Part shown: piece by piece, positions 1 to 64,000 of the stretch
How the letters are laid out: each line of letters starts with the position of its first letter
How positions within the stretch are numbered: position 1 is the stretch's first letter
DNA from: Candidatus Staskawiczbacteria bacterium RIFOXYB1_FULL_37_44
Lineage (GTDB): Bacteria; Patescibacteriota; Minisyncoccia; Minisyncoccales; Staskawiczbacteraceae
DNA length: 64,000 nucleotides
Assembly (NCBI GenBank): GCA_001822065.1
Contig: MHPJ01000001.1
Coordinates: 6,870 to 70,869 of the forward strand
Direction: 5' to 3'
Translations under genes and position numbers: made by a program
The notes under the pieces: generated by a model
Seen by the model: the letters and a program-made list of their open reading frames with translations, nothing else
Database searches by the model: none
Told to the model about the DNA's origin: nothing

Positions 1-1
1 T

Positions 2-1216
2 TACCCTTTAAGGGATATTGCTTTCGGGGAAAAAGTAATAAATGCCAACAGCTATCATGGCATACCAAAAAAAGACAGAAATATTTGGGAACAAACCCGT
101 TCTTTATATGAAGTGGTTTCAAGATTAAAAAGAGTCCCGCTTATCGGCGACGTCTCTTTTTATATCATGGATACATTCCAGAAAATTTTGACTTATTATC
201 CAAAGAGAGATTTGTCAAAGCCGAATTTTGCGCTTAAAAATATTTTTTATTTCATTAAAAAGGGCTGGGGAAAAGATTTAATTGAACGGTTTAAAAAAAA
301 TCCCTTGCCAATGGTTTCCACTTTTTTTACTCCGGCCTTTATGGCGGAAGAACAAAATTATCCAGGTCAAATTTATTGTGTAATTTGCGATGCGGACATT
401 TCAAGGGCTTGGGTTTCTTTGAATCCTGAAGAAAGCAGAATAAAATATTTTGCGTCAAGCACATGGACAAGAGACAGGCTGAAGCTTTATGGGGTAAAAC
501 CGGAAAATATTTATTTAACAGGGTATCCTTTGCCAAAAGAAAATATTGGAGGCGAAGATATGGAAATTGTAAAAGAAGATATGCGCCACAGAATTTTAAA
601 TTTAGATCCAAAAGGAAAATATAGAAAAATGTATGCGTCGCTTGTTGATGGAACTTTGGGAAAACTTCCCGAAAAATCAAACCATCCGCTGACAATAATG
701 TTTTCCATTGGGGGAGCGGGCGCCCAAAAAGAAATTTGCTTGAAGGCGATAAACAGTTTAGCGGAAAAAATAAAAGAGAAAAAAGTGCGCTTTATAATTG
801 CAGTGGGCACCAGAAAAGAGCTGGCAAAATATTTTGCAGAAAATATTAAAGACATAAAATTTGACAATTGGCTGCGCATTTTATCGTCTGATTCAATTGA
901 CGATTACTTTAAAGATTTTGACAAAGCGCTGCGTGAAACAGATGTTTTGTGGACAAAGCCTTCCGAACTTTCTTTTTACGCGGGCTTGGGAATTCCAATA
1001 ATTATTGCCCCGACAATCGGCTCACAGGAAGATTTTAACAAAAGATGGCTTTTGCATATTGGAGCTGGCGCATTGCAGGAAGATCCAAAATATACGGAGC
1101 AGTGGTTCACCGATTTATTGAATGGCGGGGATTTCGCGGAAATTGCCATGCAAGGTTTTATAGAAATCCAAAAATTAGGCGCATATAATATTGAACGAAT
1201 AATATTCAATGGCTAA
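2..1216 (+). CDS. GT-B glycosyltransferase-like protein (MurG/UgtP, GT28-type C-terminal half); 5' end cut by window edge
   Basis: The frame is open from nt 2 with no stop upstream of the tracked GTG at 113, so the N-terminus lies outside the window. 'SIGGAGAQKE' and 'TKPSELSFYAGLGIPIIIAPTIGSQEDFN' resemble the GT28 donor-binding region. Confidence 0.5.
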   Translation, partial: YPLRDIAFGEKVINANSYHGIPKKDRNIWEQTRSLYEVVSRLKRVPLIGDVSFYIMDTFQKILTYYPKRDLSKPNFALKNIFYFIKKGWGKDLIERFKKNPLPMVSTFFTPAFMAEEQNYPGQIYCVICDADISRAWVSLNPEESRIKYFASSTWTRDRLKLYGVKPENIYLTGYPLPKENIGGEDMEIVKEDMRHRILNLDPKGKYRKMYASLVDGTLGKLPEKSNHPLTIMFSIGGAGAQKEICLKAINSLAEKIKEKKVRFIIAVGTRKELAKYFAENIKDIKFDNWLRILSSDSIDDYFKDFDKALRETDVLWTKPSELSFYAGLGIPIIIAPTIGSQEDFNKRWLLHIGAGALQEDPKYTEQWFTDLLNGGDFAEIAMQGFIEIQKLGAYNIERIIFNG

Positions 1217-2231
1217 TATAATAAAAATAGTTTTAATTTTATCGGCAATAATTTTTATTGTAATGGCCGCGGTTTTTTTTACTTATTTTTTTACCGGCAA
1301 AGCCGAAGTAAAAGATAAAATAACTTTTGGGGTTGACTTTTCGCAGTCTCAAGCAGAATATTTTAAACTTAACTGGAAAGCAACTTATTTGGCGATAATT
1401 AATGATTTAGGCGTAAAAAACATAAAATTGCATACAAATTGGAATTGGGTTGAAGGAAAAAAAGATGATTTTTATTTTGGCGATATTGATTGGCAGATAA
1501 AACAGGCAGAACAAAACAATGTAAAAATTATTTACGTGCTTGGAATGAAAACCGGCCGATGGCCAGAATGCCATATTCCCGGCTGGGCGCAAAATTTATC
1601 AGAAAGCAAGCAGCAAACAGAATTGCTAAAATATATAACAGAAGTTGTGCAAAGGTATAAAAATTCAAAAGTAATTGCTTATTGGCAAGTGGAAAATGAG
1701 CCCTTGTTCAGGTTTGGGCAGTGCCCGGCTTGGTATTATAAAAATGACAGCTTTTTAAAAACAGAAGTCGCTTTGGTAAAATCGCTCGACCCTTCGCGGC
1801 AAATAATTATTTCTGATTCTGGCGAGCAGTCTACGTGGGCAAACGCGGCAAAAATTGGGGACATTGTTGGTATCACAATGTACAGAAATGCCTGGGCTCA
1901 CGTAACAGACACTTTTGGATTCAATATAAATTATGCCTTCTTAAATTCGCAAACTTACGCAAAAAAAGCCCAACTAATAAAACAAATGTATGGTAAAGAT
2001 GTAATTTGTATAGAATTGCAGGCAGAGCCATGGGCTTCCGGGCCCTTAATGGCAACTCCCATTGAAGAGCAGGTAAAATCAATGAATCCGCAAATGTTTA
2101 CAGAAGATGTTGAATTTGCAAAAAATACCGGCTTGGACAAATTTTATTTTTGGGGAGTAGAGTGGTGGTACTGGATGAAAACAGTCCAAAATCAGCCAGA
2201 AATCTGGCAAAGGGCAAAGGCCTTATTCTAA
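1209..2231 (+). CDS. Membrane-anchored clan GH-A (TIM-barrel, GH5-like) glycoside hydrolase
   Basis: N-terminal TM helix (IVLILSAIIFIVMAAVFFTYFF). 'YWQVENEP' acid/base motif and 'ICIELQAEPW' candidate nucleophile strand. Overlaps the upstream stop by 8 nt. Confidence 0.55.
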   Translation: MANIIKIVLILSAIIFIVMAAVFFTYFFTGKAEVKDKITFGVDFSQSQAEYFKLNWKATYLAIINDLGVKNIKLHTNWNWVEGKKDDFYFGDIDWQIKQAEQNNVKIIYVLGMKTGRWPECHIPGWAQNLSESKQQTELLKYITEVVQRYKNSKVIAYWQVENEPLFRFGQCPAWYYKNDSFLKTEVALVKSLDPSRQIIISDSGEQSTWANAAKIGDIVGITMYRNAWAHVTDTFGFNINYAFLNSQTYAKKAQLIKQMYGKDVICIELQAEPWASGPLMATPIEEQVKSMNPQMFTEDVEFAKNTGLDKFYFWGVEWWYWMKTVQNQPEIWQRAKALF

Positions 2232-2349
2232 GCAAACTAAATTTTAGCAAAAACCATTGCCGTTGTCGTGCCGTTAACAGCGATTTTTATTTATGCTATT
2301 TAAATTAAGGTAGAAACAACAGTTCTTCACAATTTTAGGAGGGTTTGCA

Positions 2350-2873
2350 ATGGAATTTTCCTGGACGATCCTGTTTTGGGTTTTTATCGCGAACGCAGGA
2401 TACATGGGGTTTATGTATTTCCTGCAAGCCGTAGATAAGAGCTTGCCTCCGAGGTGGACTTACATCCCCGGCACTAACCAGAAATTCTTGTATGCGCAGG
2501 ATTTTCACACCTGCTCGTGGGGAGGTTTTTTGCAATTCCGTTGATTGCTAATGCATTCGCGCATTTGGCAATGAGCGGATTTGTCTGGTCATGGCAGTGG
2601 GTGATTTTCGCCGTTATTGCTGTTGTGGACGGTCTTGGTTTCTGGAAAATGTGCCTCGGCGAGAACCACAAGCCAGATCAAGGCTATCCTGAAGCCGGCA
2701 AGATAAGCTGGCACGGACTGTCGCATTTGCCATATCACGGCGTGTTCGTGGCAATGTCTATTTTCGTTATTTGGCACATTTTCGTCGGAAACCTACGAGG
2801 GCCGGTGCTCTATGTCGCGTTGTTAGGCGCCATGATATATATTGTGTTATTTGTTGCCGACATTAGGATTTGA
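2350..2873 (+). pseudogene. Polytopic membrane protein of unknown family, split by a frameshift at a T6 run (2526-2531)
   Basis: ORFs 2350-2544 and 2517-2873 overlap in adjacent frames. One extra T would read through as ...CSWGGFFAIPLIANAF.... AGGAGG RBS before 2350 and none before the GTG at 2517. Visibly GC-richer than its neighbours. Confidence 0.55.
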
Positions 2874-2901
2874 GAGTCTGATGGAGTTGTCGAGATCGTT
2901 A

Positions 2902-2936
2902 GCCGTTGAGCCCGAAAGGTCTCGCGGCTTTTTTAT
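2902..2936 (+). terminator. Rho-independent terminator-like hairpin plus T-run
   Basis: gccg..gagccc-gaaa-ggtctc.cggc followed by ttttttatt, directly after the stop at 2873. Confidence 0.55.
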
Positions 2937-2949
2937 TAAATTTTTATAA

Positions 2950-2985
2950 CATCTTGTAAATAGTAAAGCTTTACTAAATACAAGA
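2950..2985. repeat. 36-bp internally palindromic repeat, copy 1 (catcttgtaaatagtaaagctttactaaatacaaga)
   Basis: Identical to 3581-3616. Core agtaaagctttact is a perfect 14-bp palindrome with outer arms tcttgta/tacaaga. Confidence 0.95.
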
Positions 2986-3035
2986 CGAGATGTAAAATAG
3001 AATAGAGAAAACGAATAAAATAATAAAAAGATAAA

Positions 3036-3563
3036 ATGAAAATATCAATTACCGATGAATTTCTTTGGGATGTTTATAAGCTTTTAGAAAAAGCAGGCGA
3101 TGTCGCAGATTCTGCATTTAAACCCATAACGATGAGAAATTATCTGCCGGGAGAAGAATGTCCAATTTTTAAGAAATATAAGCACGATAAAAATAAAAGA
3201 AAATTTAGTAATTTAATGTATTATCTTAAAAAGAATGGTTATATCAAAGCAAAAAAAATAGAAAATGGGCAAGGAATAATGATTACAAAGGAGGGAATAG
3301 ATAAGGCGCTAAAAGCAAGTTTTGTTTTAGACGGACATAAAAAGAGAAAAGACGGAAAATGGGTTATGTTAATTTTTGATATACCTCAAAAGCAAAAAAC
3401 AGCTAGAATGTTGTTGCGAAGTATTTTAAGTAATTTAGGGTATAAATTGTTTCAGCAAAGCGTTTGGATTTCACCTTATGATATTTCAGAAAAAACAGAG
3501 AAATTGTTGCAACTGCATTCCCTGGAAAATTATATTAAAATATTTTTAATTGAAAAGCTATAA
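3036..3563 (+). CDS. PaaX-like regulator (N-terminal wHTH plus C-terminal PaaX_C/Cas2-like ferredoxin-fold domain)
   Basis: 'DGKWVMLIFDIPQKQKTARMLLRSILSNLGYKLFQQSVWISPYD' matches the W-x-[IV]-x-F-D-[IV]-P...R...L...GF..LQ.SVW..P signature of PaaX C-domains and Cas2-fold proteins. Confidence 0.6.
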   Translation: MKISITDEFLWDVYKLLEKAGDVADSAFKPITMRNYLPGEECPIFKKYKHDKNKRKFSNLMYYLKKNGYIKAKKIENGQGIMITKEGIDKALKASFVLDGHKKRKDGKWVMLIFDIPQKQKTARMLLRSILSNLGYKLFQQSVWISPYDISEKTEKLLQLHSLENYIKIFLIEKL

Positions 3564-3580
3564 TATTTTACGCTTATTGG

Positions 3581-3616
3581 CATCTTGTAAATAGTAAAGC
3601 TTTACTAAATACAAGA
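3581..3616. repeat. 36-bp internally palindromic repeat, copy 2
   Basis: 36/36 identical to 2950-2985. Begins 17 nt after the stop of the PaaX-like gene. Confidence 0.95.
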
Positions 3617-3658
3617 TAATACAAATCTGAAGATTTCTAAAGATTCAGTTCGAAAAAA

Positions 3659-3686
3659 TTGACATTTTGTGTTGAGGGTATAATAT
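3659..3686 (+). promoter_or_regulatory. Sigma-70-like promoter candidate for the HD-domain gene
   Basis: TTGACA (3659-3664), 16-nt spacer, TAATAT (3681-3686). An overlapping TATAAT has a spacer that is too short. Confidence 0.35.
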
Positions 3687-3741
3687 GAAAATGTTGCATC
3701 TTGAAAATAAAAACACCTAAATACAATACAGGAGGAGCGCC

Positions 3742-4341
3742 TTGGAAAATCTGATTAAAAGAATCGTACAAAGAGTCAGGCCGATTTATTTTGGCAGCAA
3801 ATTTTATCCAAAGACATGCTTTAAGCACGCTTTGCGCGTGTCAGAGTTTGCAAAAGATTTTTCTGTGAAACTTGGCGCCAGCCGGTTTATTTCCGAAGCT
3901 GGCGGATTGTTGCATGATATAGGAGCTGCAATGTATGGCCGCGATAATCATCATATCACGGGAGCGCAGGAAGCAACCCTTGTTCTTTTGGACTGCGAAT
4001 GCCCGCTGGATGCTGTCGGCCCAATTGTTAGCGCCGTATATTCTCACAGGGGAAGCGAAAAAATTCCTTTCAAAATTCCCGAAGCAAAGTGCGTGGCGGC
4101 GGCTGACGCGAAAGATCACTTCCTGTTTTTGGAAGAAGTGTGGCAGGCTCAAATGGGTTTGGGACGCACAGAATTGGAGGCGTATACAAGAGTTTCAGAA
4201 GAGTTGAAAAACGATTGGGAAAAAACCGATCCCGAAATCAAGCCCTTGCTTGATGGCGCATATGAAAAGGCAAGGCAAAAACTTCTAAAAATCGCTCTTG
4301 CAAACGGGCGCCATAAAAAAAGCCGCAAGGCGGCAAGGTAG
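3742..4341 (+). CDS. HD-domain phosphohydrolase
   Basis: 'HALRVSEFA' ... 'LLHDIG' H...HD motif. TTG start preceded by AGGAGG. GC-richer than the flanks. Confidence 0.6.
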   Translation: MENLIKRIVQRVRPIYFGSKFYPKTCFKHALRVSEFAKDFSVKLGASRFISEAGGLLHDIGAAMYGRDNHHITGAQEATLVLLDCECPLDAVGPIVSAVYSHRGSEKIPFKIPEAKCVAAADAKDHFLFLEEVWQAQMGLGRTELEAYTRVSEELKNDWEKTDPEIKPLLDGAYEKARQKLLKIALANGRHKKSRKAAR

Positions 4342-4348
4342 CTATAGC

Positions 4349-4384
4349 AGCCGTTGGTTTCTCAAGATTTCAGCGGCTTTTTCA
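4349..4384 (+). terminator. Possible intrinsic terminator
   Basis: agccgttg / cagcggct stem (one G-U pair) with a large loop, followed by tttttc. Confidence 0.4.
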
Positions 4385-4423
4385 TTGAATTTGAAAAAAA
4401 ATTAGGATATTATAAAATATATT

Positions 4424-5143
4424 ATGATAAGTATAATTATTCCAGCTTTAAATGAGGAGAAATATTTGCCGTTGCTTTTAGAGTCAATAAAAAAGCAAGA
4501 TTTTAGCGACTATGAAATTATTGTGGCTGATGCTGGATCAACAGATAAAACTTTGGAAATTGCCAAAAATTATGGCTGTAAAATTGTTGGCGGAGGCTTG
4601 CCGGCTAAAGGCAGAAACGAAGGGGCAAAAGTTGCCAGCGGAGAAATTTTGTTTTTTTGCGACAGCGACGTAATTTTAACAGACAATTTTTTTGAAAAGG
4701 GCTTGGAGGAATTTAAAAAAAGAAACCTTGATTTAGCCAGCGTAAGGCTTATTCCTGTGCCCAAAAATAAAGTTTCTTTTTTTCTTGTAAATATTTTTTA
4801 TAACTGGCTGATTATTTTGACAGAAAATATTTTGCCTCACGCGGCCGTGGGTATTTTTGTGAAAAAAGAAATTTTTGATAAAACAGGCGGGTTTGACGAA
4901 ACAGTAAAATTATCTGAAGACCACTATTTTGCAAGGCAGGCAAAAAAATTGCTCAAAGCCAATTTTGGAATTTTAAGATCTGTTGAAATTTTTGTTTCAG
5001 ACAGGCGGTTTAAAACCGACGGCTGGATGTCTGTTGGAACAAGATATTTTCTTTGCGAGCTTTATTCAATTTTTATCGGACCGGTAAAAACAGATATTTT
5101 TAAGTATAAATTTAACCACTATAAAGATAATAAAAAATTATAA
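4424..5143 (+). CDS. GT2 family glycosyltransferase
   Basis: 'ISIIIPALNEEKYLP', 'IIVADAGSTDKT', and DSD in 'FFCDSDVIL'. Confidence 0.8.
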   Translation: MISIIIPALNEEKYLPLLLESIKKQDFSDYEIIVADAGSTDKTLEIAKNYGCKIVGGGLPAKGRNEGAKVASGEILFFCDSDVILTDNFFEKGLEEFKKRNLDLASVRLIPVPKNKVSFFLVNIFYNWLIILTENILPHAAVGIFVKKEIFDKTGGFDETVKLSEDHYFARQAKKLLKANFGILRSVEIFVSDRRFKTDGWMSVGTRYFLCELYSIFIGPVKTDIFKYKFNHYKDNKKL

Positions 5144-5159
5144 AAAATAAAAATTTATC

Positions 5160-6455
5160 ATGAGCATGTATAAATTGCCAGAATCAAATATTCCGGAAAT
5201 GAAGAAAAAAATTATGGAGTTCTCAAAAAACAGAATTTTTTGGGGCGGAGTTTTTGTGCTGGTTGCGGGGAGCGCAATTGGCCTTGGCGCGGGTTTTGCG
5301 GTTTTAAAATATTTTCCTTCGCAAACGCAAGTATTTTTGCAATATTTCCAAGCAAAAGAAATTGCCCAGCCAACAATTAAAAGCCAGCCTGCTCTTGGAG
5401 AATATACTTCAAATGTTTCTTACGAGCAGGCAATAATTGACGCGTCAAAAGCTGTTTCTCCCTCGGTGGTGAGCATTGTAATTTCAAAAGACGTGCCGAT
5501 TTATGAACAGCAATATGTAAATCCATTCGGCCCGAATTCTCCGTTTGAATTTCTAATTCCTCAACAAGTTCAAAACGGAACGCAGTTGCAGGAAGTCGGG
5601 GCGGGATCTGGTTTTATTGTTTCAGCAGACGGTTTGGTTTTGACAAACAAGCACGTGGTTTCAGACAAACAAGCAGATTATACGGTTTACACAAGCGACG
5701 GAGAAAAATATACGGCAAAAGTTTTGGCCTTAGATCCTGTGCAAGATTTAGCTGTGATAAAAATTGAGGCAAATGGAAAAACATTTCAAAAAGCTGTAAT
5801 TGGAAACTCTTCGGGAATACAGCTCGGCCAGACTGCCATTGCCATTGGCAACGCGCTCGGGCAATTTAGCAATACGGTTTCCGTGGGCATTATTTCCGGG
5901 CTTGCCAGGACAATTTCTGCTTCAGACCAAATTGGAAGCGTTTCGGAAACCTTGGAAGGAATTATCCAGACAGACGCGGCAATCAACTCGGGAAATTCTG
6001 GCGGGCCATTGGTGAATTTAAAAGGAGAAGTTATTGGAATCAACACAGCAATGGCGCGGGGAGCGCAAAGCATCGGTTTTGCCATTCCAATAAATATGGC
6101 GAAGAAAGACATTGAGCAAGTTACAAAAACAAATAAAATTGTTTACCCTTTTTTAGGAGTAAGATACGCGCTTGTAGATGATAAAATAAAGCAAAAATAT
6201 AAATTATCAGTTAATTATGGAGCATTTGTGATTAGCGGGAGCAACGGCGAAACCGCGATAACCGCGGATTCTGCCGCAGACAGGGCAGGAATTAAAGAAA
6301 AAGATGTTATTTTGGAAATTAACAAAGAGAAGATTGCTTTAAACAATTCAATGGCAACAATAATTCAAAAATATAATCCCGGAGATAAAATAACTTTACA
6401 TATTCTGCGCGATAATAAAGAAATGGATGTTGACATAATATTGGGTTCGCGCTAA
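5160..6455 (+). CDS. htrA: HtrA/DegP-family serine protease (S1C) with C-terminal PDZ domain
   Basis: N-terminal TM helix. Triad context 'TNKHVV', 'DLAVIKI', 'GNSGGPL'. PDZ-like tail. Confidence 0.85.
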   Translation: MSMYKLPESNIPEMKKKIMEFSKNRIFWGGVFVLVAGSAIGLGAGFAVLKYFPSQTQVFLQYFQAKEIAQPTIKSQPALGEYTSNVSYEQAIIDASKAVSPSVVSIVISKDVPIYEQQYVNPFGPNSPFEFLIPQQVQNGTQLQEVGAGSGFIVSADGLVLTNKHVVSDKQADYTVYTSDGEKYTAKVLALDPVQDLAVIKIEANGKTFQKAVIGNSSGIQLGQTAIAIGNALGQFSNTVSVGIISGLARTISASDQIGSVSETLEGIIQTDAAINSGNSGGPLVNLKGEVIGINTAMARGAQSIGFAIPINMAKKDIEQVTKTNKIVYPFLGVRYALVDDKIKQKYKLSVNYGAFVISGSNGETAITADSAADRAGIKEKDVILEINKEKIALNNSMATIIQKYNPGDKITLHILRDNKEMDVDIILGSR

Positions 6456-6570
6456 ACTAAAAATATGAATCAAATCAGCCGTAAAACATCATTTTGGTTT
6501 TATTTTAGCTTCTTTAAGAAAGAGGTTGGTTTGAGAATTCTGAAATAAAACAAAAGTAATTAGAAAATTC

Positions 6571-6600
6571 AAACGAGCCTCTTTCCAGAGGCTCGTTTTA
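6571..6600 (+). terminator. Perfect 12-bp hairpin (aaacgagcctct-ttcc-agaggctcgttt)
   Basis: Lies between htrA and the small GC-rich ORF. The T-tract is weak, so it could be a terminator or a leader structure. Confidence 0.45.
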
Positions 6601-6627
6601 GTTCATTGGCCAAAGGAGGTTCTTACT

Positions 6628-6882
6628 GTGATAATTAGAATGAAACAAGGCGCGAGTCTGCTCATGGCTGAAGCGAATGCAAAAGTTCTTGCACAAGCCG
6701 GCTTTAATGTTCAAGTCAGAAACGGCGATGGCAATTTTACACTTGCCACGCTGGGTCTTGGAAACCAGTTTTTGCTTCGCGAGAAGCTAATACAGATGGA
6801 AAGCATCGTTGACGACAACAGTCTGTTCAACAATGAGCATGAGAGCTTCAAGGAGGCGTGGGAGTTTTTCCGCGCAAAGTGA
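6628..6882 (+). CDS. Hypothetical 84-aa protein
   Basis: GTG start 7 nt after AAAGGAGG. GC-richer than its surroundings and followed by a clear terminator. No motif recognised. Confidence 0.5.
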   Translation: MIIRMKQGASLLMAEANAKVLAQAGFNVQVRNGDGNFTLATLGLGNQFLLREKLIQMESIVDDNSLFNNEHESFKEAWEFFRAK

Positions 6883-6889
6883 TTCGTTT

Positions 6890-6917
6890 GCGGCTGGACT
6901 TATCCGGCCGCTTTTTT
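6890..6917 (+). terminator. Rho-independent terminator
   Basis: gcggctgg-acttat-ccggccgc followed by tttttt. Confidence 0.75.
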
Positions 6918-6996
6918 GTCTGTCTGTCTTGAAAACGTATTGAAAATATGGTAATATAATAATATAATTTTAATAATTTTTTATCATAATTTAAGT

Positions 6997-9720
6997 ATGA
7001 ACGGAGGAAATAATTTTACAAATAAAGCCCAAGACGCCTTAATGCAGGCACAGCAATTGGCGCAGGAAAAGGGCCAGCAGCAAATTGACGCTTTGCATTT
7101 GCTGTCGGTTTTGATTACGCAGGAAGGAAGCATAATTACCACAATTTTACAAAAACTTGGAATTGACGTAGAACTTTTAAAGAAAAAAGTGGATTTGCAA
7201 ATTTCAAAAATTCCAACAATTGCGTCTCCGCAGGCGTTTGGCCAGTTTTACCTGACTCAAGATATGGCAAAAGTTTTGGACAAAGCAAGGCAAGAAGCAA
7301 TAAAAATGAACGACGAGTTTATTTCTGTGGAGCATTTATTTCTGGCATTGCTTGACGCAAAGTCCGGAGCAAAAGATGTTTTGGAAAAAATTAACTTTTT
7401 AGCTTCTGGAGAAGGAAACAGCTTTAAAAATTCCAAGCTTGATTACGAAGCAGTGGCAAAAGTTCTGGGGCAAATAAGAGGCGGGCAGAGAATTACAGAT
7501 CCCGAGCCAGAATCAAAATACCAGGTTATAGAAAAATACACCAGAAACTTGACCAATTTGGCTGCGGCCGGAAAAATTGACCCGATAATCGGCAGAGATA
7601 ATGAAATCCGCAGGCTGATGCAAATAATTTCGCGCAGAACAAAAAATAATCCTGTTTTAATTGGAGAGGCTGGAGTTGGAAAAACAGCAATTGTTGAGGG
7701 GTTTGCCCAAAGAATTGCCCGGCAAAATGTGCCGGAATTCTTAAAGGATAAAGAAATAATTTCGCTGGATTTGGGAGCTATAATTGCAGGCACAAAATAT
7801 AGAGGAGAATTTGAAACAAGAATTAAAGCTTTGCTAAAAGAGCTTTCGCGGGCTGCTGGAAAATATATTTTGTTTATTGACGAATTACACACATTGGTGG
7901 GAGCTGGAGCGGCCGAAGGGGCAATTGATGCTTCAAATTTATTAAAACCTGCTTTGGCCCGCGGAGAATTGAGGGCAATTGGAGCAACAACTTTAAAAGA
8001 ATACCAAAAATATATTGAAAAAGACCCAGCTTTAGAAAGAAGGTTTCAGCCCATTTTTGTGCAAGAGCCGAACATAGATGATGCCACTGCAATTTTGCGC
8101 GGAATTAAAGAAAAATATGAAGTCCATCACGGCGTAAAAATAAAAGATTCGGCAATTAAAGCCGCAGTTGATTTGGCATCAAGATATATTGCCGACAGAT
8201 TTTTACCGGACAAAGCAGTTGATTTAATGGATGAAGCGGCTTCCGCGTTGAGACTGGAAATTGAATCCGATCCGCAAGAATTGGAAAAATTTGACGAGGA
8301 AATTACGAAACTTGAAATTGAAAAACAGGCTTTGAAAAAAGAAAAAGGCTCTGAAAGGAGGCTGAAAGTTATTGCCAGAGAATTGGCGGATTTAAACGAA
8401 AAAACCAAAGCTTTGCGCTTGAAATGGGGAGCTGAAAAAGAGCTGATAAATAAAATAAAAGGCATAAGGGAAAAATTAGACAGCTTGTCTTATCAAACAG
8501 AAATTGCCCAGCGCGAAGCGGATTTGGAAAAAGTTGCTGAAATAAAATATGGAAAAATTCCGGAATTGTTAAAACAATTGGCGGAAACCGAGCAAAAGCT
8601 TATTAAAATACAAAAAGAGCACCGATATTTAAAAGAAGAAGTTACGGAAGAAGAAGTTGCCAAAGTTGTTTCAAGGTGGACAGGAATTCCGGTTATGCGT
8701 TTGATTACAGAAGAAGCCAAAAAATTGGAAACAATGGAGGACACTTTAAACAGGCGCGTAATTGGTCAAGATGAAGCAATCTCAGCAATTTCAAGGGCAA
8801 TACGCAGGGCGCGAGCCGGAATTTCCGAAGAAAATAAACCCTTAGGATCTTTTCTATTTTTGGGGCCGACCGGAGTTGGAAAAACCGAAACAGCCCGCGC
8901 TTTGGCAGAATTTTTATTTGACGACGAAAAGGCAATGATACGGCTTGATATGTCTGAATATATGGAACGCCACACTGTTTCAAAAATGATCGGATCTCCT
9001 CCAGGATATGTGGGCTATGAAGAAGCCGGACAATTAACAGAAAAGGTAAGGCGCAGACCGTATTCTGTGCTTTTGCTAGACGAAATTGAAAAAGCGCACC
9101 CGGATGTTTTTAATATTTTACTTTCAATTTTTGAAGACGGCCGGCTGACAGATTCAAAGGGCAGAATGGTTTCTTTTAAAAATACAATAATTATAATGAC
9201 TTCAAACCTGGGGTCTGACTACATTAATAAAATGTCTTCGCTTGGATTTACCACAAGGGAAGAATTAGTTGAAAGGGAAAATATGCGGGAAAAAATATTT
9301 GACTCTTTGCGAGACGCTTTCAGACCGGAATTTTTAAACAGAATTGATGAAATTGTGATATTTAATTATTTAAAGCAAGAACAAATTAAAAAAATTGTTG
9401 ATTTAGAGCTTACAAAAGTTGAAAAACGTTTGGCTGCAAAAGAAATAAAAATTGAAATTTCTGAACAAGCAAAAGAGGTTTTGGTTAAAGATGGGTTTGA
9501 TGCAAATTTGGGAGCCAGGCCGCTAAAAAGGGTGATCCAAAGATTGATTTTGGATCCTTTGTCGGTAAAAATTGTTATCAGCGAAATTAGCGAGGGATCG
9601 CGCGTTTTAATTGGCGAGAAAGAAGGTAAAATTGTTTTTGACTCTCCCCTCGGCCGTAGCCTGAAGGCTTCGCCTACGGGCGAGGCAAACATTTCCAGGC
9701 TGGCTAAAGCAAAAAAATAA
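6997..9720 (+). CDS. clpB: ClpB disaggregase (class I AAA+ with middle coiled-coil domain)
   Basis: Clp_N repeats. Walker A motifs 'GEAGVGKT' and 'GPTGVGKT'. Long coiled-coil between the NBDs. 'SNLG' and sensor regions present. Unusual GC-rich C-terminal tail. Confidence 0.95.
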   Translation: MNGGNNFTNKAQDALMQAQQLAQEKGQQQIDALHLLSVLITQEGSIITTILQKLGIDVELLKKKVDLQISKIPTIASPQAFGQFYLTQDMAKVLDKARQEAIKMNDEFISVEHLFLALLDAKSGAKDVLEKINFLASGEGNSFKNSKLDYEAVAKVLGQIRGGQRITDPEPESKYQVIEKYTRNLTNLAAAGKIDPIIGRDNEIRRLMQIISRRTKNNPVLIGEAGVGKTAIVEGFAQRIARQNVPEFLKDKEIISLDLGAIIAGTKYRGEFETRIKALLKELSRAAGKYILFIDELHTLVGAGAAEGAIDASNLLKPALARGELRAIGATTLKEYQKYIEKDPALERRFQPIFVQEPNIDDATAILRGIKEKYEVHHGVKIKDSAIKAAVDLASRYIADRFLPDKAVDLMDEAASALRLEIESDPQELEKFDEEITKLEIEKQALKKEKGSERRLKVIARELADLNEKTKALRLKWGAEKELINKIKGIREKLDSLSYQTEIAQREADLEKVAEIKYGKIPELLKQLAETEQKLIKIQKEHRYLKEEVTEEEVAKVVSRWTGIPVMRLITEEAKKLETMEDTLNRRVIGQDEAISAISRAIRRARAGISEENKPLGSFLFLGPTGVGKTETARALAEFLFDDEKAMIRLDMSEYMERHTVSKMIGSPPGYVGYEEAGQLTEKVRRRPYSVLLLDEIEKAHPDVFNILLSIFEDGRLTDSKGRMVSFKNTIIIMTSNLGSDYINKMSSLGFTTREELVERENMREKIFDSLRDAFRPEFLNRIDEIVIFNYLKQEQIKKIVDLELTKVEKRLAAKEIKIEISEQAKEVLVKDGFDANLGARPLKRVIQRLILDPLSVKIVISEISEGSRVLIGEKEGKIVFDSPLGRSLKASPTGEANISRLAKAKK
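9643..9685. repeat. GC-rich hairpin element inside the clpB 3' end
   Basis: cctcggccgtagcc-tgaa-ggcttcgcctacgggcgagg forms a stem of about 14 bp with 2 mismatches. Encodes 'SPLGRSLKASPTGEA'. Confidence 0.7.
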
Positions 9721-9721
9721 T

Positions 9722-9743
9722 CCTTCGACAAGCTCAGGACAAG
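9722..9743. repeat. 'ccttcg..gctcaggacaa' GC-rich repeat, intergenic copy
   Basis: ccttcgacaagctcaggacaag. Related copies at 15861-15883 and 17521-17543. Confidence 0.7.
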
Positions 9744-9746
9744 TAA

Positions 9747-9780
9747 CAAAAAACGGCTCAGTACGTTGAGCCGTTTTTTG
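9747..9780. terminator. Bidirectional terminator between convergent genes
   Basis: An A-run, then acggctca-gtacgt-tgagccgt, then a T-run. Sits between clpB (+) and the ORF at 9787-10563 (-). Confidence 0.8.
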
Positions 9781-9786
9781 ATTGCT

Positions 9787-10563
9787 TTACGGATTTACCG
9801 TCATTGATATTGTGGCTATCGCGCTGTCTAAACTGCCGTCGTTCACTTTAAATGTAAAGCTGTCTGATCCCGTAAAATCTGTTGCCGGAAAATAGGTTAG
9901 ATTTGGAACTGTTCCAGACAATGTGCCGTGGGTTGGGTGTGTTAAAACAGTAAATGTTAGCGCTAAATTTTCAGGATCTGCGCCGGTCAGAGTTATTGCT
10001 TTTGAGGTATTTTTAGTTACGGTTACGCTTTGGGCGTTGGATGTTGGGGCCTGATTGTTAACCTGGACATTTCCCAGTGCGTCAATAAATTTTTGAAGGG
10101 CTGTTTGTTTTGCTGAATTTCTTTGCTGTATTGCAACAAGCAAATCGGCAAGGTATGTTTTTAATGATGAAATTCTTGCAGACTGGTTGCTTGAAGAATT
10201 TATTGCCAAAGTAAATTTGTCTCTCGCGGATTTTTTTGCTGTTTTAAATGCTGTATTCGCATCTTTTATAGCTTGGTTATAAGCTGTTCTTGCAGATTTT
10301 AATCCATTGTTATTTAAGAGTAAATTTACAGAAATTGCAGGCATATTGTCTCCCGATTCTGATCTGCCGATTATATCGCCGGCTATGTTTCCAAAAACTC
10401 TAAACGCGCCTTTTTGCATACTATTGTGCATATTGTTTATACTGAAAGATATTCGGTCTTCACGACCATTATCTTTTGCTTGCGTCGCCGAAGGCAAAGC
10501 GTTAACCCCGATCAAAGCGGCTGCTAAAAGAACAATTGTTGATTTTTTTATTTTGTTTATCAT
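9787..10563 (-). CDS. Secreted protein with C-terminal cadherin/Ig-like domain
   Basis: Signal peptide 'KKSTIVLLAAALIGVNALPSATQA'. C-terminal 'ITLTGADPENLALTFTVLTHPTHGTLSG...DSFTFKVNDG' is typical of bacterial cadherin-like/Ig-like repeats. Confidence 0.6.
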   Translation of the reverse strand: MINKIKKSTIVLLAAALIGVNALPSATQAKDNGREDRISFSINNMHNSMQKGAFRVFGNIAGDIIGRSESGDNMPAISVNLLLNNNGLKSARTAYNQAIKDANTAFKTAKKSARDKFTLAINSSSNQSARISSLKTYLADLLVAIQQRNSAKQTALQKFIDALGNVQVNNQAPTSNAQSVTVTKNTSKAITLTGADPENLALTFTVLTHPTHGTLSGTVPNLTYFPATDFTGSDSFTFKVNDGSLDSAIATISMTVNP

Positions 10564-10623
10564 TTTTTATTTAGATTATTTTTGTTAATATTATATTAAC
10601 GACCTTTATAATATATGTGACGG

Positions 10624-11124
10624 ATGAACTATCAAACTCTTTTTTTGGATGCTTATGAAAAATACGCAGACGATATTTATCGGCATTGCTATTTTAGGGT
10701 GTACAACAAAGAATTAGCCGAAGATATAACGCAGGAAACTTTTATAAAAACGTGGAAATATATAATAGAAGGCAAAGAAATTCAAAACATAAGGGCGTTT
10801 CTGTATAGAGTGGCGGTAAATTTGATTATTGACAATAGCCGGAAGAAAAAAGAGTTGGCGGGTGATGAACGTCTTAATAATATAAGGGCAGGCGAGGATA
10901 CAGAAGATAATATTTTTAACCGTTTTGACGCCAATAGAATAGTAAAACTGCTTGACAAGCTGGCAGAAAACCAAAAGCAGGTAATGGTAATGCGATATAT
11001 AGATGAGTTGAAGCCATCGGAAATTGCAGATATTTTGGGAGAGTCGCCAAACGCGGTTTCTGTGAGAATTAATCAAGCCACTAAAAAATTACGGGAAATC
11101 ATAAATAAAAAAAATGAACAATAA
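10624..11124 (+). CDS. ECF-type sigma-70 family sigma factor
   Basis: Region 2 'LAEDITQETFIKTWKY'. Region 4 HTH 'LKPSEIADILGESPNAVSVRINQATKKLRE'. Confidence 0.85.
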   Translation: MNYQTLFLDAYEKYADDIYRHCYFRVYNKELAEDITQETFIKTWKYIIEGKEIQNIRAFLYRVAVNLIIDNSRKKKELAGDERLNNIRAGEDTEDNIFNRFDANRIVKLLDKLAENQKQVMVMRYIDELKPSEIADILGESPNAVSVRINQATKKLREIINKKNEQ

Positions 11125-11938
11125 CATTAAAAAAATTTTAAAACCAGCCAGGCGAATAAAACTGGAAAAAGAAATTAAAGCCTCTATAAAAGGCGGGGTT
11201 TTGATGTTTATGAAAAATAATCCCTTGACAGAAACTCCAAAATTTGGCTTTTGGAAAATAATATTTTCTCAAAAATTAAAACCCGCTTACATTTCAATAT
11301 TGTCTTTAGTGGCAGTTTTGCTGGTGTCTGGAGCAGTGAGCGCGCAGGCCAGTTTGGCGCTTCCCGGAGATATTCTTTATCCCGTGAAAGTTGGAGTTAA
11401 TGAAAAGGTCCTGCAAGTTCTGGCTTTTTCCGACCAGGCGAAAATAAAATTAAGCGTCCGTTTGGCTGAAACGCGTTTAAAAGAAGCTGAAAAATTGGTG
11501 GTGGAAAACAGGATAACCAAAGACAACCAAATGCAAATTAATAATAATTTTAGCGCAAAAGCAGATGAGGTTTCAAAATCTATAAACAAACTAAATAGAG
11601 AAAAAATGGAGAATAGCGCGCAGAAAATCGCTGATGATTTTAATAAAACTTTAGAAATCCATACCAAAGTTTTAGAAAAAATCCAGCAGGAGAAAGATAA
11701 ATCTGACAAAGCGCGCGATAAAAATCGGGAAAATGTAGACTCTATAATAAACAGAGTAAACAGCGTCAGGGATAAAATTAACGCTGATATAAAAGAAAAT
11801 AAAATCAAAAATGAAAAGAAAGCAGAAGAAATAAGGCAAAAAGCAAATGAGCAAATTCAAAAAATAAAAGATAAGATAGAAAGCAACAAAGCAGAAAATA
11901 ATACTGAAAATAATATAGAAAATAATACTGAAAAATGA
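11114..11938 (+). CDS. Single-pass membrane protein, DUF5667-like (putative anti-sigma partner)
   Basis: Overlaps the sigma gene by 11 nt. TM helix 'AYISILSLVAVLLVSGAVSAQA'. 'LPGDILYPVKVGVNE...RLAETRLKEAEKL' followed by a charged coiled-coil tail. Confidence 0.6.
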   Translation: MNNNIKKILKPARRIKLEKEIKASIKGGVLMFMKNNPLTETPKFGFWKIIFSQKLKPAYISILSLVAVLLVSGAVSAQASLALPGDILYPVKVGVNEKVLQVLAFSDQAKIKLSVRLAETRLKEAEKLVVENRITKDNQMQINNNFSAKADEVSKSINKLNREKMENSAQKIADDFNKTLEIHTKVLEKIQQEKDKSDKARDKNRENVDSIINRVNSVRDKINADIKENKIKNEKKAEEIRQKANEQIQKIKDKIESNKAENNTENNIENNTEK

Positions 11939-11979
11939 GCTATACGTAATTTTCACGATCGTAAATTTCTTGTATAGCT
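11938..11979. repeat. CGATCG-centred palindromic repeat, copy B1
   Basis: agctatac-gtaattttcacgatcgtaaatttctt-gtatagct, with perfectly complementary 8-bp outer arms. Aligns with 12176-12216 and 12822-12862. Confidence 0.85.
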
Positions 11980-12005
11980 GGGAAAACTTGAAAAATAATA
12001 AAAAA

Positions 12006-12040
12006 GGCGTCCCGATCCCATAAGAGGGAGGGACGCTTTT
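12006..12040 (+). terminator. Rho-independent terminator
   Basis: ggcgtccc...gggacgc stem followed by tttt. Sits downstream of the gene at 11114-11938. Confidence 0.7.
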
Positions 12041-12175
12041 GGTCTTTCGCGCAAGTCGGCGTACATTGCCTAAACCTCAAAAATTGCGAGGAATTCTTCG
12101 ACTGTTTTGCAAAAATTATCAAACAATTTCTTGTGATGTCACGACTGTGAGAACTAAGATTTAACTGTATTTTAG

Positions 12176-12216
12176 TTATACAATAAATTCACGATCGTAA
12201 ATTTTACGTATGGCTG
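12176..12216. repeat. CGATCG-centred palindromic repeat, copy B2
   Basis: ttatacaataaattcacgatcgtaaattttacgtatggctg, immediately upstream of a promoter-like motif and the PaaX-like gene. Confidence 0.8.
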
Positions 12217-12217
12217 A

Positions 12218-12232
12218 TATTTGTGATAAAAT
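12218..12232 (+). promoter_or_regulatory. Extended -10-like motif tatttgtgataaaat
   Basis: This 15-mer is identical to 12922-12936 and contains TG-n-TAAAAT. It lies 2 nt after repeat B2. Confidence 0.45.
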
Positions 12233-12252
12233 ATTATAATAACTATTTTAAG

Positions 12253-12792
12253 ATGGCTGCTTTAAAAGAAAAAATATTATTATTGCTTTTTGGCGGGCTT
12301 GCTTTTGGTTGCGCTTATACTCCGCAAAAACAGTGGAAAGTTATTAAAACTATATCTGTTGAATGGAAAAAGATAGATAAAAAAGAATTATTTGCAGAAA
12401 TTCACAGATTGTATAGGTCAAAATTGGTGAAAAGAATAACCAATTCAGACGGAACACTCACGTTTATTTTAACTGAAAAAGGTAAATTAAGGGCCCTTAC
12501 TTATAGTTTTGAACATATGAAAATAGAAAAGAAAGACTGGGACGGCAAATGGCGATTTATTGTTTTTGATGTTCCCGAAAAGTTTAGAACCGGACGAGAT
12601 GCGCTAAGATGGAAAATTAAAAAACTTGGATTCTATGAATTACAAAAAAGCGTTTTTATTTTTCCTTATAAATGCGAAGACGAGATAAATTTTATTATAG
12701 AATTTTTTGGAATAAGAAAATATGTCAGGTATGGAATAATAGATTTTATTGATAATAAGGCGCACTTAAAACAAATTTTTGGGCTAAAATGA
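12253..12792 (+). CDS. PaaX-like regulator (wHTH plus PaaX_C/Cas2-like fold), paralogue of 3036-3563
   Basis: 'DGKWRFIVFDVPEKFRTGRDALRWKIKKLGFYELQKSVFIFPY'. The ATG at 12253 is preferred over the tracked GTG at 12223, which lies inside the promoter-like motif. Confidence 0.6.
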   Translation: MAALKEKILLLLFGGLAFGCAYTPQKQWKVIKTISVEWKKIDKKELFAEIHRLYRSKLVKRITNSDGTLTFILTEKGKLRALTYSFEHMKIEKKDWDGKWRFIVFDVPEKFRTGRDALRWKIKKLGFYELQKSVFIFPYKCEDEINFIIEFFGIRKYVRYGIIDFIDNKAHLKQIFGLK

Positions 12793-12821
12793 GAAAAATT
12801 ATAAAATAATCAGAAAAAACC

Positions 12822-12862
12822 AGCTATACGATAAATTCACGATCGTGAAAATTACGTATGGC
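12822..12862. repeat. CGATCG-centred palindromic repeat, copy B3
   Basis: agctatacgataaattcacgatcgtgaaaattacgtatggc. The core ttcacgatcgtgaa is a perfect 14-bp palindrome. Confidence 0.85.
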
Positions 12863-12921
12863 AGGTTTCTTTATCTTACCCTTACCTTGCCTTTTTATTT
12901 ATTTTTTGTTTATATTTTTTG

Positions 12922-12936
12922 TATTTGTGATAAAAT
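12922..12936 (+). promoter_or_regulatory. Extended -10-like motif tatttgtgataaaat, giving a near-leaderless start at 12943
   Basis: Identical 15-mer to 12218-12232. TAAAAT ends 6 nt before the ATG of the nuclease gene. Confidence 0.45.
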
Positions 12937-12942
12937 GTAGTA

Positions 12943-13512
12943 ATGAATTTCTGGGAAAAGAATAAATTATTTTTTGCAATAATTTTAGGAGCTGTAATAA
13001 TTGGAATTTTTGTTTATTTTAGCTTGGAAAATCAAAAAAAGATTGCTTCGTCGCTCGAAGCTCCTCGCAATGACGTTGTGGGAAAATCCGTGGAGGACGG
13101 GCCTCCCCTGACTGGAACTCCAATAGCTTCCGCGTGCGGGGTACATGAAAATACGTTTGTTACAAAAGTAATTGACGGCGATACGGTTGTGGTTGAGGGA
13201 GGATATCATGTGCGGCTTTTGGGAATGGACGCAGACGAAAAAAATTATCCTTGCTATGAGCCGGCTAAAACCCGACTTGAAAATTTAGTTTTGGGAAAAA
13301 TGGTAAAATTGGAAAAAGACAGAACAGATTTGGATCAGTATGGCAGGTGTTTGCGGTATATTTTTATCGGAAATACAAATATTGGCGCGCAGCTGGTAAA
13401 AGAAGGCATGGCAATTGCCAGATTTTATAATCCCGACATAAAATATAAAACAGAAATTGCCGAGGCCGAAAAGCGGGCGCAACAAAACAAAGCCGGCTGT
13501 AAATGGAAATGA
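12943..13512 (+). CDS. Membrane-anchored staphylococcal-nuclease-like (SNase/thermonuclease) protein
   Basis: N-terminal TM helix. 'VIDGDTVVVEGGYHVRLLGMDADE', 'GRCLRYIF' and 'NIGAQLVKEGMA' are SNase-fold motifs. Confidence 0.8.
   Translation: MNFWEKNKLFFAIILGAVIIGIFVYFSLENQKKIASSLEAPRNDVVGKSVEDGPPLTGTPIASACGVHENTFVTKVIDGDTVVVEGGYHVRLLGMDADEKNYPCYEPAKTRLENLVLGKMVKLEKDRTDLDQYGRCLRYIFIGNTNIGAQLVKEGMAIARFYNPDIKYKTEIAEAEKRAQQNKAGCKWK
13041..13075. repeat. GC-rich 35-bp element (gattgcttcgtcgctcgaagctcctcgcaatgacg) in frame in the nuclease gene
   Basis: 33/35 identical to 13757-13791. It is the reverse complement of the left arm of 16406-16438. Confidence 0.85.
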
Positions 13513-14957
13513 AATTTTTTGAAAAAAATCAAATTTTCGCATTTTTGGCGAGTCTTTCTTGTACTCTTGTTTTAGGCTTTTTTGTTTGGATCGCGTTTTT
13601 GAGTTCAAATAATTATTCTTTTATTTTTAACAAGGTTTTGGGGCAAGCCAATAAAATCGGTTATAAATTTTTTTCGGCAACAGTGAGCTTGCCTAATACC
13701 CAAGTTGAGGAAATAGTTCAGGAAACTGATTCTGCGCAAGATATAGTGCCAAATGAGATTGCTTCCTCGCCCGAAGCTCCTCGCAATGACGAAACAACAG
13801 AACAAGAAAGGCAAAATTTGCTTGATGACATTGCGGAAAAATTAGATGTAATTCAGCAAAAAGTTGATGAACTTGTTGCGCAATCAAAAACCGCAGACGA
13901 ACTGAAAATGGAAGAAGAAATTAAAAAAGACGAGGAAAAAAATACGGTTGTTTGCGCAGGGCAAATAAATATAAATACAGCTTCCGCAGAAGAATTGGAT
14001 AAAATGGCTCAAGTTGGTCCGGTAACGGCTCAAAAAATAATACAAGCCCGTCCATTTTATTCGCTTAATGATTTGTTAAGAGTGGGCGGGATAGGAGAAA
14101 TAACTTTACGAAAAATAATAGAGCAGGGGTGCGCTTATGTTGAATTTGTGACGCCGGCCGTTGCGCCGGCGCAGGTTGTTTATCCAAAAATTTTAATTTC
14201 AGAAGCGCAAATTTTGCCGATTAATCAAAGATTTGTCGAGCTTTACAACTCAAATTCAACAGATATTGATTTGACCAATTGGTATTTGCAAAGGAAAACA
14301 GCAACGGGCGAGGATTATTCAAGTTTTGTTACAAAAAATGATTTTGCGGGAAAAATAATTTTGGCAAATTCATATTTTTTAATTTCCCGGCAAATTGAAA
14401 ATGCCGATATTTTGCAAGAAATAATTTTAAGCGATAACAATTCTTTGGTTCTAAAAAATCCGGCGGGAGATACTTCTGATATTATGGATACCGCCAGCCC
14501 AAGCTCTGGCCAAAGTCTTTGCCTGCTGGACGCATGGGAAGTTTGTTCGCCAACTCCCAAAGCTTCCAATACAGTTTTTACTGAGCCGACTCCCCCGTCC
14601 TCAGATTCAACTTCTCCTGATCCCGATGTAATTTTACCAAGCATTGTAATATATAAAGTAATCGATATGGGCGGAGAATTTAGTATTGATTTGGCATTTT
14701 CAGAAAAAGTAAAGTACGAAATAATTATTGAATTTGGCGAAACTGAAATCAAAAAATGGTCTGGCGAAGCAAAAAATCCTCAACCAAAAATTTGGGATGG
14801 AAAAGATTCTTCGGGCACAATTGTTCCAGATGGCGTTTACACAATTAAAATTGAGATTACAGATTATACTCCAGAAAAAAATTTTGTTACTGACACAAGC
14901 AAAACAATTATAATTGATAATTCTCCAAACCTTGACTCGGGAGATTATAATCAGTAA
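13503..14957 (+). CDS. ComEA-like HhH DNA-binding protein with a lamin-tail domain and a FlgD-Ig-like C-terminus
   Basis: TM helix. 'ININTASAEELDKMAQVGPVTAQKIIQARPFYSLNDLLRVGGIGEITLRKI' (ComEA HhH). 'ISEAQILPINQRFVELYNSNSTDIDLTNWYLQRK' (LTD). 'IWDGKDSSGTIVPDGVYTIKIEITD' (FlgD-Ig-like). Confidence 0.75.
   Translation: MEMKFFEKNQIFAFLASLSCTLVLGFFVWIAFLSSNNYSFIFNKVLGQANKIGYKFFSATVSLPNTQVEEIVQETDSAQDIVPNEIASSPEAPRNDETTEQERQNLLDDIAEKLDVIQQKVDELVAQSKTADELKMEEEIKKDEEKNTVVCAGQININTASAEELDKMAQVGPVTAQKIIQARPFYSLNDLLRVGGIGEITLRKIIEQGCAYVEFVTPAVAPAQVVYPKILISEAQILPINQRFVELYNSNSTDIDLTNWYLQRKTATGEDYSSFVTKNDFAGKIILANSYFLISRQIENADILQEIILSDNNSLVLKNPAGDTSDIMDTASPSSGQSLCLLDAWEVCSPTPKASNTVFTEPTPPSSDSTSPDPDVILPSIVIYKVIDMGGEFSIDLAFSEKVKYEIIIEFGETEIKKWSGEAKNPQPKIWDGKDSSGTIVPDGVYTIKIEITDYTPEKNFVTDTSKTIIIDNSPNLDSGDYNQ
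13757..13791. repeat. GC-rich 35-bp element, second copy, in frame in the ComEA-like gene
   Basis: gattgcttcctcgcccgaagctcctcgcaatgacg. Encodes 'IASSPEAPRNDE', compared with 'IASSLEAPRNDV' in the neighbouring gene. Confidence 0.85.
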
Positions 14958-14966
14958 CGTAAATTT

Positions 14967-16064
14967 ATGGATTTGGAAAATTTGGAAAAAATTTTAGAAA
15001 ATGAGCCGGATTTTCGCTTGAAACAAGCGAATGAAGCGGTTTTTAAAAAATACATTTCCGATTGGAGTGATGCGACTTTTTTTACAAAAGAATTAAGGGA
15101 AAAATTAAACAAAGAATGCCCGCTGGAAATTTTGGCGGAGACATTATTTTCAAAAAATCAAAAAACAAATAATACCCATATTTTAACGACCGTTAAAAAC
15201 GGAGTATCGGGGGCAGATAGTGTGAAGGCTAAAATTACTTTAAAAGATGGTTTGGAAATAGAAACGGTTTTAATGCGCCACGAGGACGGAAGAAATACTG
15301 TTTGTGTTTCTTCTCAAGTTGGATGCCCGCTGGGATGTTTGTTTTGCGCCACAGGAAAAATGGGATTTAAGCGAAATTTGTCGGTTAATGAAATTTTAGA
15401 GCAGGCGATTTTTTTCAATCGCTATTTGAAAAAAATCGCCCTGAGCGAAGTCGAAGGGTCTTCCTTCGGCGTAACCAATGTTACTTTTATGGGAATGGGC
15501 GAGCCGTTTTTGAATTATGAAAATGTTCTAAAGGCAATAAGAATTTTAAACGATAAAAATTATTTCAACATCGGAGTAAGGTCAATTTCTGTTTCAACGG
15601 CCGGCATTGTTGAGGGAATTGAAAAATTTTTAAAAGAAGGTTTGCAGTTGAACTTGGCAATTTCTCTGCACGCGCCAAACAATAAATTGCGAACAGAGTT
15701 AATGCCGATAAGCAAAAAATATAGTTTAGAAAAAGTTTTGAGCGCCGTAGATAATTATATTTTAGCTACAAAAAGAAAAGTAATGTTTGAATATGTTTTA
15801 ATAAAAGACGTAAACGATTCAAAAGAATGCGCCGAAGAATTAGCAAAATTAATGCATAATCCTTCGACTCCGCTCAGGACAAGAAAATTATATTTTGTGA
15901 ACTTAATTTTGTATAATGCAACTGGCACTTTTAAACCATCAACACCTCAACGAGTTGAGGTGTTTAAAAAAATTCTCAAAAAATCCGGAGTCAATTTTGT
16001 CCAGCGCTATCGCTTTGGCGATGATATAAAAGCTGCTTGCGGGCAATTCGCAACATCTAAATAA
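14967..16064 (+). CDS. rlmN: 23S rRNA/tRNA adenine-C2 methyltransferase RlmN (radical SAM)
   Basis: 'CVSSQVGCPLGCLFCATG', 'FMGMGEPF', C-terminal 'AACGQ'. Carries two GC-rich in-frame inserts. Confidence 0.9.
   Translation: MDLENLEKILENEPDFRLKQANEAVFKKYISDWSDATFFTKELREKLNKECPLEILAETLFSKNQKTNNTHILTTVKNGVSGADSVKAKITLKDGLEIETVLMRHEDGRNTVCVSSQVGCPLGCLFCATGKMGFKRNLSVNEILEQAIFFNRYLKKIALSEVEGSSFGVTNVTFMGMGEPFLNYENVLKAIRILNDKNYFNIGVRSISVSTAGIVEGIEKFLKEGLQLNLAISLHAPNNKLRTELMPISKKYSLEKVLSAVDNYILATKRKVMFEYVLIKDVNDSKECAEELAKLMHNPSTPLRTRKLYFVNLILYNATGTFKPSTPQRVEVFKKILKKSGVNFVQRYRFGDDIKAACGQFATSK
15861..15883. repeat. 'ccttcg..gctcaggacaa' repeat copy inside rlmN
   Basis: ccttcgactccgctcaggacaag, read as 'PSTPLRTR'. 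Confidence 0.7.
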
Positions 16065-16159
16065 TCGTGCTATAATTATAAAACGTATTTTTTATTAAAG
16101 AGGCAAAAAGCACTTTGACTTTTTATTTATTTTTTGATAGTTTTATTGAATAAAAAACT

Positions 16160-16672
16160 ATGGAAGATAAAGAAGATAAAATTGTTAAGCTGACAAACGC
16201 GGTTTATAATTTACTGGAATTTTTTCCCCAAGATCCATTAAAAATAAAGATAAAAGATAAGGCTTTGGCAATTTTGGAAAACCCAAATTTTAAAGATGTT
16301 GATATTATTTTGAATTATTTGAAAATTGCAAAATTTCAAGGCTGGCTGAATTCGGTAAATTATTTAATTATTGTTGGAGAGTATGAAAAACTGGCGGTGG
16401 GGCTTCGTCATTGCGAGGAGCGTAGCGACGAAGCAATCCAGAGTGTTAGACTCGCTCGCAATGACGGGGACAAACTTACTCCAAGGCAAACCAAAATTCT
16501 GGAATTTTTAAGAAAAAATAAAAAAGCGCAGGTTATGGACTTACAGGTGGTTTTGCCAAACATCACAAAAAGGACAATAAGGCGGGATTTAGATGAACTT
16601 TTGAAGATAGGACAAATTGAGAGAGATGGGACATTTAATCAAATTGTTTACAAGATTAAGGTGTCCTATTGA
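16160..16672 (+). CDS. Two-domain protein: helical N-domain plus DeoR-type wHTH
   Basis: 'LTPRQTKILEFLRKNKKAQVMDLQVVLPNITKRTIRRDLDELLKIGQIERDG'. The interdomain linker is formed by a GC-rich palindromic insert. Confidence 0.6.
   Translation: MEDKEDKIVKLTNAVYNLLEFFPQDPLKIKIKDKALAILENPNFKDVDIILNYLKIAKFQGWLNSVNYLIIVGEYEKLAVGLRHCEERSDEAIQSVRLARNDGDKLTPRQTKILEFLRKNKKAQVMDLQVVLPNITKRTIRRDLDELLKIGQIERDGTFNQIVYKIKVSY
16406..16466. repeat. MITE-like GC-rich element with 12-bp terminal inverted repeats (cgtcattgcgag ... ctcgcaatgacg), in frame in a CDS
   Basis: The arms at 16406-16417 and 16455-16466 are exact reverse complements. Encodes 'RHCEERSDEAIQSVRLARNDG'. Confidence 0.85.
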
Positions 16673-16710
16673 CTTAATAACGTTTTTAGTATAAAATATA
16701 GAGATAAGCG

Positions 16711-17217
16711 ATGAGTAATTTGAACGAACAATTCGGCGAAATTTATGACCAGTATATTGAGAAAATATACCGTTTTGTTTACTTAAAGGTTAATTCCCAA
16801 GAAATAGCCGAGGATATTACTTCTAAAGTGTTTTTGAAGGGCTGGGAAGCGTTCCAGAGCCCTAAGGAAGAGATTAAAAATCAGGGTGCGTTTTTATACC
16901 AAATAGCCAGAAACGCTGTTGTAGACCATTATAGAGACAAAGGGAGGGCAAAGATGGTTGCAGTTGATGCCAGCTGGGAAATGGCTGACCCTGGGACAAG
17001 CGCTTATGATAAGGCTATTTTAAACGCAGATGTAAACATTGTTAAGGCAGGCATACAAAAGCTAAAAAAAGAACAGCAGGACATAATAATTTGGCATTAT
17101 TTGGAGGATATGCCAATACCGGAAATAGCTGAATTATTAGGCAAGCCGGCTGGCACAGTGCGAGTTATGCTTCACCGAGGTTTAAAAGACCTAAAAGACA
17201 TAGTTCAGGAGTCATAA
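16711..17217 (+). CDS. ECF-type sigma-70 family sigma factor (second copy)
   Basis: 'IAEDITSKVFLKGWE' (region 2). 'MPIPEIAELLGKPAGTVRVMLHRGLKDLK' (region 4). Confidence 0.85.
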   Translation: MSNLNEQFGEIYDQYIEKIYRFVYLKVNSQEIAEDITSKVFLKGWEAFQSPKEEIKNQGAFLYQIARNAVVDHYRDKGRAKMVAVDASWEMADPGTSAYDKAILNADVNIVKAGIQKLKKEQQDIIIWHYLEDMPIPEIAELLGKPAGTVRVMLHRGLKDLKDIVQES

Positions 17218-17232
17218 TAACGCTCGGCAACT

Positions 17233-17303
17233 GTCATCTCCGCGAAAGCGGAGATCCAGAGTAAGTGCATTTGACCATGGATTCCCGCTTTCGCGGGAAT
17301 GAC
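17233..17303. repeat. Intergenic GC-rich element made of two inverted self-hairpin arms
   Basis: gtcatctccgcgaaagcggagatcca (17233-17258) and tggattcccgctttcgcgggaatgac (17278-17303). Shares the gtcat...atccagagt / ...aatgac ends with 16406-16466. Confidence 0.8.
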
Positions 17304-17359
17304 AACAAGAATTGTAACAAATAGCGAGTTTGAGCGTCATACATATATACAGCACAAAT

Positions 17360-18025
17360 ATGACCGAAATAACAGAAAAACAACTTATTTATAAACTCCA
17401 TACTTTGAAAGAAATAAAACCCAGAAAAGAATGGGCTTCTTTGCTTAAATCGCAGATATTGGCGGAGAAAAAAGAAGTTGTTTTACATCAGGCAGGATTC
17501 ACGGATTTTATCAGTGCAGTCCTTCGCTTCGGCTCAGGACAAATTTTCTCCCGAAAATTTGCTTATTCTTTTGCGGCTGTATTAATTTTAATTGCCGGAG
17601 CATTTGGATTGGCAAGGTTATTGCCATCTGGAACAGCGCCTCAAAATTCAACAGCATCATTAACACAGCAAACCAGGACGCAATCTGAAGCAGAAAAAAA
17701 AGTTGTTGCAAATCTAAGCGAAAAAATAAAAGATTTAAAACAGGCTTTAATAGTTAATCCAAAGCAAGATTCGCAAACAGTAAAAGGAATTGCAGATAGT
17801 TTAAAAACATTGGCTGATTTATCTGGGAACGATTTGGATCAAGATGTAGAAGATTTGTATAGGACATTGGTATGGAGCCAGATTTACGATTTACAGCATT
17901 CAACTTTAACAGATAAAGGGAAAAAGGTATTGTCTAAAATAGAGGGTTTAACCGATCAGGAAAAGTATACGGAAGCATTAGAGGAAATTTTATTAATAAA
18001 CAAATCCGATACGTACATAAATTAA
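17360..18025 (+). CDS. Single-pass membrane protein, putative anti-sigma partner
   Basis: Sits directly downstream of the ECF sigma gene. TM helix 'FAYSFAAVLILIAGAFGLARL'. The ATG at 17360 is preferred over the tracked TTG at 17330. Confidence 0.45.
   Translation: MTEITEKQLIYKLHTLKEIKPRKEWASLLKSQILAEKKEVVLHQAGFTDFISAVLRFGSGQIFSRKFAYSFAAVLILIAGAFGLARLLPSGTAPQNSTASLTQQTRTQSEAEKKVVANLSEKIKDLKQALIVNPKQDSQTVKGIADSLKTLADLSGNDLDQDVEDLYRTLVWSQIYDLQHSTLTDKGKKVLSKIEGLTDQEKYTEALEEILLINKSDTYIN
17521..17543. repeat. 'ccttcg..gctcaggacaa' repeat copy inside the anti-sigma-like gene
   Basis: ccttcgcttcggctcaggacaaa, read as 'LRFGSGQI', a different frame from the rlmN copy. Confidence 0.7.
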
Positions 18026-18122
18026 ACATTTGATAAATCGCTAATTCGTTGTTAGTACGTAAAACAATGAGTTAATAAGGTCGACCGATGATAAAGTAAA
18101 AAATAATAAAAATTAAATTTAC

Positions 18123-18174
18123 CCAGTTAAATAGCGCTTCGCGCTAAATTTGCGAAGCAAATTTATTTAACCGG
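18123..18174. repeat. Nested hairpin cluster upstream of the surface-protein gene
   Basis: Outer arms ccagttaaata / tatttaaccgg. Inner hairpins gcgc-ttc-gcgc (18134-18144) and taaatttgc-gaa-gcaaattta (18145-18165). Confidence 0.7.
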
Positions 18175-18193
18175 GGAACAAAAACACAAAAAA

Positions 18194-20200
18194 ATGAGTA
18201 TAAAAAGAACAATTATTACAACCGTAGTCGCTTTGGCTTTGGTTGCAACAGTTGCTCCTGCCGCAGTCCAAGCTGACCAATTGTCAGATTTGATGGCTCA
18301 GATACAAGCTTTGCAAGCTCAATTACAGGCTTTGCAAGGAGGCGCTACACCGGTTCCAACTGGTATAGTTGCTTGTTCAGGAGTAACATTTACTAGAAAT
18401 TTAACAGTTGGCTCAACAGGACAAGATGTAAAATGCTTACAGGTCCTTTTGAACACCAACGGTTATACACTTGCAGCGACAGGAGCAGGTTCACCTGGAA
18501 TGGAAACATCTTACTTTGGTCCAGCGACCTTAGGAGCTGTAAAAGCATTTCAAGTAGCCAAAGGATGGACACCTGCAAATCAGGTTGGCCCATTAACAAG
18601 AGTCGCATTAAATGCTCTTATCTCAGGAACACCGACAACGGGTTTGCCAGCAGGTTGCACATCAACATCAGGATATAGCCCAACAACAGGCGTATCTTGC
18701 GCAACAGGTGCAACAACACCTGGGACAACAACACCTGGAGCAGTTGGATTTATCTCGGTAGCCACATTGGCTGCTTCACCAGCTGATAATGCAAACATTA
18801 CAGCAACATCAAATGTTCCTGTATACGGAATTAATGTTAAAGCAATTAATTCCGATATGGATGTTAATAGCGCCAAGATCGTATTGTATACAACAAAATC
18901 AAGCGCAGTTGAACATCCAGCGACATCAATGACAAATCTTTATGCCTATGATGGAAGCACATTGTTGGGCACATTTCCAATCAATACATCTACAGTCATA
19001 AAAGAAAGCAGCACTTATTACATGATTTTGTCAGGATTCCATTTCTTGGTTCCTGCCAATACCACAAAAGCGCTTACTTTCTCAGCCGATTTTGTTTCAG
19101 GATTGGAAACAGACAGAATATTGGAGATTGCCATGTATGATACAACTGCCATTGGAGCAACCGATGGTTCAGGTGTAAACAGAACATCTGGCTTGACACC
19201 AACATTGACATCTGGAAATCCTGCAGCAAACCAAAGAACACACACCATAAACTATGATGTAGTTGGAACCTCAACAGTGGTAGCAAGCATTGCCGGTTCT
19301 ACTCCAAAAGCAAGTTCTGTTAATGTTAACCACACAGATGGAGTATCAGATGTTCCAATGGCCGTGTTTAACTTCAAATCAACAACAGGAGCTTCTCAAA
19401 TAACCGATTTGGTTATTACAGCTCAAGGAAGCGATGTAGGAGTTGAACAGATTTCTGCTGTAAAATTGTACGACGGTTCAACATTGTTGGGCTCAATAAC
19501 ATTGTCCAGCGCAGTGTCCGGAGCAACAGCAACATTTAGCGACCTTACAATTGATGTTGCAAAAGATGCTACAAAGGTTTTGACTGCAAAAGCAGACATT
19601 GAGTCAGATGTTTTGAGCGATGGGAGTGAATACATAAAATTGGTTATAGCAAATCCAAGCACAGACGTTACTTTCAACAAGCCAAACTTGGCTGCAGCAC
19701 ATCCTACTGCAACATCAGCAGTTGCCGGAAACTTTATGTATTTGTATGATAACGTAGTTGCAACATGGTCACTTGTTAGCGCAACATCCTCATACACTTA
19801 CAACGCAACAACACCATCATCGTCATACACTTCAGGTAAAATTACCTTAAAAGTCCATTCAGATGGTGGAGACACTACAGAACCAGTTGCAGCCGACATA
19901 ACAGTCACTGCTTATGTAGATGGCGTGGCAAATGGCGCAGCAGTTTCTAAGACAATTACATTGACCCCAGACAATACCTCTGACCTCATTGCAAGCGGTG
20001 AGGATACCGAGGTAGTAATTGATGTTTCTGAGCCAAGAGGAGTAACCGCATCTTCAGGTTCTTACTCTGGCACTGGCTTCGTTGACTTCAGAGTCACCAA
20101 CCTTGCTTGGGTAACAACAGATGGAACATATACATCCACTGAAACTGCTCAGACATGGGGATTGGATACATTTAAGACTCCAGCAGTAAACGCTCAGTAA
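18194..20200 (+). CDS. Secreted cell-surface protein with a peptidoglycan-binding (PG_binding_1) domain and a long Thr/Ser/Ala-rich beta-rich region
   Basis: Signal peptide '...VAPAAVQA'. Coiled 'LMAQIQALQAQLQALQ'. 'GSTGQDVKCLQVLLNTNGY...GPATLGAVKAFQ'. Cys-loop 'GCTSTSGYSPTTGVSC'. GC-richer codon usage. Confidence 0.65.
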   Translation: MSIKRTIITTVVALALVATVAPAAVQADQLSDLMAQIQALQAQLQALQGGATPVPTGIVACSGVTFTRNLTVGSTGQDVKCLQVLLNTNGYTLAATGAGSPGMETSYFGPATLGAVKAFQVAKGWTPANQVGPLTRVALNALISGTPTTGLPAGCTSTSGYSPTTGVSCATGATTPGTTTPGAVGFISVATLAASPADNANITATSNVPVYGINVKAINSDMDVNSAKIVLYTTKSSAVEHPATSMTNLYAYDGSTLLGTFPINTSTVIKESSTYYMILSGFHFLVPANTTKALTFSADFVSGLETDRILEIAMYDTTAIGATDGSGVNRTSGLTPTLTSGNPAANQRTHTINYDVVGTSTVVASIAGSTPKASSVNVNHTDGVSDVPMAVFNFKSTTGASQITDLVITAQGSDVGVEQISAVKLYDGSTLLGSITLSSAVSGATATFSDLTIDVAKDATKVLTAKADIESDVLSDGSEYIKLVIANPSTDVTFNKPNLAAAHPTATSAVAGNFMYLYDNVVATWSLVSATSSYTYNATTPSSSYTSGKITLKVHSDGGDTTEPVAADITVTAYVDGVANGAAVSKTITLTPDNTSDLIASGEDTEVVIDVSEPRGVTASSGSYSGTGFVDFRVTNLAWVTTDGTYTSTETAQTWGLDTFKTPAVNAQ

Positions 20201-20246
20201 TATTTGTTAGCCGCCTTCTTGTGAAAGGCAGACGAGCAAAGCAAAA

Positions 20247-20269
20247 AGCCACCGAAAGGTGGCTTTTTG
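20247..20269 (+). terminator. Rho-independent terminator
   Basis: agccacc-gaaa-ggtggct followed by ttttt. Confidence 0.85.
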
Positions 20270-20273
20270 TTGC

Positions 20274-20296
20274 TTGTTGAAGTCAGACTTCAACAA
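20274..20296. repeat. REP-like palindrome, left copy
   Basis: ttgttgaagtc-a-gacttcaacaa (11-bp arms). Confidence 0.9.
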
Positions 20297-20324
20297 ACTT
20301 TAAAAAGATGCTATTATAAAGATA

Positions 20325-21026
20325 ATGCGCAAAGAACCATATACAGTCGGCGATTTTATTCATGTGTATAATCGCGGAAATCGGAAACAACCAATAGTTC
20401 TTGATACAAAAGATCAGTGGCGCTTTCTTTTGATGCTCCGTTATTTTAACGATGAGCATTCTTCTTCAAATCCTCTGCGTTACCTGTTGAAGTCTGACTT
20501 CAACAGGGCTTTCGAGTGGCCGCCCGATTGGCCGGCGCACAAACCATTGGTCAATATTGTTTGTTTTACGCTTATGCCAAATCATTACCATTTAATTTTA
20601 GAAGAAATTTCAGAGGGGGGCATAACAAAATTTATGAGAAAATTTGGAACAGGAATGACAAATTATTTTAATACAAAACATAAAGAATCGGGCAGATTAT
20701 TTCAAGGGGCGTTTAAAGCAAAAAGAATTGATGCGGAGAATTATCTTTCTTATCTTACAGTATACATTCAAGTTAAAAATGTTTTTGAATTATATGCAGG
20801 CGGGATTAAAAAAGCAGTAAATAATTTTGACGATGCTTTTCGGTGGGCAGTTGAATATCCATATTCCAGTCTTGCCGATTATGCCGATAATCGAAATTCT
20901 CCAATTGTTGAAAAAAGTGTTGCAGGCGGCATGTTTTCTTCTGTTGGAGAGTATCGAAATTTTTCTAAACAGTGTATGCTGAATATGAATTTGCAGGATA
21001 AACTTGGCGATCTCGCATTTGAATAA
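20325..21026 (+). CDS. REP-associated tyrosine transposase (RAYT) / IS200-like Y1 HUH transposase
   Basis: 'HVYNRGNRKQPI', HUH motif 'MPNHYHLILEE', catalytic-Tyr region 'YLTVYIQVKN', 'EYPYSSLADY'. Confidence 0.8.
   Translation: MRKEPYTVGDFIHVYNRGNRKQPIVLDTKDQWRFLLMLRYFNDEHSSSNPLRYLLKSDFNRAFEWPPDWPAHKPLVNIVCFTLMPNHYHLILEEISEGGITKFMRKFGTGMTNYFNTKHKESGRLFQGAFKAKRIDAENYLSYLTVYIQVKNVFELYAGGIKKAVNNFDDAFRWAVEYPYSSLADYADNRNSPIVEKSVAGGMFSSVGEYRNFSKQCMLNMNLQDKLGDLAFE
20483..20507. repeat. REP-like palindrome, internal copy in opposite orientation
   Basis: cctgttgaagtc-t-gacttcaacagg (12-bp arms). Encodes 'LLKSDFNR' within the RAYT ORF. Confidence 0.9.
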
Positions 21027-21055
21027 GCTTGTTGAAGTCAGACTTCAACAAGCTT
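21025..21055. repeat. REP-like palindrome, right copy (15-bp arms)
   Basis: aagcttgttgaagtc-a-gacttcaacaagctt. Sits between the convergent stops of the RAYT gene and the O-antigen-ligase-like gene. Confidence 0.9.
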
Positions 21056-23366
21056 AAAAACTTTTAATAAATTGTTCAATCTGGGGTTTTAGTTCGGGAT
21101 TTGTTTTAATTATTTCTTGAGCTAATTGTTTTGCCATTACATAGTTCCCCAATTCTTTGTGGCAAAGCATAATAGATGTTTTGTATTGCACTTCTCCCGG
21201 ATTTATTTCAGATAATTTTTGATAAAGAGGCAGCATTTCTTTGTAATTTTCAGTTTCCAAGTATGCTGCTACAAGCTGTCTTAACGCAATTTCACTATCT
21301 TCCACGGAATATCCATTCTCTTTTGCCTTTTCTGCAAATTCTTTTCCAGCTTTAATGTCTCCTAAATAAATATTAATTAATCCGGAAATCCAAAGACATT
21401 CACGGCTTTGGGGGAAGGTTTTTAGGCAATAGACCGATTCTTCTTTTGCTCTTTTCAAATCTTCTAAGGATACAGTAGCCATAAAAGAACTAAAAAGAAT
21501 TGTGGGGTTTCTTGGGCTTAATTTCAGGGCTTTATTGAAAGCGTCATTGGATTTGTTTATAAGCTCCGGATCGTTTTTTTCTTTTGCAATTGTTGCCAAA
21601 GATTCTCCCAAACGGAGCCAATTTTTGTAATCATATGGTTGGAGCTCAGTATTTTTTTGGGAAATTTCTGACACTTTTTTTGAAAGCTGGGCATTTTCAT
21701 CTGGATGTTTAATTATTCTGTTTATCAACATATTTAGGTATACAGAATTTGTGTAAGGAAGAAAAAAGGTATTTATTTTTGACTGTTTGTCTAAAATTTT
21801 GGAAGCGCCCTGCCAGTCGTTATATTCGTTTGCCAGCGTTTGGGCAATAATAATTTGTTTATTCATCTGCAAAGGAAAAAAGTTATATTGCCAAAGGAAT
21901 ATTATTAAAACCAGAAATAAAACGCAAAGAGCCGGAATTTTGATAAATTTTAATCTATTTGTTATTACTTCGCTCCTCCCGCCTTCGCCAAGGCTTCGGC
22001 GGGCATGCGCAATAACGTCGACTTGATTTGCATTTGCAGAGTAAATTAAATGTATAGAGTAGGCCGCCAAAAAGAAAAAAATAAGCATAATTGCAAAGCC
22101 GTCAATGGATGCCAAAGACGCTATAGAAAAAGCCAAAAGCCCTGCTTGCAGTCCGTTGGCAGCCGGGTATTGATGTTTAATTTTTTGCAGACCCCAAAAA
22201 AGAGAAAATAAAAAAACAAGATAAAAAATTAAAGCAAAAATTCCGGAATCAACTAAAATTTGTATCAAGTAATTATGCGCCCTGTCAAAATCTTTTAGGT
22301 CTTTCATTATGGGCAAAGTAGGGTCATAATGTTTGTTGAAGGCGACATAAAAGTTTTCCGGGCCGTATCCAAAAAATGGCCTTTCCAAAAAGGCTGATAT
22401 TGATATTTTCCATGCAGATGTTCTTGCCGGATCAGCTGAAAAACCACGCGTTAAGGATGTTATTCTTATTGTCGGTTCTTTTAATAAATTAGGCCATTTT
22501 CCATAAATTTGCGGGTGGCTGCTTAAAAAAAAGATAAAAATGAGAAGTACAATAGGTAAAATTATTGCGCCCGTTTTTATTTTTTTCATCTTTTTAGGAT
22601 TAAAAATTAAAAACCAAAAAATTCCAATCGAAAGTCCTAAAAAAGCGGCTCTGCCTTGCGCTATAAAAATAATTGAAAAGGAATAGAAAATAACCAAAAA
22701 TAAATAAAAATATTTTTTTATATTGCGTTTTTCTAAGATAAAGAAAGAAAACGCCACAAAGAACATGGGCAGAAGATAAAGAGAAAGTATTAATGAATTT
22801 CCTAGGGTTGAGCTTGGTCTTGTGTTTGTGTGAGTAAAAATATTATCTAAAACCCCGAATAGTTGGAAAATTGCCACCAATCCCACCAAAAATCCGATAA
22901 CCAGAGAAAAGTCAAGAAGTTTTTTCCAGTGTTCTTTTTTGACAATTGCCAAAGTTAAAAATAAAAAAAGAACGAAAAAAGTAAAATTTATAAAGCCCGC
23001 GCCTCTTTCGGGAGTTCCCCATAAGCTACGAGATACGTCGAGTGAAAGCAGTGTAGAAACGAAAACAATAAAGAAATAAGCCAAAAGCGAAATTATTGGT
23101 ATAAAAACCGCAGAGCGCGGGTTTAACGCCTCTTTCCAGCCCGAGGCTGGTCCGCCTTGGTCGGATATTTTTTTTAAGCTTATTTTTTCTTTAAACAAGT
23201 AAATAAAACCTAAAATAGCCAGTATCGATCTGAACGCAATTGCTTGCGTATATGATGGGGGTGTAAACCATGGCGGGATATTTAACGCCGGCAAGGCCAA
23301 CATTATAAAAAATCCGATTATATATATCAAATAAGAGATTTTATTATTTTCGTTGATTTTAGACAT
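21054..23366 (-). CDS. O-antigen ligase/polymerase-like (Wzy_C-type) polytopic membrane protein fused to C-terminal TPR repeats
   Basis: More than 10 predicted TM helices in the N-terminal 450 aa. TPR-like C-terminal third ('AFNKALKLSPRNPT', 'YLGDIKAGKEFAEKAKE'). Two GC-rich in-frame inserts. Confidence 0.65.
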   Translation of the reverse strand: MSKINENNKISYLIYIIGFFIMLALPALNIPPWFTPPSYTQAIAFRSILAILGFIYLFKEKISLKKISDQGGPASGWKEALNPRSAVFIPIISLLAYFFIVFVSTLLSLDVSRSLWGTPERGAGFINFTFFVLFLFLTLAIVKKEHWKKLLDFSLVIGFLVGLVAIFQLFGVLDNIFTHTNTRPSSTLGNSLILSLYLLPMFFVAFSFFILEKRNIKKYFYLFLVIFYSFSIIFIAQGRAAFLGLSIGIFWFLIFNPKKMKKIKTGAIILPIVLLIFIFFLSSHPQIYGKWPNLLKEPTIRITSLTRGFSADPARTSAWKISISAFLERPFFGYGPENFYVAFNKHYDPTLPIMKDLKDFDRAHNYLIQILVDSGIFALIFYLVFLFSLFWGLQKIKHQYPAANGLQAGLLAFSIASLASIDGFAIMLIFFFLAAYSIHLIYSANANQVDVIAHARRSLGEGGRSEVITNRLKFIKIPALCVLFLVLIIFLWQYNFFPLQMNKQIIIAQTLANEYNDWQGASKILDKQSKINTFFLPYTNSVYLNMLINRIIKHPDENAQLSKKVSEISQKNTELQPYDYKNWLRLGESLATIAKEKNDPELINKSNDAFNKALKLSPRNPTILFSSFMATVSLEDLKRAKEESVYCLKTFPQSRECLWISGLINIYLGDIKAGKEFAEKAKENGYSVEDSEIALRQLVAAYLETENYKEMLPLYQKLSEINPGEVQYKTSIMLCHKELGNYVMAKQLAQEIIKTNPELKPQIEQFIKSF

Positions 23367-23369
23367 GGT

Positions 23370-24140
23370 TTATTTTATTTTTGGAATTGTTTGCAGAAAG
23401 AGTTTTTTAACATTTTCAGCATTTTTCCCGAATATTTTTAAAATTTCTTCCCATGTAACTGTCTCCTTTTCCATCCAGCTGTCATAATCTGTTGACATTG
23501 CCACTGCCGCATATTTGATGCCTGCTTCATTGGCAAGAATACATTCAGGAGCTATGGACATGTTAATTACATCAGCTCCCCAAATCCGAAACATTTTTGA
23601 CTCTGCGCGGGTTGAGAATCGAGGTCCTTCTATTGTTATCACTGTTCCTTTGTGGTGCAGTTTGAGTTGCAATTCTTTTGCGCTTGCAATTAAAATCTTC
23701 CGTAAATCCTCTGAAAAAGGGTCAGGCATGGCAGTATGCTTTGCATTTTTCGCTCCGCCAGAAAATTCCTCATAATAGGTTATTTTTCTATGTCTTGTAA
23801 AATCAATAAATTGATCTAGCGCAACAAGATCGCCTCGTTCTATTTCTTTTTTTAGGCTTCCGCAGGCAGTACTGGCAAGTATGCTTTTTACGCCAAGTTC
23901 TTTCAAGGCCATAATATTCGCTCTGAAATTGACTTGTGTTGGAGGAATGGTATGACGTCTGCCGTGTCTTGCCAAAAATACAACTTTTTTTCCATGTATT
24001 TCGCCAATTTTTAATGGAGAACTCGGTCGGCCGTATATAGTGTCTGCCTCAAAATCTTTTGCATTTTCTAAAATATCTGCATCATCAAGGCCAGAGCCTC
24101 CTATTATGCCAATTTCCGCAGAAAATTTTTGAATTTCCAT
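23370..24140 (-). CDS. mtnP: S-methyl-5'-thioadenosine phosphorylase (PNP family 2)
   Basis: 'IGIIGGSG', 'FLARHGRRHTIPPTQVNFRANI', 'MSTDYDSW'. Confidence 0.8.
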   Translation of the reverse strand: MEIQKFSAEIGIIGGSGLDDADILENAKDFEADTIYGRPSSPLKIGEIHGKKVVFLARHGRRHTIPPTQVNFRANIMALKELGVKSILASTACGSLKKEIERGDLVALDQFIDFTRHRKITYYEEFSGGAKNAKHTAMPDPFSEDLRKILIASAKELQLKLHHKGTVITIEGPRFSTRAESKMFRIWGADVINMSIAPECILANEAGIKYAAVAMSTDYDSWMEKETVTWEEILKIFGKNAENVKKLFLQTIPKIK

Positions 24141-24278
24141 TTTATTATTTGACCTTTTAATAAATTTCTTCCTTTAAGCTCCTTAACTATATCAACGGCA
24201 GCTTTCATTGTACCTCCAGTAGCTAAAACATCGTCAACCAGCAAGATTTTTTAGTTTAATTAGATTATTGTTTTCCAT
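24141..24278 (-). pseudogene. Remnant of a type-I phosphoribosyltransferase (PRPP-binding loop only)
   Basis: The minus strand reads 'KILLVDDVLATGGTMKAAVDIVKELKGRNLL', directly preceded by TAA. An upstream ATG (24278) is out of frame across an A6 run (24247-24252). Even if repaired, the ORF would be under 60 aa. Confidence 0.55.
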
Positions 24279-24432
24279 ATTGGTTTATGATATAAATAAA
24301 AAAGTAAAAAAGCAACAACAAAAATGAAAAAAATGCCCAAATAGTAGATAAAAAAGAAGTTATAAAAAAATGGCGGCACAAAAATATTAGGCCGTTATGC
24401 ATTAGCTGTAATGATAGAAAAAGAAATAAATT

Positions 24433-25149
24433 ATGAGAAAAGTGGAAAAAAAACTTAATAGTTTTAAGGCAGTAATTTTGGCTGGCGGGCAGGGGACTCG
24501 TTTGTATCCGATAACAAGAGAAATACCAAAGCCGCTACTTCCGGTAAATAAAAAGCCGATTATTAATTATTTGGTTGATTTATTTCATTCTTACGGAGTA
24601 AAAGACATTGCCATTTTGATCAGTGAAGATCAGTTTGAGGATTTTGTCTGGTGGAAAAAACGTTATTATCCTAAAAATAATATTTTGCTGAAAAAAGAAA
24701 AGGAGCCGTTAGGAACTTTTGGCGGACTTTTTTTTCTAAAGAATTGGGTCGGGAAAAATTTGTTCTTTTTTACTAATGGAGATGAATTGAAAGAAATTAA
24801 TTTATTTAAAATGGCTGAATTCCATAAAAAAATAAATCCTATAGCTACCGTAGCATTGGTTGAAACATCAAATCCTTGCGAATACGGAGTAGCGGTTTGT
24901 GATTCGAATTTTGTAAAAGAATTTATAGAAAAACCCAAAAATCCGTTATCAAACTATGTGAATTCCGGTATTTCCTTATTTTCACCGAAAGTCTTTGATT
25001 ATCATCCTGGACCCAAATTTTTAATGTACGAAAAAGATTTATTTCCAATTTTATCGAAGGAAAAAAAATTGGCTGGTTTTAAATTCAAGGGTAAATGGAT
25101 AGACACTGGCACATGGGAGAGATACAGTAAAGCTTTAGATATGTGGTAA
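24433..25149 (+). CDS. Sugar-1-phosphate nucleotidyltransferase (mannose-1-P guanylyltransferase-like)
   Basis: 'AVILAGGQGTRLYPITREIPKPLLPV'. First gene of a block that contains gmd and fcl. Confidence 0.7.
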   Translation: MRKVEKKLNSFKAVILAGGQGTRLYPITREIPKPLLPVNKKPIINYLVDLFHSYGVKDIAILISEDQFEDFVWWKKRYYPKNNILLKKEKEPLGTFGGLFFLKNWVGKNLFFFTNGDELKEINLFKMAEFHKKINPIATVALVETSNPCEYGVAVCDSNFVKEFIEKPKNPLSNYVNSGISLFSPKVFDYHPGPKFLMYEKDLFPILSKEKKLAGFKFKGKWIDTGTWERYSKALDMW

Positions 25150-25163
25150 AATTATTTCGAAGG

Positions 25164-25221
25164 TGCTATAATTTGACACTTTTTGACCTCTATTGACACC
25201 AATTCAATAAGGGATTATTAT
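25164..25221 (+). promoter_or_regulatory. Promoter/operator region: extended -10, three TTGAC repeats phased at 10 bp, second -10
   Basis: TGcTATAAT (25164-25172). TTGAC at 25173, 25183 and 25193. TTGACA(25193)-17 nt-TATTAT(25216-25221), 10 nt before the ATG at 25231. Confidence 0.45.
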
Positions 25222-25230
25222 TAAATAGTT

Positions 25231-25485
25231 ATGAATATTCCAGCTGAAATTCAACCTAAAAAAATATATACCCCCAAAGAAGCTAGGGATTTTTTAAAAG
25301 TTTCGGAAAGCACGATGAAAAGAATGCTAAAAAGAGGCATCATTAAAGCATATAAGGTTTCAGGCCAATATAGAATTTGGGGAAGCGAAATATTGGTTCT
25401 TGTATCTCCAAAACTGGAATCTGGAGTATATAAAGTTTACAAAAAAATAAGAGAAAATACGCATAAGGCTATTGAAAAATGGTAA
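25231..25485 (+). CDS. Small HTH DNA-binding protein (excisionase/MerR-like HTH_17)
   Basis: 'YTPKEARDFLKVSESTMKRMLKRGIIKAYKVSGQYRI'. Confidence 0.6.
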   Translation: MNIPAEIQPKKIYTPKEARDFLKVSESTMKRMLKRGIIKAYKVSGQYRIWGSEILVLVSPKLESGVYKVYKKIRENTHKAIEKW

Positions 25486-25510
25486 TTTTAGCATTATTAA
25501 ATTAAGGAAA

Positions 25511-26323
25511 ATGATTGGAAAACAAAAAATAGGCATATTGGGGGTTGGCATGGTAGGGGGCTCTCTTAAAAGATATTTTGAAAAACAGGAAAATGTGGAG
25601 CTTTTTTTGTATGATAAAAAAGGATTGGGTTCTTTGGGGGATTTGAATAAGGCCGATTTTGTTTATGTGTGTCTCCCAACTCCTTATGTTTCTGAAAAAG
25701 GATGCGATACTTCTATTATAGAAGAAGGAGTAAAAAATATTTCAGGAAACAAAATTATTATAATTAAATCAACTGTTATTCCGGGCACAACAGATAAAAT
25801 GCAGGAAAAATTTCCTCAACACAAATTTTTATTTAACCCTGAATTTTTAACCGAAGCCACTGCCGACCAAGATATGTTTTTACCCGATAGGCAAATAATG
25901 GGTTACACAAAAGAAAGTTATAGTATTTCTAAAAATGTTTTACAGCAGCTTCCTTTAGCTCCGTACGAGGATATAGTGCCGGCTATAGTGGCTGAATTTA
26001 TAAAGTATGCCAATAATACATGGTTTGCCGTAAAAGTTGCAATGAACAATGAGCTGTATGACCTGGCAAAAAAAACGGGCATTTCTGAAGAAGAATGGGA
26101 AAAACTGGTATCTGGGATAGCATCTGACAAGAGAGTGGGGAGGACTCATTTAACGATAGTACATAAGGAAAAAAGAGGATATTGGGGCAAATGCTTGCCA
26201 AAAGATATAAAAGCTTTGCTGAAATTTGCTGAAGATTCCGGCGTTGAGATGCCTGTTCGTGAGGCTGCAAATAAATATAACGACAAATTATTAAACTCGC
26301 AGGGAGTTAAGGAATTTATATAA
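25511..26323 (+). CDS. Short UDP-glucose/GDP-mannose dehydrogenase-family protein lacking the C-terminal nucleotide-sugar-binding domain
   Basis: '[12 protein letters not shown]', '[13 protein letters not shown]', catalytic-Cys context '[10 protein letters not shown]'. About 270 aa. ATG at 25511 preferred over the TTG at 25472. Confidence 0.6.
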
Positions 26324-26327
26324 ACAT

Positions 26328-27395
26328 ATGGTTGAAGAGCAAGAAAATAGGAAAAAAGCGCTTATAACTGGGATCACTGGACAAGACGGCTCATATTTAG
26401 CTGAGTTTTTGATTTATAAGGGGTATGAGGTTCATGGGATAATAAGAAGGGCGAGCACATTTAATACTCAGCGCATAGATCATATTTATCAAGATCCTCA
26501 TGCTAATAATGTCAGATTGTTTAATCATTACGGTGACTTAACGGATGCTGGAAATTTAGAAAAAATTATAAACCAAGTAAAGCCAGATGAAATATATCAT
26601 TTGGGAGCGCAATCGCATGTAAGGGTTAGTTTTGATATGCCAGAATTTACCTCAAATACTGTGGCGCTTGGAACTTTGAGGATTTTGGAGGCTATAAAGA
26701 ATTCCAGCAGGCCAATTAAATTTTATAACGCTGCTTCTTCCGAAATGTTTGGATCTTCTAATCCTCCGCAAAATGAAGAAACTATTTTTCATCCTAGGTC
26801 GCCGTATGCAGCAGCAAAAGTTTTTTCTTATGAAATAACGCGGGTTTACAGGGAATCGTATGGTATTTTTGCGTGCAACGGTATTTTGTTTAACCATGAA
26901 TCTCCGCGAAGAGGAGAAACATTTGTTACCAGAAAAATAACAAGAGCGATAGCTATAATAAAGGCCGGGTTAGATAAAAAGATATACCTGGGTAATTTAG
27001 ATGCTAAAAGGGACTGGGGATATTCTCCAGAGTATATTGAGGCAATGCACCTAATGCTTCAGCAAGACAAGCCCGCAGATTATGTAATAGGGACTGGCGA
27101 AACCCATACCGTAAAAGAATTTTTAGAGAAGGCTTTTGAATATTCAGGCTTGGGCGATTGGCAAAATTATGTTGAAATTGATCCTGCATATTTTAGACCC
27201 GCTGAAGTAGAAGTTTTGATTGCAGACGCAAAAAAATCAAAAAAAGAGCTGAGCTGGACGCCAAAGATAAAATTTGATGATTTAGTAAAAATAATGGTTG
27301 ATTCTGACATGAGGGCATTAAAATTAACTCCACCCGGAGAAGGAGACAAAATATTAAAAGAAAAATTCTCCGAAAAATGGTGGAGAGTTGATTAA
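26328..27395 (+). CDS. gmd: GDP-mannose 4,6-dehydratase
   Basis: '[44 protein letters not shown]', 'SPYAAAK'. Confidence 0.9.
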
Positions 27396-27397
27396 CT

Positions 27398-28345
27398 ATG
27401 ATTGACCTTAAAACAAAAAAAATTTTAATAACCGGAGCCAACGGATTTGTGGGCAAGCATTTGGTCCAAAACTTATTGGAACTGAAAAATGTTTCGCTAA
27501 ATAATTTGTACACGCCGGATTTCAAGGAATTAGATTTAAGAAAATGGGAGGATTGCCAGAAAGCTGTGCAAGGCAAGGATGTTGTTATACATTTGGCCGC
27601 CAAAGTGGGCGGAATAGGTTTAAACAGGGAAATACCGGGAGAAATGTTTTATGACAATATTATAATGGGTACGCAATTAATGGAGGCTGCGCGACAAGCG
27701 AAGGTGGAAAAGTTTGTGGCTTTAGGTACAATATGCGCTTATCCCAAATTTACGCCCCTGCCCTTTAAGGAAGAATATTTGTGGTCAGGGTATCCCGAAG
27801 AAACTAATGCTCCTTATGGGTTGGCTAAAAAAATGTTATTAGTGCAAGCTCAATCCTACAGGCGGCAATACGGATTTAATGCCATTTATTTATTGCCCGT
27901 TAATATGTATGGTCCCGGAGACAATTTTGACCCCAAAAAATCGCATGTCATTGCAGCCCTTATCAAAAAAATCTACGAAGCGAAAAAGGATAATAAAAAA
28001 TATATTGAAGTTTGGGGTTCGGGCTCTGCAACAAGAGAGTTTCTTTATGTCGAAGACGGAGTGGAGGGAATTATTTTGGCTGCTGAAAAATATGACAAGC
28101 CAGATCCGATAAATTTGGGTTCTGGCGCAGATATTTCAATAAACGATTTAGCGGTTTTGATCTGCAAATTGATGGATTTCAAAGGAGAAATTCGTTGGGA
28201 CAAATCAAAACCGGACGGTCAGCCAAAGCGCCTTTTAGAAGTTTCTAAAGCCCAGAAAGAATTCGGCTTTAAATCAAAGACTAACTTAAGAGAAGGATTG
28301 CAGAAAACAGTCAAATTTTATTTGGAAAATGAAAACAAACAATAA
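27398..28345 (+). CDS. fcl: GDP-L-fucose synthase (GDP-4-keto-6-deoxymannose 3,5-epimerase/4-reductase)
   Basis: 'ILITGANGFVGKHL', 'LGTICAYPKFTPLPFKEE', 'NAPYGLAKK'. Directly follows gmd. Confidence 0.8.
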   Translation: MIDLKTKKILITGANGFVGKHLVQNLLELKNVSLNNLYTPDFKELDLRKWEDCQKAVQGKDVVIHLAAKVGGIGLNREIPGEMFYDNIIMGTQLMEAARQAKVEKFVALGTICAYPKFTPLPFKEEYLWSGYPEETNAPYGLAKKMLLVQAQSYRRQYGFNAIYLLPVNMYGPGDNFDPKKSHVIAALIKKIYEAKKDNKKYIEVWGSGSATREFLYVEDGVEGIILAAEKYDKPDPINLGSGADISINDLAVLICKLMDFKGEIRWDKSKPDGQPKRLLEVSKAQKEFGFKSKTNLREGLQKTVKFYLENENKQ

Positions 28346-29810
28346 AATTTTACAATTTAAATCTTTGCTTTGGGGAAACAAAACCGTAAAGCAGACAATA
28401 TTCAAAAATAGTTTTTGGTTGATATTTGCAGAGGGAATTAATAAGGTTGTAAAACTTTTTTTACTTATCTATATTGCTAAAATTTTCGGACCATTGGAAT
28501 ACGGCAAATTCAGTTTTGCCCTTGCCTTTATAGGTCTGTTTGCAATTTTCCCTAATTTTCTTTCTCCGTCAATTATTGTAAGAGAATTTTCTGGCGATAA
28601 GGAAAAAGAGAAAGAGTTTTCTTCTGTTCTAACCTTTAGAATCATCTTTGGCATCCTGGCTTTAATTTCGATAACAATCGGCTCTTTCTTTATCACACAT
28701 GATATTTCGGTCAGGAAGTTAATTTTTATTTTAGCATTCTATATTCAAATCGACAGTCTCTCCGATTTTTTATCTTTATTCTTTCAGGCAAGACAAAGAA
28801 TGGAGTACCAATCTTTTTCTAAAATTACGAAAAGTATTTTACTTGTGGGATTTGCATTCTTTTTAATTTTTATAGATCCTTCAATTCAAAATCTAGGTTA
28901 TGGCTATTTACTTTCCAGTATTTTGGCGATGATTCTTATTTTGTTTTTTTTCCACAAAAAAATTTATCCAATATCTATAAGCTTAAATAAGAAAATATGG
29001 CAGAGATATTTCTCTCTTCTGTGGCCCGTGGCTTTAGCTGGCTTTTTTCTTTCTCTTACTGCGCAAATGGATGCAGTAATCATGGGACGTATGAATATGA
29101 TTTCTCAGATAGGATATTATAGCGCAGCCCTAAAAATATTAGCCGGGGTTTTTATTCCCTTAGCCCTGCTCAACATAGTTTTTTATCCGGCTATAAATAA
29201 GGCATTCATTGAGGGAAAAGAAAAATTTCAAAAAATTTGGGATTTCCAGATAAGCTTAATGGTTTCTTTACTCTTACCATTATTGGTTGGATGTATTGTT
29301 TTGGCGCCAAAAATTATAAATTTTATTTACGGTGGCAGTTATTCGGCATCAATTTTAGTTTTTCAAATTTTACTTTTCTCAGGAATTATTGTTTTTATAA
29401 ACAAACTTTTTAGCCAGGTTTTATATATTTTGAACAGGCAAAATATGTTTTTATGGATAAATTTAGTCGGAGCGGTAGTGAATATTGGTTTGAATCTTTT
29501 TTTAATACCGCGTTTTGGTATATATGGAGCAGCAGTAGTTAACCTGATCACTTTTTCTGTAATTTTTGTCATTACTATTGCGATTTTAAGGAAATTTATC
29601 TCAATTAGTTTTTTCGATTCCAAATTTTTTGTAACCTCGGCTATTTCAGGACTTGCATGCATTGTGATGTATTTTGCTATTTCAGTTCCCAAGGTTTATG
29701 ATTTGCACGTTGTTTTTTCAGTTTTTATAGGGATGGTTATTTATTCAACTATATTTTTTATTTCTAAATTTTTTCTTAAAAATATCGGGTTAGTAAAAGA
29801 AATTTTTTAG
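28329..29810 (+). CDS. wzx: Wzx-type (MOP superfamily) oligosaccharide flippase
   Basis: 493 aa and highly hydrophobic, with about 12-14 TM helices. N-terminal 'KNSFWLIFAEGINKVVKLFLLIYIAKIFG' is typical of polysaccharide-biosynthesis flippases. Confidence 0.7.
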   Translation: MKTNNKILQFKSLLWGNKTVKQTIFKNSFWLIFAEGINKVVKLFLLIYIAKIFGPLEYGKFSFALAFIGLFAIFPNFLSPSIIVREFSGDKEKEKEFSSVLTFRIIFGILALISITIGSFFITHDISVRKLIFILAFYIQIDSLSDFLSLFFQARQRMEYQSFSKITKSILLVGFAFFLIFIDPSIQNLGYGYLLSSILAMILILFFFHKKIYPISISLNKKIWQRYFSLLWPVALAGFFLSLTAQMDAVIMGRMNMISQIGYYSAALKILAGVFIPLALLNIVFYPAINKAFIEGKEKFQKIWDFQISLMVSLLLPLLVGCIVLAPKIINFIYGGSYSASILVFQILLFSGIIVFINKLFSQVLYILNRQNMFLWINLVGAVVNIGLNLFLIPRFGIYGAAVVNLITFSVIFVITIAILRKFISISFFDSKFFVTSAISGLACIVMYFAISVPKVYDLHVVFSVFIGMVIYSTIFFISKFFLKNIGLVKEIF

Positions 29811-29824
29811 AAAATTTAAATTTT

Positions 29825-30631
29825 ATGGCTTTATCAAATAAAACAAAAATTGGAATTGTAGGCATGGGATTTTTAGGGGGGGCGGTTAAATACTGGTTTG
29901 ACAAGCAAGAATTTCCAGCATTTTTTTACGATAAATATAAAGGGGTGGGATCTGTGGAAGAAATCAATAATGCCGAGATAATATTTATTTGCCTGCCCAC
30001 TCCTTTTTTAGAAGAAGAGAACAAAGGGTTTGATGATTCAGCCATATGGGAAACTTTAGATTTGATTGATGGGCAGAAAATTATAGTCATAAGATCTACG
30101 GTTTTGCCCGGCTCAACCGAAAAATACCAGAAAAACTTTCCGCATCATAAGTTTCTAATGAACCCGGAATTTTTAGTTGCAAAAACAGCGATACAAGATT
30201 TTATAAATCCAAACAGGCAGATAATTGGATGTACTGAGGTCAGTAAAGACGTGGCCGAAAATGTACTGAAAATTTTACCAAAAGCGCCGTTTGAAAAAAT
30301 AGTTTCGGCCACAGAAGCTGAAATGATTAAATATTTTGGAAATGTTTTTTTGGCAAACAGGTTAATTTTTGCAAACCAAATGTACGATATTTGCCAAAAA
30401 ATTGGAGCAGACTACGAAACCGTTAAGGAGTGCGCCGGATCCGACTCAAGGATAGGGCTAAGCCACTTTGATGTTCTTTGCGATGGTTATAGGGGTTATT
30501 CAGGAGCTTGCTTGCCAAAGGATACAAAGGCATTAATTCAGTTTGCCCAAAAAGTAGGAGTTGATGCAAAACTGCTAAAAACTATCGACGAGATAAATAA
30601 TAAGTTGATCGACGGAAATAATCATGATTAA
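29825..30631 (+). CDS. Short UDP-glucose/GDP-mannose dehydrogenase-family protein, paralogue of 25511-26323
   Basis: 'KIGIVGMGFLGGAV', 'NPEFLVAKTAIQD', 'GYSGACLPKD'. 268 aa. Confidence 0.6.
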   Translation: MALSNKTKIGIVGMGFLGGAVKYWFDKQEFPAFFYDKYKGVGSVEEINNAEIIFICLPTPFLEEENKGFDDSAIWETLDLIDGQKIIVIRSTVLPGSTEKYQKNFPHHKFLMNPEFLVAKTAIQDFINPNRQIIGCTEVSKDVAENVLKILPKAPFEKIVSATEAEMIKYFGNVFLANRLIFANQMYDICQKIGADYETVKECAGSDSRIGLSHFDVLCDGYRGYSGACLPKDTKALIQFAQKVGVDAKLLKTIDEINNKLIDGNNHD

Positions 30632-31589
30632 ATCTAAAGAAAAAATTCTGGTTACGGGAGGCGCTGGTTTCATAGGGTCTCATTTATGCGAAAGGCTGTT
30701 GAGGGAAGGTTTTTCTGTTATTTGTCTTGATAATTTTAGTGATTTTTATGACCCTAAATTAAAGGAAGACAATGTAAAAGAAATGATTGGCAATAAAAAA
30801 CTCTCATTAGTGAGGGGAGACATTCTAGATAAAAATTTATTAAAAAAAATATTTTCTGCAAACAAAATTTTTAAAATTGTTCATTTGGCCGCCATACCCG
30901 GTGTGCGCCAATCCATAAAAACCCCTTTTGATTATATAGATGTCGATATTAAGGGCACAGTCAATCTTCTTGAAATGGCAAAAGAGTATAAAGTTTTTCA
31001 ATTTATATTTGGATCTTCTTCGACTGTTTACGGACAAGACTCTAAGTCGCCGTTTTCCGAAGACGAAACAAATCTCATTCCGGTTTCGCCATACGGAGTT
31101 AGTAAATTATCAGCAGAAATATTCTGCCGCACCTATAGCAAACTTTATAAAATTCCCACTACTATTCTTAGATTTTTTTGTGTTTTTGGACCAAGGGAAA
31201 GGCCCGAGCTGGTTTTACCAAAATTTGTGGCGCTGGCTGAAGCCGGAAAGGCGATTTCCCAGTATGGATCAGGAGAATCTGCCAGAGATTATACCTACAT
31301 TGACGATATTGTAGAAGGTATAATGAAAGCCGTTAAGAAAGAATTTAGTTTTGAAATATTCAATTTAGGCAATTCAAGTCCTGTAAAGTTAAAAGACTTG
31401 ATAAAAACTATTGGTGAAAAATTAAAAGTTGAATTAAAAATAGAAAATATGCCAGACCAACTTGGAGATGTGCCAATTACTTATGCAAATATTTCAAAAA
31501 GCAAAAAAATACTTGGGTGGCATCCAAAAGTTTCTTTGGGAGCTGGTGTGGATAAATTTTTAATTTGGCATAAAAATAAAAATCGTTAA
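30624..31589 (+). CDS. NAD-dependent nucleotide-sugar epimerase (UDP-glucuronate 4-epimerase-like extended SDR)
   Basis: 'ILVTGGAGFIGSHLCERLL', 'SPYGVSKLSAE'. Confidence 0.7.
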   Translation: MIKSKEKILVTGGAGFIGSHLCERLLREGFSVICLDNFSDFYDPKLKEDNVKEMIGNKKLSLVRGDILDKNLLKKIFSANKIFKIVHLAAIPGVRQSIKTPFDYIDVDIKGTVNLLEMAKEYKVFQFIFGSSSTVYGQDSKSPFSEDETNLIPVSPYGVSKLSAEIFCRTYSKLYKIPTTILRFFCVFGPRERPELVLPKFVALAEAGKAISQYGSGESARDYTYIDDIVEGIMKAVKKEFSFEIFNLGNSSPVKLKDLIKTIGEKLKVELKIENMPDQLGDVPITYANISKSKKILGWHPKVSLGAGVDKFLIWHKNKNR

Positions 31590-31598
31590 AAATAAATT

Positions 31599-32492
31599 AT
31601 GATAATAACATGCCTTATCGGAGATCCCGTCGAGCAAAGCGTGTCTCCGTATATGTACAATTATTTTGGATTTAGAGCGGGCTTGCCCTATTATTCCCAC
31701 ATAAAAATAAGGGTGCATGCGGAAAATGAAGGCAATTTGAAAAAAGCAATCCAAGCAGCTAAGTTTTTGGGTTTCGCGGGCATTAATATAACGATTCCTT
31801 ATAAAACAAAAGTTTTAAAATATTTAGATAAAATTGATAAAAAAGCTGCAGCAGCAGGAATAGTTAACGCTATAGTTAATAGAAATGGAAAGCTTGTCGG
31901 ATACAACACAGACAGCGCCGGCGCTTTGTTGGCCATAGAAAAAAGATTGAGGAAAATTAAAGCGAGCGATAAAATTTTAATTTTTGGCGCGGGGGGCGCC
32001 TCTAGGGCTGTCACGGTTGCAATTTCTACAAGGACTAAAAACATAACCCTAATAAATAGAAAAGAAGATTTTCAGCTTGCTCAGTCTCTAAGAGACGATG
32101 TCAAAAAATTAGGAATTTCAATAAATATATTACCGCTTAATGAAGAAAATATTATTCGGGAATTTGTCAGAGCAGATTTTGTTATAAATGCCACGCGCTT
32201 GGGAATGGTGCCGAATATAAAAGAAAGTATAATATCTAAATCGCAGTTTAGCAAAATCAGCAAATTAACTCCGCTAAAGAAAAAGTTATTTTTTGATGTA
32301 GTTTTTAATCCCTATACAACAGAGTTTTTAAAGATGGCAAAAAAATATAATGCGAAAACTTGCCAAGGTTTATATATGACAATTTATCAAGGGGCGGCTT
32401 CCTTTGAGCTTTGGACCGGTAAAAAGGTAAGCAAAAAAGATGTAGATTTTATTCATAAAGTTATTAAACAAAAAATGGGAATTAAAAGTTAA
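31599..32492 (+). CDS. Shikimate/quinate dehydrogenase (AroE)-family oxidoreductase in a glycan context
   Basis: 'SVSPYMYN', 'INITIPYK', 'VGYNTDSAG', 'FGAGGASRAV', 'IYQGAASFELWTG'. Confidence 0.7.
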   Translation: MIITCLIGDPVEQSVSPYMYNYFGFRAGLPYYSHIKIRVHAENEGNLKKAIQAAKFLGFAGINITIPYKTKVLKYLDKIDKKAAAAGIVNAIVNRNGKLVGYNTDSAGALLAIEKRLRKIKASDKILIFGAGGASRAVTVAISTRTKNITLINRKEDFQLAQSLRDDVKKLGISINILPLNEENIIREFVRADFVINATRLGMVPNIKESIISKSQFSKISKLTPLKKKLFFDVVFNPYTTEFLKMAKKYNAKTCQGLYMTIYQGAASFELWTGKKVSKKDVDFIHKVIKQKMGIKS

Positions 32493-32502
32493 ACTAACAA
32501 GC

Positions 32503-33501
32503 ATGAAAAACAAAAAAATAATTTATGGGATTGTCGGGTGCGGGCGAGTTTTTCCCGTACACGTTGACGCAATTAAAAAAGATAAAAATAGCCGGTTAAA
32601 AGCGGTTTTTGATATTGACAGAAGGGCGGCCGAAAAAGCCGCAAAAAAATATAGTTGTCAGGCAAAAGGAAGTCTGGCAGAGTTGTTGTCGGATCCTGAA
32701 ATAGACGTAATTAATATTTGCACGCCCCATCATACTCATAAAAATATTATCTTAGAGGTGATTAAAGCTGGTAAATATTGCATTTGCGAAAAGCCCTTGT
32801 GCTTGAACAAAAAGGAGGGAGAAGAAATTATTAAAAGCAAGTATTATAAAAACAATGTTTTTGTAATGTTTCAGAACAGATTTAACCCAGCGATGCAATT
32901 TTTGTCTAAAGCTATAAAAGAGGACGCCTTGGGTAAAATAATACTTTGCTCGGTATCTCTCCGCTGGTGGAGAGACGATAGTTATTTTATGGATGAATGG
33001 CACGGGAGCAAGAAGAAGGTGGGAGGAATGCTATATAACCAGGCATCTCACGTGCTTGATATTATGAGAAAGATTTGCGGAGAGCCAAAAAGCGTAAAAA
33101 AAGTGGAGGCTTCTTTGCGAAAAAATATAAATATTGACGATATTTATGAGGGCAATATTGTTTTTAATAACGGTACTATTGGAAACGTTGAAGTGACCAC
33201 TTACGCAGGGTATAAGGATTGGGAAGTGTCTATGTTTGTCATTGGAGAAAAGGGTACCATAAAGATAGGCGGACTTTCAATAAATAATGTAGAATATGTA
33301 GATGTTAAAAACAAAAACTTTGCGAAAATGGCGCCTAAATATTGTGAGAAAATAAAAACAGGTTATGGCAATAGCCACCCGAGAGTTATATCCGCTTTCA
33401 GCGAATGGTTGTTAGGGGGAAAAAGACATCCTGATTTGGTTTCAGCAAAAGAAGGAGTGTTGTCAACAATGTTTTTTGAAAAATTATATAACGGCAAATA
33501 A
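32503..33501 (+). CDS. Gfo/Idh/MocA-family NAD(P) oxidoreductase
   Basis: 'YGIVGCGRVFPVHVDAI', 'CEKPLCLN'. Confidence 0.75.
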   Translation: MKNKKIIYGIVGCGRVFPVHVDAIKKDKNSRLKAVFDIDRRAAEKAAKKYSCQAKGSLAELLSDPEIDVINICTPHHTHKNIILEVIKAGKYCICEKPLCLNKKEGEEIIKSKYYKNNVFVMFQNRFNPAMQFLSKAIKEDALGKIILCSVSLRWWRDDSYFMDEWHGSKKKVGGMLYNQASHVLDIMRKICGEPKSVKKVEASLRKNINIDDIYEGNIVFNNGTIGNVEVTTYAGYKDWEVSMFVIGEKGTIKIGGLSINNVEYVDVKNKNFAKMAPKYCEKIKTGYGNSHPRVISAFSEWLLGGKRHPDLVSAKEGVLSTMFFEKLYNGK

Positions 33502-33519
33502 GTAAAAAATTTAAAAACT

Positions 33520-34443
33520 ATGAAAGATATTTCTCAAAATGATATTCAAAATAATGTTCCTCTCGTAACAAGGAAAGATTTCCAGAGGGAAATTTTAGTT
33601 GGCAATAGCCAGATAGGCGGAGGAATAATTACTATTATAGCTGGCCCTTGCACAGTAGAAAGCAAAACTCAAATTTTTAAAATTGCAAAAGCTGTAAAAG
33701 AGGCCGGAGCTACAATGTTAAGAGGAGGGGTTTTCAAGCCTTTAACTTTTCCTTACGGAGATCCTTTGGGAAGGGCTGATGCCGACTCAAACGGTCCAAG
33801 CAGAGATAGAAAGGAAATTTTAAGTAAAAAAGAACTTTTTGAAAATGCAGAAAAAAGGCTATCTTATTTAAAGGAAGCGGGCGAAAAATACGGATTGCCT
33901 GTGATTTCGGAAATTCTTTATGCTGATTCTGTGAAAATGATGGAAAAATATGTTGATATGTTTCAGGTTGGATATCGCCACATGTTTAACATGGATTTAA
34001 TAGAGGCGCTTTCCAAAACAGAAAAACCAATACTATTAAAAAGACATTATGGCGAAAGTTTAAGATCGCTTTTGGGAGTTGCAGAACATTACGAAGCCCG
34101 TGGAAAACATAATTTTGTTTTTTGCGAAAGAGGCGTTTCGGTACCCCATACCCATAATGTTGAATCTAGAGCGATAATTGATATACAAGCAATCATTGCT
34201 TTAAAGGAATATGCCCCAAGCGTGCCGGTAATAGTTGATCCTAGCCATGCTACTTTTAAAAGAAGTTATGTTGCTGGAGTTTCGAGGGCGGCAATTGCCG
34301 CTGGAGCCGACGGGCTTTTGATTGAGGTTCATCCAGATCCAGAAAATGCATGGGTTGACCCTTTGATGTCATTGGATTTTAATTCTTTTGCAAAACTTGT
34401 TAAAGAAATTGAAGAAATCGCGAAGATTTTAGAAAAAAAATAA
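33520..34443 (+). CDS. Divergent DAHP synthase (type I-beta)/KDO8P-synthase-family PEP aldolase
   Basis: '[10 protein letters not shown]', '[13 protein letters not shown]', 'LLKRH', '[10 protein letters not shown]', '[16 protein letters not shown]'. Canonical KPRT and GIRTFE are replaced, and there is an insertion of about 25 aa. Confidence 0.7.
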
Positions 34444-34459
34444 ACCTGACGACCAACAC

Positions 34460-35824
34460 ATGAAAACAGTTTCTATCATTATTAGGACAAAGAACGAAGA
34501 AAGATGGATAAACCATTGCTTGAGTTCTATTTTTAGTCAGAATTTTAAAGATTTTGAAGTAATTATTGTTGACAACGGAAGCCAAGACAGAACTATTGAA
34601 AAGGCAAGGCAATACCCAGTTAAGATTGTTAATTATAGCGAAAAAGAATTTAAGCCCGGAAAGGCGATAAACGAAGGCATTAGAGCTTCAAACAGCAAAT
34701 ATATAGTTGTTCTTTCCGGCCATTGCATACCCACTAATGATATGTGGCTGGAAAATTTTATCAAGGAAATTGAATCTCGGCCAGATGTAGCTGGGGTTTA
34801 CGGGAGACAAGAACCCCTTCCTTTCAGTAGCGACATAGATAAAAGAGATTTGCTTTTTACTTTTGGTTTAGAAAAAAAAGTGCAGGCTAAAGACACTTTT
34901 TTTGATAATGCAAACAGCATTGTCAAAAGAGAAATTTGGGAAAAGTTTCCTTTCGACGAACAAGTACTGCATATCGAAAACCTTATTTGGGGTAAAGAAG
35001 TTATAAAAAACGGATACAAGATAATTTATTCTCCCGATGCTAGTGTTTATCACCACCATGGCATTCATCATGGAGGAGATTTAAAGAGGGCAAGAGAAGT
35101 GGTAGAAATATTAGAAGGAATAGATTTATCAAAAGAAAAAAGAGCAGTAGATATTACCGAATTAAAAGTTGCCGGAATAATTCCTGCCAAGGGTAAAGTA
35201 GAATTTTTGGGAGGAAGACCTTTGATTGAATACACAATTTTACGCGCCAAAGAATCTAAATACTTAAATTTGATAGTCGTTACAACAGATAACCCGGAAA
35301 TTGCCGATATTGCTAGAAATCTAGGAGTGCATTTTATATTTATTTATCCGAAAGAATTGGCCGAGGAACACGTAGAAATAAAAGAAGTATTAGGTTATGC
35401 TGTTTCTGAATTTGAGAAAATGAAAATTATCCCTGACGTTGTGGCCTATCTTAGCCCAACATATCCCTTTAGGCCCAAAGGGTTAATTGATGAAATAATT
35501 AAAGATTTAATTAATGGCGGATACGATAGCGTGCTGCCCGTGCTGCCCGAATACAGATCTTGCTTTATTAAAGAAGATGAAAAAGTTAAGAGATTGGATA
35601 GGGGTTTTATGCCTATGCAATTTAAAGAGCCGCTTTATACAGGCCTTTCGGGATTGGTTACTGTTTCTTATGTTGATGTTATTAAAAAAGAGCAAAATAG
35701 GCTTGGAGAGAGATTGGGAATGGTAGAAGTTGATAATATTCTTTACTATATTGATATTGGAAAATCTAAAGCAAAGGAGATGGCCGAGATTTTAATTAAA
35801 GATTGGTGGCCAAAAAATCAATAA
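34460..35824 (+). CDS. Fusion protein: N-terminal GT2 glycosyltransferase plus C-terminal cytidylyltransferase-like (CTP_transf_3) domain
   Basis: 'VSIIIRTKNEERWI', 'IIVDNGSQDRT' at the N-terminus. 'VAGIIPAKGKVEFLGGRPLIEYTI...VVTTDNPEIADIA' at the C-terminus. Confidence 0.65.
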   Translation: MKTVSIIIRTKNEERWINHCLSSIFSQNFKDFEVIIVDNGSQDRTIEKARQYPVKIVNYSEKEFKPGKAINEGIRASNSKYIVVLSGHCIPTNDMWLENFIKEIESRPDVAGVYGRQEPLPFSSDIDKRDLLFTFGLEKKVQAKDTFFDNANSIVKREIWEKFPFDEQVLHIENLIWGKEVIKNGYKIIYSPDASVYHHHGIHHGGDLKRAREVVEILEGIDLSKEKRAVDITELKVAGIIPAKGKVEFLGGRPLIEYTILRAKESKYLNLIVVTTDNPEIADIARNLGVHFIFIYPKELAEEHVEIKEVLGYAVSEFEKMKIIPDVVAYLSPTYPFRPKGLIDEIIKDLINGGYDSVLPVLPEYRSCFIKEDEKVKRLDRGFMPMQFKEPLYTGLSGLVTVSYVDVIKKEQNRLGERLGMVEVDNILYYIDIGKSKAKEMAEILIKDWWPKNQ

Positions 35825-35846
35825 TTTTTAATTCAAAGTAATAGAC

Positions 35847-36566
35847 ATGCCAGAAAAAAAACAAAATGTAGTTGCTGTGATTCCTGCGAGAGGTGGGTCA
35901 AAGGGCGTTCCGGGAAAAAATATTAAATTATTAGGAGGAAAACCCTTAATTTCTTATGTTCTTGAGGCTGCAAAAAAATGCCAGCTTATAGACCGTATAA
36001 TTGTTTCCACTGATGACGAACAAATAGCTGAAGTTGCTAAAAAATACGGAGCAGAAGTCCCCTTTATGAGGCCAGCAGAATTAGCAGAGGATGCAACGCC
36101 CACTGAACTCGTTTTAAAACACGCGGTAGAATGGCTTGAGCAAAATGAAAAATACAAAACAGACATTGTTGTTTTTTTTCAATTAACTGATCTTCCAAGA
36201 ACAAAAGGGCTCATCGAAAAGGTTGTTAGTAGAATTTTAGAAGACGATTCATTGGATTCTGTTTTTGTAGCTACTTGCACTCGAAAAAATTATTGGCGAA
36301 AAAAAGATGGCAAATGGCAGAGATTAGCCCAAGATATTATGCCATATGGACCAAGACAGAAAAAGGAACCGCTTTATAGGGAAGACACCGGATTGGCCTG
36401 CGCGACAAGGGCAAGATTTATAAAAGAAGGCAGAAGAGTAGGAGATAATGTTGATATTATTATTAATGACGCTGATTTTTCTATTGATATAAACGATCCA
36501 ATAGATTATTGGTTGGCCGAAAGATACTGGGAAAGAGGAATTGATCTCTCAAAATATGAACCATAA
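35847..36566 (+). CDS. Acylneuraminate/ulosonate cytidylyltransferase (NeuA/KdsB-like)
   Basis: 'VAVIPARGGSKGVPGKNIKLLGGKPLISY', 'IIVSTDDEQIAEVA'. Confidence 0.8.
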   Translation: MPEKKQNVVAVIPARGGSKGVPGKNIKLLGGKPLISYVLEAAKKCQLIDRIIVSTDDEQIAEVAKKYGAEVPFMRPAELAEDATPTELVLKHAVEWLEQNEKYKTDIVVFFQLTDLPRTKGLIEKVVSRILEDDSLDSVFVATCTRKNYWRKKDGKWQRLAQDIMPYGPRQKKEPLYREDTGLACATRARFIKEGRRVGDNVDIIINDADFSIDINDPIDYWLAERYWERGIDLSKYEP

Positions 36567-37002
36567 ATATATAAAAAATAATTGTGAGTCTTGCCAAAGA
36601 ATATTAAGTGGCGCAGGAAAAATTAAAGAATACAAATGTTGGTTTTTGGAGCACGTGGGCGAGCCTATTCCTGTAAATGGGTGGCTGGTTTTGCGCCTAA
36701 AAAGACACGGCGAAGGATTAGTAAGCATGAATAAAGAAGAATCCGAGGAGTTAGGCCAAATTTTGAACAGCCTGCCAAAAGCGCTTAAAGAAGTTACCAA
36801 CGCAACGCAAATATATTTGTGCTCTTTTAACGAATCAGTTCCTCATTTGCATTTTCATTTTATCCCGCGTAGAGCGGAAGAAAAAAGAAGAACCATAGAT
36901 TTTTTCATTCTTCAAAATGAAGTAAAATCCGGTAAAGTGTCTGCGATAGCGGCAAGCGAAACAGCTTCTTTAATCAGAAATATTAAAATAAGATTAAATT
37001 AA
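36556..37002 (+). CDS. HIT-family (histidine triad) nucleotide hydrolase/transferase
   Basis: 'VPHLHFHFIPR' triad. N-terminal 'CESC'. ATG at 36556 preferred over the TTG at 36541. Confidence 0.65.
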   Translation: MNHKYIKNNCESCQRILSGAGKIKEYKCWFLEHVGEPIPVNGWLVLRLKRHGEGLVSMNKEESEELGQILNSLPKALKEVTNATQIYLCSFNESVPHLHFHFIPRRAEEKRRTIDFFILQNEVKSGKVSAIAASETASLIRNIKIRLN

Positions 37003-37011
37003 TAAAACAAT

Positions 37012-37947
37012 ATGTTTGAACAAGAAACCATTGACCTGTACAAAAAATTAGTGAAAGAGGCAGCAGAAACAGACATAGGTTGGAGACACTCGCCTGTTGA
37101 AGATTGGAAAATAGACTATTTCGCAAAAAATTTTAATGAAAATAATCTTATTAATTTCAGAAGAACGCCATTAGTTGAAGGCGTGATAAGTTTCCCTGAC
37201 AGGCCGCTAAGAAAAGGCGTAAGGCTAACTCAACCATGGTTGTCTGGCCTACCCCTTTGGCAAAAAATAAGGGGAATAAGAGATATTTTGGTTGAACTAT
37301 ATCCTTTAAATTCTTATTTTAAAATTAATTTATCGGAAGTTGGTGATAGCCCAGTCGGGAATCCTTGTTATTATAGTTTTGGCAATATAAAAATTACAGA
37401 CCTTGCAATTAGAATGTGTTTTTATCGCAAGTATATTGAGAAAGAATTTAAGCATGCGAGTAATATACTTGAAATTGGCGGGGGTTTTGGTGGATTATGT
37501 CTAAAGCTTATGCAGTCTAAAATTTTAAATCCTCAAAAATATTTTTTTACGGATTTGCCGGAAAATCTCGCCCTGGCTTTTTATTATCTAAAAAATAATA
37601 ATTTTAATGTGAAGGTTTTTGAAAGGGGACAAGACATAGAAAGGGATTCAGGAAAAGTTGTCTACATTGTAGCGCCATGGAAACTCAAGGATTTAAATGT
37701 GCGGATGGATCTTTTTATCAATACAATGAGTTTTCAACATATGACCAGAGAGAATATTGTTTATTATTTGTCAGAAATTAATAGGTTGAATACTAAAAAT
37801 TTATTTTTAGTGAACAGGGACGGCAAAAGAGATGCGACGGATTTAAAAATCAGCGAATATCCTATTCCTGAAAAATATATTTTGTCCAAAGAAGAAAAAT
37901 ATCTGTTTTCAAACCACCTTATGAGGAAGTATAGTCTAATCAATTAA
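37012..37947 (+). CDS. Class I SAM-dependent methyltransferase (putative sugar O-methyltransferase)
   Basis: 'ILEIGGGFGGLCLKL' motif I. Confidence 0.55.
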   Translation: MFEQETIDLYKKLVKEAAETDIGWRHSPVEDWKIDYFAKNFNENNLINFRRTPLVEGVISFPDRPLRKGVRLTQPWLSGLPLWQKIRGIRDILVELYPLNSYFKINLSEVGDSPVGNPCYYSFGNIKITDLAIRMCFYRKYIEKEFKHASNILEIGGGFGGLCLKLMQSKILNPQKYFFTDLPENLALAFYYLKNNNFNVKVFERGQDIERDSGKVVYIVAPWKLKDLNVRMDLFINTMSFQHMTRENIVYYLSEINRLNTKNLFLVNRDGKRDATDLKISEYPIPEKYILSKEEKYLFSNHLMRKYSLIN

Positions 37948-37957
37948 ATTTTAAAAT

Positions 37958-38713
37958 ATGTTTGCAAAATCACCATCGTTTAGCGTAAGCGGAAAAAAAT
38001 TCAACGTTATAATTTTAGCATCTGGATTAGGAGCAAGACTAAAACCGGAAACTGATAATATTCCAAAGCCGTTGGTTGAGTTAGATGCGCAAGGAACAAA
38101 GGCTATTGATTATTTGATACAAAAATTCCAATATGTGGCGGGCAGATTAATTATAACAACTGCATATTGCGCCGACTTGCTTGAAGCTTATGTGAAAGGA
38201 AAATACTCTACTATGGATCCTCTTTTTGCCAGAGTCCCCGAGCTTATAAGCCCTGGCGCTTCTTTGATTGCCGGCTTAGATCAGGCGGCATCTGATTTGC
38301 CTACTATAATATTGTTTTGTGATTATATTGTTGAAGATTATATACCTGTTGATAATGATGCTTTGTGCGTGAGTAAAAAACCCGAAGGAGATTATGTTGT
38401 AGACTCTCATCCAAAAGGCATACCCACAATAGAAGAAGAAGTAATTACTGACTTGGCGCCCAACCAAGATCTTTTGAAAGATCGTTACGGCGGTTTTACC
38501 GGCATAGGAATATTCCACGACACATTGTTTTTAAAGTCGATTGCTTACACAAAAGCTTATGAGAAAAAAATGGATGTTGCTTATGACTTTGATATAATTA
38601 AAGAATACATAAAAAAAGTTAAAACAATGCCAATATACGTTTCAAAACTTTACGAATTTGGTACAATGGACGCCTTAAAGAAAATACGAGAAATTCACAA
38701 TTACTCTAGATAA
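37958..38713 (+). CDS. Sugar-phosphate nucleotidyltransferase-like protein
   Basis: 'VIILASGLGARLKPETDNIPKPLVEL'. Confidence 0.6.
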   Translation: MFAKSPSFSVSGKKFNVIILASGLGARLKPETDNIPKPLVELDAQGTKAIDYLIQKFQYVAGRLIITTAYCADLLEAYVKGKYSTMDPLFARVPELISPGASLIAGLDQAASDLPTIILFCDYIVEDYIPVDNDALCVSKKPEGDYVVDSHPKGIPTIEEEVITDLAPNQDLLKDRYGGFTGIGIFHDTLFLKSIAYTKAYEKKMDVAYDFDIIKEYIKKVKTMPIYVSKLYEFGTMDALKKIREIHNYSR

Positions 38714-38715
38714 AT

Positions 38716-39780
38716 ATGCAAATTACAGAAAGCATAATAAATAGAATGTCAGGAATTAAAGGAAGGCCGGTTTTGGTTGGAGTTTGTGGACGGGCTGGAA
38801 GCGGGAAATCTACACTTGCTAAAAAAATAAAAGAAGAATTGGAGGGCCAGGGAATAAAATCTGTTTCATATTCTGGCGATTGGAGATTTAAACTCGACTC
38901 GCAGGGCAGAAAAATGTTTCTTGATGAAAAATGGCTTTCGGGACTGGATGAATATTTACGAGCGGTAAACCAATTTAATTGGTGGGATTTTGAAAAAATA
39001 TACGCCGATTTAAATCTGTTAAAAGCCGGCCAGTCTGTTTTTTTAACAAATGCTTATAGCCGCGAGACTGGACGCAAGGATTTAAATAAAGAAATCAAGG
39101 GAACGGAAAACGGGGTTATATTTTATGAGAGTTGTATCTTGGGGGGGATTGATATTTTAGACAATCTAGACATTATTATTTTGCTTAATACGCCAGACAA
39201 TGTTTGCTTTTCTAGGCTGGCAGAGAAAGATTCAAAGAGGAGGACCTTTCCCGACCTCCTTGCCAGGCAATTGGTTACGCTTTACAGCGAAAATATTTTT
39301 TTAGAGTCGATTTTAGATAAATTCTCTAAAAAGTTATTAACTTGTAGTTCCGACGGATGGATCGGCGAATTTCCAATAATTTTTAAGGTCAGCCAAATTC
39401 CAGTGCCGATTAGCTATCAAAAAAACACCAATGGCACAAAGGGGACAATTTTTTGCGACCTAGACGGAACTTTGATAAAACACGTGCCCGTTCCTCCTGA
39501 AGTGGGAGAGGATATAGAAATAATCGACGGTTCTGTTGAAAAAGTAAAAGAATTTAAGGAAAAGGGGTATTATTTGGTTTTGACGACGTCGAGGCCATAC
39601 CATAAAATTTTTGGAATTTTAGGCAAGCTCAAATTTTTGGGAATAGAGTTTGACCAGGTAATTTGTGATTTGCCATTAGGCGCAAGATATTTAATAAATG
39701 ACAGCAAGAACGAAGAAATTAGAGCCATTTCGCATCCCTTAAAAAGAAACGAAGGGTTAAAAGGTGTAAAAATTGATTAA
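38716..39780 (+). CDS. Fusion: P-loop kinase (uridine kinase/PRK-like) plus HAD-superfamily phosphatase
   Basis: 'GVCGRAGSGKSTLAKK' Walker A. C-terminal 'IFCDLDGTLIKH' (HAD motif I) and 'VLTTSRP' (motif II). Confidence 0.65.
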   Translation: MQITESIINRMSGIKGRPVLVGVCGRAGSGKSTLAKKIKEELEGQGIKSVSYSGDWRFKLDSQGRKMFLDEKWLSGLDEYLRAVNQFNWWDFEKIYADLNLLKAGQSVFLTNAYSRETGRKDLNKEIKGTENGVIFYESCILGGIDILDNLDIIILLNTPDNVCFSRLAEKDSKRRTFPDLLARQLVTLYSENIFLESILDKFSKKLLTCSSDGWIGEFPIIFKVSQIPVPISYQKNTNGTKGTIFCDLDGTLIKHVPVPPEVGEDIEIIDGSVEKVKEFKEKGYYLVLTTSRPYHKIFGILGKLKFLGIEFDQVICDLPLGARYLINDSKNEEIRAISHPLKRNEGLKGVKID

Positions 39781-39781
39781 A

Positions 39782-40390
39782 ATGCAGAACAAATATAATT
39801 TTGCAGCTAATTTAATAAAACACGATTCTAAAAATGTTTTGGATGTAGGTTGCCGAAAAAAAGAAATCAAAGACTGCTTGTCGAAAAATGTTCGTTACCA
39901 AGGGTTAGATTTTATGGAAGGCGACGAAGTAATCGCCTGTAATCTAGAAAATGGCATACCCTTGGAAAACAAATCGTTTGACTTGATTTTTGCTTTAGAT
40001 ATTTTAGAGCACGTAGAAAATGTCCACTTTCTTTTTGAGGAAATGTTAAGAGTTGCTAAAAAGGAAGTAATTATTGCTTTGCCCAATGAATATCACTGGT
40101 CTCGTCGCCTGAAATTTTTGCTAGGAAAGGATTTACTATATCATCATATTTTTTTTAAGGAAAAAACAATAGACAGGCACAGGTGGATAACTTCTTACTA
40201 TTCTTCTTGCGATTTTGTAAAATTCAACGCTAAAAATTATAAAGTGGAGGTATTTAATTGGATATATGTTTACCAAAAATTCAGATTTTTTTATAAAATT
40301 GATAAGTTTTTTTCAAAATTTTGGCCGAATCTATTTGTTTGTGCGACTTTTTTTAGAATAGATTTAACCGACAGACAAAAATTAAAATAA
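39782..40390 (+). CDS. Class I SAM-dependent methyltransferase
   Basis: 'VLDVGCRKKE', 'FALDILEHVEN'. ATG at 39782 preferred over the TTG at 39773. Confidence 0.6.
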   Translation: MQNKYNFAANLIKHDSKNVLDVGCRKKEIKDCLSKNVRYQGLDFMEGDEVIACNLENGIPLENKSFDLIFALDILEHVENVHFLFEEMLRVAKKEVIIALPNEYHWSRRLKFLLGKDLLYHHIFFKEKTIDRHRWITSYYSSCDFVKFNAKNYKVEVFNWIYVYQKFRFFYKIDKFFSKFWPNLFVCATFFRIDLTDRQKLK

Positions 40391-41587
40391 ATGAATAATA
40401 ATATAATTAACAACGATAAAAAAACAGTATTCTTTGGTCCATTTATTGGTGAATTGGGGTGGGAATTGTCATATTGGCAGGGCTGGGTCAAAAAAATGTG
40501 TAGAGAGAGATATGACTCATATAGAAAAATTACAGCAAGCTACCCTGGCAAGGAGCCGTTTTATCCGGATGTAGACGAATTTTGGCAACTTCCGGAAGAC
40601 TTTTTAAAGTTAAGGGTTTGTGCTCGCGCTTACGCTTCTGATTTTTGGAAGGGAAATATTCCCAAAGGAGACAATGCTGATAGTTTTGACAAAAACATAA
40701 GCCAGCACGCCGACAATCTTTTAAAATATTTTAGAAACAAGCTCCCTTCCGACACAATATTTTATACTCCTTATAAATTGAATCGTTATATGCTTGATAA
40801 TAAAAAGCATTTTTTGGGAAGCATATTTATGAAGGGCTTCAATGATATTCCTAAAATTTTTTCGCCTCCGTTTGAGCATCAAATATTCGGAGAATTAAAT
40901 CCGACGCCAAAAGGAGAAATTTTTTTAAGAAAGATTTTTGATCCTAACAAAAGAATGATAGCCATATTCCCAAGATATCGTTTGGGTAGAAGAATCGATA
41001 AAAATTGGCAAAAGGAAAAGTATGATTTACTAATAAAAAATTTGCAAAAAAAATATCCAAACCATGTAATAGGAATATTCGGTTCGTCCTGCGGATCTTA
41101 TTACGCAAGAGAAAATATTGGAAATTGCATAAATTTTGTGAATGTTGATGAAAGAATACGGCTCAACGTCCAGCTTGCTGCTTTAAAACGAGCCGATGTG
41201 GCGATTGGCGGGCAGTCTGGCGCCCTAATTATGGCATTGTTGGCTAAATGTCCTGTGGCGGGTTGGGGATTTATGGACGCAGAAAAACAAATGAAAGGGC
41301 AGAACTTTTTAAACACAAGATTCATTTATTGGCCGGAGGTTGACCCTCCGGTAGCAGTGATAGAAAACTTGGCAACGCTTATGATTGAAAAAAAAGAAAA
41401 AGAAGTGATTAATTTAAAAATGCCCGAAGGAGGATGGAGTTTTGAGGTAAAAAAATCTTTTGCTGGCAGGGTAGCCGATAAAGTAAAAAAAATTATTAGG
41501 GAGCCCTTTGTTGGATTGATTCCGGCTTATTTTAAGAAAAATAATTTTAAAGAGGGTTTATTAAATTTACCTTCAATATATAAATAA
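40391..41587 (+). CDS. Hypothetical protein, possibly a GT-B-like glycosyltransferase
   Basis: 'FFGPFIGELGWELSYWQGW' N-terminal motif and context only. No family confidently recognised. Confidence 0.3.
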   Translation: MNNNIINNDKKTVFFGPFIGELGWELSYWQGWVKKMCRERYDSYRKITASYPGKEPFYPDVDEFWQLPEDFLKLRVCARAYASDFWKGNIPKGDNADSFDKNISQHADNLLKYFRNKLPSDTIFYTPYKLNRYMLDNKKHFLGSIFMKGFNDIPKIFSPPFEHQIFGELNPTPKGEIFLRKIFDPNKRMIAIFPRYRLGRRIDKNWQKEKYDLLIKNLQKKYPNHVIGIFGSSCGSYYARENIGNCINFVNVDERIRLNVQLAALKRADVAIGGQSGALIMALLAKCPVAGWGFMDAEKQMKGQNFLNTRFIYWPEVDPPVAVIENLATLMIEKKEKEVINLKMPEGGWSFEVKKSFAGRVADKVKKIIREPFVGLIPAYFKKNNFKEGLLNLPSIYK

Positions 41588-41600
41588 TATTCTAAATCAT

Positions 41601-42632
41601 ATGAAAAAAGTTTTAGTTACAGGAGGTTGCGGATTTTTGGGATCACACGTTTGCGAATATTATATAAAAAATGGGGATCAAGTGATTGCTTTTGATAACA
41701 TGACAAAGTATGAGCTTACTAGAACGGGATACGCAACCGAAAAATCCAGAAATTATAATTGGGATTTTTTAAAAAAACTGGGAGTTATTCTGATTAAGGG
41801 CGACGTAAGAAATTATGAAGAATTAATGGAAGCTGCAAGGGGCTGTGATTTCATTGTTCATACAGCAGCCCAGCCTGCAATGACAATAAGCTGGGAAGAC
41901 CCAGAGCTTGATTTTTCAACAAACGTGAGGGGAACTTTTAATGTTCTGAAGGTGGCAAAAAAATTGAAGGTGCCGATTGTTTCCTGCGCCAGTATACACG
42001 TTTATGGAAATAAGATAAATGATAATTTAAAAGAGTCAGAAACAAGATACTTAAGGGAGCCGGTGGAAATTGATGAAACTTATCCTGTAATGCAGGGCAT
42101 TCTCACTCCTTTGCATGCATCTAAAGAATCGGCCGAACTTTATGTGCAAACTTTTATTGACACATATAAATTAGAGGCGGCAAGTTTCCGATTTACTGGA
42201 TTATACGGACCAAGGCAGTTTGGCGGAGAAGACCATGGGTGGGTTGCAAATTTTGCCATAAGAGCCGTTTTAGGCGAGCCGATAAATATTTATGGTACAG
42301 GAAAACAGTTAAGAGATATTTTATATGCCAGAGACGCAGTTCTGGCTTTTGACAGCTTCTATAAAACTAGGAAATCGGGAATTTATAATATTGGAGGCAG
42401 CTCAAAAACCGCCATATCTTTGATTGAGTGTGTTAAACTTTTAGAAGAAGTCTTAGGAAAAAAACTTGATGTTAATTTTTTGCCCGACAGGCATGGAGAC
42501 TTGCGATATTTTGTTTGTGACACAAAAAAAGCTAAAAAAGATCTTGATTGGCAGGCGGAAGTTCTGCCCAAAGAAGGAGTAACTAATTTGGTAAACTGGA
42601 TTAAAGAAAATCAAAATTTATTTAAGAAATAA
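41601..42632 (+). CDS. Extended-SDR nucleotide-sugar epimerase/dehydratase (CDP-paratose/tyvelose 2-epimerase-like) with an atypical catalytic motif
   Basis: 'VLVTGGCGFLGSHV'. The expected S-P-Y-x-x-S-K position reads 'TPLHASK'. Confidence 0.6.
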   Translation: MKKVLVTGGCGFLGSHVCEYYIKNGDQVIAFDNMTKYELTRTGYATEKSRNYNWDFLKKLGVILIKGDVRNYEELMEAARGCDFIVHTAAQPAMTISWEDPELDFSTNVRGTFNVLKVAKKLKVPIVSCASIHVYGNKINDNLKESETRYLREPVEIDETYPVMQGILTPLHASKESAELYVQTFIDTYKLEAASFRFTGLYGPRQFGGEDHGWVANFAIRAVLGEPINIYGTGKQLRDILYARDAVLAFDSFYKTRKSGIYNIGGSSKTAISLIECVKLLEEVLGKKLDVNFLPDRHGDLRYFVCDTKKAKKDLDWQAEVLPKEGVTNLVNWIKENQNLFKK

Positions 42633-42653
42633 TAATATTAAAGATATTAACAT

Positions 42654-43397
42654 ATGGCCCTATCTAAAGAAGAAATTTTAAAAAAAGTTCATGAGGTCCC
42701 TTTCTGGGGTCACTCTATTCCTTTGGGAAACGATATTGTGACTCCCGGGAAGGTGATGGATAATTTATTGACTTTGGAAAGATTACAGTTGCCCATGACC
42801 CTGAAAGGCAAGCGAATTCTTGATATAGGCGCATGGGATGGATATTATAGTTTTGAATGTGAGAAAAGAGGAGCTGATGACGTTGTAGCGATTGATAATC
42901 TTTATAGAATGCAAAGACCCGATGAAACACAATATGCAAATTTAGGTTCTAAAGGCTTTCAGGTTGCAAAAGAGATATTAAACTCAAAGGTAAAATATTA
43001 TGATATGGACGTATATGATATCTCTGAAAAGAATTTAAATGGTAAGTTTGATATAGTATTATTTTTGGGATTGCTATATCATTTAAAATATCCTGTTTTA
43101 TCATTTGAAAAGATATCAAATATCTGCAAAGATGTGTTGATTATAGAGAGCGCATATGTAAAGACTTTCACATCAAGACCCATTTTGGAATATGCGCAAG
43201 GAAATACTTTTAATCAGGATCCAACGAACTGGCATATACCGAATATTCCAGCAATAGAGGGCATGGCAAGAGATGCGGGGTTTAAAAAAATTGAAGTTTT
43301 ATTCAAAACACCCTTGAATATTAAAAGTTTAGTTGGAGGAATTTTAGGAATAAAAAATCCTCGTTACGGTCGTGTTATTCTAAGAGCAACAAAATAA
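42654..43397 (+). CDS. Class I SAM methyltransferase (DUF1698/CmoB-like)
   Basis: 'FWGHSIPLGNDIVTPG', 'ILDIGAWDGYYSFE'. Confidence 0.6.
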   Translation: MALSKEEILKKVHEVPFWGHSIPLGNDIVTPGKVMDNLLTLERLQLPMTLKGKRILDIGAWDGYYSFECEKRGADDVVAIDNLYRMQRPDETQYANLGSKGFQVAKEILNSKVKYYDMDVYDISEKNLNGKFDIVLFLGLLYHLKYPVLSFEKISNICKDVLIIESAYVKTFTSRPILEYAQGNTFNQDPTNWHIPNIPAIEGMARDAGFKKIEVLFKTPLNIKSLVGGILGIKNPRYGRVILRATK

Positions 43398-44122
43398 TGA
43401 AAGCTTTAATATTAGCCGGCGGCAGAGGAAAGCGCCTTGGCGAATTATCTCAAAACAAAAATAAATGCATGACCGAGGTTAAGGGCAGGCCGTTAATACA
43501 ATACAGCCTTGATTTGGCGTGTAAAATGAATATTTCGGAAATGGTGATTTTAGTCGGTTATAGAGCAGAAGATATAACGAGCGCTTTTGGAACAGAATAC
43601 AAGGGAATTCCCATAAAATATGCTGTGCAGCCGGAACAAAAAGGACTGGTTAATGCTATTGAATGCGCAGCTCCCAGTCTTGGCGGCGAAGATTTTATCT
43701 TGATGCTCGGGGATGAACTAATGATACAGCCAAGACACCAGCAAATGCTGGATATGTATAAAAAAGAAGGATTGTTTGCCGTATGCGGAGTTATTAATGC
43801 CCCAGATAAGAATCTTGTCAAAAAGACTTATTGCGTAGTTGAACGGGAGAACAATATAATTTCCCGGCTGATTGAAAAACCGGAAAACCCCTTAAATAAT
43901 ATTATGGGAACAGGGAATGTTATTTTAAAAAATGAAATTTTGTCATATATACCAAAAACTCCCATCAATGCAAATAGAGGGGAAAAAGAATTAGTAGATT
44001 TAATCCAGTGCGCCATTGATGACGGCAAAATAGTAAAATCATTTTATATCTGCGATAGCTATCTCAACATCAATAATGCGGAAGAATTAAAAGAGGCAGA
44101 ATCTTCTTTTTATCATCCTTAA
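43397..44122 (+). CDS. Sugar-1-phosphate nucleotidyltransferase
   Basis: 'ALILAGGRGKRLGELSQNKNKCMTEVKGRPLIQY', 'LMLGDE'. Confidence 0.65.
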   Translation: MKALILAGGRGKRLGELSQNKNKCMTEVKGRPLIQYSLDLACKMNISEMVILVGYRAEDITSAFGTEYKGIPIKYAVQPEQKGLVNAIECAAPSLGGEDFILMLGDELMIQPRHQQMLDMYKKEGLFAVCGVINAPDKNLVKKTYCVVERENNIISRLIEKPENPLNNIMGTGNVILKNEILSYIPKTPINANRGEKELVDLIQCAIDDGKIVKSFYICDSYLNINNAEELKEAESSFYHP

Positions 44123-44126
44123 ACAA

Positions 44127-45491
44127 ATGAAAATACTTTTTTACACCCATACTCCAAGAGCTTTTAGAACAACTTTAATTGGATATCTTTATGAACTTTG
44201 CCAGATTCACGAAGTTGTTTTGCTTGCTGAAAAATTAGACCAGGAAACAGAAACAGCATTAAAGAGAAAAGACTTGTTTCCGCGATTGTCAAAAATTATT
44301 ACAGTTGAACAATTTACCGGGCGGAAAAGGGGATTGCTTGCCAAAAATAAATATTTTTTTACTTTGGCGAAAGAAGTGGTTTTAAGCCACATGCCAGATG
44401 TCGTCATTTTGGCCAGTGATTTTCATCCGTTTGAATTATATTTGGCAAGGTTTGCCAAAAAAAATGGGGCGCTGGTCATAACGACTCAAGCTTTTTTTTC
44501 AATGGTCGATTGGTCAGAAACCTCAAGAATTGCCGATTTATCTAATGCTCATTTAAAATTATCTGCCATGATGCCTTTAAAGATCCGTCTTTTTTTAATA
44601 AAGTGTCGTGAATATTTTGGCCATTTTTTATATTATTGGTTTTTACCGGCGTCAAATCTCCAAAAACCTTTTTTGGGGGAAAGCAGTCTTAATTTGCATC
44701 GCGGGTGGGTGGGAATGAGGGATTCGGACTGCCAGACTGTTTTTTCTAAAATAGATTACGATATTTATTCCCGTATTTATTTGAAATGCGGGGTTCCGGT
44801 TGAAAAAATGTTCATATTGCCCCATCCATTACAACTGGAAGCCAGGGAATTTTTTGAAAAAATATATTTTTCCAAATTTAAAAAAGAAAAAAATGGACGG
44901 AAAATAGCAAGCGTCATGCTTTCAAGTCAAAAAGCCCTCGGGTTTCACAAGGATAATCTTTTACCGATTCCTCCTCTTGAACGGGAGAAGAAATGGTCTC
45001 AGGCTATAAAATTAATGAGTCAAATTTTGGAAGGGTGGCAAATTTATATTAAACCCCACCCGAGTACGAAAAATATAGATCATCTGAAGGAAGTTTTCGA
45101 ACAGATTTCCAGCGACATTAAGGTAACCGACCCCAAAGAACCAGTCGATAAATATATTGAGATGGCCGATGTTGTTGTTGAGCTACCCCCGTCGCTCGGC
45201 ACGTCTCTTTTTACCGCTTTATTGCAATGTCCCGAAAAACCCATTATTTCTTTGGACCTTTATAATGAACTTGCAGGGGATGGGTATAAGAATTTTCCGG
45301 GAGTAGAATATATCGATGCTGAAAATAAATTTGCTACTGTTTTGAAAGAAATCAAAGAAGATAAATATCGGAAAAATAATTTTTCCAGCAATAATTCTAA
45401 ATCAGAATTATGGCCGCTGGAATTCGAAAATATCGAGAAATTGATAGATTATTTGACCAAAAAGCCAAGAAAATTAAAATCACCGGATTAA
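44127..45491 (+). CDS. Hypothetical protein (glycan-locus context; possibly a transferase)
   Basis: Long intact ORF tightly packed in the operon. No motif recognised. Confidence 0.3.
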   Translation: MKILFYTHTPRAFRTTLIGYLYELCQIHEVVLLAEKLDQETETALKRKDLFPRLSKIITVEQFTGRKRGLLAKNKYFFTLAKEVVLSHMPDVVILASDFHPFELYLARFAKKNGALVITTQAFFSMVDWSETSRIADLSNAHLKLSAMMPLKIRLFLIKCREYFGHFLYYWFLPASNLQKPFLGESSLNLHRGWVGMRDSDCQTVFSKIDYDIYSRIYLKCGVPVEKMFILPHPLQLEAREFFEKIYFSKFKKEKNGRKIASVMLSSQKALGFHKDNLLPIPPLEREKKWSQAIKLMSQILEGWQIYIKPHPSTKNIDHLKEVFEQISSDIKVTDPKEPVDKYIEMADVVVELPPSLGTSLFTALLQCPEKPIISLDLYNELAGDGYKNFPGVEYIDAENKFATVLKEIKEDKYRKNNFSSNNSKSELWPLEFENIEKLIDYLTKKPRKLKSPD

Positions 45492-45498
45492 AATATCT

Positions 45499-47331
45499 AT
45501 GAACCATCATACAAATAAAGAAAGAAAATTGAAAATAATCCAGCAATGGCAGACATTTGGCAGACTTCATCCGGGATTATTGGGTGACGATGTTTATGAG
45601 TCTGTCAAAAAATATGGAATAACTTCTTTGCAATCTTATGTTTATTGGGCTGAAATCGAAAAAAAAGAGAATGAAATAGATTTCTCCGTTTATGATGAAT
45701 TGGTTGAAAAGATTGCCAAGCATAAACTTAAATGGACGCCATTTATAATTCTTGGGCCGAATTATTCAGTACCCCAGTGGTTTCACATAAGTAAGGAATC
45801 AGTATATGCCAAATGTATTGAACATAACAGAGAATGCGATATTCAGAGCATCTGGAATCCTTTCATTCCAAAACATGTAGAAAGGTTTATAAAATTGTTA
45901 TCAGAAAGGTATGGTGACAGGAATATAATTGAAAGCGTATTATTGGGGATAAACGGAGTTTGGGGGGAAGCTATTTTTCCTTCTTCTGACGGCGTTTACC
46001 GGATAGGACACAAACATGGCGGATGGTGGTGCAACGATAAATATGCCAAAAGAGATTTTATCGAGTCCTGTAAAGAAAAATTTGATAACATACATTTTTT
46101 GAATGAGAGCTGGGGAACAGGATTTGAGGACTTTGAAAGTATCACCTGGCCCGTTAAGCAAATATCCTTGCCGATTGATATAGCATACAGAATAGCACAT
46201 CGGGTTTGGTCAAAATTATTAAATGTACGAGACAACTCTTTATATTGGTATCTGGAAAGGTTTTTTGAAAAAAGGCTCTTTCATGGTATGATGTCAAATG
46301 TAAAGGAAAAAAATCGGTATCTTTTTTTTGCAAAATGGTATCTTGATTCAATGACAGCTTTTGCGGATGAATGGCTGAAAATGGCTAAAAAATATTTTCC
46401 CAAAGATTCTGTGTATCTCGTAACCGGAGGCTATGGAGATACCATGAATGGCGCCGATTTTACGGCCCAAGCGAAGATATCCGCAAAAAACAATTGCGGA
46501 GTCAGGGTGACGAATATGGTTTGCGATTATTCGGAAAGCTTTGCCAATAAAAGTTTGATTTCCACGGCCGCTGAATATTATGGGGCGCCCATCCAAACGG
46601 AAGAGGCCATAGAGACTTCCCCCAGCGAAGTTAAAATGAGAATATTCGATTACGCTTCCGGGAATATTGACGGAATTTATTTTAAGACACTTTTTGGGAT
46701 TGACTATGGTGTAAAAGTTTCATGCACAAATAAGAGCGATAATGGAATTCCTATCGGTAAACCAAGCGAAGTGGCAGATAATTTATTGTCAAATCGCAAA
46801 TATTTATTCTTTGGAAAAAGAAAAACGGAAGTTGCCCTGCTACTGGCAAACGGCTCGTTTGCGATATCGCCCCGGCTTTTAAAATTAAATTACGAACTGG
46901 CCAAGACGTTAAGAAAATATATCGACTTCGATATCATAGATGAAAACCTGATAGAAGATTCCATTTTAAGCAAGTATCGTTTTTTAATTGACTTTCGCAA
47001 CCCTGTTATTAATGAAAAAATCCTTAAAAAAATAGAAGATTGGCTTAAAAAAGGAGGAATTCTGTTGCGCTCAAAAGAAGGAGAGGTTGAAGAATTTATC
47101 GAAGAAATCGCTGGAAATATTTTTAATGGAGAAGGTAAATATCCGTGGCCATCAGTTTATCCGCATTCCAAGAATCCTACTGACGTATATTTTATTAAGG
47201 CAGATGATAGTTTAATTTTATATAATGATTCAGCGCGGAGTATAGAAGAAAAGATATATATTAACAAAAATAAAGCGTCGAGTTTTTTATTAAAACCAAA
47301 AGAGATAAAAATTTTATCTCTGGAAATATAA
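45499..47331 (+). CDS. Glycoside-hydrolase-like TIM-barrel protein (GH42/GH14-like N-terminus)
   Basis: 'SYVYWAEIEKKENEIDFSVYDELVEKIAKHKLKWTPFIILGPN' resembles the N-terminal strands of GH42/GH14 barrels. No signal peptide. Confidence 0.4.
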   Translation: MNHHTNKERKLKIIQQWQTFGRLHPGLLGDDVYESVKKYGITSLQSYVYWAEIEKKENEIDFSVYDELVEKIAKHKLKWTPFIILGPNYSVPQWFHISKESVYAKCIEHNRECDIQSIWNPFIPKHVERFIKLLSERYGDRNIIESVLLGINGVWGEAIFPSSDGVYRIGHKHGGWWCNDKYAKRDFIESCKEKFDNIHFLNESWGTGFEDFESITWPVKQISLPIDIAYRIAHRVWSKLLNVRDNSLYWYLERFFEKRLFHGMMSNVKEKNRYLFFAKWYLDSMTAFADEWLKMAKKYFPKDSVYLVTGGYGDTMNGADFTAQAKISAKNNCGVRVTNMVCDYSESFANKSLISTAAEYYGAPIQTEEAIETSPSEVKMRIFDYASGNIDGIYFKTLFGIDYGVKVSCTNKSDNGIPIGKPSEVADNLLSNRKYLFFGKRKTEVALLLANGSFAISPRLLKLNYELAKTLRKYIDFDIIDENLIEDSILSKYRFLIDFRNPVINEKILKKIEDWLKKGGILLRSKEGEVEEFIEEIAGNIFNGEGKYPWPSVYPHSKNPTDVYFIKADDSLILYNDSARSIEEKIYINKNKASSFLLKPKEIKILSLEI

Positions 47332-47336
47332 ATAAA

Positions 47337-48521
47337 ATGATCAAAAATTTTAGAAAAATTAAAGGAGTTAAAAGGTTTTTTGACAAGCATTTTGACGAGG
47401 TTTTTTATTTTTTAAAGAAGAGAAGATTCGTTAAGGCTTATAATCTTATTTGGAGTCAATTGTGGGTAAGAGATTTGGATGGAGGTAAATTTGACTGGAT
47501 ATTCAGGCGCTTTCCGCAATTAGCTCCTTATCCTAAGGAAATTGAAATAGAAATTACCACGAGGTGTTATATGAAATGCATAATGTGCGAGCACACCCAT
47601 TGGAAAGATGAAAATTATCGGAGCCAAGATATGAATTTCGAGCAATTCAAATCAATCATAAATCAATTCCCTCACTTGCGTTACATCAACGTTACGGGGG
47701 AAGGAACCGGGTTTTTGAATAAGGATTTTTTTAAAATGTTGGATTATTTGAATAAAAAGAACGTAAATACGATGTTCGTGGAGAATTTCGATTTGTTTGA
47801 CGAGGAAAAAATTAAGAAGATAATTGATTTGGATGTAGAGCGGATTGAGGTATCTCTCGACGCCGCTACCGAAGATACTTATAAAAATATTAGGATAGGA
47901 GCTAAATGGGACAGGGTGATGGAAAACTTAAAAAAAATGAGAGAAATGAAGATTAAACACAAGACTCCATTCCCGTATATTTTTTTCAGACTTATAGCGA
48001 TGAAAAATAATGTTCACGAAATACCGGCATTGGCTAGATTAATAGGAGAACTCGATATAAATTTAGGAAAAATAACCGATTTCCAGATAGTTGGCCTTTT
48101 GAGTTTTCCCGAAATCGAACACCTTAATGTTGAAAATATTTCGGAGCAAATTATAAAAGAAGCCGATTCCATAGCAAAAGAAATGAATATAAATCTGATC
48201 TGGTCTCATACGTCGAACAATTGCAGCAGTAATAATTTTTGCGCAAAGTGGCTGCAACCGTATATTATGATAGACGGTTCTGCTATTTTGGACTGCGCCT
48301 TGATGATGGAGAATAACCGTTCCCAATTGAAAAGAACCTCTTTGGGCAACTTATTTAATCAGAATTTTAGAGAAATATGGGACAGTCCGCGCTATCAACG
48401 GATACGCAAAGGCATAAATAAAATAAATGGACCCGTGCCGAAATTATGCGAAGGATGCAGAGGGTATGACACCAAACAAAGAGAAAAATTATTTGGGATC
48501 ATGAGCGATAACAAGAATTAA
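47337..48521 (+). CDS. Radical SAM enzyme with C-terminal Cys-rich (SPASM/twitch-like) region
   Basis: 'TTRCYMKCIMCEH' CX3CX2C. C-terminal 'NNFCAKW...LDCALM...PKLCEGCRGY'. Confidence 0.7.
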   Translation: MIKNFRKIKGVKRFFDKHFDEVFYFLKKRRFVKAYNLIWSQLWVRDLDGGKFDWIFRRFPQLAPYPKEIEIEITTRCYMKCIMCEHTHWKDENYRSQDMNFEQFKSIINQFPHLRYINVTGEGTGFLNKDFFKMLDYLNKKNVNTMFVENFDLFDEEKIKKIIDLDVERIEVSLDAATEDTYKNIRIGAKWDRVMENLKKMREMKIKHKTPFPYIFFRLIAMKNNVHEIPALARLIGELDINLGKITDFQIVGLLSFPEIEHLNVENISEQIIKEADSIAKEMNINLIWSHTSNNCSSNNFCAKWLQPYIMIDGSAILDCALMMENNRSQLKRTSLGNLFNQNFREIWDSPRYQRIRKGINKINGPVPKLCEGCRGYDTKQREKLFGIMSDNKN

Positions 48522-48530
48522 TTCAAGATT

Positions 48531-49691
48531 ATGCGAGTATTGATTGTCCATCCAAAATTTTACATATATGGTGGCGCAGAATTGGTGATAATAAAGCTCG
48601 CCAATTACTTGGCGAGGAAAGGCATTGAGAATGCCATTTTGACGACTTCTATTTTACCCGAAATAGAGAAGGACTTATTAGATACTAAAATAATCATTCG
48701 GAAAGAGCCGGATATTCCATTTGTTTCACCTGGTTTTAAGGTGATTCTTGCCATTTGGAGAGGAATTTATGATAATTTAAATAATTTCGATCTGATAAAC
48801 ATACATAATTATCCGGCCGAACTTTCGTTTTTCCCTTTCAGAAAAAAGGCTGTTTGGCTGTGTAATGAGCCTCCAGGATTTGTCTTAAGGTCGAAATCGG
48901 AATTATCTTTGTTTTTGAAATTGGCCAAAGGAGTAATTTCAAAATTTGATAAATTTGTAGTCAGGCACTTCATAAAAAATGTGATTGTGGCGGACGAATT
49001 TAATGCTAGGAGATTTGAAGGGTTGTATGGTTTGAGGCCGGAAATAATAAATTATGGAATTGATTACAATTTTTTTTCGCAAGCCGATCCGGAAAAAGTA
49101 AAAAAAGAGTATTGTTTAAATAATAATTTTGTTATTCTCCAGGTAGGAATACTGACGCCCTTGAAAAATCAAATTGAGAGCATTAAGACCGTTGAGAAAT
49201 TAAAGTATAAAATTTCTAATGTAAAATTGATACTTGCAGGATTGGCAGATAAAGAATATAAGCTGAAACTGGAAAAATATATTCAAGAAAAAAAGTTAGA
49301 AGAATATGTGATTTTCACTGGCCAGTTGAACGGAGAGAAAATAAGGGATTTATATCATGCGTGCGATGTTTTACTGCATCCGATTAAGACTCAAGGGGGG
49401 TGGTTGTCTCCCTTTGAAGCTCTTTGCGCCAAAAAACCAATTATTGTTTCTTCTGAAATGAGCGCCTCTGATATAATAAAAAAAGAAAAAATAGGCGTTG
49501 TTACAGATGATTATGAAAAAATTGTAATGGAAATATACAAGAACAAAAATGAATATCTCAAGATGGGAGAAAGGGGAAGGGAGTTCGTCAAAAATAATTT
49601 AAGCTGGGAATCTTTTTGCCAAAAAAATTTAAATTTATTCCAAAAAATCTTTAAACCTTTAATTATTGGAAATGAAAATATTCTACGATAA
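48531..49691 (+). CDS. GT4-family (GT-B) glycosyltransferase
   Basis: 'IYGGAELVIIKLANYL'. C-terminal 'GGWLSPFEALCAKKPIIVS'. Confidence 0.65.
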   Translation: MRVLIVHPKFYIYGGAELVIIKLANYLARKGIENAILTTSILPEIEKDLLDTKIIIRKEPDIPFVSPGFKVILAIWRGIYDNLNNFDLINIHNYPAELSFFPFRKKAVWLCNEPPGFVLRSKSELSLFLKLAKGVISKFDKFVVRHFIKNVIVADEFNARRFEGLYGLRPEIINYGIDYNFFSQADPEKVKKEYCLNNNFVILQVGILTPLKNQIESIKTVEKLKYKISNVKLILAGLADKEYKLKLEKYIQEKKLEEYVIFTGQLNGEKIRDLYHACDVLLHPIKTQGGWLSPFEALCAKKPIIVSSEMSASDIIKKEKIGVVTDDYEKIVMEIYKNKNEYLKMGERGREFVKNNLSWESFCQKNLNLFQKIFKPLIIGNENILR

Positions 49692-50754
49692 CCAGGTTTT
49701 TTCCCAGAAGTATGGAGGGGTGTCAAAATATTTTGCCGAGCTGATAAAAGCCATCGGACGTTTTGATGTAGAGATTGTTTTTTCTAAAACATTATCAGAG
49801 AACGCCTATTTGCCCGATAAGTTTAAGACGTCTGTCGGTTTTTTTTCCAACATTAAATTCAAAGGAAAGAGAAGTCTATTAAATTTTGTCAATAATCAAT
49901 TTTCCAAGGGAATATTGCGGAAAGGCGGATACGATATATTCCATCCTACGTATTACAGTCCGTATTTTTTATCGAAAAATATCAGAAAACCGATCGTCAT
50001 AACGGTCTTTGATATGATACACGAGCTTTTCCCCGCCTATTTTTCATCTTTTGATAAAACCGTTGAGTACAAAAACAAAGTTCTCAGAAGGGCCGATAAA
50101 ATCATAGCCATTTCAGAGTCAACAAAAAAAGATTTATGTCGACTGACGAACATCCGACCCGAAAAAATTTCAGTGATATATTTGGCCGGCTCTCTTTCAG
50201 AAATTTTTTCTAAAAAAATTACGGTCCCCAACAGATATTTGCTTTTCGTCGGGCAAAGGAAAGGATATAAAAATTTTACTTTTTTTATCCAGTCAATTTC
50301 ACCTTTACTCAAAGAGAAAAAAATATCAATTCTCTGTGCCGGTGGCGGTAATTTTAGCGTTGACGAAAGGAAAATAATTTCCGATCTCGGAATTCAGGAT
50401 TATGTTTTCCAACGGGAGGTTAATAGCGGAGAATTAAAATATTGCTACCAAAAGGCGACTGCTTTTGTTTTCCCGTCGCTTTATGAGGGATTTGGGATAC
50501 CTGTCCTGGAAGCTTTTTCCTGCGGTTGTCCTGTTATTTTGAGTAACTCAAGCAGTTTTCCTGAAGTGGCGGGGGATGCCGGTATATATTTTGAACCCCA
50601 AAACAAGGAATCCATCTTTGAGGCGATTTCTACGATTTTAAACGAAAATTTCGATAAGGAATATTTTATCAATAAAGGCTATGCCATTTCGAATAGTTTT
50701 ACCTGGGATAAAACGGCCAGGCAAACGCTAGAAATATATAAAAAACTAACATAG
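49672..50754 (+). CDS. GT4-family glycosyltransferase
   Basis: 'PSLYEGFGIPVLEAFSCGCPVILSNSSSFPEVAGDA' (EX7E). Confidence 0.8.
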   Translation: MKIFYDNQVFSQKYGGVSKYFAELIKAIGRFDVEIVFSKTLSENAYLPDKFKTSVGFFSNIKFKGKRSLLNFVNNQFSKGILRKGGYDIFHPTYYSPYFLSKNIRKPIVITVFDMIHELFPAYFSSFDKTVEYKNKVLRRADKIIAISESTKKDLCRLTNIRPEKISVIYLAGSLSEIFSKKITVPNRYLLFVGQRKGYKNFTFFIQSISPLLKEKKISILCAGGGNFSVDERKIISDLGIQDYVFQREVNSGELKYCYQKATAFVFPSLYEGFGIPVLEAFSCGCPVILSNSSSFPEVAGDAGIYFEPQNKESIFEAISTILNENFDKEYFINKGYAISNSFTWDKTARQTLEIYKKLT

Positions 50755-50764
50755 AAAGATTTAA

Positions 50765-51721
50765 ATGAAATATCTAATTACCGGATTTTCCGGTTTCGTC
50801 AGTGCCCATTTTGTTAAATATTTGTCTGGAGCAGAAAAAAATGTCAGCATCTGCGGCCTCGATATCGTCGAGCCAGCTTTCGATTTTAAAAATTATAAAA
50901 ATGTTAGCCTCAGTTTTTTGAAAGTTGACCTTTTGGATAAAAATAAAGTTAAAAAAATAATTTTAAAATTTCAGCCTAATTTTATTCTACACCTAGCTTC
51001 CCTCAGCAGTGTCGCTTTTAGCTGGCAGAATCCGATTATCAGTTTCAACAATAATAATAATATTTTTTTGAATATTCTTGAAGCCGTTAGAGAGACGGGC
51101 ATTAAATGCCGGATATTATCGGTGGGCTCTTCGGAGGAATACGGTCTCGTCCAAGACAAAGATATTCCATTGACCGAGTCGTCTCCGTTGAACCCTACAA
51201 GCCCTTATGCCGTCGCCAGGGTTTCTCAGGAGTTGCTTTCTAAAATTTATTTTTGCGGATATGGCATAGACATCATCATGACCAGATCTTTCAATCACGT
51301 CGGTCCCGGACAGAGAGAAATGTTTGCCGTGCCCTCTTTTGCCAAACAGATGGTGGAAATGAAGAAAAAAAACAGACACAATGGATCCCTGCGAGTCGGC
51401 AATACCGAGATAGTGCGGGATTTTTTAGATGTTCGCGATGTGGTGAAGGCTTATTATCTGCTTTTTCAAAGAGGCAAAGCCGGAAAAATATACAATGTTT
51501 GCGGCGGTCGAGGAATATCTCTTAAAGAATTAATAAATCTGATAGCCGATTATTTAAAAATAAAAGTTGCTTTGAAGGTGGACCGGTCATTGGTTAGGCC
51601 GAATGATAACCCTGTGGTCATAGGAGATAATAAAAAAATTAAAGAAGAGTTAGGCTGGTGGCCAACCATACCCTTAGAAGAAAGCATAGCCGATATTTGC
51701 GATTACTGGATGAAAAAGTGA
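50765..51721 (+). CDS. Extended-SDR nucleotide-sugar reductase/epimerase (GDP-6-deoxy-4-keto-hexose reductase-like)
   Basis: 'YLITGFSGFVSAHF', 'SPYAVARVSQE' (YxxxR instead of YxxxK). Confidence 0.55.
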   Translation: MKYLITGFSGFVSAHFVKYLSGAEKNVSICGLDIVEPAFDFKNYKNVSLSFLKVDLLDKNKVKKIILKFQPNFILHLASLSSVAFSWQNPIISFNNNNNIFLNILEAVRETGIKCRILSVGSSEEYGLVQDKDIPLTESSPLNPTSPYAVARVSQELLSKIYFCGYGIDIIMTRSFNHVGPGQREMFAVPSFAKQMVEMKKKNRHNGSLRVGNTEIVRDFLDVRDVVKAYYLLFQRGKAGKIYNVCGGRGISLKELINLIADYLKIKVALKVDRSLVRPNDNPVVIGDNKKIKEELGWWPTIPLEESIADICDYWMKK

Positions 51722-51749
51722 GTGATTAAAAATTGATAAAACTGGAATT

Positions 51750-52598
51750 ATGTTAACTATCTTTGCTATTCCAAAATCATTTGAAGGCGATATTGCCATA
51801 TCTCAGGAGAACGCCATTAAAAGTTGGCTTTTGCTTTTGCCAAAACCGCAAATTATTTTGTTTGGAGATGAAATAGGAATAAAAGAAATATCAGACAAGT
51901 TTGGCATCCAACACGTAAAAGACGTCAGAAAAAATGAATTTGGCACTCCTTTGTTGAACTGGGTTTTTGACAAGGCAAAAGATTTGGCAGAAAATAATAT
52001 TTTGGCGTATGTTAATTCAGACATTATTTTGACTCAGGATTTTATAGATGCCGTAAGTCGCATTAAGGAGAGTAAATTTGTCTCCTTTTTAGCGTCTGGG
52101 CAAAGGGAAGATTTGGATTTAAACAAACTTGTTGATTTTTCTAAAGAAGGTTGTATTGATAATCTTAAAAAAAAGGGAATAAAACATGGCATGTCGGGTA
52201 TGGATTATTTTATTTTTCCTAGAAATTTTTCTGTAAATTTACCCGATTTTGCTGTTGGTATTTCTGGCTGGGATAGCTGGCTTGTATATCAAACAAAGCG
52301 CTTGAAAATTCCCTTTATAGATGCCACTTTGTTGATCACGGCAATTCATCAAAATCACTTGCCACGCCACCAAAAAAAACTCTCATACGAACAAGAGAAA
52401 AAAGAAAATTTCAAGTTAGCGGGAGGGCAAATCAATATGATGAGTTTGCGGGAGGCAGATTGGATTTTAACTAAGGATGGGATAAAAAGGCCGGGTTTTC
52501 CCAGGATTATTTTTTGTAAACTATCTTTATTTTATCCATGGAGAATGATTTTTTTATTTAAAAGGAAAATTGATAGTTTTATGGGCAGATCAACATGA
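51750..52598 (+). CDS. Hypothetical protein, possibly a GT-A-like glycosyltransferase
   Basis: 'IFAIPKSFEG...NAIKSW', 'AYVNSDIIL'. Context only. Confidence 0.3.
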   Translation: MLTIFAIPKSFEGDIAISQENAIKSWLLLLPKPQIILFGDEIGIKEISDKFGIQHVKDVRKNEFGTPLLNWVFDKAKDLAENNILAYVNSDIILTQDFIDAVSRIKESKFVSFLASGQREDLDLNKLVDFSKEGCIDNLKKKGIKHGMSGMDYFIFPRNFSVNLPDFAVGISGWDSWLVYQTKRLKIPFIDATLLITAIHQNHLPRHQKKLSYEQEKKENFKLAGGQINMMSLREADWILTKDGIKRPGFPRIIFCKLSLFYPWRMIFLFKRKIDSFMGRST

Positions 52599-53878
52599 AA
52601 ATTTCTCTGAAAAATCTATCAATAACGCTTTTATTGGGAGCCATAATGCTTTTTCCTAGTTTTGTTGTTGGAAGAATTTCTAGCGGTAATACAATAGAGC
52701 TTAGAATCGAAGATTTTTTGCTTTTGTTTTTCGGTATTGTGGCGCTTGCTTACTTTTTAGTAAACGGAAAATCTAAATTTAGGAAACCTCCATTTTTTAT
52801 GCCGATTTTATTTTGGTTGGCAATTGAGTTTTTCAGCGTGCTTATAAATTTAATTTTGGGGAATTTATTTGTTATCGATCGGGCAATTTTTTATTTTTTG
52901 AAGGAGATAGAGCTCATATTTTTGTATTTTTTTGTTTATTGGAGTTTAGAAGATATAAAATCTATAAAAAATGTAATCAAATTTACTTTATTTTTTACAG
53001 CCCTAAATGTAGCGTATGTTTTCTACCAAATAGTTGTTCATAATCAGGTTGGCGAATACGGTACCGCTGCTTTACCTGAATATGGAGTATTTCCTACAGG
53101 AGCTTTTTTTGTTCTACTTTTTATATTTTTACTATCTTATTTTATCTTTTATTATAATAATTTGGACAGGAAATTATGGAAAAAGATACTCATGGGAGGG
53201 ATTGCTATATCGCCAGCTGTAGGGGTTTTTGGATCTGGATCTAAGACAAATTTCATAGCTTTACTTTTTTCTTTTGTAGCAATTTTTTTGCTTGCTTTTT
53301 TTAAAAAAAATACGAAAACTGCAAAAATGTTTATAATAGGTTTTATTGTCTTAATTTTTTTGCTTGCTTTTTTTGCTTATTCGGTTTTATATATCAAGAA
53401 TATCGTCCGGATAATGGATATCTTTGGTTTGCACAAAATTGTATCAAATTATTCGTCAGGTCGCATCGTGGTAATAAAAATTGTATGGAAAGAGTTATAT
53501 GACAAGTTTAATCAGCAGCCGCTTTCAATTTTATTCGGTTTTGGTGTCGGCTATATTACCGAAGCGCACAATCAATTTTTACGTAATTTTGGGGAAATTG
53601 GGATTCTAGGCAGTTTAGCTTTTTTAGTTATGATTTTTTTAATATTTAGGGAGGGATTTAGAATATATAATAATAGTAACGACCTATTTTTAACTGCAAT
53701 GGGAGTTATTATAATAGTAATGACGTCGGCGATGATGGTTTTTTCATTCACGACAGATCCTTTTTTCTCCGTAAAAACATCCGAAGTTTACTGGTTTTTT
53801 ATGGCCATATGCGCCGCGGTTACATCAATGGAATCAAAGAGGGGTATAAAAGAAAATAAATCAGTAAACATTTATTAG
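52595..53878 (+). CDS. wzy: Wzy-type O-antigen/oligosaccharide polymerase-like membrane protein
   Basis: 427 aa with about 10-12 TM helices, located in a Wzx/PGT locus. No conserved motif is expected for Wzy. Confidence 0.5.
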   Translation: MKISLKNLSITLLLGAIMLFPSFVVGRISSGNTIELRIEDFLLLFFGIVALAYFLVNGKSKFRKPPFFMPILFWLAIEFFSVLINLILGNLFVIDRAIFYFLKEIELIFLYFFVYWSLEDIKSIKNVIKFTLFFTALNVAYVFYQIVVHNQVGEYGTAALPEYGVFPTGAFFVLLFIFLLSYFIFYYNNLDRKLWKKILMGGIAISPAVGVFGSGSKTNFIALLFSFVAIFLLAFFKKNTKTAKMFIIGFIVLIFLLAFFAYSVLYIKNIVRIMDIFGLHKIVSNYSSGRIVVIKIVWKELYDKFNQQPLSILFGFGVGYITEAHNQFLRNFGEIGILGSLAFLVMIFLIFREGFRIYNNSNDLFLTAMGVIIIVMTSAMMVFSFTTDPFFSVKTSEVYWFFMAICAAVTSMESKRGIKENKSVNIY

Positions 53879-53915
53879 TTTTCATAAAAATGTTAAAATA
53901 ATTGAACTTAAATTT

Positions 53916-54965
53916 ATGAATTGGAAAAGTGCTATAAAACATTTGGTTTTTATTAGAAATAAGCCGTTGGTCATTTTTGGGATGGCAAAGGGATTTTTTA
54001 AAGCTATTGTCTTAAGACAAAACGTTTTGAGAACGGTAGACTTAGCTGTTACCTATAACTGCCATTATAAATGCGAGTATTGTTCGGCTTTCCTTCTTAA
54101 AAAAGAGGGTAAAGAGGTTTTAACAGTAGAACAGATTAAAAATATTTGGGAGCAGGCCAGATCGCTCGGCGCAATGCATATTAATCTTACTGGAGGAGAA
54201 CCGTTGATGAGAGACATAGATGAGCTTTGCCGCATTATTAAAAATTTTTCTCCTGAAAAGACATTAGTGTCTATGGTTACGAATAGCGTTCTTGTGACTA
54301 AAGAAAAACTAAAAAAGTTGAAAGAAGCGGGATTGGATACGTTGCAACTAAGTATTGAAAGTTTGGATCCGAAAATAAATGACAGGATTAGAGGGATAAA
54401 AGGCGTTACTCAAAAAACGACAGAGGCGCTTAGGTTTGCTAAAGAGCTGGGGCTTAATGTATGTCTTAGTGCAGTTGCTTGCCATGATAATCAAACAGAA
54501 TTAAAAAAACTGTTGGATTTTGCAAAAAAAGAAGATGTTTTCCTTTTGTTAAATACGGCCTCTTCCGTAGGAAAATGGCAGGAAAAAAGTGAAATGAAAA
54601 TGGTTGAAAAAGATATCGTTTTGTTTGAAGATTTTATGAAAGACGCATATGTCAGGAGTGACACTTCTTTCAATTTTTCAGGTAAAAGCGGGTGTCCGGG
54701 TGGAAAGGAGAGGATTCACATTACAGCTTATGGGGATGTTATCACATGCCCCTTGGTTCAAGTGAGCTACGGTAATGTTTTGAAAGAGTCATTACAAACG
54801 ATTTACAAACGCATGAACCGTATGCCCTTTATTAAAAAATATAGCAGATTATGTAAGCACAGTTTTGATGATGAATATTATCAGCAGATATGCAGGCCAG
54901 CTGAACAAATAAAAAATCCCCCTATGAGCGTTTTTTCCCATCCAAACATAGAAAATATTGATTAA
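53916..54965 (+). CDS. Radical SAM enzyme (second copy, with C-terminal Cys cluster)
   Basis: 'TYNCHYKCEYCSA', 'LTGGEPL'. C-terminal 'GCPGG...ITCPLV'. Confidence 0.7.
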   Translation: MNWKSAIKHLVFIRNKPLVIFGMAKGFFKAIVLRQNVLRTVDLAVTYNCHYKCEYCSAFLLKKEGKEVLTVEQIKNIWEQARSLGAMHINLTGGEPLMRDIDELCRIIKNFSPEKTLVSMVTNSVLVTKEKLKKLKEAGLDTLQLSIESLDPKINDRIRGIKGVTQKTTEALRFAKELGLNVCLSAVACHDNQTELKKLLDFAKKEDVFLLLNTASSVGKWQEKSEMKMVEKDIVLFEDFMKDAYVRSDTSFNFSGKSGCPGGKERIHITAYGDVITCPLVQVSYGNVLKESLQTIYKRMNRMPFIKKYSRLCKHSFDDEYYQQICRPAEQIKNPPMSVFSHPNIENID

Positions 54966-54975
54966 GAGATTATTT

Positions 54976-55668
54976 ATGAAGCTTTCAATAATAATTCCCT
55001 GTTTCAATGAAGAGGCGACAATATCAAAGATTATACAAAGAGTAGCAGATGTTGACTTAATCGGCATAGAAAAAGAAATTATTGTGGTTGACGACGGATC
55101 AGACGATAGAACTTTTGGGACATTAAAACAGCTCAAAAATAAGTTTGATTTTCAGCTGTTTAATCATGGGATAAACCTCGGCAAAGGGGCAGCAATAAAA
55201 ACGGCCTTAAAAAATATCAGTGGCGATTATGTTATCATACAAGATGCTGATTTAGAATATAATCCCGAAGATTATAAAAAACTTTTACGTTGCGTACAGG
55301 AAAAGAGCGCTCAGGTTGTTTACGGATCAAGGTATTCTGGATCGGAAGGTAAATATTCCCACCCATTTTTTTACTTTGGTGGCAGGATTTTGACTTGGCT
55401 TACAAATTTGTTATATGGCACAAGGATTAGTGACGAAGCAACGTGCTATAAACTTTTTAAAAGAGAAGTTATTTCTAAGATTGATTTAAAGTGTAAGGGG
55501 TTTGATTTTTGTCCGGAAATTACTGCAAAAGTGTTAAAAAAAGGGATTAAAATATATGAGGTACCGATTGGGTATTCTCCCCGCAATATTGAAGATGGAA
55601 AAAAAATAAAGCTAAAAGATGGGCTTTATGCTATTTGGATTTTGATAAAATATAAATTTATAGATTGA
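54976..55668 (+). CDS. GT2 polyprenyl-phosphate glycosyltransferase (DPM1/GtrB/ArnC-like)
   Basis: 'LSIIIPCFNEE', 'IIVVDDGSDDRT', 'IIQDADLEYNPED'. Confidence 0.75.
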   Translation: MKLSIIIPCFNEEATISKIIQRVADVDLIGIEKEIIVVDDGSDDRTFGTLKQLKNKFDFQLFNHGINLGKGAAIKTALKNISGDYVIIQDADLEYNPEDYKKLLRCVQEKSAQVVYGSRYSGSEGKYSHPFFYFGGRILTWLTNLLYGTRISDEATCYKLFKREVISKIDLKCKGFDFCPEITAKVLKKGIKIYEVPIGYSPRNIEDGKKIKLKDGLYAIWILIKYKFID

Positions 55669-55670
55669 AC

Positions 55671-56225
55671 ATGGATTCTTTATTAGACAAGCTATTTCGT
55701 TTTTGGAGAACGCAAAAGGTCATTAATCATATTCTCAAAGGATCAATAGTGTGCGACATCGGTTGCGGTTTAGATGTTTATTTTCTAAACAGAATAAAGC
55801 GATCGATAAAAAAAGGAGTTGGTTTGGATCAGGATTTATGCGACTACACAGAAGGAAATTTAGAATTTAAAAATATAAAAATAGATAGCAATTTGCCTTT
55901 TCCAGATGATTATTTTAATGCAGCTACGATGGTTGCTTTTTTAGAGCACATAGAAAGTCCAGAGATTATAACGGGGGAGGCTTTTAGGATTTTAAAAAAG
56001 GGAGGAAAGTTGATATTGACTACGCCATCTCCAATATCTAAACCAATTTTAATTTTTTTAGCTTTTCTGAGCCTCATAGACAAAAGGGAAATTTCAAGCC
56101 ACAAAAATTATTTTTGGCCGAAAGATATTAGGAAAATACTGAGCGGCGCAGGATTCAATAAAGAAAACGTAAAAATAAATTTTTTTGAATTTTTTACTAA
56201 CATTGTAGCGGTAGCAACAAAATGA
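55671..56225 (+). CDS. Class I SAM-dependent methyltransferase
   Basis: 'VCDIGCGLD', 'AFLEHIESP', 'KKGGKLILTT'. Confidence 0.6.
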   Translation: MDSLLDKLFRFWRTQKVINHILKGSIVCDIGCGLDVYFLNRIKRSIKKGVGLDQDLCDYTEGNLEFKNIKIDSNLPFPDDYFNAATMVAFLEHIESPEIITGEAFRILKKGGKLILTTPSPISKPILIFLAFLSLIDKREISSHKNYFWPKDIRKILSGAGFNKENVKINFFEFFTNIVAVATK

Positions 56226-57319
56226 CCATTTTTAAAAAATATCTTTTACTTACTTTTTTTGTAGCATTTTTGAATTTACTGATTATCTTATTTTTTTTCG
56301 TTCCCAGGCTAAATGCTACTGACAGCGCACAGTATATCTCAACGATTCTGCATCTTTCGGGCGACCATTCAGAAACTCTGTATCCCTTTAGAGTTATAAA
56401 CCCTTTACCCGTTTTAATAGGAGCAATCCTTTCGCCGTTTATGTCGGCTTCTGCAACTCTTATATTGCAAAATATATTTTTTTATTTTGGCTCGGTTTTA
56501 GTTATTTTTTTATTGATAAATTCAGTTTATAAAAACGAGAAACAGGCTTTTTATGGGGCAATTCTATTTTCAACAGCCTATCCCGTAATGGCTTATGGCT
56601 TGTCTCCACTTACCGATTTTAGCGGGTGGTTTTTCTATATCCTATGTATTTATCTTACAGTAAGATTTTTTAAAAAGCCGATTTTAAGAAAGAGTTTTCT
56701 TATTGGACTTTTGGGCGGAATAGGCATGCTGTTTAAGGAAAATTTAGCCGCCTTGCCGATTTTTTTCTTTGTATTTGTTTTCGTATGCGCAAATTTTTCT
56801 CTTAGGAACAAGGTAAGACATATTTGTGTATTTCTATTGGCATTTTTTTTACCCGTTATTACTAGCGAAGTTATGATCTATCATTTTTTTTCTTACTCAA
56901 TGATACAATGGTATTTAAACGTTTCTTTAACCCACGGCAATTCATTTATTTATGCATATAGTCCGCTTAGAATCGTCATTGAAATTGCCAGAGTGTTTTC
57001 TTTCGGATGGATTTTTTTCCTAGCAGGACTCATTAGGGAAATAAGAACAAAAGATAAAAATCGGACTAAAATTTTAATCTCCTTAATCCTACCTTCCTTA
57101 TCCTTTTTCCTTTGGGCGTTTCCTCATAATAGAATTGCTTTTATTTCGGCCCCTTTAATTATTTTACTGGGAAGCTTCGGATTTATAGAATTATTTAAAA
57201 ATAATAAATATAGCAGATATATAGAAATAACCCTTTTGTTTTTTTACATTTTTATAAATTATTTTTTGGTCGAATTTTTATTAAAATATGGAGACGCATT
57301 AAGAATATATTTTAAATAA
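56222..57319 (+). CDS. GT-C fold membrane glycosyltransferase (ArnT/PMT-like)
   Basis: More than 9 TM helices. The first-loop acidic motif 'ATDSAQYIS' is analogous to the D/E-x-D...Y loop of GT-C enzymes. Confidence 0.55.
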   Translation: MTIFKKYLLLTFFVAFLNLLIILFFFVPRLNATDSAQYISTILHLSGDHSETLYPFRVINPLPVLIGAILSPFMSASATLILQNIFFYFGSVLVIFLLINSVYKNEKQAFYGAILFSTAYPVMAYGLSPLTDFSGWFFYILCIYLTVRFFKKPILRKSFLIGLLGGIGMLFKENLAALPIFFFVFVFVCANFSLRNKVRHICVFLLAFFLPVITSEVMIYHFFSYSMIQWYLNVSLTHGNSFIYAYSPLRIVIEIARVFSFGWIFFLAGLIREIRTKDKNRTKILISLILPSLSFFLWAFPHNRIAFISAPLIILLGSFGFIELFKNNKYSRYIEITLLFFYIFINYFLVEFLLKYGDALRIYFK

Positions 57320-57328
57320 TCAGAAAAT

Positions 57329-57700
57329 ATGAGCCCGTTTATCTTTTTAGCAATATCTATAATATCTACAGTAACCGGCCAACTTTTATTAAAAAAGGGG
57401 GTTTTACTAGTGGGAAAAATAGAATTTTCCCTTAACGGCATTTTTAATTTAGCCTTGCAGTTCTTTAAAAATGCATACCTGTTTTTCGGTCTTTGCCTTT
57501 TCGTGTTCGCCTTTATTTTTTGGGTTTTTGCCCTGTCGAAAAAAGATCTCGGCATTATTTATCCTATTTCAAGCAGTTTGGTGCTTTCTTTAATAGTTTT
57601 TGGGTCATTTTTGTTTTTTAAGGAAAGTATTTCTTTATGGCAGATTTCTGGAATTGTTTTTATAATTTTTGGCATTTTTTTATTATTGTTTAAGGGTTGA
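57329..57700 (+). CDS. Small 4-TM EamA/SMR-like transporter (ArnE/ArnF-like lipid-linked sugar flippase candidate)
   Basis: 123 aa with 4 hydrophobic helices. Located between the GT-C and GT2 genes. Confidence 0.5.
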   Translation: MSPFIFLAISIISTVTGQLLLKKGVLLVGKIEFSLNGIFNLALQFFKNAYLFFGLCLFVFAFIFWVFALSKKDLGIIYPISSSLVLSLIVFGSFLFFKESISLWQISGIVFIIFGIFLLLFKG

Positions 57701-57705
57701 CTAAA

Positions 57706-58692
57706 ATGGAAAAATTAGTTTCAATAATAATCCCTTGCAGGAACGAAGAAGAATTTATTTCAAGATGCCTATATTCTGTTTTAAATAACGATTATCCAAA
57801 AGATAAATTGGAAATTTTTGTTGCAGACGGAGAAAGCCAAGATAAAACCCGTGAAATTGTCAGCAGATACATAATCAAGTATCCTTTTATAAAGTTATTG
57901 AATAATCCAAGACATATTGCTGCTTCTGCGCTTAATTTGGGGATTAAAGAGTCAATGGGAAGTATTATTATAAGAATGGACGCGCATGCAATTTACGATA
58001 AAAATTATATATCTAAGTGCGTTTGTTATTTGCAAAACTACGACGCTGATAATGTGGGGGGAGTAATATATATAATCCCAAGGGAAAACACGCCTGTCGG
58101 CAGGGGGATTGCAAAAGCAATGTCATCTTTTTTGGGAACCGGGGGCGCGCATTATAAGCTTGGAGCTAAAAGCTTCAAAGAAGTTGATACGGTTCCATTT
58201 GGATGTTTTAAAAGGAGTATATTTGATAAAGTTGGTTTTTTCAATGAGAATCTCAAAAGAAGCCAGGATCTGGAATTTAATTTGCGTATTAAAAGAGCCG
58301 GCGGTAAGATTTATTTGTTTCCGGACATTGTAAGCGATTATTACTCGCGCTCCGGGCTAAAAGATTTTTTCATTTACAATTTTAAAAACGGCATTTGGGC
58401 TATTTATCCTTTTAAATTTGTTAAAACGTTATTTAAGCCAAGGCACTACGCGCCGTTAGTATTTGTTTTGGGGCTAACTTTTCTGTTTATGGCTGGCCTT
58501 TTTGTGAGACCATTTTTGTATATGTTTTGGACTGTAATTATTTTATATTTAGCGATTATATTATATGCAGCTGCTAAAGTTTCGTTAAAAGAAAAAGATG
58601 CAACATATCTATTCTCTTTGCCGGTTGCTTTGGCCGTCAGACACTTTTCTTATGGGTTGGGGTCTATTTTTGGTATAATAAAATTATTATAA
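57706..58692 (+). CDS. GT2 glycosyltransferase with C-terminal TM helices
   Basis: 'VSIIIPCRNEEEFI', 'FVADGESQDKT', 'RMDAHA'. Hydrophobic C-terminal 90 aa. Confidence 0.75.
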   Translation: MEKLVSIIIPCRNEEEFISRCLYSVLNNDYPKDKLEIFVADGESQDKTREIVSRYIIKYPFIKLLNNPRHIAASALNLGIKESMGSIIIRMDAHAIYDKNYISKCVCYLQNYDADNVGGVIYIIPRENTPVGRGIAKAMSSFLGTGGAHYKLGAKSFKEVDTVPFGCFKRSIFDKVGFFNENLKRSQDLEFNLRIKRAGGKIYLFPDIVSDYYSRSGLKDFFIYNFKNGIWAIYPFKFVKTLFKPRHYAPLVFVLGLTFLFMAGLFVRPFLYMFWTVIILYLAIILYAAAKVSLKEKDATYLFSLPVALAVRHFSYGLGSIFGIIKLL

Positions 58693-58693
58693 A

Positions 58694-59287
58694 ATGATAA
58701 AAAGATTATTTGATATAATTTCATCTGTAATTGGTTTGTCAATTGTTTCGCCGATTTTTTTATTCGTGGTTTTTTTGATAAAAAAAGAATCTCCTGGGCC
58801 GATTTTTTATAAAGCCCAAAGAATCGGTAAGAAGGGAAAGCCTTTTAGTATGTATAAATTTAGAACAATGGTTGAAAATGCCGATAAAATTGGCGGATCC
58901 TCCACGCCCAACGATGATCCCAGGCTTACTAAAATCGGTTTATTTTTAAAAAAATACCAGTTAGATGAGTTGCCGCAGTTGTTCAATGTGCTAAAAGGTG
59001 ATATGAGTATAGTAGGACCCAGGCCGCAGGTTTCTTGGGCAGTTCAGCTTTACACGCCAGAAGAAAAGCAGGTTTTGAGTATGCTTCCCGGTTTGACCGA
59101 TTGGGCTTCTTTATGGAATTTTCATGAAGGAGAAATTTTAGAAGGCAGCAATAACCCCGACAAAGATTATATGGAAAAAATACATCCTGAAAAGATGCGT
59201 CTGCAGTTAAAATATGTAAAAAATCATTCTTTTTGGGTTGACCTTAAAATAATATTTAAAACTTTGCTAAAAGTAATTAAGGGATGA
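58694..59287 (+). CDS. Polyprenyl-phosphate sugar-phosphate transferase (small monotopic PGT, PglC/WbaP C-domain type)
   Basis: 'RLFDIISSVIGL', 'PGPIFYKAQRIGKKGKPFSMYKFRTM', 'DELPQLFNVLKGDMSIVGPRP'. Confidence 0.9.
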   Translation: MIKRLFDIISSVIGLSIVSPIFLFVVFLIKKESPGPIFYKAQRIGKKGKPFSMYKFRTMVENADKIGGSSTPNDDPRLTKIGLFLKKYQLDELPQLFNVLKGDMSIVGPRPQVSWAVQLYTPEEKQVLSMLPGLTDWASLWNFHEGEILEGSNNPDKDYMEKIHPEKMRLQLKYVKNHSFWVDLKIIFKTLLKVIKG

Positions 59288-59296
59288 TATAAAAAA

Positions 59297-60064
59297 ATGA
59301 AAAAAAATAATTCAAAGAAAAGCGCTAAGGCAGAAGGAGGTCTTAGAACGTCCCAGGAGAAAGAGGTCGGCACGGAGCTTGCCAAAATTTTTACTGAATC
59401 CGCGGACCCTTTGCAAACACGGCTTGATAATTTTCCCAAATATATAAGGCGCCAAAAACTGACAAGATTGCTTTCACTATATGAAATATTTAAAAAAGTC
59501 GTGAATATAAAAGGTTCAATTGTAGATTGCGGAGTTTACCGGGGATTTAGCTTAATGTCTTGGGCGCAAATGAGTGCGGTTTTGGAGCCGAATAATTTTA
59601 CTAGGAGGATTTATGGATTTGATACTTTTGAGGGATTTCCCGGATTGTCGGAAAAAGACGAAAGCAAGATTGGTGCTATATCAAAGGGCGCATTAAGTGC
59701 TGATTCTTTTGAGGAGCTGAGAAAACTTTCAAAAGCATATGACAACAATAGATTTTTGGGGCACATTAATAAGATTGAGCTTATTAAAGGGGATTCTTCA
59801 AAAACAATTCCATATTTTATCAAAAAAAATCCGCAGCTCGTTGTAAGTTTATTATTTTTGGATTTTGACTTGTTTGAGCCCACAAAAGTTGCTCTTGAAA
59901 ATTTTTATCCAAGAATGCCCAAGGGTTCAATTCTTGCTTTTGACGAATTAGATAATCCATTATGGCCGGGTGAAACATTAGCATTGCTGGAAACAATTGG
60001 AATTAGAGAATTGAAAATAGAAAGAGTGGATTTCGATCCTTACATAGGTTACGTTATTTTGTAA
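59297..60064 (+). CDS. TylF/MycF-family (macrocin-type) sugar O-methyltransferase
   Basis: 'DCGVYRGFS', 'GFDTFEGFP', 'FLDFDLFEPT'. Confidence 0.7.
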   Translation: MKKNNSKKSAKAEGGLRTSQEKEVGTELAKIFTESADPLQTRLDNFPKYIRRQKLTRLLSLYEIFKKVVNIKGSIVDCGVYRGFSLMSWAQMSAVLEPNNFTRRIYGFDTFEGFPGLSEKDESKIGAISKGALSADSFEELRKLSKAYDNNRFLGHINKIELIKGDSSKTIPYFIKKNPQLVVSLLFLDFDLFEPTKVALENFYPRMPKGSILAFDELDNPLWPGETLALLETIGIRELKIERVDFDPYIGYVIL

Positions 60065-60065
60065 A

Positions 60066-60857
60066 ATGGACTATAATAGCATTTCAAAAAATATAAGAAA
60101 AAAGATTCTGAAAATGAAATATGAATCCCAAGAGGGGCACATTGGGTCTGCTTTGTCTTGTGTTGATATTTTAAACGTGCTTTATTTTAAAATACTTAAA
60201 ATTGATCCAAAAGATCCTTTGAATGAAGATAGGGATAGACTTGTTTTCAGCAAAGGCCACGCTGCCGCTGCGTTATATGCAGTTTTATCTGAAAAAGAAT
60301 TTTTTGAAGAAAAAATTCTTGATGCATATTGCAAAGATGGTAGCAAATTAGCAGGTCATTCTACGAGAGGATCTGTGCCTGGAATAGAAATTTCTGCTGG
60401 CTCTTTGGGTCACGGCTTGCCTATGGCTTCGGGTATGGCTTTAGCTGGCAAAAAGGATAATAAAAATTATAGAGTTTTTGTTTTAATGTCTGACGGAGAA
60501 ATGGATGAGGGAACAACATGGGAATCGGCTTTGTTTTCAGCTCACCATAAATTAGATAATTTAACCGTGATTGTTGATTATAATAAATGGCAGGCATTTG
60601 GTCGGACTAACGAAGTTTTAAATTTAGAGCCATTAGCAAAAAAATGGGAGAGTTTTGGCTGGAGCGTTAAGGAGATAAATGGTCATAATTTTTTAGAAAT
60701 TGAAAATGTGTTATCTATAGTTCCGTTTGAAAAAGTAAAACCTAATGTTGTTATCGCAAATACGATTAAGGGAAAGGGAGTAGAATTTCTAGAAGATAAA
60801 TTAGAATCACATTACACGCATATTACAAAAGAAGATTATGAGAAAAGCATTCGTTAA
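60066..60857 (+). CDS. Transketolase, N-terminal (TPP-binding) subunit
   Basis: 'GHIGSALSCVDILNVLY', 'SKGHAAAALYAVL', 'GSLGHGLP', 'SDGEMDEGTTWE'. Confidence 0.85.
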   Translation: MDYNSISKNIRKKILKMKYESQEGHIGSALSCVDILNVLYFKILKIDPKDPLNEDRDRLVFSKGHAAAALYAVLSEKEFFEEKILDAYCKDGSKLAGHSTRGSVPGIEISAGSLGHGLPMASGMALAGKKDNKNYRVFVLMSDGEMDEGTTWESALFSAHHKLDNLTVIVDYNKWQAFGRTNEVLNLEPLAKKWESFGWSVKEINGHNFLEIENVLSIVPFEKVKPNVVIANTIKGKGVEFLEDKLESHYTHITKEDYEKSIR

Positions 60858-61758
60858 AACTTTAATTGAGTTGGCAGAAAAAGATGACAGAGTTTATCTT
60901 CTGACAGGTGATCTGGGCTTTCACGCCTTGGAAGGTTTTGCTGAAAAATTTCCAGAAAGGTTTTTAAATTGCGGGGTGGCTGAACAAAATATGATGGGTG
61001 TGGCTGCTGGACTTGCTTTGTCCGGGAAAAAACCTTATGTTTATTCAATAGTGCCTTTTGTTACTTTAAGATGTTTAGAGCAAATAAGAATCGACGTGTG
61101 TTATCATAATTTAGATGTTAAAATAATAGGAATCGGCGGAGGATTTTCTTATGGAACTTTAGGATCAACTCATTCTGTTATGGAAGAGATGGCTATTTTA
61201 AGAACTATTCCAAATATGTCGGTTTTTTCTCCTGCTGACCTTTTAGAAACAGAAGAGTTATTTTTAAAAACTTATGAAAATAAAAATCCGGCATATTTTA
61301 GATTATCAAATATTGGGCAGTATGAAGTTTACGATAAAAATCCTAATCTTGAAATTGGCAAGCCAAATGTGGTTAAAGATGGAGCAGATGGAGTTATTGT
61401 CGCTACGGGTTTGATGGTTTCTATATGTTTGGATATTATAAAAAAGATAAAAAATGAAAATAATATAAACCTGAAATTATTAAGTGTTCACACCGTAAAG
61501 CCGTTAGATGAAAAATTATTAATGGAACAGATAAGTGACTTTAAAAAAATTTTTGTTATTGAGGAGCACAGCGTTATTGGCGGATTGGGATCTATTGTCG
61601 CTGAAGTATTAGCAGATTCGGGATATGGAGGAATTTTAAAAAGGGTTGGTATGGATGACGAATTTTTAAAGGAGATTGGGACGGCCGATTATTTACGCGC
61701 AAAGCATATAGTTAAGAAAAATGGCGCGATAGAAGATATTTTAAATTATTTTAAATAA
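60838..61758 (+). CDS. Transketolase, C-terminal (pyrimidine-binding) subunit
   Basis: 'FLNCGVAEQNMMGVAAGLALSGKKPYV'. Overlaps the N-subunit gene by 20 nt. Confidence 0.85.
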   Translation: MRKAFVKTLIELAEKDDRVYLLTGDLGFHALEGFAEKFPERFLNCGVAEQNMMGVAAGLALSGKKPYVYSIVPFVTLRCLEQIRIDVCYHNLDVKIIGIGGGFSYGTLGSTHSVMEEMAILRTIPNMSVFSPADLLETEELFLKTYENKNPAYFRLSNIGQYEVYDKNPNLEIGKPNVVKDGADGVIVATGLMVSICLDIIKKIKNENNINLKLLSVHTVKPLDEKLLMEQISDFKKIFVIEEHSVIGGLGSIVAEVLADSGYGGILKRVGMDDEFLKEIGTADYLRAKHIVKKNGAIEDILNYFK

Positions 61759-61768
61759 AAAAGATAAT

Positions 61769-62866
61769 ATGAAAGTTCCGTTTGTAAATTATCCGTTGCA
61801 GTATAAAAATATAGAAACAGAAATTGATTCCGCAATAAAAAAGATTTTGAATAATGGGGATTTGATATTGCGCCAAGATGTGGATGATTTTGAAAAAAAT
61901 ATGGCTGATTTTTTGGGCGTCAAATATGCGGTTGGAGTAAACTCCTGTACTGATGCTTTAATATTTTCTTTGAAATCAGCAGGCATAAAAGAAGGAGACG
62001 AGGTTATTACTGTTTCTCATACCTTTTTTGCCACTATTGAGGCGATTATTCATTGCAGAGCAAAACCTGTTTTAGTAGATGTTGGGGAAGACTTTGTAAT
62101 GGATGTTTCTAAGGTTGAAAGCAATATAACAGATAAAACTAAAGCTATAATTCCGGTCCATTTTAATGGACATATGGTTGATATGGACAAGCTTAATGAG
62201 ATAGCAAAAAGGCATAATTTAATTATTATTGAAGATGCAGCTCAAGCCCTTGGCGCCGCATTTAACAATAAAAAAGCTGGCTCCCTGGGTTTAGCTGGGT
62301 GTTTCAGTTTTTATCCTGCAAAATTATTGGGTGCTTTCGGTGATGCCGGAATTGTTGCAACCAACGACCAAGTTCTAGCCAAAAACATACGTTTGCTAAG
62401 GAATCACGGTTTACGCACAAAAACAGAAATATTGTTGTTTGGATTTACAAGCAGATTAGATAATTTACAGGCAGCTGTTTTAAATGTAAAATTTAAATAT
62501 TTGGACCAGTGGATACAACGAAGAAGAAAAATAGCTGAAATTTATAAAGACAAGTTGTTTGATGTTAAAAATATAAAACTACCTTTTAACTCTGGCGGAA
62601 GATTTTTTGATGTTTTTCAAAACTTTGTCATACGCGCTGAAAAAAGAGACGAATTATTTATTTTTTTAAAAGAAAAAGAAATTGAAACTTTGGTAAAAGA
62701 TCCTGTGCCAAACCATTTGCACTTAGGTTTGAGACTTGATCATTTTAATCTTCCATTGACCGAACGCCTAGCCAAAGAGGTTATTTCTCTGCCGATGTAC
62801 CCAGAACTCACAGACGAGCAGGTAAACTACGTAATAAGTTGTGTTAAAGAATTTTATAAGTTATAA
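61769..62866 (+). CDS. DegT/DnrJ/EryC1/StrS-family PLP-dependent sugar aminotransferase
   Basis: 'AVGVNSCTDAL', 'IIEDAAQALGA', 'SFYPAKLLGAFGDAG' (PLP Lys). Confidence 0.85.
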   Translation: MKVPFVNYPLQYKNIETEIDSAIKKILNNGDLILRQDVDDFEKNMADFLGVKYAVGVNSCTDALIFSLKSAGIKEGDEVITVSHTFFATIEAIIHCRAKPVLVDVGEDFVMDVSKVESNITDKTKAIIPVHFNGHMVDMDKLNEIAKRHNLIIIEDAAQALGAAFNNKKAGSLGLAGCFSFYPAKLLGAFGDAGIVATNDQVLAKNIRLLRNHGLRTKTEILLFGFTSRLDNLQAAVLNVKFKYLDQWIQRRRKIAEIYKDKLFDVKNIKLPFNSGGRFFDVFQNFVIRAEKRDELFIFLKEKEIETLVKDPVPNHLHLGLRLDHFNLPLTERLAKEVISLPMYPELTDEQVNYVISCVKEFYKL

Positions 62867-62869
62867 ATT

Positions 62870-64000
62870 ATGGATTTGCCAATTTATTTGAGAAAAAGTA
62901 TAAATCGTTTTCCTTGGTCAAGGATGGCAATTTTATTCTTGGCGGATATTGTTTTAATCATTTTTTCTCTATGGATTTCTTTTTCCCTTAGATTCGACGG
63001 GAATATTCCCGTTCAATATTTTTCAATGATAAAAAACGTCTCGATTTTGGCGGCATTTTTTTGCATTCCTATATTTTATTCTGTTGGATTATATTCTTTT
63101 TCCTGGTCATATGTGGGAATAACTGAATTACTCTCTCTATTAAAGGCTTCGTTTATTGCATTCTTATTTTTAACAACAACTATTTATCTTTCTAAGGAAT
63201 TTCCTGTTTTTAAAGGTTATCCACGCTCGACTCTGATTACCGGGCTTTGCCTGGTAATTATTTTTTGCGGTTCTGTCCGGCTGTCTAAAAGAATATATTT
63301 GGCATTATATAAAAAAGACATCGGGAAAAAAAGAACTTTGATTGTTGGGGCAGGAGACGCCGGCGAGCAGATTTTAAGAAGCGTGATAAGCTCTCCCTTT
63401 ACCGATTATTTTCCTATTGGATTTGTTGACGATAGCGATACAAAGAAGGGCGTTATTATTCATGGGTTGAAAGTTTTGGGAAAAATATCAGATATCCCTG
63501 AAATTGCAGAAAAAAACAGCATAAGCCAACTAATTATTGCATTGCCTTCGGCTGGAAATGCAATAATTAGAAAGGCAATTGAGATAGCGAGGATTGCAGG
63601 AATAAAAAAAATTAAAATTGCTCCAGCGTTAAACGAAATTATCAGCGGAGAGATTTCTTTTAAGAATCTCAAGGATGTGGACGTTGGAGATATTTTAAGC
63701 CGGGAGCAGATTTTTTTGGACACAAAACAAATAGAGGCTTTTATAAAAAATAAAACAGTTTTAATTACCGGGGCGGCAGGCTCAATAGGATCTGAATTAT
63801 CTCGCCAAACTGCCAAATTTAATCCGTCATTAATTTTATTATTGGACCAGGACGAAACGGGAATTTTTAATATTTCTAATGAGCTGGAAAATAGTTTTCC
63901 TAATTTAAAAATTAAATCCATAATTGCAGATATTGGAGACAAAGGTAGAATTAGCGAAATTTTGGGCGCTTTCCATCCAAAAATTGTTTTTCACGCGGCA
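62870..64000 (+). CDS. Membrane-bound CapD/PglF/WbpM-type nucleotide-sugar 4,6-dehydratase; 3' end outside the window
   Basis: Not in the ORF track because there is no stop before the window end. My translation from the ATG at 62870 gives 4 TM helices, 'RTLIVGAGDAGEQILRSV', 'VLITGAAGSIGSEL' and '...KIVFHAA'. Confidence 0.85.
   Translation, partial: MDLPIYLRKSINRFPWSRMAILFLADIVLIIFSLWISFSLRFDGNIPVQYFSMIKNVSILAAFFCIPIFYSVGLYSFSWSYVGITELLSLLKASFIAFLFLTTTIYLSKEFPVFKGYPRSTLITGLCLVIIFCGSVRLSKRIYLALYKKDIGKKRTLIVGAGDAGEQILRSVISSPFTDYFPIGFVDDSDTKKGVIIHGLKVLGKISDIPEIAEKNSISQLIIALPSAGNAIIRKAIEIARIAGIKKIKIAPALNEIISGEISFKNLKDVDVGDILSREQIFLDTKQIEAFIKNKTVLITGAAGSIGSELSRQTAKFNPSLILLLDQDETGIFNISNELENSFPNLKIKSIIADIGDKGRISEILGAFHPKIVFHAA

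Follow-up and report, generated by a model that had tools for sequence, protein, structure and literature searches.

A palindromic element in the linker of a DeoR-type HTH protein is probably a decayed inverted dimer of CGTC-tagged REP repeats

Does a G+C-rich palindrome that is translated in frame between two protein domains represent a mobile element, a regulatory hairpin or simply a native linker? The question is raised by a 61-nt segment at positions 16406-16466 of the window, henceforth meaning the whole 64-kb stretch of DNA analysed here. A sequence-only reading had described the segment as a complete, MITE-like insertion in a DeoR-type HTH protein, and had left it between a tolerated selfish element, which fits the evidence presented below, and a structure for translational or mRNA-stability control. 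The element is real but largely ordinary. With a probability of roughly 80%, it derives by decay from an inverted dimer of CGTC-tagged REP repeats and is carried in the linker as a tolerated selfish repeat.

Host protein and the repeated palindrome

The gene that contains the element is the following:

16160..16672, plus strand: host gene, encoding a DeoR-type HTH protein of 170 aa (ORF list, Pfam, homologues and AlphaFold2)

In the host protein, a linker joins an N-terminal helical domain to a C-terminal winged HTH. Pfam HTH_DeoR (PF08220) was matched at residues 109-155 with 28.4 bits (gathering cut-off 21, E = 1.4e-6); the HTH is itself C-terminal, and the usual C-terminal DeoR sugar-binding domain is missing. 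The search returned 370 homologues, several of them named Staskawiczbacteria or Parcubacteria, and the DeoR-like family is widespread in Parcubacteria/CPR. The DNA of the window comes from a groundwater CPR bacterium. The AlphaFold2 model has a pLDDT near 90 at residues 4 to ~85 (helical) and 108-166 (winged HTH), and residues 86-103 are the only stretch with a pLDDT below 50. The element begins at a codon boundary of the plus-strand ORF 16160-16672 and is translated as RHCEERSDEAIQSVRLARNDG, residues 83-103, which coincide with the low-confidence linker of the model. In-frame read-through of the interdomain linker was borne out. Across 121 homologues, the linker of the DeoR-like family ranges from 21 to 109 aa and has no conserved sequence.

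The arms CGTCATTGCGAG (16406-16417) and CTCGCAATGACG (16455-16466) are 12 nt each, 100% complementary and 37 nt apart, in agreement with the exact inverted repeat first noticed. Exact 12-bp hairpins are common in the window (22 arm pairs at ~11 loci vs 1.5 in shuffles), so the hairpin at 16406 is not special on that account alone; its distinguishing mark is its repeated sequence. The arm 12-mer has four exact matches in the 64-kb window (16406 on the plus strand; 16455, 13064 and 13780 on the minus strand), and base composition predicts 0.002. Since the repeat is also present in hundreds of other genomes, the view of the segment as an inserted, repeated, palindromic element of selfish type stands.

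These counts also effectively refute a chance palindrome in a native linker, or an artefact of assembly, an explanation that is scarcely credible. A hypervariable linker could hold almost any sequence, but exact copies of the left-unit 32-mer GTCATTGCGAGGAGCGTAGCGACGAAGCAATC occur in unrelated genomes, including the unrelated viral contig L019, and the G+C content of the element is 55.7%, compared with 32.1% for the remaining ORF and 35.7% for the window. The element is also carried by L245, an independent contig from a groundwater series (SRR2177968, PRJNA292723) that is 99.95% identical over 9.8 kb.

RNA folding of positions 16396-16476 gave -35.2 kcal/mol, compared with -21.8 +/- 2.6 for dinucleotide shuffles (z = -5.2), and 0 of 200 shuffles folded as stably, which upholds the strong mRNA hairpin that had been anticipated. 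No T-run was found downstream of the 16406-16466 hairpin, which is therefore not an intrinsic terminator.

Anatomy of the element and related repeats in the window

The superfamily of CGTC-tagged REPs was defined by Di Nocera, De Gregorio & Rocco (2013, BMC Genomics 14:522; PMC3733652) by an unpaired terminal CGTC (or TGTC/CCTC), a stem opening A-T/T-A and a 3-nt tail close to CCA. In the description given in the text of that paper, families CGTC-1 to -4 have stems of 8-9 bp and loops of 4-5 nt, and the repeats occur in 5 phyla, dispersed, multi-copy and patchy among lineages, mostly as inverted dimers with spacers of 20-100 bp, and with no transposase associated with them. CGTC REPs that are read in frame number in the dozens in its Additional file 3, where RPE-4 and RPE-6 of Rickettsia are among them and dimers account for 20-30 residues. 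Compared with this description, the 61-nt element appears to be an inverted dimer of CGTC-tagged REP repeats that has been partly deleted. It can be called a REP dimer, REPIN-like, because two inverted CGTC-tagged hairpin units supply, with their outer ends, what were described as 'terminal inverted repeats', as laid out here:

16406..16441, plus strand: left REP unit, intact, encoding RHCEERSDEAIQ (sequence, consensus of 346 instances and the PMC3733652 description)
16406-16409, plus strand: CGTC tag of the left unit (sequence)
16410-16437, plus strand: interrupted stem-loop of the left unit, ATTGC-GA-G-GA-GCGTAGC-GA-C-GAA-GCAAT (sequence)
16438-16441, plus strand: CCA(G) tail of the left unit, with CCA at 16438-16440
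16442..16450, plus strand: spacer remnant between the units, AGTGTTAGA (alignment with L001, where the spacer is AGCATTAGCACTAATT)
16451..16466, minus strand: right REP unit, inverted and truncated, reverse complement CGTCATTGCGAGCGAG, reduced to its tag and the 5' portion of its stem

The right unit retains 16 nt and has lost its tail; it encodes (L)ARND plus the first base of G103. An unpaired CGTC tag is shared with the published repeats at both 16406-16409 and 16463-16466 (as the complement), as is the CCA tail at 16438-16440. The stem opens with AT in the 16406 unit (CGTC-AT TGC...GCA AT-CCA) and in a second element at 17232 (ATCTCCGC/GCGGAGAT). Multiple dispersed copies, patchy occurrence among lineages, inverted dimers and occasional in-frame copies are further points in common. 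In contrast to CGTC-1 to -4, the 16406-type unit has a stem of 5 bp that is interrupted by a GA/GAA internal loop; beyond this lies a central hairpin in which conserved flanks enclose 3-20 variable nt. The encoded peptides RHCEE/SDEAI/PRNDG are missing from the intragenic list of PMC3733652, and the unit lies outside the four published families as these are characterised by the text description and Additional file 3 of that paper.

CGTC-type repeats occupy four loci within the 64-kb window, three in addition to 16406-16466:

13040..13075, minus strand: single complete REP unit of the 16406 subfamily, in frame (IASSLEAPRND) in the SNase-domain ORF 12943-13512
13756..13791, minus strand: single complete REP unit of the 16406 subfamily, in frame (IASSPEAPRND) in ORF 13503-14957
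17232..17304, no strand assigned: inverted dimer of classical CGTC-1 REPs, in the spacer between the sigma-factor gene and the next ORF

The first single unit lies directly after the N-terminal hydrophobic helix of the SNase-domain ORF, for which the gene call and the Pfam SNase assignment were taken from the 99.95%-identical contig L245. The second falls within the stretch that follows the N-terminal hydrophobic segment in an ORF with HHH_3 and lamin-tail domains. The window thus contains three complete units of the 16406 subfamily plus the truncated right unit, and no others. The 17232..17304 element is a textbook CGTC-1 dimer: the left unit reads TGTC-ATCTCCGC-GAAA-GCGGAGAT-CCAG and is followed by an 18-nt spacer and the inverted partner (reverse complement) TGTC-ATTCCCGC-GAAA-GCGGGAAT-CCA, with an 8-bp stem, a 4-nt loop (GAAA), a CCA tail and a predicted fold of -41.4 kcal/mol. 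This dimer is absent from the homologous spacer of L004.

The same anatomy bears on the MITE label. A classical MITE would be an IS deletion derivative with ends recognised by a DDE transposase and a target-site duplication, and exact 12-bp terminal inverted repeats, small size and several copies are all compatible with that origin. However, no target-site duplication, or any direct repeat, was found at 16406-16466 (flanks ggggctt / gggacaa) or at the three other window loci. Half-units stand alone at 13040, at 13756 and in 195 of 346 instances of the repeat, and no recurrent transposase gene was found within 1.2 kb of 354 copies. Intragenic bacterial MITEs such as Correia/NEMIS, ERIC and Nezha (PMC10969869) are likewise small and non-autonomous, with inverted ends, and they can be co-transcribed, form RNA folds and occasionally be in frame; the element described here differs in having no target-site duplication, no parent IS among 244 loci, and arms that are autonomous tagged hairpins. 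A classical MITE is thus very unlikely, and the original term does not apply in its strict sense.

Variable occupancy of the linker in orthologues

L001 (P0002, 71% identical) carries a 94-nt full dimer at the same codon position as the window element. Relative to L001, the window copy is missing 33 nt (11 codons) of spacer and right arm, in frame, so that the element cannot be called complete. The right arms of L001 and L247 are complete units. An 82-nt dimer, followed by a linker tail of ancestral type, is present in L248 (P0004), and L247 (P0005) retains only the spacer and right arm, with no hairpin (-18.4 kcal/mol). In L262 and L246, the same linker contains CGTC-1 elements (VIPAKAGIQ...DSRLRGND and VISAKTDIQ, respectively). 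L004 (P0003) carries no element; its linker is 26 aa long, AT-rich and unrelated in sequence, although the protein is otherwise 79% identical.

Most other orthologues are also element-free, with linkers of equal or greater length and unrelated sequence. The sequence-only reading had held that such linkers, combined with absence of the inverted repeat elsewhere in the genome, would speak against an insertion; the former was found in most orthologues, but the repeat is not absent elsewhere. The orthologue alignment that had been suggested as a way to identify an empty site did recover element-free relatives but no clean empty site. In the closest of these, L004, the linker is of similar length, and the element may therefore have replaced an ancestral linker rather than merely been added to it.

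The REP-dimer reading suggests the following course of events. A dimer of ~82-94 bp would have inserted into the DNA for the disordered linker that joins the helical domain of a CPR DeoR-like protein to its winged HTH. The insertion would have survived because the frame was kept and stop-free, and because it encoded a hydrophilic peptide at a site where length and sequence are barely constrained; this stop-free frame reads RHCEE.SDEAI from the tag strand and ..ARNDG from its complement. A later 33-nt in-frame deletion could have taken most of the right arm and spacer, shortening the linker from 42 to 31 residues and weakening the hairpin from about -48 to -35 kcal/mol. We infer that the element arrived by transposition-like insertion, that palindrome instability drove the deletion and that the element is selectively near-neutral for protein and mRNA. 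The tag-to-tag lengths of 61, 94 and 82 nt are all 1 mod 3 and therefore define neither the inserted unit itself nor any subsequent frame repair, which counts against this reading. A neighbour-joining tree of the short host protein is too weakly resolved to show whether the insertion arose once or repeatedly.

The right arm and spacer of L001 and L247 are identical at 56 of 57 positions, compared with ~73% for the rest of the genes, and the left unit of the window is still perfectly canonical. Both observations hint at something other than free decay, such as constraint at the sequence level, gene conversion or a recent re-insertion. The unusually good preservation of the REP part between L001 and L247 is one of the points that favour a functional cis-regulatory mRNA structure, acting through ribosome pausing between the domains or as an RNase/stability determinant of the DeoR-like/sigma-factor transcript. 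The strength of the predicted fold and its position exactly at the domain boundary are others, and REPs in general are thought, according to the text of PMC3733652, to act as RNA elements at gene ends. The hairpin is nevertheless not conserved in the gene family, because relatives carry full, half or decayed elements of two REP families, or none. One arm has been largely lost by deletion in the window itself, unrelated genes, spacers and phage contigs contain the same sequence, and the missing T-run argues against a terminator. A regulatory role is accordingly improbable, and a conserved translational or mRNA-stability hairpin finds no support in the orthologues.

Co-option at the protein level, in which the REP-encoded peptide would be kept by selection, for example with the His/Cys/acidic RHCEE binding a metal or partner, is less probable still. 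The frame is open, the peptide is hydrophilic and L001 and L248 use the same frame as the window (RHCEE..., ...ARNDG), but a common frame is expected if the insertion was inherited from one ancestor and the alternative frames contain stop codons. Moreover, RHCEE reads RHGVG in P0002 and is missing in P0005, the segment has a pLDDT below 50, and the motif is missing from most family members.

Distribution of the repeat and comparison with known systems

The core of the 16406-type unit, GTCATTGCGAG-hairpin-CGAAGCAATC, was found in GTDB genomes of more than 10 phyla (at least 120 stretches), among them Alpha-, Gamma- and Deltaproteobacteria, Bacteroidota, Chloroflexota, Cyanobacteria, Planctomycetota, Patescibacteria and Firmicutes, and in at least 120 IMG/VR viral contigs with a G+C content of 31-72%. 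This range, which takes in CPR/Patescibacteria and viral contigs, is wider than the 5 phyla given in the text of PMC3733652. Among 346 core instances, GTC is preceded by C in 54% and by T in 42%, together 96%, and the tail consensus is C-[C/T]-[A/C], with C followed by C (55%) or T (42%) and then A (42%) or C (45%). An inverted partner is present in 151 of the 346, most commonly at a spacing of 22-32 nt, and the other 195 are single units. The central hairpin, often a GCGNAGC mini-hairpin in the 16406 subfamily, covaries: at least 4 bp extend from the closing G-C pair in 46 of 126 distinct centres, compared with 3.4% of shuffles, and these 46 use 35 different stem sequences.

The only recurrent neighbour genes within 1.2 kb of 354 copies were phage structural genes, in one group of related phages, and no IS with ends matching the element was found in 244 loci. 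A link to small GIY-YIG nucleases was rejected, as the 2,500 ORFs examined in the vicinity of copies contained no GIY-YIG-like motif. Searching the window by tblastn with approximate sequences of IS200 TnpA and E. coli RayT gave nothing significant, a weak negative for Y1-transposase-like, RAYT or IS200-like genes in the 64 kb. CGTC REPs are not known to have a mobilising enzyme, and none emerged from these searches. REPINs (GTAG-tagged REPs) are said to be mobilised by RAYT transposases, as Bertels and Rainey reportedly described in 2011. The RAYT gene of such a system is a cognate single copy with REPs on either side. The 16406 element shares with REPINs two inverted REP hairpins, a short spacer, the potential to form one long fold, and singlets that appear to be decayed dimers; it differs in its CGTC rather than GTAG tag, in having no recurrent neighbour gene at its copies, and in a sequence that is common across phyla, whereas REPIN populations are lineage-specific. 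The text of PMC3733652 likewise reports no RAYT flanked by CGTC units.

Blastn of the repeat against cultured phage records (INPHARED) gave no match. Rfam gave no family at gathering score over the whole window, with only chance-level matches around the element, and no match to canonical copies in five viral loci. The GAG...CGAA core was considered as a hammerhead, which was rejected because the hammerhead core CUGANGA/GAAA is absent, and as a K-turn, which was rejected on inspection for want of a 3-nt bulge. Seven REP-encoded peptides had no Pfam/NCBIfam match at E <= 10 and matched no RPE-type model, and a concatenated REP peptide searched against a large protein database retrieved only 7 short hypothetical ORFs, the query being too short to reach significance against a database of that size. 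A literature search with the repeat sequence strings returned unrelated primer matches only.

In Rickettsia, palindromic repeats are similarly found in frame in genes of a small-genome bacterium, and they are tolerated, like the 16406 element, because the peptides they encode fall at the protein surface or in linkers. The host phylum and the sequence subfamily differ, and the peptides described here match no RPE domain model, so that the element resembles an RPE in behaviour though not in sequence. RPE-1 is longer, at about 100-150 bp. RPE-4 and RPE-6 are equated with CGTC-4 and CGTC-1, respectively, in the text of PMC3733652, which cites Ogata et al. 2000 and 2002. In-frame CGTC REPs are therefore already known from that source; the CPR host and the interrupted-stem subfamily appear new.

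We tentatively suggest that the GTCATTGCGAG-hairpin-CGAAGCAATC units may form a previously undescribed fifth CGTC REP family, pan-bacterial and also present on phage contigs, although this is less likely than not. The 21 near-invariant flanking nucleotides of the core are kept in genomes of 31-72% G+C while the central hairpin covaries freely. If such a family exists, its units would have to be recognised in trans by an enzyme or host factor of wide distribution, horizontal spread by phages would be suggested, and the 56/57-nt arms of L001 and L247 would reflect ongoing turnover or gene conversion, not ancient decay. REP-rich CPR genomes, tiny and transposase-poor, would then be a tractable place to seek the machinery that mobilises CGTC REPs.

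The occurrence of CGTC-type REPs is extended here to Patescibacteria and many viral contigs, and the data point to a very widely shared subfamily. For annotation, the repeats explain odd G+C-rich, hairpin-forming peptide segments in CPR proteins (RHCEE.SDEAI..., ...PRNDG, VIPAKAGIQ, DSRLRGND) as repeat-derived insertions in linkers and loops, not conserved motifs. Across relatives, the single linker studied here presents a series from full dimer to internal deletion to half element, plus a different REP family at the same site; it illustrates how selfish hairpins come to be confined to disordered parts of proteins, where they are subsequently trimmed. The core was additionally found in 14 plasmids, in all of which it lies outside annotated genes.

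A repeated palindrome in the linker of a DeoR-like protein

The element at 16406-16466, CGTCATTGCGAGGAGCGTAGCGACGAAGCAATCCAGAGTGTTAGACTCGCTCGCAATGACG, has 12-nt ends that an inverted-repeat search found to be perfectly complementary and separated by 37 nt, in agreement with the sequence-only reading. Exact copies of the terminal 12-mer number four in the window (both ends of the element, 13064 and 13780), as compared to 0.002 expected from base composition. The GC-rich core and strong mRNA hairpin described earlier were also confirmed: G+C content is 55.7% in the element versus 32.1% in the remainder of the ORF, and the predicted RNA fold of 16396-16476 has an energy of -35.2 kcal/mol (z = -5.2 against dinucleotide shuffles). 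Exact 12-bp hairpins are frequent in the window (~11 loci versus 1.5 arm pairs in shuffles), so the distinguishing fact of the element is its repeated sequence and not its hairpin.

The element starts at a codon boundary of ORF 16160-16672 (plus strand) and is translated as RHCEERSDEAIQSVRLARNDG, residues 83-103 of the DeoR-like protein. Pfam HTH_DeoR was matched at residues 109-155. An AlphaFold2 model built with 41 homologues was confident for both the helical N-domain and the winged HTH, and pLDDT dropped below 50 only at residues 86-103, in keeping with the in-frame read-through between these domains noted earlier. The feature is real and its location is right. The family (370 matches) is typical of Parcubacteria and Staskawiczbacteria, and its linker ranges from 21 to 109 residues without conserved sequence; by this comparison the linker is unconstrained. 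A peptide signature identified REP-derived sequence in the linkers of 7 of 121 family members.

CGTC-tagged REP units in the window

Most small hairpin repeats (REPs) belong to a GTAG-tagged or a CGTC-tagged superfamily (Di Nocera, De Gregorio and Rocco 2013, PMC3733652). CGTC REPs carry an unpaired CGTC (or TGTC/CCTC) tag, a stem opening almost always with A-T and a 3-nt CCA tail; they occur mostly as inverted dimers, are patchy among lineages, and have neither a dedicated transposase nor any known enzyme (PMC3733652). The 16406 element matches this description in its tag, in the AT that opens its stem and in its CCA tail; it is a CGTC-tagged REP dimer, read in frame and partly deleted. The units of the window are as follows.

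Left unit of the 16406 element, its first 36 nt: self-contained; CGTC, ATTGC, GA, G-GA-GCGTAGC-GA-C, GAA, GCAAT, CCA(G)
Right unit of the 16406 element: inverted; only its first 16 nt remain
13040-13075, minus strand: single complete unit of the 16406 subfamily, in frame (IASSLEAPRND) in an SNase-domain ORF, directly after the N-terminal hydrophobic helix
13756-13791, minus strand: single complete unit of the 16406 subfamily, in frame (IASSPEAPRND) in an HHH_3 and lamin-tail-domain ORF, after the N-terminal hydrophobic segment
17232-17304: intergenic inverted CGTC-1 dimer between the sigma-factor gene (stop 17215-17217) and ORF 17330-18025

With its right unit truncated, and 33 nt shorter than the 94-nt dimer of the orthologous locus L001, the element is not complete as had been proposed. 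Classification as a classical MITE, suggested by the terminal inverted repeats, also fails: no target duplication is present at the element, and single units stand alone.

Unlike CGTC-1 to -4, the 16406 stem is broken by a GA/GAA internal loop and has a variable centre. Judged against the text description of the four published families (stems of 8-9 bp, loops of 4-5 nt; PMC3733652), this interrupted stem is compatible with the superfamily but with no published family, and the subfamily appears not to be among those described. CGTC REPs are occasionally intragenic and in frame, and Additional file 3 of the same study contains dozens of such cases, with peptides including VIPAKAGI, SFPRKRES, DSRLRGND and VIPGLDPGIH...DGRVKPGHD; 16406-type peptides are absent from this intragenic list (PMC3733652). 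The element behaves like the Rickettsia palindromic elements (RPEs), of which RPE-6 is equated with CGTC-1 and RPE-4 with CGTC-4 (PMC3733652). In-frame REP insertion is a known phenomenon, and the novelty is modest, consisting of the CPR/Patescibacteria host and the interrupted-stem subfamily.

Reading the unit on its tag strand leaves two frames out of three open (RHCEERSDEAIQ, VIARSVATKQS), and on the complement the frame IASSLRSSQ* stops at TGA. At 13040 and 13756 the unit is a 35-nt variant, and its two additional bases carry the reading from IASS over to APRND so that the stop is avoided. The three in-frame copies lie in an interdomain linker (16406) and after N-terminal hydrophobic helices (the other two), segments that are likely flexible. 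The 17232-17304 element (TGTC, 8-bp stem ATCTCCGC, GAAA loop, CCA tail) is, by its sequence, a textbook CGTC-1 dimer.

All four CGTC-type REP loci lie within 4.3 kb (13040-17304), among SNase-like, ComEA-like, RlmN-like, DeoR-like and sigma genes; none were detected in the other 60 kb. The RlmN-like radical-SAM ORF (14967-16064) contains a G+C-rich hairpin-like insert at 15439-15458 (CCCTGAGCGAAGTCGAAGGG, peptide ALSEVEG). In-frame CGTC-1/CGTC-3-like dimers (CHSREGGNP...WIPDQVGDD) occupy the corresponding surface loop in orthologous loci L248 (4024-4088) and L262 (1225-1301), which by sequence makes this loop a second recurrently occupied site. A short motif rich in G+C, TCCTTCG..C(T)CAGGACAA, whose stem is GTCCT/AGGAC, was observed twice, at 15860-15885 and 17512-17540, in frame in two different ORFs (PSTPLRTR, LRFGSGQ). 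It probably represents one more family of small repeats; peptides resembling these (LRSGQ) are present in the linkers of DeoR-like proteins P0011, P0013 and P0045. Near-identical perfect palindromes GTTGAAGTC(T/A)GACTTCAAC at 20483-20508 and 21024-21053, ~540 nt apart, might act as terminators or might bound a short insertion.

The same linker in related loci

Contents of the DeoR-like linker, with predicted hairpin energy (kcal/mol)
Window: L001-type element from which 33 nt (11 codons) of the spacer and the right unit are missing; -35.2
L001 (P0002, 71% identical): full 94-nt dimer, left unit decayed, spacer, right unit complete; -47.9
L248 (P0004): 82-nt dimer, then ordinary linker tail (NQPKEPIAPILSDNVSP); -44.4
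L247 (P0005): spacer and right unit only; -18.4
L262: full CGTC-1 dimer (VIPAKAGIQ...DSRLRGND); -51.6
L246 (P0006): CGTC-1 dimer, decayed
L004 (P0003, 79% identical outside the linker): no element

The element belongs to a dispersed repeat family and is in frame in a low-confidence hypervariable linker for which relatives carry longer, shorter and different versions. These differing contents indicate that at least two different REP families have occupied the linker. An empty site was recovered only in part by orthologue alignment, since L004 lacks the element but has an unrelated, AT-rich linker of 26 residues. Convincing REP units were found in only 5 of 80 orthologous CPR loci (433 kb), with seven each in L248 (7.7 kb) and L262 (3.2 kb).

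A regulatory mRNA hairpin controlling translation or mRNA stability, as the sequence-only reading had suggested, is the main rival explanation. The predicted fold is strong, but hairpin strength differs with element form (full, deleted, half), orthologues do not conserve the structure and the sequence is a generic one; this explanation is not supported and probably does not hold. Co-option of the REP peptide at the protein level is unlikely, given that P0002 has RHGVG in place of the motif and P0005 has lost it. A chance palindrome is excluded by the copy counts, as is a local assembly artefact by L245, an independent groundwater contig that is 99.95% identical to window 9729-19521 with all four elements included. 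By this match the window also belongs to a CPR population from groundwater.

L247 and L001 agree at 56 of 57 positions across the spacer and right unit, versus ~73% nucleotide identity in the rest of the gene, which suggests constraint, gene conversion or turnover/recent re-insertion. In a short-protein tree, L004 falls inside the window/L001 clade and L248 and L247 elsewhere, a placement that does not distinguish a single origin with losses from repeated insertion at a permissive site. Tag-to-tag lengths of 61, 94 and 82 nt are each 1 mod 3, so the insertion may have had other boundaries or later indels may have restored the frame. The window, L001 and L248 share 12 G+C-rich nt upstream (TCGGCGGGGCTC-like), which may have come in with the insertion or be left over from an older element. 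The sigma-gene 3' spacer holds the 17232 dimer in the window and is empty in L004 (2044-2083), a clean contrast between an occupied and an empty site, which indicates that CGTC REPs have been gained or lost in the lineage.

A REP dimer would have entered the linker DNA, possibly by single-stranded hairpin recognition as for GTAG REPs and their transposase, RAYT. No mobilising enzyme was found among genes near the copies, by GIY-YIG motifs near the copies, or by tblastn of the window with approximate IS200 TnpA/RayT queries. Presumably only copies that kept the frame and lacked stop codons persisted. The instability of long perfect palindromes in DNA would favour internal deletions like the 33-nt one, which would shorten the linker from 42 to 31 residues, closer to what is usual in the family.

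Distribution of the interrupted-stem unit

Public collections were scanned with the pattern GTCATTGCGAG-N(2-20)-CGAAGCAATC. The core pattern was present in at least 120 IMG/VR contigs (G+C 31-72%) and at least 120 GTDB stretches, and by these matches the subfamily is extremely widespread, viral contigs included. GTDB taxa among the matches listed were Bradyrhizobium, Sphingomonas, Rhodospirillales, Rickettsiales, Gamma- and Deltaproteobacteria, Pedobacter, Mucilaginibacter, Flavobacterium, Chloroflexus, Anaerolineales, Microcoleus, Melainabacteria, Planctomycetota, Patescibacteria, Sporomusa and Helicobacter rodentium. Plasmid copies (Methylosinus, Novosphingobium, Methylobacterium, Aulosira, Legionella) all lay outside annotated genes. 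Rfam contained no family matching the 16406-type unit, and Pfam and NCBIfam no model for REP-translated peptides.

Among 346 instances, 96% had C or T preceding GTC, the tail after GCAAT was C, then C/T, then A/C, and an inverted partner was present in 151, typically at 22-32 nt. The commonest centres conform to GCGNAGC, which we take to be the stable mini-hairpin sequence known from the d(GCGAAGC) literature. The centre varies yet remains self-complementary: at least 4 bp were formed by 46 of 126 distinct centres (35 different stems) versus 3.4% of shuffles.

In one related phage group (viral contigs L007, L010, L033, L040, L008, L091, L093 and L109), the unit was observed directly 5' of ribosome-binding sites, and in every case its tag came first with respect to the gene. 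All six copies in L019 are opposite in orientation to the L007/L010 phage group; orientation is uniform in each phage genome and differs between genomes. Direct tandem arrays were observed in viral contigs L050, L024, L025 and L114, the L050 array (2695-2818) having four copies spaced 33 nt apart, whereas direct (head-to-tail) dimers are negligible and grouped elements rare among the CGTC REPs of PMC3733652.

Follow-up and report, generated by a model that had tools for sequence, protein, structure and literature searches.

REP-RAYT systems are known mainly from Proteobacteria. The units termed REPtrons consist of a RAYT (TnpA-REP) gene bordered by REP or BIME palindromes, and their hosts include E. 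coli, Stenotrophomonas, Marinomonas and Pseudomonas (PMC3333891, PMC8266576, PMC5581495). One of the features that define REPs is a guide tetranucleotide, GTAG or CGTC, located 5′ of the foot of the hairpin (PMC6006769, PMC8266576, PMC3733652). Like the palindromes described here, group 3 REPs are short and perfect; their loops measure 3-4 nt, and Marinomonas REPtrons have their REPs clustered close to the gene (PMC8266576). The 16-mers that flank RAYT genes occur on average about 41 times per replicon, compared with about 5 times for those of housekeeping genes, and housekeeping-like properties separate RAYTs from IS200 elements (PMC5581495). Insertion sequences of the IS200/IS605 group are multicopy and mobile, and each end has a distinct, imperfect hairpin of its own and a guide tetranucleotide. 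In IS200, the end hairpins also limit expression. A different class of repeat, the Rickettsia palindromic elements (RPEs), is found in frame within protein-coding genes; these elements are about 100-150 bp long and have no known cognate enzyme. RPEs are mentioned in PMC1779305.

We analyzed a RAYT-like ORF that carries the same DNA hairpin at three sites: in its predicted promoter, within the coding sequence itself and at the stop codon. It lies in a window of 64 kb, the whole stretch of DNA that was examined (Table 1), and a 100% identical protein assigns this window to a MAG of Candidatus Staskawiczbacteria (Patescibacteria, candidate phyla radiation). The gene belongs to a new RAYT-like family of Patescibacteria and Omnitrophota, in which a putative cognate palindrome is present both in the predicted promoter of the gene and in its reading frame. 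No prior description of such a family was found in our literature searches, and those directed at RAYT or REP in the candidate phyla radiation or Patescibacteria returned nothing relevant.

A RAYT-like gene and its three hairpins

The translated product is 233 residues long and contains an HUH motif (H87-Y88-H89) and a candidate catalytic tyrosine, Y147; H87, H89 and Y147 show no variation in an alignment of 97 homologues. The first-pass annotation had recognized an HUH/Y1 transposase by the motifs NHYHLILEE, YIQVKN and YPYSS, and all three are found in this translation. The Pfam model Y1_Tnp (PF01797) matched with 24.5 bits against a cut-off of 23, the aligned segment being limited to residues 76-149, and the NCBIfam RAYT model REP_Tyr_transpos (NF047646) scored 24.6 bits, below its cut-off of 80, with only residues 76-150 aligned. 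Comparison of a family profile with PDB sequences gave nothing significant, ISDra2 TnpA being found at E ~0.7. An AlphaFold model was then built with the 97 homologues as input (pLDDT 88, pTM 0.87) and compared with solved structures using Foldseek. The best match was 4er8_A, the E. coli TnpA-REP (RAYT) with a bound REP hairpin (E = 5.8e-5, probability 1.00), followed by the TnpA proteins of IS608, ISDra2 and IS200. These data confirm the transposase fold that had been proposed, with an E. coli RAYT-REP complex as the best solved structure, and the modeled protein looks like a catalytically intact member of the ssDNA endonuclease/transposase fold. Its close relatives number more than 400, with a length of about 237 aa and 53-80% identity, and an exhaustive profile search at E <= 1e-30 placed the size of the family at 427 clusters (50% identity); the named sources of the relatives are Patescibacteria lineages and Omnitrophota. 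No paralogue of the gene is present within the window, and PADLOC and PHROGs gave zero matches.

Table 1. Features of the RAYT-like locus, in positions of the 64-kb window
Feature	Position	Strand	Basis or description
RAYT-like Y1/HUH transposase-fold ORF, 233 aa	20325..21026	+	Pfam, AlphaFold, Foldseek, invariant residues; TAA at 21024-21026
HUH motif, H87-Y88-H89	20583-20591	+	
Candidate catalytic tyrosine, Y147	20763-20765	+	
Candidate sigma-70-type promoter	20290..20317	+	consensus scan only
Candidate -35, TCAACA	20290-20295	+	inside the right arm of the upstream hairpin
Candidate -10, TATTAT	20312-20317	+	TG-extended; 16-nt spacer from the -35; 7 nt before the ATG
Upstream copy	20272-20296 (core 20276-20294)	.	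10-bp stem on both strands; 28 nt from its end (20296) to the ATG (20325)
In-gene copy	20483..20507 (core 20486-20504)	.	within the ORF; 11-bp stem, z = -5.4; translated as L54-R61 (LLKSDFNR)
Downstream copy	21024..21056 (25-mer 21027-51, core 21031-49)	.	extended 15-bp stem, -15.1 kcal/mol, z = -8.0; 25-mer starts directly 3′ of the TAA
Convergent neighbor, Wzy_C/TPR gene	21054..23366	-	its stop codon reads TTA (= TAA) on the forward strand

The core of the hairpin, GTTGAAGTC-N-GACTTCAAC (that is, GTTGAAGTCNGACTTCAAC), was found exactly three times in the 64 kb when up to two mismatches were allowed, and the number of copies expected from 100 dinucleotide shuffles was 0.00. A scan of the window with up to three mismatches did not reveal a fourth copy (0 extra in 63 kb). 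The two flanking copies are formed by the same 25-mer, gcttgttgaagtcagacttcaacaa, and the copy inside the gene reads cctgttgaagtcTgacttcaacagg; all three palindromes lie where the first-pass annotation had placed them. The loop base is an A in both flanking copies and a T in the gene; relative to its flanks, the in-gene copy is therefore in reverse complement, as the first-pass annotation had noted. Folding predicts a stem of 10-15 bp for every copy on each of the two strands (z-scores between -2.8 and -8.0). The downstream copy had been described as lying between two convergent stop codons, and indeed its extended stem takes in both of them, that of the RAYT-like gene and that of the convergent neighbor. 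This geometry would suit the bidirectional terminator that had been suggested for it. A terminator scan found neither a T-tract nor a terminator call for this stem. The window also contains two unrelated PaaX_M genes that are likewise flanked by palindromes of their own.

The placement of the candidate -35 and -10 boxes by consensus makes the upstream hairpin part of the gene's own predicted promoter, and the -10 match lies so close to the ATG that the mRNA would be leaderless or nearly so. For many relatives, a TTGAxx sequence is provided by the left arm of the hairpin, and a TATAAT-like box follows at a distance of 17 nt, ending some 6 nt short of the ATG; a histogram of this spacing peaks at 17 (12 loci), with 19 of 65 loci at 16-18. 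The window differs from most relatives in that its -35 match falls in the right arm and not in the left. In either arrangement there is overlap between the upstream hairpin and the predicted promoter of the gene, at its -35 or its spacer. Manual inspection for an internal sense or antisense promoter at the in-gene copy revealed no suitably spaced -10 box. No Rfam family scored above threshold in the searches; a weak miRNA-like Rfam match merely corresponds to the upstream copy paired with the in-gene copy.

DNA-level constraint and concerted change of the hairpins

To follow the hairpins beyond the window, we used 80 metagenome loci together with loci L025, L039, L090 and L093 and the window itself, which gave 74 distinct homologous genes (47-79% identity). 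Most of these loci are bordered on both sides by a palindrome of their own, with the center of the upstream hairpin at a median of 28 nt from the ATG and that of the downstream hairpin at a median of 15 nt past the stop codon, which it often overlaps. The bordering of the gene by cognate palindromes, pointed out earlier for the window, is a layout that recurs through a large family. An in-gene hairpin of at least 7 bp, centered at about nt 170-185 (mode 179), is present in 61 of the 74 genes. The other 13 have no in-gene hairpin and usually keep the flanking ones, and at least one member, L174, which lies on a long contig, has no hairpins at all; the hairpins are thus not indispensable.

The copy within the gene had been read as a possible self-targeted insertion. 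In the family alignment, however, LLKSDFNR aligns with a variable stretch (for example LWKSDFY or RLKLDFNQS), no insertion relative to the family is seen, and the hairpin occupies the same codon position in the 61 genes that have it, which rules out a recent self-insertion. The description of this copy as inverted is correct for the window and incidental to the family, for among the homologues the in-gene hairpin has the same orientation as the upstream copy at 23 loci and the inverted orientation at 17; a fixed inverted orientation is thereby ruled out. The peptide encoded at this position varies with the hairpin (LLKSDFN, LWKSDFH, PLMTVIN, LSVSDTD, VERTVLS and MERSNLS), and in L161 translation runs through the hairpin in the other open frame, giving VEVKLQQ. 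Furthermore, in ten genes that share the exact core at a mean identity of about 56%, third codon positions at identical amino acids are 84% identical within the hairpin, compared with 46% in the rest of the gene. L54-R61 lie within the alpha1-beta2 loop (residues 41-75), where the AlphaFold model has its lowest confidence, with a mean pLDDT of 55 over residues 51-60; in distant relatives (32-38% identity) this loop varies in length and is 13-16 residues shorter in several. The in-gene copy is thus under constraint at the level of DNA, within a disordered loop of the protein.

The sequence of the hairpin differs among loci, yet it is common to all three sites inside one locus. In the window all three sites carry GTTGAAGTC; the corresponding sequence at all three sites is TGTGGAAGTC in L094, GTTGATGAC in L113, CTGTCGGTATC in L154, TGTTGACATC in L168, GGAGAGGAC in L143 and TTGAGGCC in L167, and L105 likewise has one variant across all three copies. 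We assessed this correspondence at 51 loci with less than 90% protein identity by shuffling the upstream regions among loci. The in-gene 21-mer matched its own upstream region at 18.8 of 21 positions, whereas permuted upstream regions gave 14.67 +/- 0.24, with 0 of 20,000 permutations as high as the value observed. The hairpins therefore change together in dozens of relatives, which makes the in-gene copy a conserved component of the unit rather than an accident. The first-pass annotation had stated that its conclusion would fail if this copy were conserved as protein sequence in homologues lacking flanking palindromes; what we found is a copy conserved as a DNA hairpin that tracks its flanks, and not as a peptide.

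Conservation of the neighboring genes provides the background for this concerted change. At L093, whose gene is 79% identical, the convergent downstream gene is homologous to that of the window. Conservation is also visible in the sequence at the end of the upstream ORF and in the terminator hairpin of that ORF. All three L093 hairpins are GTAGAAGTC/GTGGAAGTC instead of GTTGAAGTC; the upstream copy is asymmetric, and its exact reverse complement forms the in-gene copy. Similarly, at ten loci with 56-78% gene identity (L098, L099, L102, L104, L105, L107, L109, L120, L143 and L146) the hairpins differ, and the downstream homologues are 55-82% identical and located on the same side. Loci at 56-78% identity share comFC-dprA-comM downstream and differ in their hairpins. 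Since the loci are syntenic and their hairpins are not the same, the three hairpins were changed in place and in concert; that is, they change together even where the chromosomal neighbors stay the same. Such concerted change could stem from gene conversion with no function attached. Conservation of the neighbors across relatives makes the gene look vertically inherited and not IS-like, and the gene with its three hairpins appears to be a domesticated unit.

Copies of the palindrome elsewhere

The first-pass annotation had stated that its reading would be refuted by a palindrome restricted to these three places in combination with a protein that groups with IS200/IS605 TnpA with typical LE/RE ends. 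Elsewhere, the palindrome is not confined to loci of such genes. Exact matches to the 19-mer, sought in one representative genome per species, were obtained in 92 stretches, about 70 of which belong to low-GC Patescibacteria MAGs of many lineages; the roughly 10-20 matches expected by chance correspond to the high-GC coding matches. Some other Patescibacteria MAGs contain 3-8 exact copies each, and one MAG holds a family gene (L090) together with separate palindrome copies (L031 and L084). In the flanks of homologous loci, hairpin copies of the locus's own type have a density of 0.55 per 10 kb (9 copies in 165 kb), compared with 0.05 for unrelated cores. In the MAGs richest in the exact palindrome, no family gene adjoins those copies, so the link between enzyme and repeat is supported and not proven. 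No conserved GTAG-like tag is present 5′ of the hairpins among the dispersed and gene-proximal copies; GTTG, GTAG or GTGG is present only as the paired base of the stem.

Many of the dispersed copies are located inside long ORFs, where they are read as LLKSDFN or VEVRLQQ, the third frame containing a TGA. Alignment to solved homologues showed that RNase HII (L008) contains two palindrome units, one of which constitutes an extra 8 residues, and that in RsmA (L057) VEVRLQQ replaces a native loop, which makes the protein one residue longer on balance. By eye, in-frame palindromes are likewise seen in UvrA and in CysRS-like, TsaD-like and RsmH-like proteins. With respect to such genes, the in-frame copy of the RAYT-like gene is one case of a wider tolerance. 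It stands apart in being conserved across its family and matched to its own flanks.

Candidate roles of the hairpins and comparison with known systems

Taken together, these observations lead us to favor a domesticated, vertically inherited REPtron-like unit of a Patescibacteria-centered RAYT-like family, whose hairpins are probably the protein's own sites. The 19-25 nt perfect palindrome is, judged from sequence, most likely the recognition site of the protein that it surrounds. The earlier REPtron-like reading holds in its fold, in its borders and in the dispersal of the palindrome among other Patescibacteria; it does not extend to a tag of the GTAG type or to further copies in the window. 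We propose that a dimeric protein would bind the hairpins as extruded or single-stranded DNA. Y1 transposases are dimers holding two hairpins, and the in-gene copy may be the second site. Binding at the promoter copy, perhaps with a bridge to the in-gene copy at a distance of about 200 bp, would turn transcription off, and the target of such autorepression would be a potentially harmful nuclease. The gene-proximal copies would then constitute a matched master set and the source of occasional dispersed copies.

A more far-reaching version, of lower probability, is a Patescibacteria-wide family of domesticated Y1 nucleases in which the recognition hairpin in the frame and promoter of the gene would form a self-sensing switch, in which the enzyme-hairpin pair would seed or convert in-frame palindromes in essential genes (RNase HII, UvrA, RsmA and others), and which may be functionally tied to comFC-dprA-comM-yraN. 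Many family members do adjoin this group of genes for ssDNA uptake and recombination. Neither dprA nor comM is present in the window, so the competence-gene linkage of the relatives does not apply to this locus.

We also considered that the palindromes are cis-elements of the host that act independently of the protein, as a -35 module and as a bidirectional terminator or mRNA-stabilizing stem, and that they are kept alike by gene conversion, with the in-gene copy as a tolerated by-product. The TTGAxx of the left arm at consensus spacing to the -10 box, the position of the downstream stem between convergent stop codons, the palindromes that flank the PaaX_M genes and the existence of family members without hairpins are all consistent with this explanation. 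It is nonetheless unlikely, as it leaves unexplained both why 61 of 74 genes keep a third, perfect-stem copy at a single codon position and why the type of hairpin is specific to each lineage of this gene family; the downstream stem, furthermore, has neither a T-tract nor a terminator call, and the closest structural relative of the protein is an enzyme crystallized on such a hairpin.

A role of the in-gene hairpin at the RNA level, through ribosome pausing, an RNase III-type site or pairing with the downstream copy to limit expression, would be in keeping with the stability of the stems. Transcription is predicted to start beyond the upstream copy, which leaves the in-gene and downstream copies as the only ones that would be transcribed, both of them within the predicted near-leaderless mRNA. 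The non-transcribed upstream copy co-varies just as tightly, however, and no Rfam family matches; we regard an RNA-level role as improbable.

Less probable again is an autonomous insertion sequence of the IS200/IS605 type, about 780 bp long, with the flanking hairpins as its ends, the protein as its transposase and the in-gene hairpin as a relic or alternative end. The Pfam Y1_Tnp match, a fold like that of the IS608, ISDra2 and IS200 TnpA proteins and a hairpin-bordered coding sequence all resemble such an element, and many homologues are on contigs of about 1 kb, although short contigs are normal for that collection. Against it, neighbors are conserved at 56-80% gene identity with flanking genes similarly diverged, there is one copy and no paralogue in the window, both ends carry the same perfect palindrome rather than distinct imperfect ends, tnpB is absent, and the hairpins were changed in place at a syntenic site. 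Finally, although K, D, F and N recur at the in-gene position in many homologues, conservation of the LLKSDFN peptide and a chance origin of the palindrome are hardly credible and are both ruled out, the former by a peptide that varies freely with the hairpin (and lies in another frame in L161), by synonymous sites frozen in the hairpin only, by co-variation with the flanks and by the position of the residues in a loop of low model confidence, which distant relatives lack or have in a shorter form, and the latter by the 0 copies expected from shuffling.

If the hairpins are indeed the protein's own sites, their significance extends beyond this locus. For work on how RAYTs are controlled and how REPs spread, a compact system is now offered. 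A presumed site within the promoter and the coding sequence of the enzyme's own gene, co-evolving with it, supplies dozens of natural matched protein-hairpin pairs, and these are suited to tests of specificity and autoregulation. The family occurs in ultra-small genomes. Short hairpin repeats can be maintained in reading frames by selection at the DNA level, and this bears on protein annotation and on how sequence conservation is read in these organisms.

The closest described counterparts are the REPtrons, with which the locus shares the Y1/HUH fold, cognate palindromes on each side of the gene, single-copy (here, within the window), housekeeping-like and vertical behavior, and a palindrome type that is lineage-specific and matched to the gene. 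Unlike REPtrons, the Patescibacteria family has no conserved GTAG or CGTC outside the stem, and it has 0-8 exact copies per MAG rather than tens to hundreds. Its hosts are Patescibacteria or Omnitrophota, whereas those of REPtrons are Proteobacteria. The protein is longer than REPtron RAYTs, with an alpha1-beta2 loop of about 35 residues and a C-terminal helical extension, and scores far under the NCBIfam RAYT cut-off. The coding sequence contains a third, conserved and co-varying copy, and the predicted promoter incorporates the upstream one; neither arrangement was found in the REPtron literature that we searched. With IS608, ISDra2 and IS200 the locus has in common the catalytic fold and hairpins flanking the transposase gene, which are subterminal in those elements. 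In contrast to the IS200/IS605 group, it has identical perfect palindromes, conserved synteny and an in-gene copy. The likeness to RPEs lies in palindromic repeats that are tolerated inside ORFs and translated as peptide, the same 19-mer being read as LLKSDFN or VEVRLQQ in RNase HII, RsmA, UvrA and others. The palindromes described here differ from RPEs in being 19-25 nt long and in often swapping loop residues with little change in length, and one of them sits in the gene of its presumed cognate enzyme.

In-frame copies and stem extension of the palindrome

The 19-mer that forms the exact palindrome core of the window hairpins was also found in frame, reading LLKSDFN or VEVRLQQ, within housekeeping genes of other Patescibacteria genomes. 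The host genes encode RNase HII, RsmA, UvrA, CysRS-like and TsaD-like proteins, and in UvrA the 19-mer occupies the identical site in two genomes. Alignment to PDB homologues confirmed two of these cases: in RNase HII the palindrome accounts for 8 inserted residues, and in RsmA it replaces native sequence with almost no change in length.

We found that the stems of dispersed copies, those away from the family (RAYT-like) gene, often run past the conserved core, the additional bases being locus-specific and perfectly complementary. At least 5 extra base pairs were present in 12.5% of copies, compared with 1.3% when, as a control, the two flanks were re-paired between copies. Gene-proximal copies have stems of up to 16-25 bp. 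These extended complementary stems could indicate that the palindrome grows outward, snap-back copying being one conceivable route.

Hairpins and neighbours of the family gene in relatives

Some family members have lost hairpins while their catalytic motifs remain intact. L174 (P0050) has none, and L176 (Omnitrophota) keeps the flanking pair but lacks the in-gene copy. L177 carries a fourth copy, located between comM and yraN. In one homologue, L161, the in-gene hairpin lies approximately 16 nt further downstream and in the other open frame, encoding AVEVKLQQQ; despite this shifted position and frame, it matches its own flanking hairpins at 21/21 positions.

In many relatives, including one Omnitrophota MAG, the family gene is directly followed by co-directional comFC-like, dprA, comM and yraN, which are genes of single-strand-DNA uptake and recombination. 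The family gene lies between dprA and comM in L146 and after yraN in L118 and L095; that of the window is not linked to these four genes.

Coordinates of the features (L-numbers, stretches of other genomes or metagenomes)
Feature	Position	Detail
In-frame 19-mer sites	L008:2206-2248, L057:2569-2587, L068:5679-5724, L044:2659-2677, L087:6954-7007, L030:5712-5730	
Extended stems, examples	L003:2845-2883, L079:5319-5353, L092:940-980	dispersed copies
Hairpins absent	L174:9880-10840	
In-gene copy absent	L176:9880-10840	
Shifted in-gene hairpin	L161:300-360	
comFC-like/dprA/comM/yraN linkage	L174:10001-14201, L175:7292-11256, L176:10001-13662, L177:10001-14432	
Same linkage, further loci	L098, L099, L102, L104, L109, L143	
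PaaX_M ORF 1	window 3036..3563	small ORF; stretch concerned 2950-3616
Its palindrome pair	window 2950-2985, 3581-3616	36 nt, 100% identical
PaaX_M ORF 2	window 12223..12792	small ORF; stretch concerned 11916-12865
Its palindrome family	window, copies at 11916, 12152, 12800	43-66 nt
GC-rich hairpin-containing repeat	window 13035-13075, 13751-13791	GATTGCTTCGTCGCTCGAAGCTCCTCGCAATGACG, copies 90% identical
Separate inverted-repeat pair	window 17232-17304	27 nt

Other palindromes of the window

A GC-rich hairpin-containing repeat, unlike the family-gene palindrome, lies in frame within two adjacent ORFs (peptides ASSLEAPRNDV and ASSPEAPRNDE), and a separate inverted-repeat pair is also present. 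Two further ORFs are paralogues with a PaaX_M Cas2-like domain (69 and 78 bits, respectively), each having a long palindrome of its own shortly 5′ of the start and shortly 3′ of the stop. With these two, the arrangement of a gene flanked by its own palindrome therefore occurs three times in the window, in two unrelated protein families.

Follow-up and report, generated by a model that had tools for sequence, protein, structure and literature searches.

Three-component GT-C modules of the Gtr, Arn and CsbB/GtcA/YfhO kind normally decorate an existing polymer and do not stand alone. In the window analyzed here (the whole stretch of 64,000 nucleotides), such a trio, ORF34/35/36, resembles the extracytoplasmic decoration module ArnT/ArnEF/ArnC (Gtr-like), and a dehydratase and an aminotransferase, ORF42/ORF41, are comparable to PglF/PglE. 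Both lie in a block that we regard, with a probability of roughly 0.8, as a variable surface-glycan island of Candidatus Staskawiczbacteria with a Wzx/Wzy-dependent pathway. The locus is of an ordinary kind, and its most novel feature is a presumed acid-sugar pathway.

The host belongs to a CPR/Parcubacteria lineage of groundwater with a tiny genome. Identical proteins are present in Candidatus Staskawiczbacteria RIFOXYD2_FULL_37_9 and RIFOXYB1_FULL_37_44, and the sibling "_37_" bins hold 832-849 genes in 727-743 kb (~0.73-0.74 Mb), in agreement with the reduced CPR-type genome supposed in the initial annotation. With the genome size taken from these bins, the island of ~41 kb and 43 genes amounts to ~5.6% of the genome, and the large share of capacity ascribed to one glycan locus comes to ~5-6% of the DNA. 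The block could also be an assembly or binning chimera of unrelated loci, which predicts breaks or rearrangements in independent assemblies or in composition. A break does lie within ORF19 (window 41273/41391) in one low-coverage ENA assembly, whose second contig opens with 264 nt of foreign sequence, but the two ENA contigs abut with the order unchanged. Moreover, independent assemblies are colinear over 20624-64000 with an identity of 99.99-100%, the whole block lies at 100% identity on one 75,963-bp JGI contig from another sample, the NCBI, Logan and second JGI assemblies agree, and scans of GC, GC3 and GC-skew along the block found no break inside it. A chimera is thus rejected, the independent assemblies lacking the expected breaks or rearrangements, and its probability is negligible. 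Extension of the contig placed the 3' boundary behind CapD and Wzz, 1.4 kb beyond the window end; past the 3' end of the window follow Wzz, a PG_binding_1 protein and then the housekeeping genes SpoU, thioredoxin, NifU and MnmA.

ORF calls in the 64-kb window gave 41 complete ORFs between 24433 and 62866, all on the plus strand, and a 42nd plus-strand ORF that starts at 62870 and is open at the window end, as in the 42 consecutive same-strand ORFs first described. The reported spacing, mostly overlaps or gaps under 40 nt, was reproduced at 40 of the 41 junctions (13 overlaps and 27 gaps of 0-37 nt), the sole larger gap being 81 nt at 25150-25230. The median gap is 4 nt in the block vs ~88 nt at the 22 upstream junctions of the same window, and no intergenic terminator-like site was found within the block. 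Co-orientation is contig-wide: ~72 of 75 genes on the contig (~96%) are plus-strand, including 19 of 22 in the upstream part of the window and, past the locus, at least 11 housekeeping genes. Therefore, a run of 42 genes on one strand is not improbable and has no value for delimiting the locus; tight spacing and gene content are the distinguishing marks of the block, and the strand run carries no weight for a single unit.

The tight plus-strand run begins at 24433 as originally placed, but ORF2 (25231), not ORF1, is the conserved head of the operon. ORF1 (24433..25149), a sugar-1-phosphate nucleotidyltransferase (NTP_transferase, 140 bits; no NCBIfam equivalog reached), lies upstream of this head and is missing at the equivalent position in relatives. 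ORF2 (25231..25485) encodes an HTH_17 DNA-binding protein of 84 aa (40.5 bits) whose identity reaches 92% in locus L063, 84% in L064, 65% in L058 and 51% in L015; judged from this comparison, it is the conserved first island gene, and it is presumed to be the locus regulator. The sole sizeable gap contains a plus-strand promoter region (25164..25221) with TGCTATAAT, tandem TGAC repeats and then TTGACA-17 nt-TATTAT, with 9 nt between the -10 element and the ORF2 ATG. No other stretch of the 40 kb gives as good a sigma-70-like match (11/12 positions), and the -35, spacing and -10 of this promoter are also conserved ahead of HTH_17 in L063, L064 and L058, which suggests that transcription probably starts mainly from this one conserved promoter before ORF2.

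Upstream of the block, a secreted Ser/Thr/Ala-rich protein of 668 aa (18194..20200, plus strand) combines a signal-peptide-like N-terminus, a long S/T/A/G-rich body and a PG_binding_1 match of 33.2 bits, making it a candidate wall-anchored surface protein and a possible glycan acceptor. Next to it, divergent from the island, is a Wzy_C::TPR protein of 770 aa (21054..23366, minus strand; Wzy_C, 72.9 bits, plus C-terminal TPR), an architecture of ~750 aa that is widespread across Patescibacteria. It is a candidate WaaL/PglL-type ligase, O-oligosaccharyltransferase or second polymerase. Synteny of this gene and the island head extends to L058, L063 and L064; orthologs of the 18194 protein adjoin it in L063 and L064 (60 and 48% identity), and L058 has a PG_binding_1 protein beside it in which no sequence homology to the 18194 protein was detected. 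The linkage of such genes to glycan loci in three related genomes bears out the initial remark on this pair. L063 and L064 also keep rSAM (74%, 66%), DeoR, sigma70 and u231 along with the PG_binding_1 protein, Wzy_C::TPR and HTH_17, and ClpB (90%) is seen in L063 as well. Their sugar genes are non-homologous, with NeuB-type cassettes. The proposed separation of conserved core and variable cassettes was thereby observed, the left flank being conserved and the sugar genes behind HTH_17 replaced; by its synteny, the block is a classic variable glycan island with conserved flanks and swapped interiors.

A complete Wzx/Wzy/PGT pathway had been proposed, of which Wzx and the PGT are firm. ORF6 (28329..29810) is the Wzx flippase (Polysacc_synt, 94 bits; ~13 TM segments), and ORF37 (58694..59287) is a small monotopic phosphoglycosyl transferase of PglC type (Bac_transf, 209.7 bits) with one N-terminal hydrophobic segment. 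The Wzy polymerase is a candidate, ORF30 (52595..53878; ~9 TM), whose Wzy_C score of 29.0 bits lies below the Pfam gathering score of 31.7. Together with Wzz, located just past the window (~64742-65428; 35.1 bits vs a gathering score of 25.5), each of these functions is encoded once. ORF41, a DegT/PseC-type aminotransferase (DegT, 359 bits), and ORF42, a CapD/PglF-type 4,6-dehydratase, occupy 61769..64000; the latter is cut by the window and has a full length of 618 aa, with Polysacc_synt_2 (382 bits) plus an N-terminal TM/CoA_binding_3 region. The two enzymes would yield a 4-amino-4,6-dideoxy-HexNAc-type UDP-sugar, which the PglC-like ORF37 would transfer onto polyprenyl phosphate, initiating the glycan chain; a bacillosamine-type first sugar would be expected to need a PglD-type acetyltransferase as well, and none is present. 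GT4 and GT2 enzymes would extend the repeat unit with island-made sugars, ORF6 would flip it, and ORF30 would polymerize it under the control of Wzz. The trio ORF34-36 (56222..58692) consists of a GT-C protein with 9 TM (PMT_2, 33.9 bits vs a gathering score of 26.1), a small ArnF/SMR-like protein with 4-5 TM (ArnF, 37 bits against a cut-off of 99) and a GT2 with two C-terminal TM helices, and as ArnC/ArnF/ArnT-like proteins ORF36/35/34 may decorate the polymer outside the membrane. Finally, the Wzy_C::TPR protein could pass the glycan on, with the neighboring PG-binding Ser/Thr-rich surface protein as a possible acceptor.

The description of the block as one glycan superlocus is supported in its operon-like packing, conserved promoter and colinear assemblies, while "one glycan" is inferred because the assembly genes are present as a single set. 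Two or more separate glycan systems might instead share only strand and neighborhood, for example a Wzx/Wzy polymer, protein O-glycosylation or wall decoration, and a stand-alone acid-sugar pathway. The block is indeed modular, with modules of different phylogenetic affinity: ORF2-14 are colinear only with other CPR loci, and ORF15, 21, 24 and 25 share 51-71% identity with Elusimicrobia and STB_115. The Wzy_C family is represented twice, by ORF30 and by Wzy_C::TPR upstream. Three SDRs, two or three nucleotidyltransferases and a distinct GT-C module, ORF34-36, that is self-contained in its three components are present as well, and contig-wide co-orientation does not tie these genes together. 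We nevertheless consider separate systems rather unlikely, given the single PGT, Wzx and Wzz, the 4-nt median gap with no intergenic terminator-like site, the normal role of GT-C trios as decorators of an existing polymer, and the en bloc exchange of the entire interior between constant flanks in relatives. For the single Wzx/Wzy-dependent island, we infer substrates, one polymer, transcription unit and acceptor from sequence, and more than one product, such as a polymer and a separate wall or protein decoration, may be made.

The most novel part of the island is ORF11-13, an uncharacterized, presumed acid-sugar pathway around a re-purposed aromatic-pathway enzyme. ORF7-10 (29825..33501) encode a short UGDH-like protein, an SDR epimerase/dehydratase, an AroE-family dehydrogenase and a GFO/IDH/MocA oxidoreductase; they are colinear at 54-63% identity in three CPR GTDB loci (L015, L016 and L018), and presumably make the precursor or tailor the acid sugar. 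ORF11 (33520..34443) is a PEP aldolase derived from DAHP synthase Ibeta and forms a distinct subfamily, with 64-78% identity among 22 GTDB loci of about ten uncultured lineages and at most 43% to the next relatives; the subfamily loci are polysaccharide or flagellin-glycosylation loci. ORF9 and ORF11 could be ordinary shikimate genes (aroE, aroF/G) that lie by chance inside the island and form no new pathway. On TIGR00507, ORF9 reaches 214.9 bits and passes the aroE equivalog cut-off of 200.2, and it retains the catalytic and substrate residues (SxS, K, N, D, Q); because every AroE substrate residue is kept, a shikimate- or quinate-type substrate is possible. The metal ligands of ORF11 are intact, its nearest solved structures are DAHP synthases, and its homologs are named 3-deoxy-7-phosphoheptulonate synthase in databases. 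However, ORF11 falls below both DAHPS cut-offs (242.7 vs 267.75 and 274.4 vs 335) and far below that of KDO8PS, and in all subfamily members aligned KPR(T/S) has become KPLT, with the phosphate-binding Arg replaced by Leu, followed by an insertion of ~26 aa. The identity gap to the canonical enzymes is wide (at least 64% vs at most 43%), a CTP_transf_3 gene like ORF13 neighbors 22 of 25 subfamily loci but none of 26 canonical control loci, no aroB, aroD, aroK, aroA or aroC was found in the window, and in sister genomes the corresponding place is taken by a NeuB-type nonulosonic-acid cassette. A chance pair of shikimate genes is therefore very improbable.

As part of the acid-sugar pathway, ORF11 is presumed to be an ulosonic-acid synthase that would use an acceptor other than erythrose-4-phosphate, and the cassette product is probably a CMP-activated ulosonic acid. 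Activation with CMP would fall to ORF13, a PseF/KdsB-like cytidylyltransferase (CTP_transf_3, 95.5 bits; PseF, 134 bits against a cut-off of 205.7), which with the HIT-family ORF14 (22.9 bits; conserved in L058) occupies 35847..37002. ORF12 (34460..35824) is a GT2 (Glycos_transf_2, 92 bits) fused to a degenerate CTP_transf_3 (38 bits). Over its C-terminal half it shares 32% identity with ORF13 but lacks 8 residues in the GSKGVPGKN loop; by this alignment, that half is an ORF13 paralog with a deleted nucleotide loop. An ORF12-type neighbor occurs in 19 of 25 subfamily loci vs 0 of 26 controls, and the protein is presumed to be the transferase for the CMP-sugar, the inactivated copy probably holding it. 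Two cytidylyltransferases had been counted; one is intact and the other is this fused copy.

Among the remaining sugar genes, ORF3 (25472..26323) is a short UDP-glucose-dehydrogenase-like protein with UDPG_MGDP_dh N and central domains only; it has no UDP-binding C-terminal domain and retains the Rossmann and catalytic GKCLPKD motifs, and L058 and L064 likewise have short UGDH forms. ORF4 and ORF5 (26328..28345) may supply a GDP-6-deoxyhexose such as fucose. Of the GDP-fucose genes previously assigned, gmd (ORF4, GDP-mannose 4,6-dehydratase; GDP_Man_Dehyd, 449 bits) is firm, and the fcl-like reductase/epimerase ORF5 has its best match to GDPFucSynFcl at 296 bits, against a curated cut-off of 500. 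Further building blocks would come from three more SDR enzymes, a split transketolase and the acid-sugar pathway. ORF38 (TylF-type methyltransferase, 46.7 bits) and ORF39/ORF40 (Transketolase_N, 135.7 bits; Transket_pyr, 108.7 and C domain, 64.6 bits) lie at 59297..61758 and presumably add a two-carbon branch to a keto-sugar and methylate it. ORF26-29 (48531..52598) are two GT4, an SDR dehydratase/epimerase and the 282-aa ORF29, and ORF31-33 (53916..56225) are a radical SAM/SPASM, a soluble GT2 and a methyltransferase.

The initial gene list was mostly right: the split transketolase, DegT aminotransferase, GH14/GH42-like protein and two radical SAM enzymes (both radical SAM/SPASM, ORF25 and ORF31) were all recovered. 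For the at least seven glycosyltransferases listed, six (three GT2, two GT4, one GT-C) and the PGT in addition were detected; five methyltransferases were found instead of about six, and the three sugar-1-P nucleotidyltransferases are two firm ones plus a weak third. The list lacked the most unusual genes, namely the aroE-like, GFO and DAHPS-like ones accompanied by CMP-transferases, the two short UGDH-like genes and the trio with ArnT-like GT-C. Sugar modification would be the task of the five methyltransferases and the two radical SAM enzymes.

ORF16-20 (37958..42632) comprise a weak NTP_transf_3, a PRK-type kinase fused to a HAD phosphatase, a methyltransferase, the 398-aa ORF19 (a faint GT9-like signal and no PDB match) and an SDR. 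ORF21-25 (42654..48521) are a methyltransferase, a sugar-1-P nucleotidyltransferase, the 454-aa ORF23 (no Pfam or PDB match; a 37% homolog in L064), the 610-aa GH14/GH42-like protein and a radical SAM/SPASM. No family homology was detected for the soluble ORF19, ORF23 and ORF29. Colinear homologs of ORF21 (69-70%), ORF24 (51-53%) and ORF25 (69-71%) stand beside the cassette in two Elusimicrobia loci (L010 and L011). ORF15 (37012..37947) is a NanM-type sugar O-methyltransferase (TIGR04371, 98 bits vs a cut-off of 44) with homologs (46-52%) adjoining the cassette in Elusimicrobia and Omnitrophota. A nonsense SNP was observed in ORF15 in one population.

We identified 41 complete plus-strand ORFs between 24433 and 62866 with a mechanical ORF list, followed by a further reading frame (ORF42) that starts at 62870 and leaves the window. 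Among the 41 junctions of this block, 13 overlap, 27 measure 0-37 nt and one reaches 81 nt (25150-25230). The block is real and unusually compact, with a median junction of 4 nt versus about 88 nt over the 22 junctions upstream in the window. The uninterrupted run on one strand, on which the initial annotation had built its proposal of a single 42-ORF glycan superlocus, was likewise present from 24433 on, but is not remarkable in itself, because the neighbours are mostly plus-strand genes too (19 of 22 upstream genes in the window and at least 11 genes beyond the block). The rival explanation, that the block is a chimera of unrelated loci betrayed by breaks in coverage or GC skew or by contig joins, was ruled out: fragments of five independent assemblies aligned to window positions 20624-64000 without rearrangement at 99.99-100% identity, and no break in GC, GC3 or cumulative GC skew was found within the block. 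In addition, exact-sequence look-ups matched the window to MHPO01000023.1 (88,435 bp, GCA_001820435.1). At least 23 contigs, drawn from NCBI, ENA, Logan and two JGI samples, carry the same genes, and one JGI contig spanned the whole block. One ENA contig (NODE_395) begins with 264 nt (nt 1-264, abutting window position 41391) that match nothing in the window and encode thrombospondin-type-3-like Asp-rich repeats; this is a chimeric contig end of that ENA assembly, located inside ORF19, and leaves the window unaffected.

Extension of the contig placed the 3' boundary of the island after a wzz gene, beyond the window end. The CapD gene (ORF42) ends at about 64.7 kb in window coordinates. Next come Wzz and a PG_binding_1 protein of 570 aa, after which the contig continues with housekeeping genes (SpoU, thioredoxin, Rrf2, cysteine desulfurase, NifU and MnmA). 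The island thus comprises about 43 genes over about 41 kb, or about 5.6% of the genome, with the genome size taken from sibling "_37_" bins of the Rifle aquifer study (727,491 and 743,406 bp, with 832 and 849 genes respectively; PMC5079060 supplement). Protein names assigned the sequence to Candidatus Staskawiczbacteria RIFOXYD2_FULL_37_9 and RIFOXYB1_FULL_37_44, in the Parcubacteria/CPR lineage. PG_binding_1 proteins flank the island on both sides, at 18194-20200 and at 13645-15357 of the continuing contig (about 65413-67125 in window coordinates). They were rejected as full-length paralogues, having only the PG-binding domain in common (38% identity over 93 residues).

The genes for polymer assembly are present in one copy each. 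ORF37 is a small, full-length PglC-type initiating phosphoglycosyltransferase (PGT; Bac_transf 209.7 bits, gathering score 27), ORF6 is a MOP-family Wzx flippase with about 13 TM segments (Polysacc_synt 94.2 bits, gathering score 28.2), and the 228-aa Wzz lies immediately 3' of CapD, 0.7 kb past the window (35.1 bits, gathering score 25.5). ORF30 is a Wzy-like candidate with about 9 TM segments, whose Wzy_C match of 29.0 bits falls under the gathering score of 31.7 and which has no NCBIfam match. ORF4 is a full-length GDP-mannose 4,6-dehydratase (gmd; GDP_Man_Dehyd 449 bits) and ORF5 is fcl-like, with its best match (NF047922, 296 bits) under the cut-off of 500, so that its product could be a GDP-6-deoxyhexose other than fucose. 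There are also three further SDRs, two GT4 and two more GT2 glycosyltransferases, a pair of radical SAM/SPASM enzymes, and five methyltransferases, of which a NanM-type one exceeds its cut-off. Three nucleotidyltransferases (two firm, one weak), a HIT protein, a fusion of a kinase with a HAD domain and a GH14/GH42-like protein complete the set. The soluble products of ORF19, ORF23 and ORF29 showed no Pfam, NCBIfam or PDB similarity, save a faint GT9 match for ORF19.

Taken together, we consider it likely, with a probability of roughly 0.8, that the block is one Wzx/Wzy-type variable surface-glycan island. In kind, the island is a Wzx/Wzy-dependent glycan gene cluster, a known kind, comparable with E. 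coli rfb (galF-gnd), S. pneumoniae cps (dexB-aliA), Bacteroides capsule loci and S-layer glycan clusters. It shares with them the initiating PGT, Wzx, Wzy-like protein and Wzz, the nucleotide-sugar and glycosyltransferase genes in a tightly packed co-oriented block, an interior swapped between conserved flanks, and a conserved regulatory head. It differs in that its host is a CPR bacterium of about 0.73 Mb for which the window gives no sign of LPS or of an outer membrane, in that no LCP-family ligase was found in the window or flanks, in being roughly twice the typical size, and in being headed by an HTH_17 protein, whereas the known clusters use JUMPstart/RfaH or UpxY systems. What is noteworthy is its cost in a 0.73-Mb genome, its Patescibacteria-specific frame (PG-binding protein, Wzy_C::TPR, HTH_17 and promoter) and an embedded uncharacterised cassette.

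The 3' end resembles the initiation module of the Campylobacter and Neisseria pgl loci (PglF, PglE, PglD, PglC and a PglL-type Wzy_C oligosaccharyltransferase), with a CapD/PglF-type dehydratase (ORF42), a DegT/PglE-type aminotransferase (ORF41) and the PglC-type PGT (ORF37), and a Wzy_C-family protein adjoins the island beside a Ser/Thr-rich surface protein. Unlike the pgl loci, the module has no PglD-type acetyltransferase and is interrupted by a TylF methyltransferase (ORF38) and a split transketolase (ORF39, ORF40). Moreover, the adjoining Wzy_C protein has a TPR tail, and the Wzy-like protein and Wzz imply polymerisation, which is absent from pgl systems. Just upstream of this module, ORF34-36 have an architecture similar to three-component decoration systems (ArnC/ArnEF/ArnT, GtrB/GtrA/Gtr* and CsbB/GtcA/YfhO), in which a 9-TM GT-C transferase, a small SMR-like protein with 4-5 TM segments and a GT2 carrying two TM helices at its C-terminus are adjacent. 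ORF34 is the GT-C fold transferase (PMT_2 33.9 bits, gathering score 26.1; about 9 TM segments), ORF35 (123 aa, 4-5 TM segments) is a candidate for the small flippase subunit, and ORF36, a GT2 (103.8 bits) with TM helices at about 252 and 273, is a candidate for the polyprenyl-phosphate transferase. The similarity of ORF35 is nevertheless weak (ArnF 37.2 bits versus a cut-off of 99; EamA 25 bits versus 28.2), and ORF36 has no ArnC/GtrB equivalog match.

These genes can be arranged in a possible pathway. ORF42 and ORF41 would make a UDP-4-amino-4,6-dideoxy-HexNAc-type sugar, which ORF37 would move onto polyprenyl phosphate; the GT4 and GT2 enzymes would then lengthen the unit with GDP-6-deoxyhexose, other SDR products and a CMP-acid sugar (supplied through ORF11, ORF13 and ORF12 in turn), and methyltransferases and radical SAM enzymes would modify the sugars. 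The unit would be flipped by Wzx and polymerised by ORF30 with Wzz, a side sugar would be added outside the membrane by ORF36, ORF35 and ORF34, and Wzy_C::TPR would ligate the product to an acceptor, for which the adjacent syntenic Ser/Thr-rich PG-binding protein is a candidate.

Two side observations concern single genes of the island. At window position 37444, within ORF15 (the NanM-type O-methyltransferase), the ENA assembly ERZ4902888 carries a G-to-T change that turns Glu145 into a stop; this is either a variant in the population that would disable one methylation, or an error in an assembly covered only about fourfold (4x) here. In addition, the whole UDP-binding C-terminal domain is missing from two short UDP-glucose-dehydrogenase-like (UGDH-like) paralogues, at 25472-26323 (283 aa) and 29825-30631 (268 aa), but both still have the Rossmann motif and the catalytic cysteine of GxCLPKD. 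They are not pseudogenes, since short forms recur in other CPR islands (L058 and L064, introduced below), and they may act on a substrate other than a nucleotide sugar.

A synteny comparison with relatives, which the initial annotation had recommended for separating core from variable parts, showed a conserved left frame and a replaced interior. Related loci were compared over 10-kb flanks. Two close relatives (L063 and L064) keep the gene order radical SAM, DeoR, sigma-70, unknown protein, PG_binding_1 protein, Wzy_C::TPR and HTH_17. The HTH_17 gene (ORF2, 84 aa, 25231-25485) is 92% identical in L063 and 84% in L064, whereas its neighbours reach only 39-74%; identities in L063 and L064, respectively, were 74 and 66% for radical SAM, 73 and 72% for sigma-70, 60 and 48% for the PG_binding_1 surface protein, and 65 and 56% for Wzy_C::TPR, which belongs to a family of about 750 aa whose every named member comes from Patescibacteria. 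ClpB is 90% identical in L063 and lies outside the stretch retrieved for L064. Behind HTH_17 the genes are non-homologous to those of the source: DegT, CTP_transf_3, a B12-radical SAM::Fe-ADH fusion, NeuB, NeuC and Wzx in L063, and a short UGDH-like gene, a GT2::NeuB fusion, CTP_transf_3, an SDR and Wzx in L064. In a more distant Parcubacterium (L058), Wzy_C::TPR and a PG_binding_1 protein stand directly before an island that opens with 12 genes colinear with ORF2-14. Between the PG-binding protein and Wzy_C::TPR, the source carries a weak IS200-like Y1 transposase (20325-21026, 24.5 bits); L063 has a PDDEXK_3 gene at the corresponding place and L064 has nothing there, so this site on the edge of the island appears to be prone to insertion.

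Fixed flanks with a replaceable interior are the pattern of the O-antigen and capsule loci of well-studied bacteria. Sugar genes are replaced wholesale between close relatives, with regulator, promoter, ligase-like gene and wall-bound protein fixed, which suggests diversifying selection on the identity of the surface sugar, with host recognition, phage or predation as possible sources. As CPR bacteria are regarded as host-attached organisms with minimal genomes, it is informative that some 5-6% of about 0.73 Mb goes to one surface-glycan island.

The 81-nt gap before ORF2 holds the best sigma-70-like match in the 40 kb, TTGACA-17-TATTAT (11 of 12 positions), preceded on its 5' side by tandem TGAC repeats and a TGCTATAAT motif. 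The -35 element, the spacing, the -10 element and the distance of about 9 nt to the ATG are all conserved upstream of HTH_17 in L063, L064 and L058; the head of the putative operon is therefore ORF2 and not ORF1. The position of this putative promoter (25164-25221), ending about 9 nt before the ORF2 start codon, suggests a leaderless or near-leaderless transcript. As both are conserved, the HTH_17 gene and its promoter offer a simple handle for locating such islands across Patescibacteria. Repeats indicative of an invertible promoter or phase variation were sought in 24100-25600, and only short AT-rich matches expected by chance were found. Within the block, internal terminators and promoters were no more frequent than in shuffled sequence, and no terminator-like site lay in the intergenic gaps. 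The 20 nt before each of the 41 starts (24433-62866), inspected as a list, were mostly AT-rich with no obvious GGAGG-type Shine-Dalgarno motif.

The most unusual part of the interior is the cassette ORF11-13. ORF11 is nearest to the type Ibeta DAHP synthases, with 202 bits against 4GRS, its best PDB match, and 195 bits against P. furiosus 1ZCO. In comparison with 1ZCO and Thermotoga maritima 1RZM, the TIM barrel aligns over about 250 residues and the PEP-binding residues are retained, and the Cys, His, Glu and Asp metal ligands and barrel core are kept (GPC, DPSH, EVHP and xxD in the alignment to 1ZCO and 4GRS). Unlike these enzymes, ORF11 scored under both DAHPS cut-offs (TIGR01361 242.7 versus 267.75; NF006421 274.4 versus 335), and its context is glycan synthesis, not aromatic amino-acid synthesis, with no other aro genes in the window. 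Moreover, ORF11 and all 14 aligned subfamily members read KPLT, followed in every one by an insertion of about 26 residues, whereas all 10 canonical sequences read KPR(T/S). The Arg of this motif in DAHP synthase binds the phosphate of erythrose-4-phosphate, and its loss in ORF11 points to a different aldose, possibly an unphosphorylated one.

Assignment to the other PEP aldolases fared no better: ORF11 lay far under the KdsA cut-offs (TIGR01362 93.7 versus 314; NF003543 96.9 versus 242), and its NeuB Pfam match reached only 29.9 bits, with no stretch passing alone and the SAF domain absent. ORF11 should not be filed as DAHPS, KdsA or NeuB, because it lacks three of the four DAHPS features tested (cut-off, KPR(T/S) and aromatic context), keeping only the metal ligands and core, and falls short of both other families. 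Even so, it very probably works as a PEP aldolase like all three. The subfamily is coherent, with 64-78% identity in 22 species-representative loci, all of them MAGs, after which come canonical enzymes at no more than 43%. Its roughly ten lineages are Dehalococcoidia, Elusimicrobia, Desulfobacterota, Omnitrophota, Saccharibacteria, Parcubacteria, Sulfurovum, Myxococcia (Myxococcota), Victivallales and Planctomycetales (Planctomycetota), and a context look-up showed that Margulisiibacteriota also carry the cassette. A search for the subfamily on plasmids and phages returned only canonical aroF-type genes (at most 41% identity).

ORF13 is a putative CMP-sugar synthetase of the CTP_transf_3 family, to which KdsB, NeuA and PseF belong (95.5 bits, gathering score 22.6), with an intact nucleotide loop, IPARGGSKGVPGKN, and scores under the PseF equivalog cut-off (134 versus 205.7). 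ORF12 is a GT2::CTP_transf_3 fusion. Its C-terminal half is paralogous to ORF13 (32% identity, E = 3e-28), lacks eight residues of the nucleotide-binding loop and is probably a non-catalytic CMP-sugar-binding domain. Of the 25 subfamily loci, 22 have an ORF13-like gene no more than 10 kb away and 19 an ORF12-like fusion, whereas none of 26 canonical DAHPS/KDO8PS loci has either; the setting of the subfamily is polysaccharide synthesis or flagellin glycosylation. ORF9 belongs to the AroE family of dehydrogenases (TIGR00507 214.9 bits, cut-off 200.2) and has every catalytic and substrate residue in place relative to 1NVT (SxS, the catalytic K, NxxxN..NTD and QGA); a keto-sugar reductase (7COK) is also a member of this family. 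The product of ORF10 is a GFO/IDH/MocA oxidoreductase. The accessory pair varies: CPR, Desulfobacterota and others have an AroE-like enzyme with GFO, and Elusimicrobia and Margulisiibacteriota have AP_endonuc_2 with KduI/IolB. In CPR, a colinear block (HTH-...-Wzx-short UGDH-SDR-AroE-GFO-ORF11-12-13-HIT) is kept at 48-76% identity. In Elusimicrobia UBA6262 and bacterium STB_115, the cassette is joined by counterparts of ORF15 and ORF21 (both methyltransferases), ORF24 (GH-like) and ORF25 (radical SAM), with 51-71% identity. A conserved trio at 42654-48521, comprising a methyltransferase (69-70%), a 610-aa GH14/GH42-like protein (51-53%) and a radical SAM/SPASM enzyme (69-71%), has the same order in these two loci and adjoins the DAHPS-like cassette there.

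The simplest reading by analogy is that the ORF11 cassette would make a CMP-activated keto-deoxy acid sugar. Sister Staskawiczbacteria carry NeuB-type cassettes at the same position, which argues for an analogous sugar made through a different aldolase. Like the KdsA/KdsB (Kdo) and NeuB/NeuA-PseF-LegF pathways, the cassette places a PEP-dependent aldolase, a CTP_transf_3 cytidylyltransferase and a transferase side by side in glycan loci; unlike them, its aldolase is a distinct DAHP synthase Ibeta offshoot without the phosphate-binding Arg, its transferase is a GT2 whose fused cytidylyltransferase copy is probably inactive, and its accessory enzymes are AroE-like plus GFO, or AP_endonuc_2 plus KduI/IolB in other phyla. 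We propose, tentatively and at somewhat less than even odds, that ORF11-13, with ORF7-10 and ORF15 for tailoring, may make a CMP-activated 3-deoxy-2-ulosonic acid by a route that is independent of KdsA and NeuB and derived from DAHP synthase Ibeta. It would be the third such route and one that has so far escaped recognition, and its genes would have spread horizontally among some ten lineages, most of them uncultured, within their glycan and flagellin-glycosylation loci. In such a route, ORF11 would probably condense PEP with an unphosphorylated or otherwise different aldose. If true, environmental cell surfaces would widely carry an acidic sugar that has yet to be described, and the cassette gives a concrete, testable lead to it in many uncultured lineages. 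No curated family, database name or paper describing the cassette was found; literature searches on DAHP synthase or heptulosonate with cytidylyltransferase and glycan, and on CPR glycan loci, returned nothing relevant, which, with subscription papers outside the search, is no proof of absence. In a Margulisiibacteriota genome (GCA_003242895.1), the DAHPS-like cassette sits between two Maf/MptE-like flagellin glycosyltransferase genes, beside a NeuB/CMP-synthetase pair, and its acid sugar may also be used for flagellin glycosylation.

Rfam and tRNA searches matched no RNA genes, riboswitches or tRNAs anywhere in the window. A few minor features lie outside the island. Two small proteins with a PaaX central (Cas2-like) domain are encoded at 3036-3563 and 12223-12792 (69 and 78 bits), with no CRISPR array or cas genes in the window. 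Furthermore, a 118-aa ORF at 2517-2873 is GC-rich (48.5% versus about 36%) and has no family match, nor does the region match Rfam; its translation is a hydrophobic, Trp/His-rich small membrane protein.
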